Source: Antedon mediterranea | Taxonomy: Eukaryota; Animalia; Echinodermata | Assembly (NCBI RefSeq): GCF_964355755.1 | Contig: NC_092676.1 | Span: 1,679,788-1,743,787, forward strand | Length of the DNA: 64,000 bases | Reading direction: 5' to 3' | Part shown: positions 1-64,000 of the stretch, one piece after another | Layout: each line of letters begins with the position of its first letter | Numbering within the stretch: position 1 is the first letter of the stretch | Notes under the pieces: generated by a model | What the model saw: only the letters and a program-made list of their open reading frames with translations | Databases searched by the model: none | What the model was told of the DNA's origin: nothing | Made by a program: the position numbers and the translations under genes

Positions 1-945
1 GATATCAAACGTCATACCAACGCTTGAAATTGACGCAAAATACAATCATTTATGGTCACTATTCTAGCGTCAGTTTAACGTCAAATAAAAGTTGTTAAGC
101 CAACGTCAGCAATTGTCAACAACATTACATTGACTTGTTCCACGTCATACAGACGTTGGCTAATAGTTGTATACGTTAAGTCTGATATCAAACGTCGTGC
201 CAACGCTTGAAATTGACGCAAAATACAATCATTTATGGTCACTATTCTAGCGTCAGTTTAACGTCAAATAAAAGTTGTTAAGCCAACGTCAGCAATTGTC
301 AACAACATTACATTGACTTGTTCCACGTCATGCAGACGTTGGCTAATAGTTGTATACGTTAAGTCTGATATCAAACGTCGTGCCAACGCTTGAAATTGAC
401 GCAAAATACTAGCATTTATGGTCACTATTCTAGCGTCAGTTTAACGTCAAATGAAAGTTGTTAAGCCAACGTCAGCAATTGTCAAAAATATTACATTGAC
501 TTGTTCCACGTCATGCAGACGTTGGCTAATAGTTGTATACGTTAAGTCTGATATCAAACGTCATACCAACGCTTGAAATTGACGCAAAATACAATCATTT
601 ATGGTCACTATTCTAGCGTCAGTTTAACGTCAAATAAAAGTTGTTAAGCCAACGTCAGCAATTGTCAACAACATTACATTGACTTGTTCCACGTCATGCA
701 GACGTTGGCTTATAGTTGTATACGTTAAGTCTGATATCAAACGTCGTGCCAACGCTTGAAATTGATGCAAAATACAATCATTTATGGTCACTATTCTAGC
801 GTCAGTTTAACGTCAAATAAAAGTTTGTTAAGCCAACGTCAGCAATTGTCAACGACATTACATTGACTTGTTTCACATTGACTTTATAGTAACAATTGTA
901 TTACTGGTTAAGTCGGATTTTAAACGTCGTACCAACGCTTAAATA
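1..945. repeat. 183-bp tandem repeat (~5 copies, AACGT/ACGTT-rich), probable left subterminal array of an EnSpm/CACTA-like element
   Basis: GATATCAAACGTC recurs at 1, 184, 367, 550 and 733, then decays by ~945; motif content resembles the 18550-19510 array. Confidence 0.9.
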
Positions 946-2259
946 TTACAAACATATCGTGTTTATTCCAAACTTGTTAGAGTAACTGATTGACAACTTA
1001 CTAAATAATACAATACCCCACATAGAAAAGTTGATTCAAACAAAATGCAATATTATGTTTTGATATGGATATTAAAGAAAAGTAGGCCTATATTCTTCTT
1101 TAGATTGTTTCTAAATATTTTTGAACATTAATTAGGACATCTAACTTTATATATTAAGAGAATGTCTGTACACTTATCGTTTGAATGCAGCTATTGAAAT
1201 GGAATGATTGATTTAATGATGGTCATCCTAATTATGGTTCCATTTAAAATAAATGGCGCCCCCATTCAAGAAACTGAATGTAATCAAAGATCTTATAAAA
1301 TTAATGAAAATACAAAATCTACAATTTACAAGGAACCAATTATTGGTATTAAAAGATAAATATTGAAATATGTACTTGGCTATTTTTCTAAACGGAAAAA
1401 TGCAACCATACCACCATACATCATAAATGCAAAATAAAGAAAAACGATTAAGTTCATTCCACTGATAATACGTTTAATTGCATTTTCATTTCAACAGCCT
1501 AACATTAAATTTATTTAAAAACATTTGTCAAGATAGATATTGGGAATACACCTCCATTTTTTCGCAATATAAGAGAAGCTAATAACGAATTGACAAATGG
1601 TCAAACAATAAACGGTCTCAGAAAACGATGTTATAACGTTCATGATCTGTAATGTTCGCTGATATTATAAAAACTAAAAAGTAGGCATAGGTTAAGTTTA
1701 ATTCGTAGTAAGATATATGTGTGTATTATATTATATACTCCAAAGTAACTAAATTCTACAGAGGCTTCAAATTTAATTTATGTAAAAATAAAAATTGTAC
1801 ATGAATGTTAATGAACTATTTGGGCTTATAAACTTATGTTATGTTATGTTCTAAATTACCGAACGTAAAACAAAAAATGATGAGATACAAAAATGTGGAT
1901 AAAGAAAGAAATAATGCGCAAGACATAAAATTAAAATAATACATTATTATGTAAGCAGTGTATAAATTGTTGAACAAAGTATTAATATAGTTCATATGTT
2001 ATATATTATTTGTCTTGTTAAATAAATTTGTAAGGCCCTATACTGTTATTCTTTAAGGAAAGTTGATATACCCTATTATTTTATGCCTATTAATAGTATT
2101 AATATTGTTTAAGTAAATATTTTGTCTAATTGCCTTGATTTTGTGTATAGGCCAATGGCATCAAATTTGTCTCAAAGCAAATTAAAGACACTTTTAGACA
2201 CATGATTCATTGATTTCTGATATAATATTCTGTACTTGTGTATGCATTACTAAAATAGT

Positions 2260-3720
2260 TATATTATGTTTCATTTATAATGTATGTAAACATTTATTCA
2301 TTTTTTTTAAAACAAATCGGTGCACTTTTTCTGTTGTTTTTGTTTAATTAATTTTAATTAAAATTATGACAACAATTCCTATCTAACCTAGATTCACACA
2401 AAAACAATTACTTCCTAATAAAATTGTATAATGGTATACATTACAGAGCATTGAATAAACTCGAGCGGAATATTAACGCACATAAAAAAACATTCATTTT
2501 CTTGTCGAAAAGTGCCCTCTCTAGTTTTCTATTGATTTAATAATTATTAATAATTAATTAATGGGTAATATTAAAATATTTTTAACTTTTAATGTTAGAA
2601 GTTGGTTCTACTCCTAACAAAGTTTCATATCTCCAAATTTCAACAAGGTAGACAAAGCACTTCAATAAATATCACATTTAACATCACAAATTAGGATTAT
2701 GGATTGAATTTTTGCTAATAATTTTCGATAAAAAATACTTTTCGTATTTAAAAACATTTGATACTTGGTGTGAATATTCAATATAAGTTGCTCTATCCAT
2801 ATTGCTAAAGAAAAATAAATATCAAACCATAATTCACTGATTGTTGTGATTTAAGTTTTTACAAAATTTACACTTATGAACGACCATACAATTCCAACTC
2901 ATTTTTTCAACCTAATAACGATTTAAAAAAAAAAAACCAACAGAAAAGGTTTATGAAAGCAATTTTGTTTCTGTGAATAGAGCAACCTATATTGAACATA
3001 TAAAACGAGTTTCAACTGTTTTTAAATACGAAAAGTATTTTTTATCGACGTTTTTTATATATGTTTTTAGGCAAAAATTCCTTCAATAAACCTAATTTGT
3101 GATGTTAAATATGATATTTATTGAAGTAATTAGACAACGTTGTTGAAATTTGGAGATATGAAATTTTGTTAGGAGTAGATCCAACTTCCTACATTAAATG
3201 TTAAAAACATGTTAACCTTACCCAATAATTAATTATAAATAATTAATAAATCAATAGAAAACTAGAGAGGGCACTTTTCGATAAGAAAATGATTATGTTT
3301 TTTATGTACGTTATTATTCCGCTCGAGTTTATTCAACATACTGTATTGTATACTACAGTAATATACTATTTTATTGGAAAGTAAATATTTTTGTGTGAAT
3401 CTTCTTGGAGTTCTTTGAAAGAGTATCCGCTTATACTTCTTTTCTTCAGATTCAACATCTGATTTAGGTCTTAAATGTGCACACACACTTCCTGAACCAA
3501 CATAGTACATTGAAAGTCAAATGAATTGTTTTAACTTTTTTTATTGAAAACCATCTGACTCAAAACATATTATCAGTGACAATAATAGAAAGGTTAGATA
3601 GGTTTGTTGTAATAATTTTTAATTAAAATTAATTAAACAAAAAACAACAGAAAAGTGCACTTTTTTGTTTTAAAAAATGTAAAAAAATGAATAAATATTT
3701 ACTTACATTATAAATGTAAA
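2260..3720. repeat. Long imperfect inverted repeat (foldback), arms ~2260-2800 and ~2980-3720
   Basis: GAAAAGTGCCCTCTCTAGTTTT (~2507) pairs with AAAACTAGAGAGGGCACTTTTC (~3258); TTTCATATCTCCAAATTTCAACAA pairs with TTGTTGAAATTTGGAGATATGAAA. Confidence 0.85.
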
Positions 3721-5056
3721 CATTTCGATAAGAAAATGATTATGTTTTTTATGTACGGTATTATTCCGCCCGAGTTTATTCAACATACTGTATTATTATA
3801 CTATTTTATTGGGAATACATTAATTTACACATTCATAGAAATATATGGTTCATACTTTTTTAACATAAATATTTAGCCATTTACTTTGATCGATACATTT
3901 ATAATTTATACCGATAATAGTACACCTATTATTGTATAGCATTACCATGTTTTCACCCATATTAATAATTCTGCATTTTCAATTCAATAATCAATTTCAT
4001 TTATTTATTTCAACACACATTTAAATCGGTGATTGACAGCAAAATAAATAAACAACAGGCGCGTATCTTAATACATGTATACTATTTGTAAATATTATAA
4101 ACAAAAAACATATATATAGAAAATGAAATGAAGTACATTTAGACCATTTTGAGCATATTTTCACTTATTATTAGGCCTATGTCAAAAACCGAAATTGAAA
4201 ATGATAAAAAAAAAAGCTGAATGAAAAAATATTTAGGCCTACACATGTTGCGGGGATATATTAAAAAATGATTTCGTAATTGGTACTTCTCTTTAAAATG
4301 TACTAATTTCACTATTTATTTTGTTTGGATTTTGAAATTATTAAATACGAATTATACTACTTTTATCCATATGTACTGTACGATATTTGTACTAAATCAT
4401 TTCTCCAAATAAATATTGTGTTTAAAAACTTAAATTGCTCTCTGTTTGCGCTGTATGCAACATTACATATACGCATTGGCTCCGGTTGGGGGAGGAGGGG
4501 GAATTACCAACCTGACGTTTATTACAATATCGGAGCAACAGATACTGTAATGCGTAAGTTCAACAAAAGATGCGCGTAGGCCTACACAGTGTTTGTGCGA
4601 AATGTGTGTTTCATTAAAAATGCGAGACCCGTGACGTGTTAAAACTCTGTGAGCTGATATTATAGTTTGACAATAGGGAATGGTGTGTGGGGTGCTACAG
4701 TCCGCAGTAAATTGGAGGGATACGTGGGACTGTGGGCAGTAGCGAATTAAAAGTTCACACCATATTAATTCTAAAAAATAATTGATGAGATGCTCTTTAG
4801 TTTTCGTTTTAGCTATTAATGTATTTCATTCAGCAGAACATTTTATTTAAATTACATTCGTATACCCCTTCAGTTAAGATACATAAAAAGTGTGTGCGGG
4901 TGGCCGTTTCGAAAACGCGGATGTTAAGTTTTGATGGATGTAACTGAACATATTTGGAGGTGCGAAAAAGTCTCCACGACATTGGCCCATCATGTTTTTT
5001 ACTTCATTTCCAAATAAACATATAGTGTTTTAAGGATGAATGATAAAATAATTTGA

Positions 5057-5324
5057 TTTTTTTTTATTTGATTTGAGTATTTAAAAACTTTAATTACTCT
5101 CTGTTTTTGCATACGCTGTTTTTGATACTTTATTCACATGCCGATGTAAATGTCCTTCAATCCTGTCGGTTGTTTACGAAAACCGAATGTCAATGCTTAT
5201 ATCGTAAACAACCGACAGGATTGAAGGACATTCGCATCGGCATGTGAATAAAGTATCAAAAACAGCGTATGCAAAAACAGAGAGTAATTAAAGTTTTTAA
5301 ATACTCAAATCAAATAAAAAAAAA
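5057..5324. repeat. Near-perfect palindrome, ~123-bp arms and ~22-nt loop
   Basis: 5057-5179 is the reverse complement of 5202-5324 with about 2 mismatches. Confidence 0.95.
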
Positions 5325-5487
5325 ACTCCTACCAGCGTGCAAAAATGCATTACTGTAGGTATTCTTGGGAATGGGATATGTAACTAATTCCACGTGTAAA
5401 TCGAGTCGACTTGACACGGATGCCCGGATGTACTCTCCTAAATGTTTTTAAAAAAAGCCAGAGACGATATATATATATAAATCACTT

Positions 5488-5524
5488 GCACTGATGAAGG
5501 GCTAGTGTTGGCCGAAAGCTCTGC
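5488..5524 (+). ncRNA. Minimal type I hammerhead ribozyme (Penelope-like element remnant)
   Basis: gca-CTGATGA-ag-GGCTA-gtgt-TGGCC-GAAA-gc-TC-tgc: conserved core, stem I gca/tgc, stem II, short palindromic stem III. Confidence 0.75.
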
Positions 5525-8177
5525 TAACTTTTCTGACTGTTTTACTTATCGTTTTGATTTAGCTTTCTCTTTTTTTTGTATCTCCATTGAGATCCAGCCA
5601 CAGCATTGTCATTTTTTCAGTAATTTGCCTTTGGATTTATAAATCAATACATACTTTAATGTCCAATCATACTCAATTCATTCTATTGAATGTTTTAAGT
5701 AGAATTGGGCAATTGTAATAATTCATAATTATATTATTAGACCTATGTACAGAAAAATGAAAGAAATGTATCGGTTCAAATATACAGCCCAAACAACACA
5801 TTTGAAATGTAACACAAACACACACACCCCAGACCCACTGTAGGTACAGAACATTCATTCTTAGCCGCCCGGTGATATAATTTAATTAACTAATTATTTT
5901 AAAACGATCATGTAATGAGGAAATCTGTGAGAATAAGAAAAATTTAGGAACCCTCGCTTGATATGCTGGTGCTTTCATAGTGTTTTTCAAATTCGACTGG
6001 GCATAATCAACAAACAAAAGCCCTAATGAGGTTTCGTAAAATAATACAGTGATATTTTATTTTACAAATACAATCAATTTTAGGATTTTCTTATACATAA
6101 TAGTTTGGTTCTTTATCAGTATTGGATAGTGTAATAAATGGTCATTAATATTATACATAGAAATTATTTATTTAATTATAAATAGAAAATTAGGCCATAT
6201 CAAATACCAGTGAACATCCATTTAGCCCGTTTGAAATTCAATCAAACCTATTTGGTTAATAATAATTTAATGAGTTCAGAATGTATACCTTTTTATCCGC
6301 ATACGATATTTGACTATGTATTTATGTAAATTATTTGATATGTTTTCCAATAAACAATGTACTGATTTTTGTTTTAACACTTTGCAATGATGAATGATAA
6401 AAGGGTCTATTTTTTGTAATTGATTTGGGTATTTGTAACTTTCCATAGCTCTCTGTTTTTTACTTTATTCACATGCCGATATGAATGTCCTGGAGTCCAA
6501 TCGGTCATTTACGAAAACAGAATACACTGTAATAAGCATGATTTGCATAGAATTCTCATAAAATCCTGTGTTTATATCTCAAAGGTCACTAAACAGTCCC
6601 AGAAGACAGATCATTCAAGGTTATGATATGAATGGTGAACTAGCAAATAGCTCAACATTTTGATTACAAAATGCTTAATTTAAACACAAAGGAGAATGTA
6701 CATAGGTATACAACTCCCTGGGTAGACATTCTGTGAACACCACTACTCGTAGATTTGAATGTATAGATAGATAAACAATATATAATGTGATGATCAATGA
6801 AGAATGATAATCTCATGTAAAATCGAAACCTTGCATTGAATTGACAATGATTTTTAATACAACAAATTCAATCAAGGTGCTTGATATAAATATTCTTTTA
6901 CATTTCACATTAACATTATACCGACGATAATGATGGTGTATAATTATATGTGACTTGGTGGAGACTCTTACCCCAACCCGGTTTATAAATTACAATTCCG
7001 TCTGCTGTATTGCTTATTGTTATTGGATATACTCTTGTTTTTAAACCGTAAATATTAAAAAAACGACGAACTCTTTCATGGTAAAGAAATAACCATCATC
7101 CATACAAAAAGATAGATCTCGCAGATTTTTCTTTGTTTAAAGGTTCATGTACAAAAATAAGGAAAAACTGGCATTTAGGGGTAATGTTGTATCAAAATAA
7201 TCTGATTTAAAGTGTACATTTGAACCATCTCAAGGATGTATGGTATGTGGATGTTGGTTGAGAATGAGAGGATGAGCTGAGGTGGGGTTGGTGGTTAGAT
7301 GGGGATTCAGAGATAATGAATCAAAATGAATTCTTCTGTGAAGGATTTAACCTGTGATTTCAATCATTGCAATCATGCATGGTCTCCATGAAGCAAATAA
7401 CTCTCACCCTGGGGCAGGTATTTGTGTCTGCTACCTTCTAATAAATATAAGAAGTCTGACAGTTTAGCATACCAGATGATTTTAATGCATTTTTATTTTA
7501 TACTTTACTTTTAACTTTATTAAATTGTACAATCATTTTCATAAATCATAATAAATAAATAAGTCTATATGCAGACTTTTGTACTAGGTTCTCCCAACCA
7601 AAGGGCCAATAAATTTACCTGTCATGGACACTTTTTGTGTGCTATACCAATTAAGGGATTGTGACTTAAAGTAAGATGTCATCTTTTTTGTGGCACGCCT
7701 AATTGGCGACAGAAGCTGTGTTAGCCTCTTTTGTTGCTCCATGGCGCAAAATCTAGCTATTTTTTGTATTGTTATGTTTGTATAATTGTTTTTGCCGAAA
7801 TTAATAAAATAAAATATAATAATCTAAATTTCTTCTTAAAGATGATGAGTTATTTCAGTTTGATCAAAAACTAACTCATATATATCAAAGTTATGCGATG
7901 AGGTCATAATTGCTACACCCATTTTACAATCTTAGTTTGTGTACATTTTATCATCGAGTTGAACAACAACTAAAATACAACTGTATCACACATTCATCAA
8001 ACAATACTGTATAAGTAATAATAATCCCTTCTACATTGTAGTTGTGGGCCCTGTACTCTGCTAAAGTTACTTTAAATACACGTAATACATTTGACATATG
8101 CCTACAATCATGTACTGTACGTGTACTTGAACAAAGCATGTATTTGTGTTTATTCTGCATGTTGTCAACCCCGATAT

Positions 8178-8373
8178 CTACTCGCAGTTTCCGACTCGCA
8201 ACTCGCACTTTCCGACTCGCAACTCGCACTTTCCGACTAGCAACTCGCAGTTTCTGACCCGCAACTCGCACTTTCTGACTCACAATTCGCACTTTCCGAC
8301 CCGCAACTCGCACTTTATGACTCGCAATTCGCACTTTCCGACTCGCAACTCACACTTTCCGACCCGCAACTCC
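8178..8373. repeat. 21-bp minisatellite (CTCGCAACTCGCACTTTCCGA), ~9 copies
   Basis: Direct tandem repeat; explains the 7-aa periodic ORFs in several frames. Confidence 0.95.
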
Positions 8374-9099
8374 TAATAGGAGTTATCGCGGGAAAAACGA
8401 ATACTGTAAGCCTATACTACAATGAATCATAATTTATCTGGACTCAAGAAAATAATTGAGAAGAATTGGGACAAGGTGGTGGTGATGGAACTGCAGTAAT
8501 TTAATTTGATTCTATTTTGTATCTATACATACTGCTCTTATTCCGTTCTCTCATTCGGCTAGGATTTTTGTCAAACAGTTCGTTTAATCTTTAATCATCA
8601 GGGTCTATGTGTACTTGATGTAATACTTTTTTGTATGGAATCTCTGCCTCGACAAAATGATGCTTTTTGTTTTTGTTTTTTATTTTTATTACTATATTTT
8701 TGTTTATTAAATATACGTTGATGTTTGATTTTGGTAGAAATAAATGTTGAATTGAATGTTTGCGATATACTATGATATGACCTGATGCATATCTGATGCA
8801 TATACAGTATATACACTTTTAGTACTGAGTGCCTATATTATTTGTACGTGTCATCTAGTTGATGAGCCTAGTACAGTATAATAATATATAGAATACAAAT
8901 CCAACATTCTTCAAAATTCTATGATGTGGGTAACATGGGTACCTTACTGTCAAACTACTTTACATTGCATTCGTTTATCATGAACGGATTGTGATTGACT
9001 TTCCAGTCCGCGAATGTCCTTGCCTGTTGGAATTTGATTTACAAGCGTGATTGATTTTGACGGTAGCTTACCATTGAAAAGACCAAAAAACATTCTAGC

Positions 9100-12000
9100 A
9101 CACGCTGTCGTCCCTGTATCACGCTCAGAACTTGCTGCTAAAAAACAGTGCAAGAAAAGATAAATGCTGGTGGCCTAATTACCGGTCCATCCAGAAAGTA
9201 AAACGTGCAATAGAAATACAGGAGAAACCAACAGAACTGTGGCAGGAGTTTGAAATACGGGTTCTAGAAGAGACAGGTATATTTTAATGTTCTTATTAGG
9301 CCCATACTTAAAATATTGGTAAAGTGTTTAAATCGGATCGTACTGGTCACCATAATTAGACGAAAATAATCATCATATTAGTAATTAGTATAGTAATTGG
9401 TAGTATATGTCTTCTTTTGTATAGCTACATATGAGAGGGTAAGGCAAAAACTGAAGAAAGCTACAGAAACGTCAGACTTAGAAACCACAGACAGTGAGGT
9501 TGAAATGCCCAGAAAGAGAAGGTATAAGACTAAGTACTTCATATTACGAACTATTGTACCCTTTCAGCAGCATTTTTCATTATTTGAAGGTTTTGATTGT
9601 TCATGTTATGTTAGATCTTATAATCAGCACGTCGTAACATCAGTACGAGCTTTTCCTTTAGTTAAATCAATTCATGTTTAGTTTGTGGATGAACTTCTGT
9701 TAATACTGTATGTAATGTTTTCTATGGATATTAAGGCCGAAATAAAGTTAAATGATTTACAGTAATGAATGAATAAGCACGTCAGCATGCAAGGTCCATA
9801 ACAATTTGAGATCCCATACTTAATGTTTATGATACAGTATTTCTAATTATTTAATTCATTTATATATTTGTTAGTTTACCTGCCAGATTTTTTGAAAGCG
9901 ATAAAGCTACAAGAACAAGCACGCCAGCCAAACAAAACTTGGGCCTACCTCCCGGCTTACCTGCTCTTCCTAATTTTGAGCCTGAAAATGACAGCATTTC
10001 TACCACCCCACCACTCGATGAAAGCATGGATTCGTACGGTATGTTATGTTTCTAGTACAGAGGAGGAGGGAATAGACAAATAGGCATATAGATACTGATA
10101 GATACAATAATAGGATCAAGGTTATATTGCACGTTATAATGTTACGTTTCATTTCTTTTTATAGCAAGTACGTCTTCACTTGAAACAAAAAGTAATGGTA
10201 AGAAATATTCAATTTTTCATCTATAATATTTCCATTTTATCTCAATATGACACACTTAGCTGTGGCTTGGTGGTTATGATGCTTGTCTACCAATCTAAGG
10301 GTCCTGGGTTCAAGCCCTGTCATATGTCAGGGTTTTTTTCTCATGACAATTTACAACTCCACTCCCAAAGACTTAATAATAAGTTCTTGTTTATGTAGAG
10401 CATCTTGTGCAATTTGCCTAAAATCAGAATAAATTTAAAAAAAATTAAATATAACGGAGGGAGACTTTTAGAATACTGTATAACTACAGCAAGCAAGTCA
10501 TTATAGTGTTCATAGATGTAACTGTTGGGTTTTTGTTTTTGTCTGCTTCAATGTAACATTACTAATTATTACAACATTTGTTTAAACATAAATAATTTAA
10601 GTATTAAGAACGTTATTTCATATCAATAGATCATGAGATGTTTACGCTACTTGAAGAAATAAAGGGCCAGGTGCGGCAAAATTCCTTGTTGTTACAAGCA
10701 ATTTTAAAAAGAGGTACCATGTCGGAGGAAGCCAGTGACACTAATGATGTTTTTGATTTGCCGGCGGCTTCAATGGATGACATCCAGAATATTGAAGAAA
10801 GAAAAGGCAAATCAAAAGGCCCTAGTAGGTTTAATATTTTACTTAAAATAATAATAACAACGTTCTCAATTAATTAATCATTCTGCTTTACATAGGATGT
10901 ATTCAAATATTTCAATTAATGTTAAACCAAATTAATTAATTTTGAAGGTTTGCATGGCGAAATCAAATTTGCGTTTTGTGCTTTGATCATCCTCATGAGT
11001 GAGAATGAGCCTCCTGAGGAAGATTAAAGCACATTGATCGAAACGTCGAGAAACTCAACAGTTCTTTTCAGAACTAATTTACGTGGTGTGCCGCAAACTT
11101 TAATCAACAATATTAACTAATGTTTTTCATCTACGTTATGTTGAAAATGTCTTGTTTTAACAATTTCTTTATTTTTATATTTTAGATTTTGCGATTATGC
11201 AGTCTTGGTGGCCACAATGAAACAGATGTCCTCAATAGGATAATGGGTCATCTGCTTTCAAACACACTTGCCTCAGAATTTAATTGGATGGGAAGAGGGG
11301 ATAAGAAGAGATTCAGAGGACTAAAGCTTTCAAAAATTGTAAAAGGTAAATACTCTAATAAACAGCACCCGCCATTCCAAGATATACACTGGTCCCAACA
11401 TTGCTTCGGTGATTTGACGAGAACTGGTGTTTCAAAGTGTGTATATGAATTACCGTCTGACTGATTTTGGACGGAGATGCACACATAAAATTGGATGTCT
11501 CTTCCTCGTTTTCAAAATAATATTTTAAAAATCTTATTTAGTATTATTAAAATAATTATTTCAAATGCATAATTGCTTGTTTTATCTTGCTAATAGGGAA
11601 GCAAGAGGCTTTTGATTATATATTTTTCACATGAGATAAAGTATTCTGTTGATGCACAATGTTTGTACACTTTGCAGTTTCAGCTAGAAGATCATGGACC
11701 GGAATGACGGAGGCCACATGTGAAAATAAAATAAAATCTTGGCTGAAATACAGCAAGGACAGAGCTGGGGGAAGAAAACTTAGGGAACAAAAGAAGAAAG
11801 GTCAGTTCAATAGTTAAATTTAGTATTTAAAGATGTTTGTACTTTACTTGTAAATCAGGTATCAAGTCATTTTAAACCACCATCATGACGGCAACAACAA
11901 TAATCCATGCTGGTGGTTATTTATTACGACTACTAATTTTCAAACTAGAATTTAATTCGTCTCTTTAACGAATTATAAGTGATGTCATTTTATAATTTTA

Positions 12001-15000
12001 CTGACATTTATTTTAAAACAAATCATGCACTTACGTTAAAATACCATCGCAAAATGTTGATACTGTATAATTATGGCATCTTTTGACCTGATGCATTTAC
12101 GCTTATAGTGCTGAGTTATAATTATCTACAGCATATGTACATCTATATACAATGTAGCATAGGTGAAATTACAGGACCCACATTATGTTCTATTTTTTTT
12201 GGTATGATGGCGTTATCAAAGTAAACATGAAGATGATGAATTGAGCAAAAAGATAAAAGATTTGGAATAAAATTAATTGGGCACGTAAAAGGGCGGCGGT
12301 GCGCGCTTTTTGAAATTTGTACAACTTTTACTAAAAACTAACATTGTGTTAAATAAATTGCAATGCGATAAGCTTTCTACTATAGCTTATGGTTTGTAAT
12401 CACTATGTGTGTATTTAGTAAACGTATATAATTTACAGTTAATTGACAATAACTTGCTTTTCTTTTCTCTTTGTAAGCTCGGGCTCAGTATATTAGCAAC
12501 ATTAGGAAATGAAAATTCTCAAAAACAAATGTTGACGAAACATTTTATAATTGTTACTAAACTAAAGTGCAACATCTATATTTACTTCTCTGTTATTTTC
12601 CTCACATAATATTTATCAATGTAAAATTGTCAACAAAATGAATGATCGCAACTGGAATCGTGATTGTAACCTACGTTACATGTTTTATTTTCGACTTTCA
12701 ATGTAAACGATTATAAAGGCAACAACATTATATTTCTATGAATATGAAACTATAAAATAGTGTATGTAATCAAACAAAAACATGTATAATAACTTACATA
12801 TTGTTACATTCACTAGTACATATTGTATTTTATAGTTTATACTTTATTAACATCCATAATAAAATGAGTCGTCAATCAAAGGTTGTTGTTGATTTCTTGT
12901 ATGTCCGCATACATTCCTGTCTTAAATTCACATAAAATAACACTCATTATTGTACTCTATTAAATAGTCATATGACAAAACTGGTGTTATCTTTCTTAGA
13001 AAATGTATACTGTGTTACAATTGAGTAACGTAAATTACGTATTCAGTAACGTAAATTACTGAATTGAAAGATGAATTCGTCATCAAAATAGTTAAATAAA
13101 AACAACATTTGTAACTTTTAACAATAAACCTCATTGGGATTTTAGATCATTGCCATCACTTTAGTAGGCAAACAAATTATGTGTTTCATTAAATCATCCT
13201 TTTTTTTTTATTTTCTATTAATTCAATGCATATTTTATTAATTATAATTATAAAAACTCCCATATGAAAATGTAAATTAGTGAGTTTTATAATGCTAGTG
13301 TACATACTATTGTTTTGGTTAATATGATTATTATTATTTATTATAATTCTGTGAACTTTACAGTTGCTTGGCCTAATGCTTATATCAGTCTCAACTTTCT
13401 AAGTAACGTAAGTTACATTTCCTTTAATGTTTCAACATTTTGATTTATCCGTTCCCTCTCCTGGTCTGAAATGTAGAACAATCTACCCGTACAACCCTTT
13501 GTTTCAATTTCAACACGGCAGATAACTTTATCAATAGGAATCCATATTTCATCCTTACTATTTGGCCACTGAAATATGTTCTTGTTAATTCTGCTGCCAG
13601 ATTTTAAAAAAGACACCAACGCATCTTCATCATCTATATCAACAACTTTGCCGATGTACCATTCTTCATCATATAATGCCGATACCCAATCATCAACATG
13701 GAATTGAATTTTGCTGCTTTGCTTGGTATTTTGCTTTTGACGTTTCGTTAAGCTATGGACTATCCATCCGGGGCACATGTTATCAGCAGAAGAGGTTTCT
13801 TGACACGCTCTACAGTAGCAAGATACATCGCGTACCATCACTTCTCCACTGATGCCTCTCACTGCATGGAGATTTGTAGTCCCGGGAACAGGTCTTATGT
13901 TTGGCCATTTCATTTGTATTTCCGATTCTGCAGCCACACATTCCTCATTAGTAACAAAAAAGTACTCTATGCGTGAGTTTTCTCTTTCTTGACAAGCCCA
14001 AGCAAAGAAGTCGTGGCCATCTTGGATCACTGCCGCACCACGTTTTACGGCTTCGTCCGCCAAGCGTTTTACTGTTCCGCCAATGCCGTCGCATGGCCCT
14101 TTTCCATGCCCAGCTTCGAAGTAGTCCCAGCTGGCATTAATATTATGGAAAAGTATGTTGTGATTAGATATGATGGAGAATATTGTTTTATTCCGGTATT
14201 GTGATGTTGGACTATCGGTCCAATAATGGATAGTCTTTAATTCTGGCAAGATCCCTCTCAATTTTGGCACCAGCTTCTTTAAAATTGCAAACACAGTAGA
14301 AGCGTTGTGTGCGCGGGTGTCTGAAACCGCTACCATGCTATGATGCTTAATTTCGCCATCATGAAAGTAAGCAACTATAGGGTGTAAAGTAACACCGGTC
14401 TGATTCCAGTAGGCGCTTTGCACTTCTTCCATCGGCACACATGTGTAATTCTGAGCGAAATCCATATGTATGACGCATTCTCCTTCTTGCAGGTTTTCTT
14501 TACACTCTCTTATAGCAGTGTATTGTGCTGTAACCCGTTGTGCATGTTTTCGGAAATCAATAGTTGTAGTTACAAATAAGTCTGCAAATGTGCTTTTGTC
14601 GACTCTTTGTTGAACAAGTTTAGTTTTCTTCTTACCGAAATTGTCCGGGACACGTTTCCATTCTTCATACTGGATCTCTTGATCTGGTATACGTTTGGCA
14701 AGATCAGATATCTGTGTGTCGGTGATTGATTTGATTGCTTCATCGGGGCTTGTGATTGTGATCACACCTAGAGATTTTAATACCTTTAACTGAAGGGCAA
14801 AGTTCTGATGTTTTTGGCAAAGACTTGTGTTTCTTGCTGTGAATTTGACAAGTTTAATATTAGCATTTCTTTGTCGGATTTTCTTAAACGAGGAAAAAGA
14901 AACCTTCCGTTGCTCGGGATTTTCACTTTTGTACTTGGCAAACAAGTTCATCATGTAATCATTGAGGTATCTTATCTGGCGTTTTTCTTTGGTAGAAGAT

Positions 15001-17926
15001 GTTTTGCAGGCATCTCGTTTTCCTGGCATCATCCTGGAGTTGTCATCTCTTTCCATGAAGCCTAATACTTCATTGTGAAGAACTCCCCACGCCTTTTTTA
15101 CATACTTCGCAGCTGTGATTCCTTGCTTTTTCGTCTTGGATAGGTTACGTTGACCAAGGCCCGACTCCCTTGAAACACGCGCGATTAACCTGTATTTCTT
15201 GATTATCTTTCCAGATAGAACATTGCTAATCATTCTTCTGGCCTTCTGCCCTTGGTTTATCTCTGTGCTCTCTCTTATTTCATCAAGCAGTGCATGTGAA
15301 AGCAGGAGTTGTTTTTTCAACCCTTTGGGTACTGATCTTGGTGACATACCTAGAAAATTGGAAATTACATCAATACTAAATTAAGTACGGTTTAGAATAT
15401 TTAAATATTATCTCAATTGATATGTTCAGGAAGATAATGGGTTAAGCGGCATGTAATGGGCAGAAAAAGAAAATACGTATATTCACATCACCATACACGA
15501 CATGGAACAAGTTATCATTTATAAGGCCTTGAGTACATTTTGTGGATATTTGCTCTATATTATAAATAGCCAATATTATCATTATTAATAATAATTATGC
15601 GTGAATAAAACAGTACATTCATTCGTGACGTACCTGCATTTCGTAAATCCTGATTTGCTTTCGATCTTGGAGAGTCAGTACTACTCATGGACGAGTCATG
15701 ACTGGTAGATGGGATGCAATTCTTATTTACTTTCTTCAGAGCTCTTTCATAGCGCTTGTTTATGGTTTTTTTTTGTCTGGTCATTTTCTGTAACTCCAGA
15801 TTTAATTTTTCGATGCGACGATGGGCTCGACTTAGTGCTCTGCCAACACGTTTTCGAGTAGAAATACGTCTCTTAAACGACATCTTGATGCGTAGAGGAG
15901 AAGTTGGTGAAACCACATCGGAAGATATGGCTGAATCATCATTACTACTACTAGGTTCGTCAGCTTCTTCTGGTTGTTGTACTTGTAGTTGGGCTTGAAC
16001 TTGCTTCACGTACCTTCGATGTTTCTGTACTCTTCTTTTCACCGTCGCTCTCCGTGCATTTCTATCTTTTGTTGTAAGTTCTGCTGACGGAACATAGTAT
16101 TTCATTACACGTCTTGCTTCTGCTTGCAAGTACTCTGCTCCTCGCTTCTCTTTTTGTCGTTCCCGATACGCTGCCTGAATCTCGGCTCGTGACTTTACCA
16201 TTATCACCAGTGTCACCTAGTGTTTAACAAAATGTATTAGTATTAAATCGAAATAAACAAATATTAAATTATATTTTTACATTTTAAATAACCATAATGT
16301 AAAAAAATACATTGACTTTGTATGTAGTAAATTATGTAACTTACGTTACCATGAACTTACTATTAATACTTGTGAGTATCGATATTACAAAGACACAAGA
16401 TGTATCCAGGTACATGACATACGTTTGACAATGAATATTCATAAACATATATACACAGATATTATCTTAATATCATTGCTATGTTCGGTAATGTTACAAC
16501 AACATAGACATACAACATCAATGTGAAACTTACGTTACCATAGTATCAAGGGCAAAGAAACTTCCCATAAAATAACCCTAAATAAAATCAACTCCGGTTG
16601 GAGGTAATGTTCATTATTGCCTGTATAATATAACTTAAATTATTTGAATATACTGAGTAGAAAAAAAACAAGACGTCTTAGAAATGAGGTATATAAAATG
16701 GTAACCTACGTTACATGTAGTGTAATTTACGTTACGTTGTTGCCTATGCTAGCTTACTAGTGTAAATTGTACAATGTAATAACATACTTGCATATCTGTC
16801 TAATTTCCTAAATTATGAACATTAGGAAAGTTGTTCTAAATGATCTTTAGTGAATTAAGCATTTGAATACTTACTAAAATATACTCGAAAATCTGATATG
16901 AAGAATAAACTATAAAATTGTGAAGACGTATTTATAAAAACGTGGTCAAAATTGCCGCTGTCTGCCGAATCACGTGGTTAAAACTTTTTATTGTGTCAGA
17001 GGGCGTTTTCTTGATCATAAGAATATCTGTATTCCTTAGAAATGTCCATAATATTAAAACTCATCAGTAACAATATATATGGTAACGTAAGTTACCATAA
17101 CGTAAATTTCAAATGAACTTCAAAGGCTCAAATAATTAAATCTTAAAACAACAACAAAATAATCAGTTTAAAATTAAACTTGACGTAACTAATCTTATAA
17201 ATTATTATAACATGTGTGTACACAAACCGGATCCTAAGAAGAAATGGGGTAACGTAGGTTACATCGCTTAACCAATCGTTTTTCATTAACACTTTCCAGG
17301 CAATTTTATAACGTATTTACATTATATTTCATCCGCGCAAGCAATATAATCGTTATCAAGAGTACAAATCACATATAATACGAAGAAAAATACTTTTATA
17401 GGTAATTATTAATTGATATTTAATGCATTTTTTAAAGTCTGTAACGTAAGTTACGTCATTTGTGCGACATATTTAATTGAAGAATTTTTTTAAATAAAAC
17501 TCATTTTTTGTCAAAATTTCACTTACATGCGTTAAACGTATAGGTAAGGCTCCAAAATATACAGTATTTACAATGATAAATGGGATTATATTTAATTTTT
17601 ACACTAGTGAATATTATGAAATTGGCCGGCGACAGGCAGTTTTGTGTCATATCATGAAGTTTAAAGTGACATTATTTTTTAAGGGCAAGGATTTTCAAAA
17701 TAAAACTTGGCCAATACAAAGAATAACGTTTCCTGTACCGTCATAACGCTTTAAAACACACTTTTAGTGCATAGTTTTATATATATAACACAGTAATTAT
17801 AGGCGACATTGGTTTTTCATATTCGTGTTGGTATAGTGAGCCTGAGCCTGTATAGCAGCTGCAGCAGCAGCAAATACCGACGAAGCCGAAGATACCATAG
17901 ATGATGATGATGAACTTTTTATTTGA
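9100..17926 (+). CDS. Spliced DUF4806/BEN-like transposon cargo gene, possibly degenerate; exons approx. 9100-9277, 9425-9521, 9874-10037, 10631-10825, 11186-11345, 11679-11800, 17856-17926
   Basis: GT-AG bounded segments read CWWPNYRSIQKVKRAI..WQEFEIRVL / TYERVRQKLKKATETSDLET / FDLPAASMDDIQNIEE / LGGHNETDVLNRIMGHLLSNTLASEFNWMGRGDKKRF / IKSWLKYSKDRAGGRK / acidic tail AAAAANTDEAEDTIDDDDELFI*. The 5' part may be frameshifted and the start is not located. Confidence 0.65.
10258..10450 (+). mobile_element. tRNA-derived SINE (intronic)
   Basis: A box TGGCTTGGTGG, B box GGTTCAAGCCC, A-rich tail; same family as 59267-59552. Confidence 0.8.
11011..11050 (+). ncRNA. Minimal type I hammerhead ribozyme within a ~170-bp Penelope-like remnant (~10945-11110)
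   Basis: ctc-CTGAGGA-a-GATTAA-agcaca-TTGATC-GAAA-cg-TC-gag: core intact, stems I and II pair, ACGT palindrome in stem III. Confidence 0.8.
12170..17737 (-). mobile_element. Sola2-like DNA transposon nested in the last intron of the DUF4806 gene (ends approximate)
   Basis: Transposase gene inside; repeated GTAACGTAAGTTAC-like motifs from ~12660 to 17460; only a short TACAGGA...TCCTGTA inverted pair found as candidate termini. Confidence 0.6.
13413..16201 (-). CDS. Sola2-like DDD transposase, two coding exons (16201-15634, 15349-13413), ~834 aa
   Basis: Motifs HMDFAQNY..QSAYW..TLHP, WTDSPTSQYRNK and YFEAGHGKGPCDGIGG; GCAG|gtacgt...ttctag|GTATG joins the 218-aa and 644-aa ORFs in frame; C-terminal Tudor/SH3-like segment WYIGKVVD..FQWP..DEIW. 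Confidence 0.85.
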
Positions 17927-18549
17927 ATTGTTGGTTATCCGTATACTGGATGCTTTTACGGCATCATATTGCCAGTAGATTTTGTAAAATAGGATTTGTT
18001 TTTTCTTTGGTACTATTATTCATATTTAAAAGAGCGCATCTCGCTTATCGATACCCCATTTCTCCCAGCTTTAAATATTTTCTTATTCAATAAATCATTC
18101 TTCGCATGAGTAGTAAACTTTTTAATTTTGATGACCTCATTATGTCTCAACATTTGAACAACATGGGTTAATTAATTTAATCTATATAGTAAATTGTAAT
18201 CTATAGCCCCTCAGGATGAAAAGTGGCCCTCATGATTAAATGTGTGCTCAAATTAACTTCCGAATTGATGAAATGTTAAAAACTTGATTAAAATGTAATC
18301 AAACGTTGCAATTAATTATACATTTTTACATTCTTAAGAGACGAGTTCAAATCTATATAGTTTATTTGATTTTTAATTGTCTAGTTTTTAAATGTTTTAC
18401 TTAAATTGTTTATCATTAAATAATTATACCTTTAATAAAAACAATTTCCAATCCAATATTTGCAGAGTACCGGCATTATTTAATTGTTAAGTTTCATTCA
18501 TATTCATTCGATGGTACAATCTATTTACTACGGTGAATCGATGTAAATT

Positions 18550-19510
18550 AACACAGCTACTCCAACACGTTGTGCTCACGCATAACCGACGAATACAAAA
18601 TACGATGACCGACGTAATCTATGACTTTAAGCCGACGTTGACCCAACACATTGGGCGAACTAATGCCCAACGAAGAACAATTACGTTAAACCAACGTCAT
18701 CAAAAGTTGTTAGACCAATGTAATATAAATGACGTTAAGCCGACATCAACCCAACACGTTGAGCCAACCTAGACACGACAAATAAAAAAATACGTTGAAC
18801 CAACGTCATAAAAAGTTATTAGACCAACGTAATGTATATGACGTTAAGCCGACGTCAACCAAACACATGTCGGGCCAACATCGTTAAAAGATGTTAAGCC
18901 AACCATAAATGACGACGTTTGTCCGACGTTGCCCGAACACGTTGTTGCAATGTCTGTCCAACGCGTTGGGCCCACTAAGGGCCGATGTAAAAAATAACGT
19001 TGGGTCTACGTTGGTAAAAGTAACGTCGGGCCTACGTCGGTAAAAGTTGTTAAGCCAACCATAAATAACGACGTTTGTCCGACGTCGCCCCAACACGTTG
19101 TTCCGATGTCTGTCCAACGCGTTGGGCCCACTAAGGGCCGACGGAAAATATTACGTCGGGCCTATGTCGCGGTATAAGATGTCGAGCCAACCATAAACGA
19201 CGACGTTTGGCCGACGTCGCCCCAACACGTTGTTCCAATGTCTGTTCAACGCGTTGGGCCCACTAAGGGCCGATGGAAAAAATTACGTCGGGCCTACGTT
19301 GGTAACAGTAACGTCGGGCCTACGTCGGTAAAAGGTGTCAAGCCAACCATAAACGACGACGTTTGGCCGACGTCGCCCCAACACGTTGTTCCGATGTCTG
19401 TACAACGCGTTGGGCCCACTAAGGGCCGATGGAAAAAATTACGTCGGGCCTACGTCGCCTAAAGTTGTTGGCCCAACGTAACTGTTGACCTTACGCCAAC
19501 GTCGGTACAA
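18550..19510. repeat. Subterminal tandem repeat array (~130-160-bp units rich in CCAACG/CGTTGG/GACGTC)
   Basis: CGTTGGGCCCACTAAGGGCCGA recurs near 18964, 19120, 19253 and 19408, directly inside the CTGGG terminus. Confidence 0.9.
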
Positions 19511-20129
19511 CGTGTGATTGCTAGCTGGGTTATTATATATATATAGTTTACTGGTACAGTACAGCATTAGACCACTCGCCTACTCTACACTGTTAATGTA
19601 ATGTCTTAGTATTAATTAATTACATATCCTTATTTCAACTTTATAACAAAATTATTCAACATTGTTCATTAGTGTGAGTGAACTTTCTGTGTATACATAA
19701 TATATAGAACTACTTAAAGTACTTTTAAGTTTGAAAACAACTTTCAAATTAAAACTGAAAGACAAACATTTGTAGAGAATAACACAATGCTCCCTTTTGT
19801 TGCAATAACCACACCTAGAGTGAAGACTTTTACTACTTTTGTTTCTTTACAGTCAGAATATTCGTTTAACTGTAGTACGTATGAATGAACATTTTACAAA
19901 CGTAGCGGTAAAAACAAACGATACATCCTTTTTGGCATATTTCCAAATTTCCTGTATACAAAATTCAAGAGAAACTTAGGAAACCCAAACAAAAGTTAAA
20001 ATATCCTTATTGTTAAATCAAACATGATTCCTTATTTTATTTCAACTCATTAAACAACACTTTCAGTCTCTCATCTAATTCACAATTTAGAGGTTGGATG
20101 TTCACAAACTGCATAAACAGAAGTAGTTA

Positions 20130-21314
20130 ATGATGACTTTGAAAATCGTTAATCTGTTGGTGATGACCTGCTTGTTGATATTCACACATGGAGGAGCTTC
20201 AAGAAGTTTGGTAAAATTTAATCAGAAGTTTCACTACTCATCAACAAGTAAGGTAAACATTACAATCACAGCATCAAGTATACAACTGAATGTTACTGAT
20301 CGCTCAGGAAAATCTATGATACTTAAATGTCTAATTTTTTTTTCGTTTGGTTCTAATCAAGGACTATACGCTTGCGAAAATGATAATTCTCAATATACTA
20401 TTAATACACCGAATGTAACATTAACCAAATCTCAACCAGAACTTGTAAAACTCTATTGTGACGGTATGAGAGACATCGTTGAAGGAGAGGAAGTACACAT
20501 TTCATGTGATTTGATCAGAAAAGATGACAACATCCAATATGAAGTTACAATTGGTTGGATCCAAGGAAAGCACAACATCACACAGTCTCATCAAGCAGAT
20601 ACTAACATTACAATTGATCTGACTATAAAAGGTTTTCATTCTGGAGAAGGGGTATTTTACTACTGTATTTCAACTCAGAATAACATTAACTGCTGTAAAT
20701 TGGAATTAACGGTTTACCGTCAATTAAAGGTAGAGGTTAAGAGGTTGCATGTAATACCTGAAGTTGATGTGAACCAGAATTGCTTCAAGTGCTATGCAGA
20801 AGGTGGATCTGGTGACAAAACAATTTATAATTGGAGTTTGAATGGAGAGTCCCAGTATCAGTATTATGACAATGATGAAAGGTGCTTTGGTAATTTACCA
20901 GCTGGTAACTACACTGTGAAGTGTCTGGTGAGTACTGATGTTCAGAACAAATCTGATGAGATAACATTAACAATTAAGGATGCCATAACAACAGACAAAA
21001 TGGTAACATCTCAAAACATTAATAATATATTACCAACAGACACAATGACAACATCTCAAAATATCAATTATGTCATCCCAACAGAAACAATGACAACTAA
21101 TGAAATAATCATAATCCTGGCAACAAGTAATATCATGATGGTGATGATTGCACCAAGTGTATGTGTGGTGTGTTATTACAAACGTAAGAAACACAGAAAC
21201 AGACCACAACCTGTTGTGTACTATCAAAGAAACAGGGACTCATCTGGAAGTGAATATTCTGACGTTCTACCGATCGACATGGATGAACCGATATATCATG
21301 CAATAACACAGTAG
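20130..21314 (+). CDS. Receptor copy 1 (intact, 394 aa): single-ORF type I membrane protein, 3 Ig-like domains, Tyr-motif tail
   Basis: Signal peptide MMTLKIVNLLVMTCLLIFTHGGA; NQGLYAC, VEGEEVHISC..W..YYC, CYAEGG..YNW..GNYTVKC; TM IIIILATSNIMMVMIAPSVCVVC; tail SEYSDV...EPIYHAI. Confidence 0.9.
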   Translation: MMTLKIVNLLVMTCLLIFTHGGASRSLVKFNQKFHYSSTSKVNITITASSIQLNVTDRSGKSMILKCLIFFSFGSNQGLYACENDNSQYTINTPNVTLTKSQPELVKLYCDGMRDIVEGEEVHISCDLIRKDDNIQYEVTIGWIQGKHNITQSHQADTNITIDLTIKGFHSGEGVFYYCISTQNNINCCKLELTVYRQLKVEVKRLHVIPEVDVNQNCFKCYAEGGSGDKTIYNWSLNGESQYQYYDNDERCFGNLPAGNYTVKCLVSTDVQNKSDEITLTIKDAITTDKMVTSQNINNILPTDTMTTSQNINYVIPTETMTTNEIIIILATSNIMMVMIAPSVCVVCYYKRKKHRNRPQPVVYYQRNRDSSGSEYSDVLPIDMDEPIYHAITQ

Positions 21315-21720
21315 ATCTTGCGGAAAATGTATTCTAATGGTTGATTTTCATGCTCGCAAACCTTTTGTACTCAGGTGATTTTTGCCAAAGGAAAAATATA
21401 TTAACGATAGCATACATCATCAACACTTGGATGAGACAAATGATAACGATTGGTGTTACGGTGTGGTGTCCTATGGCAGAATTTACTGCAACTTATTCAC
21501 TTTATGCTGCATAACTAGTTTTAGCAAAATCATTCCAAGTGAAAGACTGCTTAATATTGATCTATAACACTACTATACATTTTTAAATCATACAAAAACA
21601 CTTTAACTAACATAATAATGATATGTATTTAGTATGCTGTTTTTGTTTTCTAATCTTTACTATACAAAATTTAGTCTCAACTGTTTCATGTGAATTTTGT
21701 CAACACAAAAAATAAGATTC

Positions 21721-21900
21721 GTAGTGAAGCTGTAGCTTGGTGGTTAACGCGCTTGCCTTCCAATCCTAATGTCCGGGTTCAATCCTGACCTAGTGCCAGT
21801 GAGACGTTATAAGCATGATAAACTATTAAATAGTTTATCTCATCCTGTAATTGGCGAGGGAGTTTGTGTTCGCTGTTGGATGAGTATGAAATAAATAAAT
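21721..21900 (+). mobile_element. tRNA-derived SINE
   Basis: A box TAGCTTGGTGG, B box GGTTCAATCC, (AAAT)n tail. Confidence 0.7.
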
Positions 21901-22519
21901 ATACATATATATCTGATATCAAATAATAATTCATAAATATCTTTAGATTTTAATTTCTTAAATTTTCGGCTAGTTGTGATGTGCTTAAATGCATTTCAGA
22001 TGTCACGAAAGGAGGCGAATAATTACATTTTATGTTTTATACTTTCGTTTAATTCTTAAATTGAAAGCCTAAAATCCAGCCAATCACGGACATTTTGACC
22101 GTTGTTCATTAGATATCATGGTCATCGGTCATGAGTCGAAACATTTTATCAATATTAATACAAAATTAGTCATTTTCATAATCAGTTCTCAACCCTATGT
22201 CAAATATCAATAAATCTGGTTATCTTCATCATCATCATTGCAGGGGGTTCGTTTTCACGGCATCTATCAAGTTCAGAATATTCCCCATCTGCTTTAATAA
22301 GTTCTGAATCGAAATTCATCATTATTTTTTTCTTAATCGATCAGTTCTCAACACTATGTCAAAATATTAATAAAAATAAATTTGGTTAAATATCAAAATA
22401 TCATAAAAATTGGAGGGAGTTTGTTAGTCAAGGCATCTATCAAGTCCCAACCCCCTGTGACAGAATATTCATCAAAGATTTTTAACTTTTCATATTTTTA
22501 TTAACATGATTGTACCTAC

Positions 22520-22678
22520 TCTGAATTTTTAACTTTTTAACTTTTATACAATCAGAATTTTTAACTTTTATACAATCAGAATTTTTAACTTTTATACAAT
22601 CAGAATTTTTAACTTTTATACAATCAGAATGTTTAACTTTTATACAATCAGAATTTTTAACTTTTACACAATCAGATT
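22520..22678. repeat. 24-bp minisatellite (AATCAGAATTTTTAACTTTTATAC), ~6 copies
   Basis: Direct tandem repeat. Confidence 0.9.
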
Positions 22679-23508
22679 GTTCAGATAGCAATTGAATTTT
22701 TATAACACTTTTGTTAACATTTTATTATACTATATTTTTCTATGTATTTTTCTAAATTTGTTAAATGTCGGTTTTATTGTATCGTTCAAGTTGACAGGGG
22801 CTGGTCAAGCACATCACAAGATGACCGTTTTATACTTTTGCTTTTCCGCTACTCCCCTGTTATACTTATATGTTTGTTTTTTTAGAAAGATTGAAAATAA
22901 AATAAATAAATAAAATTCCCCCTCTGCTTTAATAAGTTCTGAATCGATATTCATTATTATTTTTTCATAATCGATCAGTTCTCAACACTATGTCAACTAT
23001 TTAAAAATGTATTGTCCCTTTGACGAATTCCAAAAAAAAGAAGAAATATTTCGAAAAAATGTGGGTCATTTTGAAGTATCATAATAGTTATAATAACTTT
23101 CACCAAAAATTAGTCGAAAAAAAAACATTTAACTGAAAAACAGAAATGTTTTTGTTTAAAAAATAACTTTCGATCAAAACATATCTCATAATGCAACGCG
23201 CTTGTTTGGCTACTCTGATGCATAATCATAAAACTTCCTCGCGATCTGTGTGAAAACACCTTCTCAACCGTGACGAGTTGTAAACAATCCTAATAGCATC
23301 ATGCATAATGCATAGGCCCCTACGCATGGTTTGAAATATTTGTTTACTTTTATATCAGGTTGGATTTTTTTTATGCCAGGCCTCTTCTTTGTAAAACCAG
23401 TTAAAACCTAGACTTTCTTGTATTTAAGCAAGGAATACAATAAACTGATAGTCTTTGACCAAATTAGAAAGTTGGACTGACCAGCAGTGCGCACAGAGGT
23501 TGCTAAAG

Positions 23509-24545
23509 ATGAATTTGAAATTGCTTATTCTGTTTGTGATGACCTGCTTGTTGATATTCAGACATGGAGGAGCTACAAGACGTTTGGTAAAATTTAACAG
23601 GAAATATCACTACTCATCAACAAGTAAGGTAAACATTACAATCATACCGGTAATACACCAAAAGACTGTTGAGCGATTAGGAAAATATGAAACAGTTAAA
23701 TGTCCACTTTTCATTTCGTTTGGTTCTAATCAAGGACTATACTTATGTCAATTGGATGATAATACTACATTTTCTATTTACACGTCGGGTGTAACATCGA
23801 CCACATGTCAACCAGAACTTGTAAACCTCTATTGTGACGGTATGAGAGACATCGTTGAAGGAGAGGAAGTACACATTTCATGTGACTTGATCAAGAACTC
23901 TGACTATGATCAACACGAAGTAACAACTTTTTGGGTTCAAGGAAAGCACATTACACAGATTCATCATACAGATGCTGACATGACAATTAATCAGACTCTT
24001 AAAGGTTTTTATTCTGGACAAGGGATATTTTTGTACTGTATTTCATTTGAGAATAGCATTAACTGCTATAGATTGACTATGAAAGTTTATCCCCTATTAA
24101 TGGAGAGGTCCAAGGTGTATATGAAAACTCTGAAGTTGATGTGAACCAGAATTGTTTCAAGTGTTATGCAGAAGGTGGATCTGGTAAGATAATATATAAT
24201 TGGAGTTTGAATGGAGACGAATTGCAGTATCATTTCTATGAAACTGATGAAAGATGCTTTGGTAATTTACCAGCTGGTAACTACACTGTGAAGTGTCTGG
24301 TGAGTACTGATGTCCAGAACAGATCTGATGAGATAGCATTCACAATCAAAGATGACATGTTAAGAGATAAAATGGCAACTAGTAAAATAACCATAATCTT
24401 GGCAACAAGTAATATTATACTGATCATTGCACTTGTGTGTGTTGTGTGTTATGACAAACTTAAGAAGAAACATGACAACACACCACAACCTGCTGTGTAC
24501 TATCAAAGAAACAGGGATTCAACTCGTACGTATGAATTCTTCTGA
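23509..24545 (+). pseudogene. Receptor copy 2, frameshifted near 24100-24120
   Basis: ORFs 23455-24144 and 24141-24545 together align to copy 4; three 1-nt indels within ~20 bp (net -1). Confidence 0.85.
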
Positions 24546-24910
24546 CATTAGTTACTATACAATAGATGCACCAAAACATGGTGCAAATGCCTATGATTGA
24601 TAATAGACTGATGAAAAACAATGAGTACAGTCATGACATTTTGAGCATGTCAAAAATTTCCACGCGCGCGAAAAAAATTACGCGTATGGTGCGCACGGAC
24701 AATTTATATGCATTATCTATATTACAGAACAATCAGAAAGTGCTTCTTTTTTATTTCAAATAAAAAGCATGCATTTGAATACCAATTTGTGTTTACACTT
24801 TGATATCATAATCAATAGAAAATGTTTATAATAACCAATTATAAAGCCCACCATTTTGATTGTTTTGACACTCAAAAAGCATTAAACAGATAACACATGG
24901 TGTTAAATTG

Positions 24911-25018
24911 TTTTTAGTCGTGTGCAAACGCGACTATAGCTCACTATGTCGGTCGGTAGGTCGGTAAACACTAACTCCAATTTGCGCACGTGACTGTAGC
25001 CATGTATATGGCCTTGTT
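24911..25018 (+). mobile_element. Short Helentron-associated (HINE/DINE-1-like) element
   Basis: TTTTTAGTCGTGTG subTIR, GTCG microsatellite, 3' inverted copy and hairpin; inserted in a T-run, with an empty paralogous site at ~62165; other copies at 30430 and 55757. Confidence 0.65.
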
Positions 25019-26015
25019 ATTATTCTGTCTTGATTGATTAAAAGAAGGAACTAGATGTCACATTGATGATAGCTATCTTACTGAATACAGTAGTTCAACT
25101 TAATTATAAAACAATAACTTTAAATCTGTAAAACAGCATTGCTTATAATGACCTGTTTTTATAATAAGAAGCACACTATATCTGCTAGTTTATTGATAAT
25201 TTATAATATAAAGTTTAGTTAATAATGATATAAAACATAATGTAGTATTAAACAATACTCTGGTATTAGACTGGTCCACTCTACACTCTCTGTGCATTGT
25301 GTTAGTATAATAATGAATACACAGTGTTAAATTGCTTTTAATATTCTGTCTTGATTGATTAAAAGAAAGAACTAGATACCACATTGATGATCTTACTGAA
25401 TACAAAATTTGAACTGTAAAACAGCAATACTTAGAATGACCCGTTGACATACAATGAAGCAGACTTTATCTACAACTTAATATAATCATTATTATATATA
25501 TCTAGTTTACTGGTACAATACAGCATTAGACCACTGGCCTACTATACACTGTCAATGTAATGTCTTAGTATTAAATAAGGATATACATTTACATATCCTT
25601 ATTTCAACTTTATACAAAAATTATTCAACATTGTTCATTAGTGTGAGTGAACTTTCTGTGTATACATAATATATAGCACTACTTAAAGTACTTTTAAGTT
25701 TGAAAACAACTTTTAAATTAAAACTGAAAGACAAACGACACGTAGAGAACGACACAATGCTCCCTTTTGTTGCAATAACACCTAGAGTGAAAAGTTTCAC
25801 TACTTTTGTTTCTTAATCTTTACAATCAGAATATTCTTTTAACTGTAGTATGAAAGAACATTTTACAAACTTAGCAGTAAAAACAAACAATACATCCTTT
25901 TTTATTTGGCATATTTCTAAATACAAAATTCAAGAGAAACTCAGGAAGCCCAAACAAAAGTTAAAATATTCTTATTGTTACATAACACGTTTCCTTATTT
26001 TATTTCAACAACACT

Positions 26016-26175
26016 TTCAGTCTCTCATTAAACTCACAATTTAGAGGTTGGATGTTCAGTCTCTCATCAAACTCACAATTTAAATGTTGGATGTTCAGTC
26101 TCTCATCAAACTCACAATTTAGACGTTGGATGTTCAGTCTCTCATCAAACTCACAATTTAGACGTTGGATGTTCA
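26016..26175. repeat. 39-bp tandem repeat (4 copies) immediately upstream of receptor copy 3
   Basis: TTCAGTCTCTCATCAAACTCACAATTTAGACGTTGGATG units. Confidence 0.9.
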
Positions 26176-26200
26176 CAAACTGCATAAACAGAAGTTGTTA

Positions 26201-27392
26201 ATGATGACTTTAAAATCGTTTAGTCTTTTGGTGATGACTTGCTTGTTGATATTCAGACATGGAGAAGCTGCTTCCAAAAGTTTGATAACATTTAACAGGG
26301 AGTATCAATACTCATCAACACATGAGGTAAACATAATAATCAAACCATCAAGTTTACAACATGATGTTCTTTCATCAGGACAAGAAATCACAATTAAATG
26401 TCAACTTTTCATTTCTTTTGATCCTCAAGTAGGAATATGCATGTCAATATTATGAATATTATTATAGACAAAGTTACGTTTTTGCAGAGGTTATAAAATC
26501 ATCCGCCTTATCTCAACCCCACTTGGTAACACTTTATTGTGACGGTTTAAGAAACATCATCAAAGGAGAGGAAGTACGCATTTCATGTGACATGAGGAAA
26601 CAATTTGACAACATCCAGTATGATGGGACGATTGGGTGGATACAAGGAAAGCACCATGTTACACAGTCTTATTATAGTGCAGATACTGACATTACAATTA
26701 ATCTGACTTTAAAAGGTTTTTATTCTGGAGAAGGGATGTTTTTCTACAGTTTTTCAGTTGAGAATACCATTAGATTCTATACAGTGGAGTTGATAGTTTA
26801 CCCTCAATTAAAAGTAGAGATTAAAAGGTTATATAAAACACCTGAAGTTGATGTGAACCAGAATTGCTTCAAGTGCTATGCAGAAGGTGGATCTATAGAC
26901 AAAACAATTTATGATTGGAGTTTGAGAGGAGAGGAATCTCAGTATCTGTATTACAATGAAACCAATGAAATGTGTTTTAGAAAGTTACCAGCTGGTAACT
27001 ACACTGTGAAGTGCCTGGTGAGTACTGAAGTTCAAACCAGATCTGATGAGTTAACATTCATAACTGAAGATGCAATGAGAAGAGACATCATATTTACTTC
27101 ATCTCAAAATGACAATAATGCATTACCAAAAGAAACCATGGCAACTAATAATAAAATAATCATAATCCTGGCAATAAGTAATATCATGATGGTGATGATT
27201 GCACTAAGTGTAATTGTGGTGTGTTGTTACAAACGTAAGAAACACAGAAACAGACCACAACCTGTTGTGTACTATCAAAGAAACAGGGACTCATCTGGAA
27301 GTGAATATTCTGACGTTTTACAGATCGACATGGATGAACCGATATATTATGCAATTAAAGATACAGTAGAAATTGCGGAAAATGTATTCTAA
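26201..27392 (+). pseudogene. Receptor copy 3, 2-nt deletion near 26438
   Basis: GGAATATGCATGT here versus GGAATATACGCATGT in paralogs; downstream frame open to 27392. Confidence 0.85.
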
Positions 27393-29020
27393 TGGTTGAT
27401 TTTCCGGCTCGAAAACCTTTTGTACTTTTGGGAGAGGGAAAATATATGTAACTATAGCAAACATCATCAGCACTTGGATGAGACAAATGATCATGATTGG
27501 TGTTCTGCTTTAGGGCTCCCATGGCAGAATTAAATGCAACTTATTCTTTTAAAAAAATTGTTTTTAAATGTGTACTTTAAAAAAAAATTTACACTTTTCC
27601 AACCTCAAAACTTTAAATAAATAACTTTAAATTGCATAAATAGTCTTTATTAAAATCATTCCAAAGGAAAACCTTAGTTTATAAGCATGATCAAATGTAA
27701 AATAGTTTATCCATTCCTTACTAAAACAAATTTTAGTAATGATAATTTTATCCATAATATTCAGAACATGCATCTATAGAAATATTGACAATTTCTTACT
27801 GTGAGTGTGGGTACTGTTAGATATATAAACACATAAATATACAAATAAACTTATTACTGATAGTTGCTTGTCAACATTTGTATTAATTAGTCATTTTTAA
27901 AAATCTAAACGTCGTAGTGATGTATCTTTACATATGTACTTTACTATTTCAATCGACTATGAAAGTGACAGTTCAACAAAAGTATTAAATCATCATTAGT
28001 GGTATATTATTTATAAATCATGAAAACAAATATTTCAATACTGAGTGGATAAAAGAATATATTTATAAATTGTTTCTCTTTGCACCCATCCTCTTACCTA
28101 TTCCTGGCTCAACCCTAATGTTACATACAAAACAAAAATTTGGTTTGTTTAAATTTTCTGACAAGTTTTTTCTTTCAGAAGTGATTCTCAGGGTGCTAAT
28201 TTTAATTGACTACATTCGAATCAGTGTCTATTTATTTGTTCCTGTAAACTACATGTATTTTATAGTCCTGCGGTATACGTACATTTGAAATTTCTTTTTT
28301 GAATTTTTTTTTTAATATTCTAAAACCATCTGTTGGCACGACCTCTAGTAGTTATCTAATTTGACCAAAAAATTGGATCGAGAAAAAAAATGTATTTACC
28401 TGAAAAAAAATGTAATTGAAAGCAAAAAATGGTCAAATTGGCTGCCAGGCAATGGGGTTTTGGTTGAATTTAACCATTCATTTTGTCATTTTATAAGTGA
28501 AAACATATTTTTTATTTTTCTTGTACGGAAGAGATTAACTTTATTAAAACTACAACATAACATATTCAAAGTCTGATTTTAATTCATCTTCATGTTTCAT
28601 GTTCAAATTCAATGAGCAATTGTATTTACTGTAGTGTATGGGTGATGATTTTACTAAAGTGTCAACACCTTTTTGCTATATCATAACAATAATATTTTCT
28701 ATACGTCAACAAAAGATATTTTTCTATTTCCTCAAACAAGGAATAGAAACTCTCTCTTAATCTTTACAATGAGCAATTGTATTTACTGAAGACTATGGGT
28801 GATGATTTTACAAAAATAGTAGGACAAACCAAAACACTATAAAACTAAAGTGTCATGAACTATGTTTACTTTTGTCACATCATAACAATAACATTTCCTA
28901 TACAACATATTATATTTCTTCCTTTTCCTCAAACAAGGAATAATAAAGACTCTAGTCTCTGACTAAATTAGAAAGTTGGATTTTCACAACTGAACAACAC
29001 ACAAAAAGAATGTTATAAAG

Positions 29021-30064
29021 ATGACTTTGAAAATTGTTAATCTGTTGGTGATGACCTGCTTGTTGATATTCACACATGGAGGAGCTACAAGAAGTTTAGT
29101 AATATTTCAAGCTAAGTTTCACTACTCATCAACAAGTAAGGTATACATTACAATCACACCAGTAATGAAACAACAGAAGGTTAATCGTTCAGGAAAATTG
29201 ACACGAGTTAGATGTCCACTTTTCATTTCGTTTGGTTCTAATCAAGGAATATACGCATGTTACTTTGATGATAATACTCAATATACTCTTTATACATCGT
29301 CGGGTGTGACATATACCACATCTCAACCAGATCTTGTAAAACTCTATTGTGACGGATTGAGAAACATCGTTGAAGGCGAGGAAGTAGACATTTCATGTGA
29401 CTTGATCAGAAAAGATGACAACATACAATATGAAGTGACAACTATTTGGGCTCAAGGAAAGCACAACATTACACAGATTCATCGTGTAGATACTAACATT
29501 ACAATTATTCAGACTCTTAATGGTTTTCATTCTGGAGAAGGGGTATTTTTTTACTGTATTTCATTGGAGAATAGCATTAATTGCTATAGATTCACTATGA
29601 CAGTTTATCCCCAATTAATGGTAGAGGTCACAAGGGTATATGAAAACTCTGAAGTTGATGTGAACCAGAATTGTTTCAAGTGTTATGCAGAAGGTGGATC
29701 TGGTAAGATAATTTATAATTGGAGTTTGAATGGAGACGAATTGCAGTATTATTTCTATGAAACTGATGAAAGATGCTTTCGTAATTTACCAGCTGGTAAC
29801 TACACTGTGAAGTGTCTGGTGAGTACTGATGTCCAGAACAGATCTGATGAGATAGCATTCACAATCAAAGATGACATGTTAAGAGATAAAATGGCAACTA
29901 ATAAAATAACCATAATCCTGGCAACAAGTAATATCATACTGATCATTGCACTTGTGTGTGTTGTATGTTATGACAAACTTAAGAAGAAACATGACAACGC
30001 ACCACAACCTGCTGTGTACTATCAAATAAACGGGGATTCAACTCGTACGTATGAATTCTTCTGA
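29021..30064 (+). CDS. Receptor copy 4 (intact, 347 aa), short stalk, short tail ending TYEFF
   Basis: Same architecture as copy 1; lacks the SEYSDV and EPIY motifs. Confidence 0.9.
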   Translation: MTLKIVNLLVMTCLLIFTHGGATRSLVIFQAKFHYSSTSKVYITITPVMKQQKVNRSGKLTRVRCPLFISFGSNQGIYACYFDDNTQYTLYTSSGVTYTTSQPDLVKLYCDGLRNIVEGEEVDISCDLIRKDDNIQYEVTTIWAQGKHNITQIHRVDTNITIIQTLNGFHSGEGVFFYCISLENSINCYRFTMTVYPQLMVEVTRVYENSEVDVNQNCFKCYAEGGSGKIIYNWSLNGDELQYYFYETDERCFRNLPAGNYTVKCLVSTDVQNRSDEIAFTIKDDMLRDKMATNKITIILATSNIILIIALVCVVCYDKLKKKHDNAPQPAVYYQINGDSTRTYEFF

Positions 30065-31260
30065 CATTAGTTACTATACAATGGATGCACCAAAACATGG
30101 TGCAAATGCCTATGATTGATAATAGACTGATTAAAAACAATGAGTACAGTCATGACATTTTGAGCATGTCAAAAATTCCCACGCGCGCGAAAAAAATTAC
30201 GCGTATGGTGCGCACGGACAATTTATATGCATTATCTATATTACAGAACAATCAGAAAGTGCTTCTTTTTTATTTCAAATAAAAAGCATGCATTTGAATA
30301 CCAATTTGTGTTTACACTTTGATATCATAATCAATAGAAAATGTTTATAATAACCAATTATAAAGCCCACCATTTTGATTGTTTTGACACTCAAAAAGCA
30401 TTAAACAGATAACACATGGTGTTAAATTGTTTTTAGTCGTGTGCAAACGCGACTATAGCTCACTATGTCGGTCGGTAGGTCGGTAAACACTAACTCCAAT
30501 TTGCGCACGTGACTGTAGCCATGTATATGGCCTTGTTATTATTCTGTCTTGATTCATTAAAAGAAGGAACTAGATGTCACATTGATGATAGCTATCTTAC
30601 TGAATACAGTAGTTCAACTTAATTATAAAACAATAACTTTAAATCTGTAAAACAGCATTGCTTATAATGACCTGTTTTTATAATAAGAAGCACACTATAT
30701 CTGCTAGTTTATTGATAATGTATAATATAAAGTTTAGTTAATAATGATATAAAACATAATGTAGTATTAAACAATACTCTGGTATTAGACTGGTCCACTC
30801 TACACTCTCTGTGCATTGTGTTAGTATAATAATGAATACACAGTGTTAAATTGCTTTTAATATTCTGTCTTGATTGATTAAAAGAAAGAACTAGATACCA
30901 CATTGATGATCTTACTGAATACAAAATTTGTTTTGTAAAACAGCAATACTTAGAATGACCCGTTGACATACAATGAAGCAGACTTTATCTACAACTTAAT
31001 ATAATCATTATTATATATATCTAGTTTACTGGTACAGTACAGCATTAGACCACTGGCCTACTCTACACTGTTAATGTAATGTCTTAGTATTAATAAGGAT
31101 ATACATTTACATATCCTTATTTCAACTTTATAAAAAAATTATTCAACATTGTTCATTAGTGTGAGTGAACTTTCTGTGTATACATAATATATAGCACTAC
31201 TTAAAGTACTTTTAAGTTTGAAAACAACTTTTAAATTAAAACTGAAAGACAAACATTGTA
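29610..31260 (+). repeat. Near-identical duplication of ~24090-25740 (offset 5519)
   Basis: Matching ORFs 24566/30085 and 25190/30709; shared HINE insertion. Confidence 0.9.
30430..30537 (+). mobile_element. HINE-like element (duplicate of 24911-25018)
   Basis: Same sequence inside the duplicated block. Confidence 0.65.
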
Positions 31261-31613
31261 GACAACAACACAATGCTCCCTTTTGTTGCAATAACCTAGA
31301 ATGAAATATTTTAACTACTTTTGTTTCTTAATCTTTACAATGAGAATATTCGTTTAACTGTAGTTTGAATGAACATTTTACAAACGTAGTGGTAAAAACA
31401 ACACATCCTTTTTGGCATATTTCCAAATTTCCTGTATACAAAATTCAAGAGAAACTTAGGAAACCCAAACAAAAGTTAAAATATCCTTATTGTTAAATCA
31501 AACATGATTCCTTATTTTATTTCAACTCACTAAACACAAACAACACTTTCAGTCTCTCATCAAATTCACAATTTAGAGGTTGGATGTTCACAAACTGCAT
31601 AAACAGAAGTTGT

Positions 31614-32750
31614 ATGATGACTTTAAATTTGTATATTCTTTTGGTGGTGACTTGCTTGTTGATATTCAGACATGGAGGAGCTTCAAGAAGTTTGGTAACA
31701 TTTGATGCTAAGTTTCACTACTCATCAACAAGTAAGGTAAACATTACAATCACACCATCAAGTAAACAACAGAATGTTACTCGTTCTGGAAAATCTATGA
31801 TACTTAAATGTCCACTTTTCTTTTCGTTTGGTTCTAATCAGGGAATATACGCATGTGAATATGATAATTCTCAATATACTATTTATACATCAGATGTAAC
31901 ATTGACCAAATCTCAACCAGAACTTGTAAAACTCTATTGTGACGGTTTGAGAGACATCGCTGAAGGAGAGGAAGTACACATTTCATGTGATTTGATCAGA
32001 AAAGATGACAAAATCCAATATGAAGTGACAATTGGTTGGATCCAAGGAAAGCACAACATCACACAGTATCATCAAGCAGATACTAACATTACAATTGATC
32101 TGACTATAAAAGGTTTTTATTCTGGAGAAGGAGTATTTTACTACTGTATTTCAACTCAGAATAACATTAACTGCTATAAATTGGAATTAATGGTTTACCG
32201 TCAATTAAAGGTAGAGGTTAAGAGGTTGCATGTAATACCTGAAGTTGATGTGAACCAGAATTGCTTCAAGTGCTATGCAGAAGGTGGATCTGGTGGCACA
32301 ACAATTTATAATTGGAGTTTGAATGGAGAGTCCCAGTATCAGTATTATGACAATGATGAAAGGTGCTTTGGTAATTTACCAGCTGGTAACTACACTGTTA
32401 AGTGTCTGGTGAGTACTGATGTTCAGAGAAGATCTGATGAGATAACATTAACAATTAAGGATGCCATAACAACAGACACAATGACAACATCTCAAAATAT
32501 CAATTATGTCATCCCAACAGAAACAATGACAACTAATGAAAAAATCATAATCTTGGCAACAAGTAATATCATGATGGTGATGATTGCACTAAGTGTAAGT
32601 GTGGTGTGTTGTTACAAACGTAAGAAACACAGAAACAGACCACAACCTGTTGTGTACTACCAAAGAAACAGGGACTCATCTGGAAGTGAATATTCTGATG
32701 ATCTACAGATCGACATGAATGAACCGATATATCACGCAATAACACAGTAG
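31614..32750 (+). CDS. Receptor copy 5 (intact, 378 aa)
   Basis: Start MMTLNL chosen by homology; D2, D3 and tail nearly identical to copy 1; tail SEYSDDL...EPIYHAI. Confidence 0.9.
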   Translation: MMTLNLYILLVVTCLLIFRHGGASRSLVTFDAKFHYSSTSKVNITITPSSKQQNVTRSGKSMILKCPLFFSFGSNQGIYACEYDNSQYTIYTSDVTLTKSQPELVKLYCDGLRDIAEGEEVHISCDLIRKDDKIQYEVTIGWIQGKHNITQYHQADTNITIDLTIKGFYSGEGVFYYCISTQNNINCYKLELMVYRQLKVEVKRLHVIPEVDVNQNCFKCYAEGGSGGTTIYNWSLNGESQYQYYDNDERCFGNLPAGNYTVKCLVSTDVQRRSDEITLTIKDAITTDTMTTSQNINYVIPTETMTTNEKIIILATSNIMMVMIALSVSVVCCYKRKKHRNRPQPVVYYQRNRDSSGSEYSDDLQIDMNEPIYHAITQ

Positions 32751-33919
32751 AACTTGTGGACAACGTTTTCAGGTTCCGGTGATTTCAGATGATGCAAACC
32801 AATTTTTAGTTTTGCTTTGGCAGAGGAAAAAACTATATGTACTATAGCATACATCATCAACACTCGGATGAGACAATGATCACGATTGGTGTTCCGCTGT
32901 GGGCTTTGCAAGGCAGAATTTATGAAACTGAAACTTATTCTTACAAACATTTTTTTTTAATGTGTGTAAACTTTTTTTAACCTCAATATACGGCTAATAT
33001 AAGAAGGTTGATTTAAGAAGGGACAGTATCCTAGTAAATTAGTAACTTTAATTAACTAACTTTATACTGCATAGTTTTTAGTAAAATCATTCCAAGGGAA
33101 AGACTGCTTAACATTTAACTATAACACTACTATACATTTTAAAATTTATATGTACTACGGTATATATATATTAATATTATAAAATACAGTAAAAAACATA
33201 TGTTTTTATTCAGATTAAAAAGCATGCATTTATATAAATTTGTTTTTACACTTGACTGATGTTAAGTTTGAGTATCTCATAATAATAGGCAATGTTTAAA
33301 ACCAATTTTAAAGCCCACCATTTTAATTGTTGTTGGTTTTGACACTCAAAAGAATTACATAGATGAATACAGTGTTAAATTGTTTTTTATTAATTCTCTT
33401 TTGAATTATTAAAAGAAGGAACTAGATGCCACATTGATGATAGCTGAAAACAGTATTTCAACTTAATTATAAAGCAATTTAAATCTGTAAACAGCTTTGC
33501 TTTGCGTTGACATACAAAGAAGCACACTTAAAATTATGATCATTATAAAAAATATTAGTTTGTATAAAAGTTTACTTACAAAATACAGTAATATTAACGT
33601 TTTAAAAAATACGTTGTGTATGAAGCATATAATAATAAAAAAATTAAACTATTTATCAATGTAGAGTTAACTCTCAACACACACAAGTTTTTAATCAATC
33701 TTGTACATGTCATATATTATTTTATTTTATATCTTAACTTGTAATCATATATTAAATATGTCATATTGAATGAATGAATTGAATTTACCTAATGTTATTT
33801 ATTTCTGTCATTAGTTACCATACTTTCTCTCATAACAACATTTTCCTGTCAAAAAAAACACAATTTAAATTGAATACTGTACATAGGCACTCAATACTCA
33901 AAAGCAAAAAAATTATAAT

Positions 33920-35810
33920 AATAAACATACGTCTATGGAAACTTTAATAAAACATGCGTCTATGGAAACTTTAATAAAACATGCCTCTATGGAACCTTTA
34001 ATAAAACATGCGTCTGTGGAACCTTTAATAAAACATGCGTCTATGGAAACTTTAATAAAACATGCGTCTATGGAAACTTTAATAAAACATGCGTCTATAG
34101 AACCTTTAATAAAACATGTGTCTATGGAACCTTTAATAAAACATGCGTCTGTCGAACCTTTAATAAAACATGCGTCTATGGAATCTTTAATAAAACATGC
34201 GTCTATGGAAACTTTAAGAAACTTTAATAAAACATGCGTCTATGGAACCTTTAATAAAACATGCGTTTATAGAACCTTTAATAAAACATGCGTCTATGGA
34301 AACTTTAATAAAACATGCGTCTATGGAACCTTTAATAAAACATGCGTCTATGGAAACTTTAATAAAACATGCGTCTATGGAAACTTTAATAAAACATGCG
34401 TCTATAGAACCTTTAATAAAACATGCGTCTATGGAACCTTTAATAAAACATGCGTCTGTCGAACCTTTAATAAAACATGCGTCTATGGAAACTTTAATAA
34501 AACATGCGTCTATGGAAACTTTAATAAACATGCGTCTATGGAAACTTTAATAAAACATGCGTCTATGGAACCTTTAATAAAACATGCGTCTATGGAAACT
34601 TTAATAAAACATGCGTCTATGGAACCTTTAATAAAACATGCGTCTATGGAACCTTTAATAAACATGCGTCTATGGAAACTTTAATAAAACATGCGTCTAT
34701 GGAACCTTTAATAAAACATGCGTCTATTGAATCTTTAATAAAACATGCGTCTATGGAACCTTTAATAAAACATGCGTCTATGGAACCTTTAATAAAACAT
34801 GCGTCTATTGAATCTTTAATAAAACATGCGTCTATGGAACCTTTAATAAACATGCGTCTATGGAACCTTTAATAAAACATGCGTCTATGGAAACTTTAAT
34901 AAAACATGCGTCTATGGAACCTTTAATAAAACATGCGTCTATGGAAACTTTAATAAACATGCGTCTATGGAACCTTTAATAAAACATGTGTCTATGGAAC
35001 CTTTAATAAAACATGCGTCTATGGAACCTTTAATAAAACATGCGTCTATGGAACCTTTAATAAAACATGCGTCTATTGAATCTTTAATAAAACATGCGTC
35101 TATGGAACCTTTAATAAAACATGCGTCTATGGAAACTTAAATAAAACATGCGTCTATGGAACCTTTAATCAAACATGCGTCTATGGAACCTTTAATAAAC
35201 ATGCGTTTATAGAACCTTTAATAAAACATGCGTCTATGGAACCTTTAATAAAACATGCGTCTATTGAAGCTTTAATAATAATAATAATAAATAACATTTA
35301 TAAAGCGCAAGAGACAAAGGTTTCAAAGCGCTGTGTTTTCCAAGATCAGTGCAAGTAGTAGCGTGCGATTATGCTTCTCTGAAGAGATGAGTTTTGAGTT
35401 TAGTTTTAAATGTGATAACAGATTTTGATGAGCGTATTTCGAGTGGTAGAGTGTTCCAGAGTTTTGGGGCTGCGACAGCGAAAGCACGATCACCGTAAAA
35501 CCGAGTTCTGGAACGGGGTCCAGGTTTTAGAAGAAGTCTGCTGGATGAACGAAGCGAAGAGTTGGTTGACGGAGTAATGATGTCACATATGTAGGCTGGA
35601 GCACATCCGTTGATGGTTTTGATAATAAAATATGCGTCTATGGAACCTTTAATAAAACATGCATCTATGGAAACTTTAATAAAACATGCTTCTATGGAAC
35701 CTTTTATAAAACATGCGTCTATGGAACCTTTAATAAAACATGCGTCTATGGAATCTTTAATAAAACATGCGTCTATGGAACCTTTAATAAAACATGCGTC
35801 TATGGAACCT
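33920..35810. repeat. 27-bp minisatellite (TAATAAAACATGCGTCTATGGAACCTT), ~57 copies, interrupted by a LINE fragment
   Basis: Direct tandem repeat without spacers; explains the 9-aa periodic ORFs. Confidence 0.97.
35272..35621 (-). mobile_element. 5'-truncated L2/CR1-group LINE 3' end
   Basis: YGDRAFAVAAPKLWNTLPLEIR..FKTKLKTHLF*, short 3' UTR, (TTA)n tail. Confidence 0.9.
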
Positions 35811-36233
35811 GGTCCAGTTTCAGGAAAATCGACTTTAAACACTATTATTCGACATTGTTTCTAAAAGTTCATTAGTTGTTAGTGTGAGTGAACTTTCTGT
35901 GCATACATAATATTATATAGAACTCCTTAAAGTACTTTTAAGTTTGAAACAACATGCTCCCTGTTGTTGCAATAACAACACCTAGAGTGAAGACTTTCAC
36001 TACTTTTGTTTCTTAATCTTTACAATCTGAATATTCATTTAACTGTAGTTTGATTGAACATTTTACAAACGTAGCGGTAAACACAAACAATCTACACATC
36101 CTTTTTGGCACTTTACAAATTTCCTGTATACAAAATTAAAGAGAAACTCAGGAAACCCAAACAAAAGTTAAAATATCCTTATTGTTAAATCAAACATGAT
36201 TCCTTAATTTATTTCAACTCACTAAACAACACT

Positions 36234-36354
36234 TTCAGTCTCTCATTAAACTCACAATTTAGAGGTTGGATGTTCAGTCTCTCATCTAACTCACAATTTA
36301 GACGTTGGGTGTTCAGTCTCTCATCTAATTCACAATTTAGAGGTTGGATGTTCA
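36234..36354. repeat. 39-bp tandem repeat (3 copies) upstream of receptor copy 6
   Basis: Same unit as 26016-26175. Confidence 0.85.
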
Positions 36355-36379
36355 CAAACTGCATAAACAGAAGTTGTTA

Positions 36380-37549
36380 ATGATGACTTTAAATTTGTTT
36401 AGTCTTTTGTTGACCTGCTTGTTGATAATCAGATATGGAGAAGCTGCTTCCAAAAGTTTGATAATATTTAACGGAGAGTATCAATACTCATCAACACAAG
36501 AGGTAAACTTTACAATCACACCATCAAGTATAGAACATCAAGTTCGTTCATCAGGAAAAAGAATCACAACTAAATGTCAACTTTTCATTTCTTTTGATCC
36601 TCATTTTGGAATACACATATGTCAATATTATAAATATTATTATAGACAAAGTTACGTTACTCCAAAGGATATAATATTATCCCCCATACCTCAGCCACAC
36701 TTGGTAACACTTTATTGTGAAGGTTTAAGAAACATCATCAAAGGAGAGGAAGTACGCATTTCATGTGACATGAGGAAACAATTTGACAACATCCAGTATG
36801 ATGGGACAATTGGTTGGATACAAGGAAAGCACCATGTTACACAGTCTTATTATAGTGCAGATACTGACATTACAATTAATCTGACTTTAAAAGGTTTTTA
36901 TTCTGGAGAAGGGATGTTTTTCTACAGTTTTTCAGTTGAGAATACCGTTAGATTCTATACAGTGGAATTGATGGTTTACCCTCGATTAATGGTAGAGGTC
37001 AAAAGGTTATATGAAACACCTGAAGTTGATGTGAGCAAGTGTTTCAAGTGTTTTGCAGAAAGTGGATCTATAGACAAAACAACTTATAATTGGAGTTTGA
37101 ATGGAATGGAATCTCAGAATCAGGATTACAAGGAAACCAATGAAAAATGTTTTAGTAATTTAACAGCTGGTGACTACACTGTGAAGTGTCTGGTGAGTAC
37201 TGATATACAGAGCAGATCAGATGATATAATTTTCAAAATTGAAGATGCCAGGCTAATGATGACAACACCTCAAGATATCACTAATGATACCATGTCAACA
37301 GATAAAAAAACAACATTCAATAAACTGATTATAACACTGGTAACAAGTACAATAATGATTGCACTTGTGTGTATGGTGTGTTATTATATTAAGAAGAAAT
37401 ACAACAACAGACCACAACCTGTTGTGTACTATCAAAGAAAGAGAGACTCATCTGGAAGTGAATATTCAGCAGATGAAGAGATCAACTTGGATGAACCAAT
37501 TTATGATGCAATTAATGATACAGAAGAACTTGCTGAAACTGCAGTTTAA
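36380..37549 (+). CDS. Receptor copy 6 (intact, 389 aa), D2 lacks two cysteines
   Basis: Start MMTLNL chosen by homology; tail SEYSADEEINLDEPIYDAI. Confidence 0.9.
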   Translation: MMTLNLFSLLLTCLLIIRYGEAASKSLIIFNGEYQYSSTQEVNFTITPSSIEHQVRSSGKRITTKCQLFISFDPHFGIHICQYYKYYYRQSYVTPKDIILSPIPQPHLVTLYCEGLRNIIKGEEVRISCDMRKQFDNIQYDGTIGWIQGKHHVTQSYYSADTDITINLTLKGFYSGEGMFFYSFSVENTVRFYTVELMVYPRLMVEVKRLYETPEVDVSKCFKCFAESGSIDKTTYNWSLNGMESQNQDYKETNEKCFSNLTAGDYTVKCLVSTDIQSRSDDIIFKIEDARLMMTTPQDITNDTMSTDKKTTFNKLIITLVTSTIMIALVCMVCYYIKKKYNNRPQPVVYYQRKRDSSGSEYSADEEINLDEPIYDAINDTEELAETAV

Positions 37550-39245
37550 TATTGACACTTATTAAACACTTTGTACTAAAATCATTTTGGAGGATGACTA
37601 ATAACTAAACATAAAATAATATGAATATCATCAAAATAATATTAAGAAACCATATATGGACACATCACATTTTTTTACACATAAAGTTTGATAGTGTAGA
37701 CAAGACTTAAATGCAGACAACTCTCCAAAGCTTTTTGTGTCTTTGGAACCTTTAAGTACCAATGTTTGAAGTAAAAAAAAAACCCAAAAAAAATTGACTG
37801 CACAGAAAATTATTTGACTTTGGTGTTTTTATTGTAGGTTGTTATATTTCTAATCCTAGTTCATTAGCTTACTAACAGTGAGCACACTTTCCGTGTATGC
37901 ATAGTGCACTACTACATTTTATAAACAAACTTTTTACATTGAAAATTAATAAATGTATATTTGTAAAGAACAGCACATGCTTCTGATTGCTACAAAAAAT
38001 AACAAATTTTGAGTAAATATTTCACAATTTTGTTTCTTAATATTATAATGAACAAAAATACTCTTCTAACTGTAGTACGTGTACACAATATTTAAAGATG
38101 TGTTGTCCACCAAAAACATGAAAAATGAAGATTAATTAAATCAGACTTTGAATAGGTTATTTTGTAGTTTTAATAAGGTTAATCACTTCTATAGAAAAAA
38201 AAGAAAAACAAATAATGTTTTCACTTATAAAATAACATAATAAATAGTTAAATTCGAGCAAAATTCCATTGGCTGACAGCCAATTTGACCATTTTTTTGT
38301 TTTAAATTACAGTTTTTTTTTAAATAAATTTTGTTTACATCCAATTTTTGGTCAAAGTGGATAACTGTTATGTAACATTAAAATGGCATATTCAACAAAC
38401 AAAATTGTTAAAATTATTTTTCAGGGGAACAATACATCTTTTAAAAATATAGCAGTAACAACCTCATGACAGAAGTAAATGTATACATCCTTTTGATATC
38501 ATAACACAAGATTTCCTGTGTATATACAACGTACTATATTCTTCTTCCTTTTTTTTTATTCAAACAAAAGAATGCAAACACCAGTCCAAATTACAAATTT
38601 AAATTCGCCATGCTTTTTAAAGATGAATATTGAAACACTGAAATTCCAATTCCATCTTTTGGTGACCTGTTTGCTGATGATTCAGACACGGAGCTTCAAA
38701 ACATTTGGTAATTTTTTCAAGGAAGTATCAATACTTAACAACAGGTAAGCTAAACGTGACAATTACACCTTCACGTCACCATGAACTAGCTATTTTGTCA
38801 GGAAAAGGTGTCCCAATTATATGTCAAATCTTCATTTCTTTTTATCCTCAAAAAGGAATATACACATGCAAATATGATGACAATTTACAATATTTCATTT
38901 ATACGTCGGATGTAAAATCAACCGTACGCCAACCAGATCTTGTAAAACTTTATTGTGACAATATGAGAAACATCATTGAAGGAGAGGAGCTACATATTTC
39001 ATGCAAAATGATAGGAAAAATGACACCGAATATGACATCACAATTGGTTGGATTCAAGGAAAGCAACACATTACACAGTTTTATCATCTAAATACTGACA
39101 ATACAATTAAAAGCTTTTCACTATGGAGAAGGCATATTTTTCTACTGTATTTCAATTGAGAATAGCATTAGTTGCTTTACATTGACATTGAATGTTCATC
39201 CTCAATTAAAGGTAGAGGTTAAAAGGTTATATGAAACACCTGAAG

Positions 39246-40900
39246 AATCGTCTGTTAGGAAGTTTGGTGAATGGATCACACAGTATGATTGGCTCCAAGT
39301 GTATAATGCGGATGATTGTTCTAGTAAAGCCGAAGAACTTCACTCCATACTTAAAGGTGAATTTTCGAAAGCGTTCCCGACCTCTACTAAGCGCAGGAGA
39401 GTATCTGAACCGCCGTGGTTAACACAAAGTGTTAAGAACGTCCTGGACAAGCGTCAAGAAGTATTTATTAAGTATGGAAAAAATAATGAATGGAGACGAC
39501 TTCGCAATGCTGCACAAAGAGCAATTACAAGTTCGAAAGTATATTTTTTATGAGAGCTCGATTGCTAACCTGAAAAGTAATAACCCGTCTGGCTGGCATC
39601 TTCAATCCAGAAATTATGTAATCTTAAACCAAAACCACAATTTAAGATACCTGGTCTTGGACCACGCGATACAGTGGAGAAAATCAACGCTCACTTGGCC
39701 AGTGTTTGTCGTCAACTTTCATCCCTTGACAGGAAAACACTACCTGCATATTTACCATCAGCCGAACCTCCAATTATTTATGTTGGTCAAGTACAAGCAG
39801 AACTCAACAAGTTAATTGTTAGTAAGTCAGGACACCCAGATGACTTACCGTTGAAGCTCATCAAACAGTTTGCATTTGAGATTGCTCCACCTTTAACCAG
39901 TGTATTTAACTGCGCTTTGAAAGAAGGATTATTCCCTGACTCTCATGGAAGACTGCGACGATTATCCCTTTACCTTTACTTGACTAAATCTGCTAGTAGT
40001 TGTAATGATTTAAGACCTATCTCACTGACCCGCATTTTTGCACGCGTTTTCGAATCGTTTCTTGTGAAATGGATCGTTGAAGATACCAGTAGTAAATTGG
40101 ATTCAAAACAGTTTGGAAGTAGAAAAGGTGCATCAACGACCCACTACTTGGTCAGCATGATTGACTCGATTGTTAAAGACCTTGAGGGGGGTAATAAGTA
40201 TGTTAACCTTTGCACTATCGACTTCACTAAGGCTTTCGATCGTGTAGATCATTCGGTACTTATTCGTAAAATGATAGATATTGGTTAGACGATCCATTAT
40301 TCCCACCTTCTGCAGCTTTCTTACTAACCGTACTATCAACACCAAGCACGATAATTTAGTTTCTTCTATTGCTCAAACTACTTGCGGCGTCCCTCAAGGA
40401 ACTAAATTGGGCCCCATTCTTTTCCTCATCCTGATTAATGATGCTTGTTTAGAAAGCTGCAGACGGTGGAAATACGTAGATGACTTGTTTGTTTGTTTGT
40501 TTTATCTTTATACTGGGTAACCTCTTCAGTCAAAGACTGATCTCCCAGAGGGCCCAGTTGGTGATCAGTGGCTGTGATGTACTAGTACACCGGGGTAACC
40601 CCCTACTCGTCTCGAAAGATGTACTATAGGTTCTTTAAAGTGCACACGAGCAAGTTGTGTACACTGGACCTACGGTTTATAGTCCTTATCCGAGAAGACT
40701 CGTTCTACCACCAGAACCATGGAGTGAGTGAGCCTCGAACCCCTGCCGATGTTATGGCTACGTGATTACGGTTCCACTGTCTTAACCGCTCGGCCACTCA
40801 CTCACTTAACTTTAAGTGAGATGAATAGAATTGGTGATAATTCAAATATGCAGTCTTTACTAGATGATTTTAACGAATGGAGTAACAATAATAACATGCT
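39246..40900 (+). mobile_element. Degenerate CR1-group LINE ORF2 (reverse transcriptase) fragment
   Basis: LRPISLT, QFGSRKGAST, DFTKAFDRVDH, GVPQGTKLGP and YVDD motifs across frameshifts. Confidence 0.9.
40487..40803 (-). mobile_element. tRNA-headed SINE with Deu/Nin-like core, inserted at the YVDDL motif of the LINE
   Basis: Reverse strand: TGGCCGAGCGG A box, GGTTCGAGGCT B box, GGATAAGGACTATAAACCG..TAAAGAACC..GAGTAGGGG..CCCCGGTGT core, (AAAC)n tail; ACTT on both flanks. Confidence 0.8.
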
Positions 40901-41734
40901 GGGGCGGTTCCAGAGGGGGGTCCACGGGGTCCGGACCCCCCCTAAATTTTAAGGGTGCCCTTTTTTTAGAGGTTCAATATTTTATTCGTGTGACATATTT
41001 CTGTGTATATTAGTATGCACAGAGTAGGCTACACTAAACCCCAAAAATAAAAACAGAAATTTATCACAATGAGCGCGATGTTAAGTTACGGCGGCCGCGG
41101 CCGATCAAAGAGCATCGTGAGAGGTGGTGACGCGTGATGATCTCTACTTAAACTTCTAAAAATAGATCGTTACACATACTACAGAGGGCGCATGTAAACT
41201 TTTTACGATTCAACTCCGCGTACGTATACCATGCGCGCTATGTCATTGACGCGATTATTTGTCCATTGGTAAACACATTTTTATGTATTATTATTCTGAA
41301 AATAATTGAACAGTAAACATATTTCTTTTTAGTATTTGTTTATTTACATATCATTCCATCAGATCAACTATTTTTTATTTCCATTACATCCATGGAGTAA
41401 AGAATATTACTCCATGATTACATCCAACCAAACATGTAAAAAATGTAGTTAAAATATCGTACTATCTAGCGCGTACGACCATACGCGGTAGATTGTTTAC
41501 TCAAAAATCATCGAACGGTTCTTACACCAGGGAGTTGTTATCTAATAACAACTCCCTGCTTACACTATTCAACCTTGTTTTTGTAGTTGAGCCTCTCATG
41601 ACCTGGGATTTGTTTGTCTTCCTACGCCAAGATAATATAGTTGTACAAGCCATGTGCTTTTTTCTCTGAGAAATATTTACTTAAGTTAAGTGCCAAAAAA
41701 ATGTTTTTTTCTCGATATGAAGCCTTTATTACCT

Positions 41735-42990
41735 ATCGAAAGTTGCAAACAAATGTAAAATAAGTATGTATGCTGACGATACTATAATTTATTGTTCTTC
41801 AAAAAATGAAAATGAAATATACCAAAGTATAAATGAAGAACTTATACAAATCGACGATTGGCTAAAAAATAATAAATTGAGTCTAAATGTCTCTAAATCC
41901 GAGTTCATGTTGATCGGATCGACAAACCGATTGGCAACCACCAAAGAAAAAAATAGATCAGTTAATATAGATAACGATGTTGTACCACGCGTTCTATATT
42001 GCAAACATCTCGGTATCATAATAGACGAACATTTATCATGGAAAAATCAGATTGAATACATTCGAGGTAAAGCTCTAAATGGATTGGGTATGCTTAGACG
42101 ATGTAGCTATTATTTTCCACAAAACATATTAAAACATATTGCAAACTCTATTGTAATACCTTACTTGAGCTATTGTAACATAATTTGGGGAAATAGTAGT
42201 CAAACTCTAATGAAAAGAGTTCAAACTATCCAAAACAGAACAGCTCGAATCGTGTGTGGTCTAACATGGGACACACCTAGTAGTGAGGCACTAAGGCAAA
42301 TTAATTGGTCACCTTTATTTTATCAAGATAGATATGAATGTTGTATGGTTATATATAAGGTTTTGACAGATAATGCCCCACCTTACCTAAATAATGTATT
42401 TACATTCAATGATATAAATTATAATCTAAGGAACAGTGATACACATCTATTCATCCCAAAGCCAAAAACAGATTTTAAAAAACGAAGTCTGTCTTATCGT
42501 GGAGCAATTATATGGAATAGTCTCAATGTTGATACCCTTCCAAAATCAGTCAAGTTGTTTAAAACGTATCTGAAAAATGCATTGTAAAACATAATGGTAT
42601 GGTAATCTACGATCTACATCCAACTTTTAAAATGGCTAAATACTATGTAAAATGTGTGTTTTATCACTATTATTTTAACGTCAATGAAATCCAAAAGATT
42701 TATTATGTATTACAGTTGAATCCCCATGAATTATACACTTCGATAAGGGTTTCCGTTTACACGGGAAGTACCGGTATGGTGTACCCTAAATAGAGGTGTC
42801 AGATGAAGGGGATTCTGCTGTAATTTTGTTTCTTTTCAATTTCAATTTTTTTCGTTTCTGTTGTATTTATATGGTGTTGATTTTTTTTGTTTTGTAATAC
42901 AGTATCACGAACTTGTGTAAAAACAATCAATATTGATTGAACGAGTTGTACTGCACATCAGTCTCGTGTCTAAATAAAGTTTATATATAT
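41735..42990 (+). mobile_element. CR1/L2-group LINE 3' portion (ORF 41766-42587)
   Basis: MYADDT, WLKNNKLSLNVSKSEFM, KHLGIIIDEHLSW, SYRGAIIWNSL; AATAAA near 42973. Confidence 0.9.
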
Positions 42991-43628
42991 ATTAAAGAAG
43001 GTTCATTTATTTCATTTTTGAAACAATATTTGTGAAAATTACGTGAGGCTCAACTACAAAACCACCATTTTGTGATATGATGTCATCGTAAGCCAATCAA
43101 AGCTGAGCTTTCCCGCGATCGACAGAGCTCACGGTTGAATGATTTTGGATTATGGCTATTTGATTGGTGGACGCGAATCACCCACAGCGGAATGTTTTCT
43201 CTCGCTTGTACCAAGAAGTCACGTGATCTCTCTGTACTGAACGGTACTACACAAATTTAGAGCAATGAATTTGTACGAATTCCGTTAAATAAACAACTAT
43301 ATTTTATAAACATTTAATAACATATTTTATTGATATTTCCAATGTTGATATATAAAAGAAATTACTATAAAACGTAATTATATGTAATTATTTTAGCGAA
43401 AAATGGCGCAATTTGTTTACAACGTTCGTGGCTAAAAACGATCATTTTCGGCAATGTTTTAGACCCTATATTTCGAAAACTACAAGTCAGATTTTCGTAA
43501 TTCTTTCTTTATTGGAATATTGAAACAAAATACCAACAGATAATGTTTAAATTGGTTGAAAAATAACAACTTTTAATTTTGCATCGTTATCCCTGCTAAT
43601 AAAGTGTCATTTCCGGCGAACTAGAAAG

Positions 43629-44587
43629 GTATGGAACGCCTCCTCTGCCTTCAGTTCACATTTATCATGCAGTACACACCAATCGTCATGCAGTACACAC
43701 CAATCGTCATGCAGTACACACCAATGGTCATGCAGTACACACCAATGGTCATGCAGTACACACCAATTGTCATGCAGTACACACCAATCGTCATGCAGTA
43801 CACACCAATCGTCATGCAGTGAAATATTGCGTAATTTATACCGCCACCTATCGACAAAATCGAATATCACGTGACGTTTATTAGACGGCTGTAAAACTAG
43901 GCCATCGACTCTAAGATTTCTTTTATGTTTGACATACTGTACTTATTTTAACCGCTACACATCTCTGTGAATGCTCTGTTTTTTATATATACAATAATTT
44001 ATTATGCGAGACACAGGCGCGGCTAGGAGGCCATTGCAATTATTGAATTCCATAAAAGAAGTTTAAATAGTCTTAGTTTTACAGCCGTCTAATAAAACTC
44101 ACGTGATATTCGATTTTGTCGATAGGTGGCGGTATAAATACGCAATATTTGACTGCATGACGATTGGTGTGTACTGCATGACGATTGGTGTGTACTGCAT
44201 GACAATTGGTGTGTACTGCATGATGTTTGGTGTGTACTGCATGACGATTGGTGTGTACTGCATGACGATTGGTGTGTACTGCATGACGATTGGTGTGTAC
44301 TGCATGATAAATGTGAACGACGATTGGTGTGTACTGCATGACAATTGGTGTGTACTGCATGACCATTGGTGTGTACTGCATGACGATTGGTGTGTACTGC
44401 ATGACGATTGGTGTGTACTGCATGACGATTGGTGTGTACTGCATGATGTTTGGTGTGTACTGCATGACGATTGGTGTGTACTGCATGACGATTGGTGTGT
44501 ACTGCATGACGATTGGGGTGTACTGCATTACGATTGGTGTGTACTGCATGATAAATGTGAACTGAAGGCAGAGGAGGCGTTCCATAC
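43629..44587. repeat. Foldback element: inverted arms (43629-43899, 44074-44587) containing 21-bp tandem repeats (CATGCAGTACACACCAATCGT)
   Basis: GTATGGAACGCCTCCTCTGCCTTCAG pairs with CTGAAGGCAGAGGAGGCGTTCCATAC; ~7 units in the left arm and ~19 in the right. Confidence 0.9.
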
Positions 44588-46949
44588 AACTACAAGGTGG
44601 ACCTGGTGACACAGTTTATGATTGGAGTTTGAATGGAGTGGACTTTCATAATCAGTATTACAAGGAAACCAATGAAAAATGACTTAGTAATTTACCAGAT
44701 GGTGACTACACTGTGAATTGTCTGGTGAGTACTGATGTTCAGAACAGATCTGATGAGATAACATTCACAATGCAATGAGAAGAGACATAATTACTTCATC
44801 TCCAAATGACAATAATGCAGTAATAACAGACACAATGACAACATCTCAAAATATAAATTATGTCATCCCAACAGAACCATGGATACTAATAAAATAATCA
44901 TAATCCTGGCAACAAGTAATATCATGATGGTGATGATTGCACTTAGTGTAAGTATGGTGTGTTGTTACAAACGTAAGAAACACCGAAACAGACCACAACC
45001 TGTTGTGTACTACCAAAGAAACAGGGACTCATCTGGAAGTGAATATTCTGACGTTCTACAGATCGACATGGATGAACCGATATATTATGCAATTAATGAT
45101 ACAGTAGAAATTGGATGGTTGATCTTCCGGCTCGCAAACCTTTTGTACTCAGGTGATTTTTGGCAGAGGAAATATAAATAATAACTATAGCATACATCAT
45201 CAGCACAATTAATGATCATGATTGGTGTTCCGGTTTAGGGTTTCCATGGCAGAATTAAATGCAACTTATTCTTTAAAAAATTGGTTTTTTCTAATGTGTA
45301 CTTTTTTTTTAAATTTACACTTTTTTCAACCTCTAAAACTTTAAATAATTAACTTTATATTGCATAAATAGTTTTTATTAAATTCATTCCAAGGGAAAGA
45401 CTTAGATTTATAAGCAGATAAATTACAAAATAGTTTATCCATCCTTTACTAAAACAAATTTTAGTAATGACAAATAACGATTATGATAATTTTATCCATA
45501 ATATTCAGAACATGCGTCTATGGAAATATTGACAATACTGTAAATACATATTAACTATTTCTGTTCGCCATTTGAAGCGCAAATTTCTTACTGTGAGTGT
45601 GGGTACTGTTAGTATAGACACATGTACAAATAAATTCCTTTCTGTGAGTGTGGGTACTGTTAGATATATAAACACATGTACAAATAAATTTCTTACTGTG
45701 AGTAGGCCCTGTTAGATATATTAACTCATAAATTTACAAACAAACTTATTACTGACAGTTGCTTGTCAACATTTGTATTAATTAGAAATTTTTTAAAATC
45801 TAAAAGTCGTAGTGGTGTATATTCTTTCATATGTACTTTACTATTTCAATCGACTATGACAGTGACAGTTCAACAAAGTATTAAATCATCGTTAGTGGTA
45901 TATTATTTATAAATCATGAAAACAAATATTTCAATACTGAATATATTTAAAAATTGTTCATTTTCCTGTAAACGAGATGTATTTTATAGTCCTGCGGTAC
46001 ACGTACATTTGGAATTGCCAGGTTTTTTTTATGTTGAAATGACTATATTCTAAAACCATCTGTGGGTACGACCTCTAGTAAAAAAACAAAAATGTATTTA
46101 CCTGAAAAAATGTAATTGAAAGCAAAAAAATGGTCAAATTGGCTTTCAGGCAATGGGTTTTTGGTTGAATTTTATAAAGTGAAAACATTTTTTTTTTTTC
46201 ATTTTTTTATACGCAAGAGATTAACTTTATTAAAACTACAAAATAACATATATTCAAAGTCTGATTTAATCTTCAAACACAATGAACAATTGTTTAAAAA
46301 TAACTTTACATTGAAAAAAACCCCCAAATGTGTACAGAATTAACGAACAATGCCTCTTGTTAGTGTTGCAATAATACTACTGCCACTGAGGGATTATGGG
46401 TTGTTGGGAGTGATAATAACATAATTTGTTCTGGAACCGGCTTCAACACATCACCCAGTGTATCTGGGGTGTGTTTGTAGGGGGAGGAGGAGCGAAAATA
46501 CTAGCGTAATGAAGTAGCCTATATGATTGGATTGTACTAGGAAAAGTTACTAAATTTGAACTGTCCAGGGGAGGAGTTAAGGTTTGTTGATGGTGGCTGG
46601 GGTGCTGAAAGGAGAAAGAAGGCTGGGGGACCGCAGTATCTAAATTACATATTTTAATTATCAGCCAATATGACACCTATTTATTTACACAATTTACAAC
46701 GTACTTCAACCATTATTAGACCCATCGTAGCTATGCATACTCCTCTCAATTCGAAGCTTAGGTTGAATTGAATTTGTCGATCACTGGGAAGAATTTGTTT
46801 TTAAGAAAGAGTATGGGGTGTTATTGAAGAGGGGTGGAGGTTGGTGAGTATAGACAGATACTGCCGTCGGTTGTTATGTACTGAGAAGGCTGTAAACTAA
46901 TTTTGAAACCCGCCCTGGGGCGGGTATAATTGCTAGTATTTTATATACC

Positions 46950-47133
46950 TGCATTGGCCAATGTTTAGCCTTTGTTACCCAGACGTGTGCAACTCGACTA
47001 AAAGCTCGACTTCATTAAGTCGAACTGCAAACTTTGACTACTTCGTTTTTGAATCGAATTTAAAGTAATAGCTCGAAATACGACTTTTTCAAGTCGAACT
47101 ACGACTAAAGTCCGGTTTAAGAATACGGGCGTA
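46950..47133. mobile_element. Right end of the CGCCCGTATTC-type MITE
   Basis: Ends ...ACTAAAGTCCGGTTTAAGAATACGGGCGTA, as at 56963 and 61184. Confidence 0.8.
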
Positions 47134-47453
47134 TGTTTGAGGAAAACGAAGAAATATATCATGTTGACGTATAGGAAATATTATTGTTATAATAATTATA
47201 GCAAAAGGAAACAGATGATAACACTTCAGTTTTATATTGTTTTGATTTGTCCTGCTATTTTAGTAAAATCTTCACCCATACTTCAGTAAACACAATTGCT
47301 CATTGTAAAGATCTATATCATAACAATAATATTTACAACATAATATATTTCTTCATTTTTCTCAAACAAGGAATAATAAAGACTCTAGTCTCTGACCAAA
47401 TTAGAAAGTTGGATTTTCACAACTGAACAAAACACAAAAAGGTTGTTATAAAG

Positions 47454-48533
47454 ATGAAAATCGTTAAGCTGTTGGTGATGACTTGCTTGTTGATATTCGA
47501 ACATGGAGGAGCTTCAAGAAGTTTGGTAAAATTTGATTTAAAGTTTCAGTACACATCAACAAGTAAGGTAAACATTACAATCACACCATCAAGTGAACAA
47601 CAGAATGTTACTCGTTCAGGAAAATTTACACTAGTTCAATGTCCACTTTTCATTTCGTTTGGTTCTAATCAAGGACTATACTCATGTCAATTTGATGATA
47701 AAACTCAATATACTTTTTATACATCGGATATACATACCACCACATCTCAACCAGAACTTGTAAAACTCTATTGTGACGGTATGGGAGACATCATTGAAGG
47801 AGAGGAAGTACACATTTCATGTGATTTGATCAGAAAAAATGACAACATCCAATATGAAGTGACAACTATTTGGGTTCAAGGAAATCACAACATTATACAG
47901 ACTCATCATACAGATACTGACATGACAATTAATCAGACTCTTAAAGGTTTTCATTCTGGAGAAGGGCTGTTTTGGTACTGTATTTCATTTGAGAATAGAA
48001 TTAATTGCTATAGATTGGCTATGACAGTTCATCCCCAATTAATGGTAAAGGTCACAAGGGTATATGAAGTTGATGTGAACCAGAATTGCTTCAAGTGCTA
48101 TGCAGAAGGTGGATCTGGTGACAAGAAAATCTATAATTGGAGTTTGAATGGAGAGAAATTCAAGAATTACAATGAACCTGATGAAAGATGCTTTAGTGAT
48201 TTACCCGCTGGTGACTACACTGTCAAGTGTCTGGTGAGTACCGATTTTCAGAACAGATCTGATGAGATAGAATTCACAATTGAAGCAGAAACCATGACAG
48301 CTAATAAAATAATCATAATACTGGTATCAAGTAACATCATACTGATATTGATAGTTTTACTCATGTTTGTTGTGTGTTGTTATGAACAACAAAAGAGACA
48401 ACATCACAACACACCTGTACCAGCTGTGCACTATCAACGTAATAATGACACAAATAGTGTTGGTGACACTTTAAATGTTTCCGGTGAAAATAATGAGATT
48501 TACTGTTCAATTGATGATCATACAGAAGAATAA
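47454..48533 (+). CDS. Receptor copy 8 (intact, 359 aa), no stalk repeat, tail with a single NEIYCSI motif
   Basis: Same architecture; near-identical to copy 11. Confidence 0.9.
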   Translation: MKIVKLLVMTCLLIFEHGGASRSLVKFDLKFQYTSTSKVNITITPSSEQQNVTRSGKFTLVQCPLFISFGSNQGLYSCQFDDKTQYTFYTSDIHTTTSQPELVKLYCDGMGDIIEGEEVHISCDLIRKNDNIQYEVTTIWVQGNHNIIQTHHTDTDMTINQTLKGFHSGEGLFWYCISFENRINCYRLAMTVHPQLMVKVTRVYEVDVNQNCFKCYAEGGSGDKKIYNWSLNGEKFKNYNEPDERCFSDLPAGDYTVKCLVSTDFQNRSDEIEFTIEAETMTANKIIIILVSSNIILILIVLLMFVVCCYEQQKRQHHNTPVPAVHYQRNNDTNSVGDTLNVSGENNEIYCSIDDHTEE

Positions 48534-48823
48534 ATATAGCACTCCTATGTCACCTTTGACACTGTGATTGAAAACAAAAGGTTACAAAATGCAAGAAATG
48601 AGAACAGAGAGACAGAATAACTATGTTAGCTCATGTAAATATTATTCTTCACAAAATTAGTTTGGATATTAAAGTAGCAACAAAAACCAAAACTCAAATA
48701 CTAAATATTATTTTTTGTGTTACTATATTATAAACCTACACAAATACAAACTTCACTTTATCCCTGGCCACATCAGGAAAAGATTTGATTTTCACAAAAA
48801 ACAATTCAGAGAGGTTTTTAAAG

Positions 48824-49108
48824 ATGACTTTGAAATTCATTAACTTGTTGGTGATCTGCTTGTTGATATTCAGACATGGAGCTTCAAGACAGTTGGTACA
48901 ATTTAAACGAGGTTTTTATTACCAATCAAACACAGACCTACAACCTGTGACAATTAAATCATTAAATGAAAAACAGGAAATGCTCGATTTACCAGGAAAA
49001 GATATAACTTTGAAATGCCAACTTTTAATTTCTTTTGGTCAACTAAATGGAATATACACATGTCAAGATGATTATAGTTTACAATATTTGGTTCCTTCAT
49101 CAGATGTT
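48824..49108 (+). pseudogene. Receptor copy 9, truncated after domain 1 at a MITE terminus
   Basis: Matches copy 12 up to CAGATGTT, then joins TAAGAATACGGGCGTA. Confidence 0.85.
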
Positions 49109-49443
49109 TAAGAATACGGGCGTATGTTTGACGAAAACGAAGAAATATATCATGTTGACGTATAGGAAATATTATTGTTATAATAATATAGCAAAAGGAA
49201 ACAGATGATAACACTTCAGTTTTATATTGTTTTGATTTGTCCTGCTATTTTAGTAAAATCTTCACCCATACTTCAGTAAACACAATTGCTCATTGTAAAG
49301 ATCTATATCATAACAATAATATTTACAACATAATATATTTCTTCATTTTTCTCAAACAAGGAATAATAAAGACTCTAGTCTCTGACCAAATTAGAAAGTT
49401 GGATTTTCACAACTGAACAAAACACAAAAAGGTTGTTATAAAG

Positions 49444-50191
49444 ATGAAAATCGTTAATCTGTTGGTGATGACCTGCTTGTTGATATTCAGACATGGAGGA
49501 GCTTCAAGAAGTTTGGTAACATTTGATGCTAAGTTTCACTACACATCAACAAGTAAGGTAAACATTACAATCACACCATCAAGTGAACAACATAATGTTA
49601 CTCGTTCAGGAAAATTTACACTAGTTCAATGTCCACTTTTCATTTCGTTCTAATCAAGGACTATACTCATGTCACTTTGATGATAATTTTCAATATACTT
49701 TTTATACATCGGATCTACATACCACCACATCTCAACCAGAACTTGTAAAACTCTATTGTGACGGTATGGGAGACATCATTGAAGGAGAGGAAGTACACAT
49801 TTCATGTGATTTGATCAGAAAAAATGACAACATCCAATATGAAGTGACAACTATTTGGGTTCAAGGAAATCACAACAACATATCAAAAAAGTATTAGTGA
49901 CGCCATACAAACAGAATGACAACATCTCAAGATATCAAATGTTCCGTGCCAACAGAAACCATGACAGCTAATAAAATAATCATAATACTGGCAACAAGTA
50001 ACATCATACTGATATTGATAGTTTTACTTGTGTGTGTTGTATGTTATTATGAACAACAAAAGAGGAAACATCAGAACACACCTGTACCTTTTGTGCACTA
50101 TCAAAGTAATAATGACACAATTACGCCCGTATTCTCAAACTGGACTTTAGTCGTAGTTCGAGCTAAAACTTTAAAAATGACGTCATTTTAA
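49444..50191 (+). pseudogene. Receptor copy 10, deletion chimera (5' like copies 8/11, 3' like copy 12) with a MITE-derived C-terminus
   Basis: 5-nt deletion at ~49649; jump from mid-D2 to the stalk at ~49875 across an ACAAC microhomology. Confidence 0.85.
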
Positions 50192-50438
50192 TTCATAAAC
50201 CGAACTTCAACTAAATCGCCGACTAATTCAGGCCAACCTCGACTAAATCGAGACGGATTTTGATCGATTTTTTTAGTCCTGGAGGGAGCAGGCTAAATGG
50301 TCGACTAAATGGTTTTTAAACGATGTTTATGAAAAACGTAACAGTCATTGAGTTGTTATATTGGACAGATATTGAAGAATGAAATATCTATTTTTATATT
50401 AGCTTAATTAAACATACATTGGTATAAGTTATAATAAT

Positions 50439-53400
50439 AATAATAATTTATCTGGAAAACGCTTTTTGAACAGCGGCACACATAATAATGGTGCATCCTT
50501 AAAACAATTAAACATACAATATAAAAATATATGAGTATAAAAATAAAGATAGACTAGATTAAAACAGATAATGCTCAGATAAAACGGAAGTTCGATAAAA
50601 CCAAATTAAAAATAAACTGTAATACTAAAACCAATTAAATGCAACCCACATACATAAGCTTGGACACTAAATTAGCATATCAATTAGTATATGAACAAAT
50701 GAATATACAGTACTTAGAATCTATGTTAAGATATACACATTCTTGATACACAGTGTCTACCAGCAAAAATAATAAGGAACAATAGGAACCCAAATTAGGG
50801 ACATCAATAAACAGGAAAGCATAGATTAAATTATTTCAGCTGTGGTGAATTATTTGATGACTGTAAACAGAATTGATATAAAAAAAAAGAAAAAGAACAA
50901 AGTAAGATATAACTAAACCAAATTACATACAATAAAAAATATAAAAAATCATTCGATAATGTTAGACTTTATACGTTGTCTAAAGGCCCATGCTTTCTTA
51001 AGATATGATTTGCAGAATTTATCAAGAATGTCATGGGCTTTGTTTACCATATTAATCGACATTGTTGGAATGAGAACAAAACAATCACCACCAAGTATAA
51101 TCATTAAGATAACCTCTGAATTATTTAACTGGAGTGAATTCCATAGATCTGAAAGACCAGAATCATTAAGGTTTTGTTCCAAGCATTCAAATTCTGAAAT
51201 TCGCACTTCTTGTAGTACTTTACAATTTAACATAAAATGATATAAATCTTCAGGTTCATCCTTACATAACATACAATTACCAGTATTATTCATATCCCAT
51301 TTACTTAATCTACTTTCAAGTTGAATAGTATTTGACCTTGCCTTAAATTTCAATTGAGCACCGTGAAAATCAGTTTTAACAGTAAGATAATTTTCTAACT
51401 CAGGCATTTTTTTAAATTTAACATAAAGTGATAATGATGGTTTGGTACAGCTTTTATTAAACCAATCCAATTAATACATTTTACGATTAACACACTTAAA
51501 AGATTTAAACCATGCTGAATCTATAGGTATGTTATTTGAAAATACATGATTAAATCCAGTATTATTCAGAATACTTTTAATTGAGTTTAACCATCGCCAT
51601 TTTATATTAACATTATTATCATGCAAGGTAAATAATGCATGCAACAGCAGCTTTGGCCAACGATGGGCTTCTAAGTTGATAAGCCTGTCAAAATATTTAA
51701 TTTTTATTTCATTAGGGGTATTTTCAATGCTATCCCATCCTAAGTCACCCAACAGAGCCAATGATGGCGTGTTCCTCGGTGCTTTTAGTAGTGTTTTAGC
51801 CATTTGTAGCTGACTGTTTTCGATTTTTTTGTAATCACTGCCACTATAAGCTGATATTGCACATGCGTAGTTAATTGAAGGTAGTGCTATAGTTTTCCAC
51901 AAGATATTACCAAAATAAATCCTATTAAAATCTTCTTGCTCATTAATAATGGACTTGATATATCCAATTAATCTATTTCCTTTTCTAACTACATCATTAA
52001 CATGTATACTTTCGGAGAAGTTTCTTGAAATATTCACTCCCAAGTATTTGTAACAATCTACTTCTTTGATGAAGTGGTTTGCAAGAGGCCATTGTTTAGT
52101 TTTATTAGTACGTTTACCAACAACCACAACATTTGATTTGTCATAATTAAAGTTAAGTTTCCATTTTTTGGGGAAAATTCCAGCGATAGATAACATTTTC
52201 TCCAGATCATTTTCATCTTTAGCAATCAAGACAACGTCGTCAGCCCAAAAAAGACAGCTAATTTTTGTGCCTAAAGTATGACATCCGACATTTTCATTAT
52301 ATAACATTTTGGAGAGTTCATTTATAAAAATACAAGGTCGGTGATAATACGCAGCCTTGCTTAACCCCTTCATCGACATCAAAATAATCAGTTACAAAAT
52401 CACCAAACTTAACATTACATTTGACATTTGTCTAAAGTTTATCAATAATTTTCCAGACTTTACCATGGATACCAGTATTCCATGCTATTGACAAAAGGCC
52501 ATTACGCCAAACCGTGTCAAAAGCCTTACGGAAATCCAGGAAGGCTAAGTATGTTAACTTATTTTCCGCATTTCGCGTAGCCAATATGCTTTTAAGTGTA
52601 AATATGTGGTCCTCACATCTATGATTTTTCCTAAAGCCTCCCTGGATTTCCGTAAGAATACTATTACTCTCAAGAAATTCTGAGATACGATCACAAATAA
52701 TACGATTGAAAATTTTAGCAACACATGATAATAATGTGATACCTCTATAGTTATTTAAATCGTTCTTGCTACCTTTTTTATTGATAGGTATAATGATCCC
52801 TTTATTCCACTCGGTGGGAATTTTCTCTGATTTAACAAAATAGTTAAAAAGATATGTAAGTGACCTAATAAGGCAGTCACCTCCGTTCTTTAACAATTCG
52901 TTAGTGATGCCATCAACACCAGGTGCTTTATTGTTTTTAGAACGAAGTATTGAACTTTTAACATCTTCAAATGAAATTCTTATATCATCCAGTACTTTTT
53001 GTGGATCATCATTAACATAATTTATATAATTTTCCCTAACATCAGAAACATGACTATTGATAACTATATCATTATAAGTATTGACACCAGTTTGATTACC
53101 CAAGTTACTCCAATAAATTTTAATCAAGTTAGCCATAACCTGTTTGTCTGAGGTAACTTGTGTAGAGTCGGGAATTTTTAGGTTAGAAGGAACAATTACC
53201 TTCTTAGGCCCCTTAATTCGTTCCAAAAATCTTTAGAACTCTGACCACCTGCTTTCGCTATGGCAACACTTTTGTCAACTTTCAATTGCATCATTTTATT
53301 TTTTATTAAATTTTTCGCTTGAGTTTTTTTAATTTTATAATCCTTCCATAAAGCATCCCCCTTATCAAGATCTGTCCTATTATGTTTAGACCATGCACGG

Positions 53401-53790
53401 TGCTCCTTACAAGCACGTTTACGTTCTTGAATGGCGGCAGTGTCTATTGTCTTATCCACCATTGTTTACTTTTGCTTTTAACATCCTTAAAGCCAATTGT
53501 ATTATTAGTAACTGAAATAAGAGTATCTTTCCATTTTCCCCACCATAATTTATATCACTAATATCCTCAAGGTTATTATTAAACCAAATGTTGTCAAATT
53601 TATCAATAATTGAATTTTTGTAAGCAGACCAGTCTTGATCGCTTTTAATTTTCCAAACTTGTCGTTTATTATCATTCGAATTTTTTACATTAGTATTATA
53701 TTCAAATTTAAGATAGGCTAGTAGCACATTATGGTCACTACCCATGTGGACCATTTTATGTATAAATTTATCGACACTACACGAGGATTA
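50439..53790 (-). mobile_element. 5'-truncated, frameshifted LINE ORF2 with C-terminal CCHC finger (RTE-X-like, clade uncertain)
   Basis: KAPGVDG, NYRGITLLS, QGGFRK, DFRKAFD, WADD, CMLC..EDLYHFMLNC; TSD TTATAATAAT at 50429 and 53791; empty site at ~60387. Confidence 0.9.
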
Positions 53791-54214
53791 TTATAATAAT
53801 GAAGATCATCTTTATTTACAACCGTATACAAATTACATTATTTTCTTCGCGCAAGTCCGACTTGAACTACGTCACGCCATAGCGACAATGGCAGATGCGG
53901 AAATTCACCACGCGATGGAATGTTTAGGGGGCCTGTAACGCCAAATGAAGTGACATTGCCAAATGAGGTTCGCGTGGTCTGTATCGCACAAGGCTAGGTC
54001 ACTTAATTTGGCAGCACGATTCTGGCGAGCTAATTTTGTTATCAAATATTGATATTATTTATTTCCAAATAAACACAAACTGGAAATTTTTAACCTGAGT
54101 ATTTCTAACCTAATAATCTTTACTCATTGTATGAAATTAAACCATTATAACTGAAACATACGACGAAAATTTACGATTTTAGTGTAAAAAAACGAAAGGC
54201 ACTGTCATAGAAAA

Positions 54215-55275
54215 AGGCCAACAGCCATTAAGTCGCGTGCTACAATGCATAGTGATACCGGACCGACAGACAGACCGATAGACAGACCGACAGACAGACC
54301 GACAGACAGACAGACCGACAGACAGACAGACAGACCGACCGACATAGTGAACTATACTGACCGAAATTACTGAACATGTTTAAAAATGTTGAAATGTTTA
54401 AAAACATTTATATTTTTAGTCGCGTGGAAGCGACTCTATAGTTCACTATGTCGGTCGGTCGGTCTGTCTGTCTGTCTGTCTGTCGGTCTGTCTGTCGGTC
54501 TGTCTGTCTGTCTGTCTGTCGGTCCGGTATCACTATGCGTTTTATCGCATTATGACCTTATCTTGATATCAGTTTAATCTAGCTAAGTCAATTTTTCACA
54601 GAATATTCCTTATGGCCAGGAATCGATGTGGTTATGTTTTCACGGTGCGCAATAAAAAATTACGCGGTCTACGCACGATTTAACGAAATCACGTTTGTAA
54701 TCATATCTTAACAACCATGAATCACAATTAAATAAAATTTGGTACTCATAAATTTCAGGGCATAAATCATCATATGGCAATACAATTACGTGCGTAGCGC
54801 ATGTAACGCATGCGTAAGCGCGCTTAAAATTTTCAAAATTTATTTTCGATGAAATAAGAGTACGTTTCAGGCAATTTTAAGCGTTTACAAAATTGCCATG
54901 AGTGCGCAGATTTTTGCGCGCGCACTGCGCGTTAAATGTTATTGCGCACTCTTCTTGCCCGATTTCTGTTTTCTTGACTTACTTTTCAACTCGAAATTAC
55001 GTTATACGAGCACGTCAAAAGTGACAGGCTACGCACGTTTAAATTAAAAAAATATAAATGTTTTTAAACATTTCAACATTTTTAAACATGTTCAGTAATT
55101 TTGGTCAGTATAGTTCACTATGTCGGTCGGTCCGTCTGTCTGTCGGTCTGTCTGTCGGTCTGTTTTTCTGTCGGTCCGGTATCACTATGCATTGTAGCAC
55201 GCGACTTAATGGCTGTTGGCCTTGTTTTAATTTACACGTGCGTAGCCTGTCACTTTCGACGTGCTCGTATAACGT
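54215..55275. mobile_element. HINE/DINE-1-like element (54413-55228) with (GTCT/GTCG)n tracts and inverted duplications of its 3' part on both sides
   Basis: TTTTTAGTCGCGTG...CACGCGACT subTIRs and 3' hairpin; 54215-54410 is the reverse complement of ~55055-55225. Confidence 0.7.
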
Positions 55276-55756
55276 AATTTCGAGTTGAAAAGTAAGAGGA
55301 CATCTTAATATCTGTTCTAAAGACTCCTTAATATCAGTTCTAGAATTAACCTTAATATCAGTTCTTTTCTAATGAAGAATCTTAAACTTAACAATATACA
55401 ACAAAAAACAATGTACGATCCCGTTTAACACTGTTCTCAACTATAGTCATTTTGGTATGCTTGAGCACAGTGATAAAGAATAGGATAAACTTAACAATAT
55501 ACAACAAATAACATTAATGTACGATCCAGTTTAACACTGTTCTCGACTATAGTCATTTTGGTATACTTGAGCACAGTGATAAAGAATAGGATAAACTTCG
55601 ATGCCGTTTAATACTGTTTAAACTATAGTCATTTGAGTATATTTAAGCACAGCTAAAGAATAAGATCAACTTTAATACTATTTATTAAATAAAAAAAACT
55701 AATTCTATATTAACGCATATTATTTACATATACTTTCACTGCTCATTTCTAGTATA

Positions 55757-55867
55757 AACAGGCCATAGGCCTATACATGGCTGCAGTCGCGTGCTCAAAT
55801 TTGAGTTGGTGTTTACCGACCGACCGACATAGTGAGCTGTAGAGTCGCGTTTGCACGCTACTAAAAA
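55757..55867 (-). mobile_element. Short HINE-like element
   Basis: Reverse complement of the 24911-25018 family. Confidence 0.6.
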
Positions 55868-56729
55868 GTTCACAAAAACCGTAGGACGGGGCACAGGGGA
55901 GTTTGTTCGAAACTCCAACCCCTCCCCTGGCTATGCGTTTTGACTTTTCATGCCTCCTTTACAAACCAAGATTATTAGAAGGATATTAGGAGGATCAAAC
56001 ACAATTCTTGTTGCCAGATTTCATTGACATTACAGGTATGAAGTCTATCAATATACAGTACCGCTTAATACAATACTTGTTGAGGCCAAAAAAAAAAGTC
56101 GATTTATATCAATATACTCATCAACATAATGTACGTGCAATTCACGTCTTTATTCATCTACAATCAATAGTGTTAATTCCACTTTTAAAAGTCGATTTAT
56201 ATCAATATACTCATCAACATATGTACGTGTCCACGTCATATTCATCTACAAATATTAGTGTTATTTCACTTTTAAAAGTCGATTTATCAATATACTCATC
56301 AATAAATGTACTTTTCCACGTCATATTCATTTACAAATCAGTGTTATTTCACTTTTCGAAGGCAATTATATCAATATAGGCCTACTCATCAACATGTACG
56401 TGCAATTCACGTCATATTCATATATGATCAATAGTGCCAATATGACACCTATTCATTTACACAGTTTACAACGTACCTCTCTCATTTTGAATTTGTCCTG
56501 CACTGGGAAGAATTTGTTTTTGAAAAAGAGTGTGGGGTTTTATTGAAGAGGAGTGGAGGTTGGTGAGTATAGGGAGATATTAAGAATTAGAAGAATTTAT
56601 TTCTAACAAATCAGCCGAGTGTTTGGTGTGATTGAGTTGGTGAGTATAGGGAGATACTGACGTCCAGGGGGTTATGAGGTCCATCAAATTAATCGGAATT
56701 TCATTGAGACAGTTTTAAACTAACTTGGA

Positions 56730-58935
56730 AACCCGCCCTGGGGCGGGTATAATTGCTAGTATTTTATATACCTGCATTGGCCAATGTTTAGCCTTTGTTA
56801 CCCAGACGTGTGCAACTCGACTAAAAGCTCGACTTTATTAAGTCGAACTGCAAACTTTGACTACTTCGTTTTTGAATCGAATATGAAGCAATAGCTCGAA
56901 ATACGACTTTTTCAAGTCGAACTTCGAACTACGACTAAAGTCCGGTTTAAGAATACGGGCGTATGTTTGAGGAAAACGAAGAAATATATCATGTTGACGT
57001 ATAGCAAATATTATTGTTATAATATAGCAAAGGAAACAGATGATAACACTTCAGTTTTATATTGTTTTGATTTGTCCTGCTATTTTAGTAAAATCTTCAC
57101 CCATACTTCAGTAAACACAATTGCTCATTGTAAAGATCTATATCATAACAATAAAATTTACAACATAATTATTTCTTCATTTTTCTCAAACAAGGAATAA
57201 TAAAGACTCTAGTCTCTGACCAAATTAGAAAGTTGGATTTTCACAACTGAACAAAACACAAAAAGGTTGTTATAAAGATGAAAATCGTTAATCTGTTGGT
57301 GATGACCTGCTTGTTGATATTCAGACATGGAGGAGCTTCAAGAAGTTTGGTAGCATTTGATGCTAAGTTTCACTACACATCAACAAGTAAGGTAAACATT
57401 ACAATCACACCATCAAGTGAACAACAGAATGTTACTCGTTCAGGAAAATTTACACTAGTTCAATGTCCACTTTTCATTTCGTTTGGTTCTAATCAAGGAC
57501 TATACTCATGTCAATTTGATGATAAAACTCAATATAGTCTTTATACATCGGATATAACACATACCACCACATCTCAACCAGAACTTGTAAAACTCTATTG
57601 TGACGGTATGGGAGACATCATTGAAGGAGAGGAAGTACACATTTCATGTGATTTGATCAGAAAAAATGACAACATCCAATATGAAGTGACAACTATTTGG
57701 GTTCAAGGAAATCACAACATTATACAGACTCATCATACAGATACTGACATGACAATTAATCAGACTCTTAAAGGTTTTCATTCTGGAGAAGGGCTGTTTT
57801 GGTACTGTATTTCATTTGAGAATAGAATTAATTGCTATAGATTGGCTATGACAGTTCATCCCCAATTAATGGTAAAGGTCACAAGGGTATATGAAGTTGA
57901 TGTGAACCAGAATTGCTTCAAGTGCTATGCAGAAGGTGGATCTGGTGACAAGAAAATCTATAATTGGAGTTTGAATGGAGAGAAAATCAAGAATTACAAT
58001 GAACCTGATGAAAGATGCTTTAGTGATTTACCCGCTGGTGACTACACTGTCAAGTGTCTGGTGAGTACCGATTTTCAGAACAGATCTGATGAGATAGAAT
58101 TCACAATTGAAGCAGAAACCATGACAGCTAATAAAATAATCATAATACTGGTATCAAGTAACATCATACTGATATTGATAGTTTTACTCATGTTTGTTGT
58201 GTGTTGGTATGAACAACAAAAGAGAAAACATCACAACACACCTGTACCAGCTGTGCACTATCAAAGTAATAATGACACAAATAGTGTTGGTGACACTTTA
58301 AATGTTTCCGGTGAAAATAATGAGATTTACTGTTCAATTGATGATCATACAGAAGAATAAATATAGCACTCCTATGTCACCTTTGACACTGTGATTGAAA
58401 ACAAAAGGTTACAAAATGCAAGAAATGAGAACAGAGAGACAGAATAACTATGTTAGCTCATGTAAATATTATTCTTCACAAAATTAGTTTGGATATTAAA
58501 GTAGCAACAAAAACCAAAACTCAAATACTAAATATTATTTTTTATGTTACTATATTATAAACCTACACAAATACAAACTTCACTTTATCCCTGGCCACAT
58601 CAGGAAAAGATTTGATTTTCACAAAAAACAATTCAGAGAGGTTTTTAAAGATGACTTTGAAATTCATTAACTTGTTGGTGATCTGCTTGTTGATATTCAG
58701 ACATGGAGCTTCAAGACAGTTGGTACAATTTAAACGAGGTTTTTATTACCAATCAAACACAGACCTACAACCTGTGACAATTAAATCATTAAATGAAAAA
58801 CAGGAAATGCTCGATTTACCGGGAAAAGATGTAACTTTGAAATGCCAACTTTTAATTTCTTTTGGTCAAACTAAATGGAATATACACATGTCAAGATGAT
58901 TATAGTTTACAATATTGGGTTCCTTCATCAGATGT
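56730..58935 (+). repeat. Near-identical duplication of ~46905-49107
   Basis: Offset ~9825; includes MITE end, upstream region, gene 8/11 and the start of gene 9/12. Confidence 0.9.
57278..58360 (+). CDS. Receptor copy 11 (intact, 360 aa)
   Basis: Same architecture; differences from copy 8 are concentrated in the signal peptide and D1. Confidence 0.9.
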   Translation: MKIVNLLVMTCLLIFRHGGASRSLVAFDAKFHYTSTSKVNITITPSSEQQNVTRSGKFTLVQCPLFISFGSNQGLYSCQFDDKTQYSLYTSDITHTTTSQPELVKLYCDGMGDIIEGEEVHISCDLIRKNDNIQYEVTTIWVQGNHNIIQTHHTDTDMTINQTLKGFHSGEGLFWYCISFENRINCYRLAMTVHPQLMVKVTRVYEVDVNQNCFKCYAEGGSGDKKIYNWSLNGEKIKNYNEPDERCFSDLPAGDYTVKCLVSTDFQNRSDEIEFTIEAETMTANKIIIILVSSNIILILIVLLMFVVCWYEQQKRKHHNTPVPAVHYQSNNDTNSVGDTLNVSGENNEIYCSIDDHTEE

Positions 58936-60119
58936 TGCACAGAGAAAACGTCCACCACAGTATGTACAATTTTACTGTGACAAATATGAAAGACATTGTT
59001 GAAGGACAGAATGTATACATTTCATGTGACTTGAATAGGAAAAATGACAACTTCCAATATGACACAACAATTGGTTGGATCCAAGGATAACACAACATTA
59101 CACAATTTCATCATCTAGATACTGACAACACTACAACCATTAATCAGACTTTAAAAGGATTTCATTCCAGAGAAGGAATATTTTTCTACTGTTTTTCAAA
59201 TCTAAACCAAAGAACATATGTGAGTATTAAGTGCTACACATTGGTATTGCTGGTTCATCCTCAATTTAGGAGTGGAGCTGTGGCTTGGTGGCTACCAATC
59301 TAAGGGTCCTGGGTTCAAGTCCTGTCATATGTCAGGGTTTTTTTCTCATGAAAATTTACAACTCCACTCCCAAAGACTTTGTTTATGTAGAGCATCTTGT
59401 GTATATGTTTGTCTTATATGTTCTAGTGCAGTATAAGGAGAGCCATCTCGATAGTGCTTTGCACTCATGGCAATCCTCAGGGTGCTGCACCGCTGTATTG
59501 TCATGTATTGTTGTGCCTGAAAATTGAATAAAACATAAAATAAAACATAAAACAATTAAAGGTAGATGTTACCAGGTTGTATGAAACACATGATATTGAT
59601 GTGAACCAGAATTGCTTCAAGTGCTATGCAGAAGGTGGATCTGGTGACAAGGGAATTTACAATTGGAGTTTGATAGGAGAGGGCTTCCAGTATCAGTATT
59701 ATAATGAAACTGATGAAAGATGCTTTGGTAATTTACCAGCTGGTGACTACACTGTTACGTGTCTGGTGAGTACTGATATTCAGAACAGATCTGATGAGAT
59801 AACATTTACAATTGAAGATGCTATGCTAGCAATGACAACATCTCAAGAAATTATTAGTGACGCCATACAAACAGACAGACTGACAACATCTCAAGATATC
59901 AAATGTTCCGTGCCAACAGAAATCATGACAGCTAATAAAATAATCATAATATTAGTAACAAGTAACATCATACTGATAGTTTTCCTTGTGTTTGTTGTGT
60001 GTTATTATGAACAACAAAAGAGGAAACAGCAGAACACACTTGTACCTTTTGTGCACTATCAAAGTAATAATGACACAATTACGCCCGTATTCTCAAACCG
60101 GACTTTAGTCGTAGTTTGA
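58651..60119 (+). pseudogene. Receptor copy 12: frameshift, nonsense codon (59088), SINE insertion, MITE-derived tail
   Basis: ORF pieces 58612-58899, 58875-59090 and 59577-60119 align in order to the family. Confidence 0.85.
59267..59552 (+). mobile_element. tRNA-derived SINE with CAATT target-site duplication
   Basis: Interrupts CATCCTCAATT|AAAGGTAGA; A/B boxes, A-rich tail; homologous to 10258-10450. Confidence 0.9.
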
Positions 60120-61184
60120 GCTAAAACTTTAAAAATGACGTCATTTTAATTCATAAACCGAACTTCAACTAAATCGCCGACTAATTCAGGCCAACCTCGA
60201 CTAAATCGAGACGGATTTTGATCGATTTTTTTAGTCCTGGAGGGGGCAGGCTAAATGGTCGACTAAATGGTTTTTAAACGATGTTTATGAAAAACGTAAC
60301 AGTCATTGAGTTGTTATATTGGCCAGATATTGAAGAATGAAATATCTATTTTTATATTAGCTTAATTAAATATACATTGGTATAAGTTATAATAATGAAA
60401 ATCATCTTGAACTACGTCACGCCATATAATAGCGACAATGGCAGATGCGGAAATTCACAACGCGATGGAATGTTTACATTTATATATAAGTATATAATCT
60501 TACATGGCTTCCCAATTATATACAAGTTTTCAGTTGGATTTTTTTTTTCCAATTGATAGATAACTTTCTTGGGTTTTTTTGCCTCTTTCATTTTCAACTG
60601 AATCACCTTTTTCATACATTATGATTTACTTTATTATAACTCTAAAAAAAATATATATATAAAATATCAGTAATTATAATGTTTTACTTAAATATAAATA
60701 TGAAAGAAATAAATGTTTATTTCAACCATTGAACACGCTATGAAGTGCGTAGTTCGTCGCGATCATACTTTGTTGGGGGCCTAGAAAATATAAAAGTTAC
60801 CGTACCGCCATGGTTCCTAAATATAGTTGTTTGTTGTTAATCAAAAGTACTTCACTGTTAAATTAATACTGATCTTGTTCTAATAATTAACGATTACAAT
60901 TATTTTTCATGTATATAGTCCTGATGCGTACCCTAAAAAGTGTTGTAAGAAAATGGAAAGTGATATCAATGCGCAAAATTTCGTCTGCTCCTCAAATACT
61001 CTCTTGTCATTGACCAATATTTAGCCTTTGTTACCCAGACGTGTGCAACTCGACTTCATTAAGTCGAACTGCAAACTTCGACTACTTCGTTTTTGAATCG
61101 AATTTGAAGTAATAGCTCGAACTATACGACTTTTTCAAGTCGAACTTCGAACTACGACTAAAGTCCGGTTTAAGAATACGGGCG
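60081..61184. mobile_element. ~1.1-kb MITE with CGCCCGTATTC TIRs
   Basis: Left TACGCCCGTATTCTCAAACCGGACTTTAGTCGTAGTT, right AACTACGACTAAAGTCCGGTTTAAGAATACGGGCG. Confidence 0.85.
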
Positions 61185-61362
61185 AGAATCTTTACAATGA
61201 GCAATTGTGTTTACTGAAGTATGGGTGAAGATTTTACAAAAATAGCAGGACAAATCAAAACAATATAAAACTGAAGTGTTATCATCTGTTTCCTTTTGCT
61301 ATATTATAACAATAATATTTGCTATACGTCAACATGATATATTTCTTCGTTTTCCTCAAACA

Positions 61363-61409
61363 TACGCCCGTATTCTTAAACCGGACTTTAGTCGTAGTTC
61401 GAAGTTCGA
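61363..61409 (-). mobile_element. Isolated inverted MITE right end
   Basis: TACGCCCGTATTCTTAAACCGGACTTTAGTCGTAGTTCGAAGTTCGA is the reverse complement of the right terminus. Confidence 0.8.
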
Positions 61410-62836
61410 GCCGGTCAGTCTAATTATCGAAAACAACCGAAAATAAGCAAAAACAACCGAAAACAACCATAAACAACCGAAAACGAACCGAAAACAAAAT
61501 AAAACAATCTAAATACCGAAAACAAATTTGTATAATATTTTTTTAGGGACTATAAAGTATACTTAAAACAAGCTCACGATAAAGGATTCACAATAAAATC
61601 TATTTAGATTACCGTAGTCGAGTAAATAACGTTTTTATCCTTAATCACTTCAGTATCACTTCGAAAACCGGGGACGAAAACGCAAAGTTAGGTAAAATCA
61701 TGCTTTGTTTTTTAAAAGACTAAAAACGAAATGTGTTTATAGATTTTGTAAGTAAATGTATTCTACGGTGTATTTCATTGAATTTGTACGATTTTGAGTT
61801 GTATTTTGTGCACACTACCATTTACTGAATTTTACAATTTATATGCACCACTATCTCTATAAGTATTACAAAATACAGTAAAAATAATATGTTTTTATTA
61901 ATAAATAATAATATAGTCAGATTTATATTATAGCGCATATAAACGATGTCTCTATGTGCTCGATAATAAAGAGAAAGAGATTAAAAATCATGCATTTATA
62001 TAAATTTATCATAGTTTAAGTTTAAACTTGACTGATGTTATAAGTTTGATAAATACACATTTGATTATCTCATAATCAATAGATAATTTTAAAGCCCACC
62101 ATTTTGATTTGGTTGGTTGGTTTTGACACACAAAAGAATTACATAGATGAATACACAGTGTTAAATTGTTTTTATTATTCTGTCTTGATTGATTAAAAGA
62201 AGGAACTAGATGTCACATTGATGATAGCTACCTTACTGAATACAGTATTTCAACTTAATTATAAAACAATAACTTTAAATCTGTAAACAGCATTGCTTAG
62301 AATGACCTGTTCTTATAACAAGAAGCACACTATATCTACTAGTTTATTGATAATGTATAATATATAGTTTAGTTATTAAAGATATAAAACATAATGTAAA
62401 CTAGTATTAAACATTACTGGTATTATACTGGTCCACTATACGCTGTCTGTGCACTGTGTAATAGGATAATATGAAGGAAGTACAGTAGGCCTATTTGGCA
62501 TAGTATAGTGAGGGTGGCAGTGGAGTAGGCAATACGTAATTGTTCTGCTTGCATTTATCTAAAAATACACATTGGTTAAAACTAATTGACAATATTTCAA
62601 AAACTATATTGATACTAGTGTCTTGATCTATACTGTATAGTGAATAACAACCATCTGTTTAAAAATCTGAACAAAAAAAAACACATTAAGTTGTATAAAT
62701 GTTTATCTTACAATAGTATTATATTAAAGTTTTAAAAGCCAATGTCAAATGATAAATCATAAAATAATTTATCCACGCATTCTGTAAATTGGTGAGTTAC
62801 TCGCTGTTCGATGCGTATGAAATTAAAACAGATATA

Positions 62837-63175
62837 CCGTATTGTTTCTAATAAATAAAAAGGGGGGGGGGGCGTTTATTGGAGGTAAATTTCAACACCC
62901 AAAATTACCTGAACAGGCTGCTTTAAAACAGTTAAAAAGTTTGTTATTTGTTGAAAAACAATTTAATGTGCAAGCTATATCTAGGCCATATTCCGTTTGC
63001 TACAGTAGTTATTTGAACAGCAATAAGTTCATCGCTAGTGGGTGAAATAAATATATTTTCTTTTATTACCAATCTAACGCTCCTATATGGACTGGATACA
63101 CATGCAATTCTATTTGAGCACTCATTACAATATGGAAACAATCTCAGAGCGGGCGTTTATTAGGAAACAATACGG
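62837..63175. mobile_element. Tc1/mariner-pogo-type MITE
   Basis: TA|CCGTATTGTTTCTAATAAA...TTTATTAGGAAACAATACGG|TA. Confidence 0.85.
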
Positions 63176-63917
63176 TAGGTATTCATGTGTAGAACATATA
63201 GCATATAGCATAACATAGCATTTGTATAGTGCAGAACAAAAGCTCATGAAGCTTAAATTAAAACATGGAGGTATAAAATTAGAATAATTAAATTTTATAC
63301 CTCCATGATTGAAGGGTTATTTTTTCAATGAACTCCAAGTGCAAACAAGTTTTTAATTCATCTTGTACATGTCATAATATTACTGTATTTCATATATTTC
63401 TTTGCAATTGTAGTAGTGCATTAAAATATTACTGTTGAAAATGAATTAATTTACCTATATCAGTATCTGTCATTGGTTTACCATACTTTCTCTCATGGCA
63501 AAATTTTCCTGTAAAAAAATAAAAAAAAAAAAAAAATTTAATTTAGTACTGGACATTGACACTGGTTACAGCCGACACTTAACACTAAAAAGTAAGAAAA
63601 CAAAAGTTAGTAAATCACAGATAATGATTATCTCGTTAAACTGTATGGGGTTTCAGGAAAATTAACTGTGCACAGAATTATTTTACAATGCTTTTTATAG
63701 TTAGCTTACACAAAATCTAGACTTCCTTTTGGCATAAATTATTATCCAATATTTCCGTATACAACAATATTCAACAATATTCTTCCTTGTTAAACCTATG
63801 CTTCCTTATATTATTAAAACACACTAAATGCAAACAGCACTTCAGTCTTTGAGCAAATTAGCAATTTAGATAATTGGATTTAACCAAACTGCATCAATAC
63901 ACAGAGGTTTTTTAAAG

Positions 63918-64000
63918 ATGACCCTAAAATTCATTTTGGTAGTGAACTGCTTGTTGATATTCAGACATGGAGGAGCTTCAAGAAGTTTAGTAATAATTAG
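63918..64000 (+). CDS. Receptor copy 13, 5' end only (runs off the window)
   Basis: MTLKFILVVNCLLIFRHGGASRSLVII matches the family signal peptide; not listed in the ORF track. Confidence 0.85.
   Translation, partial: MTLKFILVVNCLLIFRHGGASRSLVII

Follow-up and report, generated by a model that had tools for sequence, protein, structure and literature searches.

A tandem array of single-coding-exon, Ig-like membrane proteins in the crinoid Antedon mediterranea: a candidate family of recognition receptors

Echinoderm immune repertoires have been described mainly as expansions of TLR, NLR, SRCR and SpTransformer families. The TLRs of sea urchins are mostly encoded by single exons and lie in tandem arrays in which 26% of the genes are pseudogenes, and their ectodomains are more diverse than the signalling part (PMC3367398). 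Allorecognition exists in echinoderms as well, with self-markers described as unidentified (PMC9763293), and crinoids are called largely understudied (PMC13673367). Outside the echinoderms, the Alr proteins of Hydractinia have one exon each for the Ig domains, the ECS and the transmembrane (TM) segment (PMC9546547). Here, we describe an array of membrane-protein genes in a window of 64,000 nucleotides from A. mediterranea (NC_092676.1).

Copies in the array

Tblastn and a six-frame reading of the window located 13 paralogs, all on the plus strand, between positions 20130 and 64000, and no family copy before 20130 (Table 1). The first-pass annotation had counted six intact, six broken and one partial copy, and the same numbers were obtained here: copies 1, 4, 5, 6, 8 and 11 are intact, copies 2, 3, 7, 9, 10 and 12 are broken, and copy 13 is truncated by the window end. 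The intact copies encode 347 to 394 amino acids and are 57 to 90% identical to copy 1, which is far beyond chance; copy 5 is the sister of copy 1, and copy 6 is the most divergent, its domain 2 having kept only two of four cysteines. Copy 10 lacks domain 3 and half of domain 2. A further in-frame ATG is present in copy 5 at 31584.

By ORF, alignment and hydropathy, each intact copy is, as annotated, a single ORF for a signal peptide, three beta-rich domains, a stalk, a TM helix and a tail with tyrosines, the tail being short in copy 4. The hydrophobic N terminus is found in all six by alignment and exceeds the hydropathy threshold in four, and 6/6 have a single hydrophobic helix near the C terminus with basic residues after it. 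The coding sequences are uninterrupted in genomic DNA, and the term "intronless" is right for them; UTR introns lie outside what genomic DNA shows. The motif TCAGTC/TCACTT occurs 65 to 76 bases upstream of the start in 7 of the 13 copies, and five others have the variant TAGTC, from which we infer a candidate transcription start. The other genes in the window, which had been taken to be spliced, turned out to be fragments resembling transposons (LINE reverse transcriptases and a weak match to DUF4806, E 0.074), which leaves the window without an ordinary host gene for comparison.

Table 1. Positions of the array features in the window
Feature	Position	Strand	Description
TCAGTC, initiator-like motif	20063..20068	+	67 bases upstream of copy 1 ATG
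Copy 1	20130..21314	+	intact, 394 aa
Copy 1 signal peptide	20130-20195	+	
Copy 1 domain 1	20196-20432	+	
Copy 1 domain 2	20433-20720	+	
Copy 1 domain 3	20721-20978	+	
Copy 1 stalk		+	Thr-rich, contains 45-bp repeat
Copy 1 TM	about 21102-21179	+	
Copy 1 tail		+	SEYSDV and EPIYHAI motifs
Copy 2	23509..24545	+	broken; frameshift near 24100 at domain 2/3 junction
Copy 3	26201..27392	+	broken; domain 1 frameshift near 26440
Copy 4	29021..30064	+	intact ORF, 347 aa; short tail ending TYEFF
Copy 5	31614..32750	+	intact, 378 aa from conserved ATG; tail YSDD and EPIYHAI
Copy 6	36380..37549	+	intact, 389 aa; tail YSAD and EPIYDAI
Copy 7, 5' part	38623..39245	+	several frameshifts
Copy 7 insertion	39246..44592	.	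about 5.3 kb mobile DNA within copy 7
LINE-like reverse transcriptase fragments	39584-40520, 41721-42587		inside copy 7
Inverted-repeat element	43629-44587		21-bp units, inside copy 7
Copy 7, 3' part	44593..45115	+	remaining domain 3 (stop, frameshifts), TM, tail SEYSDV and EPIYYAI
Copy 8	47454..48533	+	intact, 359 aa; stalk nearly absent; tail with single distal EIYCSI
Copy 9	48824..49105	+	5' fragment: signal peptide, most of domain 1; ends where copy 10 duplication starts
Copy 10	49444..50191	+	chimera: 5' half like copy 8 (frameshift near 49650), TM and tail like copy 12
Copy 11	57278..58360	+	intact, 360 aa
Copy 12	58651..60119	+	broken: frameshifts, stop, insertion at about 59270-59550
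Copy 13	63918..64000	+	signal peptide only; truncated by window end

Domain folds and cytoplasmic tails

The ectodomain was modelled by AlphaFold2 with a pLDDT of 84 and this model was used in the structure searches, from which an earlier full-length run with six sequences (pLDDT 40) was excluded. The matches of the model to CD22, Fc receptors and Dscam were confined to domains 2 and 3, with SYG-2, NCAM and contactin also in the list, and these two domains superposed on CD22 d2-d3 and Fc-gamma-RI d2-d3 with structural identities of 7 to 16%. Domains 2 and 3 are predicted from the model to be Ig-like beta-sandwiches of seven or more strands. Their Cys-Trp-Cys core (B-strand Cys, C-strand Trp, F-strand Cys) lies at C126/W143/C179 and C221/W235/C265, respectively, in copy 1 and is kept among the intact copies in 5/6 for domain 2 and 6/6 for domain 3. 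C179 and C188 are lost together in copies 3 and 6, a hint that they pair mutually and not in the canonical B-F bridge.

Trp, and with it the Cys-Trp-Cys core, is absent from domain 1. Its cysteines, C67 and C82, are only 15 residues apart, with G-x-Y-x-C leading to the second; the model has six predicted strands, no structure matched the domain as a whole in the structure search (a wide search barely spanned it), and its Atlas features lean to Ig with a value of at most 0.86. It may represent either an Ig domain that has been strongly reduced or a binding fold not yet described. Because of the missing Trp, the close cysteines and the lack of a whole-domain match, the earlier description as "triple-Ig" receptors with three Cys/Trp domains was overstated; the fold check by AlphaFold and structure search that had been proposed with it upheld domains 2 and 3, as did their Cys/Trp pattern, and left domain 1 without a whole match. 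No intact copy (0/6) matched a Pfam Ig model above the cut-off, the best being Ig_2 with copy 5 (E 0.091), and no significant match came from searching PDB sequences with the whole profile or with one domain at a time, the best pertinent entries being CD8 alpha (domain 2, E 0.79) and the F-G hairpin of an antibody light chain (domain 1, E 0.6). In profile-profile comparison, the three domains did not come out as repeats of one another (probability 1.1% or less).

The tails carry two, one or no distal tyrosine motifs. The description "tyrosine-motif tails" needs qualifying for copy 4, whose short tail has no distal tyrosine motif. The distal motif E-[PE]-I-Y-x-x-I, present in 5/6 intact copies, has no hydrophobic -2 residue. 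The consensus ITIM [ILVS]xYxx[ILV] was found in the tail of one of the six (SEYSDV, copy 1) and in broken copies 3 and 7, and not in the tails of copies 4, 5, 6, 8 and 11, the match in copy 4 sitting at the TM edge. Also, none of the six contains a strict ITAM, Yxx[IL]x(6-9)Yxx[IL], as the consensus is quoted in the Alr paper (PMC9546547); nearest to it is YSDV-x9-YHAI in copies 1, 3 and 7, with Val in the first half. Unlike those of activating members among the ITAM/ITIM paired receptors, the TM segments of the intact copies contain no Lys, Arg, Asp or Glu; they carry a conserved polar Ser-Asn/Thr.

Protocadherin clusters typically use a large single exon per isoform. If the array were a code of cell adhesion or cell identity used in development, regeneration or the wiring of nerves, comparable to clustered protocadherins or Dscam, with each copy serving as a surface label, its single coding exons, the promoter-like motif seemingly present for each copy and the presence of Dscam, SYG-2, NCAM and contactin among the fold matches would be understandable. 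However, half of the copies are dead, domain 1 is under little overall constraint and, unlike in conserved wiring clusters, the family was found by the sequence searches only in Antedon and the tails are not common to the copies. We consider such a code unlikely.

Copy turnover and selection

The copies are mosaics, as judged from their sequences, with segments exchanged between them: domain 3 and tail of copy 2 are 96 to 97% identical to copy 4, domain 2 of copy 3 is 97% identical to copy 6 and its TM and tail 94% to copy 1, and copy 9 is 99% identical to copy 12. Copies 8 and 11 lie in a 2.2-kb duplication (46882-49108 versus 56705-58936, 97.8%). Most copies, at 60 to 90% identity, are too different to be products of false haplotype duplication, and this origin was rejected for them; the copy 8/11 pair could be such a case, although its flanking insertions differ. 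dN/dS decreased along the ectodomain, being about 1.1 in domain 1 and 0.5 in domain 3 (p about 0.02), and the positive-selection signal was carried by few sites. The birth-and-death evolution proposed in the first-pass annotation is thus supported by the pattern of the copies, with half of them broken, segments shuffled, ORFs staying open where neutral evolution would be expected to break them, and the fastest divergence in the distal domain.

A whole-gene dN/dS of 0.89 (0.74-1.09), broken copies at 6/12 and many transposon insertions would also be expected of a mostly decaying array, that is, a membrane-protein gene that the animal can do without, multiplied by unequal crossing-over and then drifting copy by copy. 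Yet open frames were maintained in four independent lineages, domain 3 and the TM are under purifying selection, signal peptide and cysteines are retained, and the deletions in a copy 6-like gene of organism B all keep the frame over 414 bases. This makes mere decay improbable. Fertilisation proteins of free spawners show rapid divergence, and receptors for gamete or species recognition on egg or sperm would fit the rapid, distal-domain divergence and the fact that, of 25 codons in which copy 6 differs from its counterpart in organism B, 21 changed non-synonymously. But 21:4 is close to the neutral site ratio of 3.4:1, with small numbers, and it is more typical of immune families to form large arrays with many pseudogenes and diverse tyrosine tails, which leaves a gamete function very improbable.

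Among the read variants tested, 6/28 matched no copy in the window, so there are additional alleles or copies. These variants, the allorecognition known in echinoderms with self-markers unidentified (PMC9763293) and the broad Alr-like design of unusual Ig domains, tyrosine motifs and many pseudogenes (PMC9546547) would be in line with a locus like Hydractinia Alr1/Alr2, at which allele-specific cell-cell binding separates self from other individuals. Copy 6, however, was almost identical in a second, independent sample (one copy, one low-depth sample; for the other copies, the comparison between samples is confounded by paralogs), and each Alr domain has its own exon (PMC9546547), whereas the array copies are single ORFs. 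The allorecognition reading given earlier is weakened by this near-identity and is now, in our view, quite unlikely. The summed depth of contigs in X1 was 3,500-10,400 over a conserved domain 2 stretch versus 165-175 over the copy-specific domain 1, a difference of tens of times that hints at more copies and is not a copy number. Read run X5 was rejected as RNA since it behaves as DNA, with interspersed repeats at a summed depth of >17,000 and intergenic pieces covered.

Relatives, proposed function and known systems

At the family level, the only relatives found were two A. mediterranea entries, XP_071957072.1 (249 aa) and XP_071950092.1 (499 aa), both an "uncharacterized protein" with no name, Pfam family or function assigned. 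Their ectodomains are 59-61% and 39% identical to the array, respectively, with cysteines and Trp alike. XP_071950092.1 has the signal peptide, three domains, TM and tyrosine-bearing tail of the array copies, the tail being long and unlike those in the window; the model of XP_071957072.1 lacks signal peptide and TM, unlike the intact copies. Since the two sit on different contigs (30.6 and 41.4 Mb), the family is likely present at more than one locus. Ten of the 12 matches in the profile search were long repeat proteins (PKD, SprB, bacterial Ig, one fish multi-Ig protein), rejected as members because their scores are sums of weak stretches, and no Alr protein was among the 12. Searches for relatives of 30-189 and 875-2495 aa found none; lengths of about 690-875 aa were covered by a representative search only. 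The first-pass annotation had not recognised it as a named family; the sequence searches led to none either, and no paper on it was found by title or abstract start in a literature collection lacking most subscription journals.

KSHV K1 is among the nearest Atlas feature clusters (0.93) and coding introns are absent, as would be seen if the genes derived from a virus or retroelement, for example by capture of a K1-like viral glycoprotein. But K1 is itself an Ig-plus-ITAM protein, so that the match reflects design; relatives were confirmed for 0/84 pattern matches in viral contigs and 0/420 in JGI metagenomes, no PHROG family was assigned, and the viral fold matches are generic beta-sandwiches. 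A viral or retroelement origin is therefore far-fetched; an ancient retrocopy of a host gene is conceivable.

Roughly half of our confidence goes to a family of crinoid receptors for non-self recognition that evolves by birth and death, by analogy in architecture and evolution to known immune families. The single-coding-exon type I membrane proteins would act as variable receptors in which the fast-changing tip, domain 1, binds outside ligands, presumably microbial or parasite molecules, the two predicted Ig-like domains keep it off the membrane, and the tail tyrosines relay the signal into the cell. The acidic-Ile-Tyr-x-x-Ile motif could be phosphorylated by Src-family kinases and then bound by SH2 proteins, and ectodomain swaps onto different tails could couple a single specificity to several outputs, as vertebrate paired receptors do. 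More boldly, and only tentatively, crinoids may have their own variable Ig-type repertoire of one-exon cassettes, with a new binding domain on two Ig domains and ectodomains re-paired by recombination with activating, inhibitory or silent tails, making it a counterpart of the paired receptors and a candidate echinoderm self/non-self receptor. If true, a diversifying, tyrosine-signalling Ig-like family in crinoids would be an independent deuterostome origin of paired-receptor-like systems. One-exon genes are easily amplified, genotyped and expressed, so that ligand, expression and polymorphism are directly testable.

The array resembles CD22/Siglecs, Fc receptors/FcRL, CD2/SLAM, KIR/LILR and fish NITRs in combining a tandem Ig-like ectodomain with a tyrosine-motif tail, and a carp multi-Ig protein matches its profile through repeated weak stretches. 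It is unlike vertebrate Ig receptors in its uncharged TM, non-canonical domain 1, single coding exon and lack of a Pfam Ig match above the cut-off. With Hydractinia Alr (PMC9546547), it shares clustered single-pass proteins, divergent Ig-like domains, tails of the broad ITAM/ITIM type (in the array with no strict ITAM and an ITIM in 1/6 intact copies), many pseudogenes and disulfides between neighbouring strands (predicted in Alr, suggested here). However, Alr has a V-set domain 1, an Fn3-like membrane-proximal part and a separate exon per domain, whereas the array copies are single ORFs (PMC9546547). Sea urchin TLRs are LRR-TIR proteins with no structural or sequence relation to the array, but since most of them are single-exon and tandem, with about a quarter pseudogenes (PMC3367398), its layout is less surprising than the first-pass annotation had supposed, although the absence of introns from the coding sequence stands. 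The array is an undescribed family, of a kind of arrangement, single-exon and pseudogene-rich, that echinoderm immune arrays already have in the TLRs.

An array of intron-free receptor-like genes

The first-pass annotation had counted 13 tandem copies (6 intact, 6 broken and 1 partial), and tblastn with six-frame reading returned exactly this number, the last copy ending at the window edge; no array copy was found in the window upstream of position 20130. Copy starts are spaced 0.6 to 8.8 kb apart. ORF calling and alignment within the window gave six clearly paralogous, intact plus-strand ORFs of 347 to 394 aa, each with a signal-peptide-like start, a beta-rich stretch of about 260 residues, a Thr-rich stalk that differs in length, a hydrophobic helix and a tail of 35 to 55 residues. 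The coding sequence of every intact copy is free of introns, as the single ORFs had indicated. The proposed contrast with spliced neighbours did not stand: the other coding pieces (see the table) are LINE reverse transcriptases, a transposase-like ORF and a weak DUF4806 match, and because these are transposon-like, the window gives no fair comparison with spliced host genes. The window DNA is AT rich (GC content, 25 to 40%).

In 7 of 13 copies, TCAGTC or TCACTT, which we take to be an initiator-like motif, is present 65 to 76 bases ahead of the start (chance background, 3.4% per 40-base window). Five further copies have the variant TAGTC, and copies 9 and 12 have TATAAA 24 bases upstream of the motif. 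Since the copies are related and the reading of the motif is our assumption, it only suggests a short 5' UTR without splicing. Upstream of copies 3 and 6, a 39-bp tandem repeat multiplies the TCAGTC segment.

Repeats and other coding pieces in the window
Feature	Position	Strand	Remarks
Satellite arrays, ACGT-word-rich	1-876; 18869-19458		Related-looking; 183-bp and 132/156-bp units
Probable spliced exons, DUF4806-type transposon-associated gene	9847-11817	plus	Weak match, E 0.074
DNA transposon-like ORF pair, 644 aa and 213 aa	13413-16201	minus	Looks intact; 644-aa ORF without Pfam or PHROG match, presumably transposase-like by its motifs
39-bp tandem repeat	26016-26175; 36234-36354		4.1 and 3.1 units
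MITE, ~230 bp	about 28760-28935; 47134-47368; 49125-49358; 56917-57137; 61140-61409
27-bp minisatellite array	33919-35810		Between copies 5 and 6; yields a spurious 249-aa ORF at 33935
Broken LINE, reverse transcriptase and zf-RVT matches	50949-53136	minus	Between copies 10 and 11

Turnover and selection

Birth-and-death evolution, proposed earlier, is supported by the six broken copies and by mosaic copies 2, 3 and 10. Copy 3 has a domain 2 that is 97% like that of copy 6 and a transmembrane helix and tail 94% like those of copy 1; between copies 2 and 4, likeness is 82% over the signal peptide and domain 1 and 96 to 97% in the more 3' part; copy 10 is a fusion, its front resembling copy 8 and its tail copy 12. 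Judged from these sequences, turnover of the array proceeds through duplication, unequal exchange and damage by transposons. Copies 4, 8, 10 and 11 each have a MITE of about 230 bp with 33-bp terminal inverted repeats directly upstream, and the copy 10 duplication starts at this element; it may drive rearrangement or affect promoters.

With synonymous divergence as observed, only 0.4 to 2.4% of neutral lineages would remain stop-free, yet four lineages are open; the frames are being kept. That the array is simply decaying seems improbable to us.

For domains 1, 2 and 3 (tip to membrane), dN/dS was 1.92, 0.93 and 0.56 by counting and 1.37, 1.02 and 0.63 when maximum likelihood was applied to the six intact copies, none of the latter differing from 1. 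An enlarged set (9, 7 and 8 copies, a separate tree per domain, gap-adjacent columns removed to leave 64/89, 91/98 and 68/88) gave 1.08, 0.89 and 0.52. In this set, with custom-scripted codon models whose P values ignore recombination and multi-base changes, domain 3 was below 1 (P = 0.007) and differed from domain 1 (P = 0.019), and the three-way test was borderline (P = 0.057). For domain 1, site models, subject to the same limits, preferred a dN/dS class above 1 (P = 1e-5, the signal carried by only two codons), as they did for the ectodomain as a whole in the intact copies (P = 0.0004); for domains 2 and 3 they did not. In five of six overlapping sister comparisons, domain 1 had more substitutions than the remaining parts of the duplicated segment. 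The dN/dS, site-model and sister-comparison results together support a relaxed-to-diversifying tip and a constrained membrane-near part; for strong positive selection they are suggestive only. In a copy 6-like contig of a second organism, 25 codons differ among 33 listed differences, 21 of them non-synonymous.

Tails and putative function

The transmembrane helix carries no charged residue. In the 11 tails read, tyrosines recur at three positions: a juxtamembrane [YH]YQ (11/11), a middle EYS and a distal acidic I-Y-x-x-I (copies 1, 3, 5, 6, 7, 8 and 11). Copies 1, 3 and 7 have the middle motif as SEYSDV, which fits the ITIM consensus, and copies 5 and 6 have it in degenerate form; the distal one is presumably akin to sites phosphorylated by Src kinases, of which EPIYA is an example. 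The tails of copies 2 and 4 stop early with TYEFF, the distal tyrosine is missing from copies 10 and 12, and YSDV-x9-YHAI departs from the ITAM consensus at one residue. Paired receptors combine similar ectodomains with differing tails; the array copies share this layout and may share the signalling.

We give about even chances to the array proteins being variable non-self receptors. They would sit on coelomocytes or barrier epithelia and bind through domain 1, for which domains 2 and 3 and the stalk would act as spacer; phosphotyrosines of the tail would draw in SH2 enzymes, and recombination would pair specificity and output anew. An adhesion or identity code is an unlikely use of such proteins, and gamete recognition is appreciably less likely than that. 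Allorecognition, which we rank just below the adhesion code, is weakened by a near-identical copy 6 in sequencing run X5, which comes from another sample and study (a single difference in about 625 bases, a thin comparison of this copy only), and by the absence of any difference in run X1, possibly the source sample itself.

Relatives and known systems

Searching 5.8 billion proteins with a single sequence gave one match. Searching 1.84 billion representatives with a profile gave 12, and two of these match over the length of the family. Both are uncharacterized and belong to the crinoid Antedon mediterranea (XP_071957072.1 and XP_071950092.1), the nearer being 59 to 61% identical to window copies. 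At that identity, Antedon or a near feather star is the likely source of the window. In the protein databases searched, family-long relatives came from this species only. XP_071950092.1, a distant member of the family, may be an older single-copy relative of the array; its lysine-rich tail of 150 aa has three or four tyrosines and is unrelated to the window tails. No pattern match was confirmed as a relative among 84 in viral contigs or 420 in metagenome contigs, and we consider a viral origin very improbable. Array genes and flanks are present in sequencing runs of two coded organisms, and 6 of 28 read variants checked match no window copy; therefore, further copies or alleles exist.

The first-pass annotation had recognized no named family, and the literature covered, mostly outside subscription journals, likewise holds no description of these proteins. 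The crinoid receptor family is real and apparently undescribed, with a putative function. In exon structure, domain 1 and transmembrane features, the array proteins depart from Alr (Hydractinia allorecognition), KIR/LILR/NITR and Siglec, so that we place them in none of these, and the searches brought up no homology to them; as clustered receptors of Ig type, the array proteins would resemble them in way of working. An intronless FREP gene containing Ig is reported from Aplysia (PMC11999971). Among echinoderms, an account of sea urchin TLRs (PMC3367398) describes a single-exon, tandem, pseudogene-rich layout, and this layout is common to the array.
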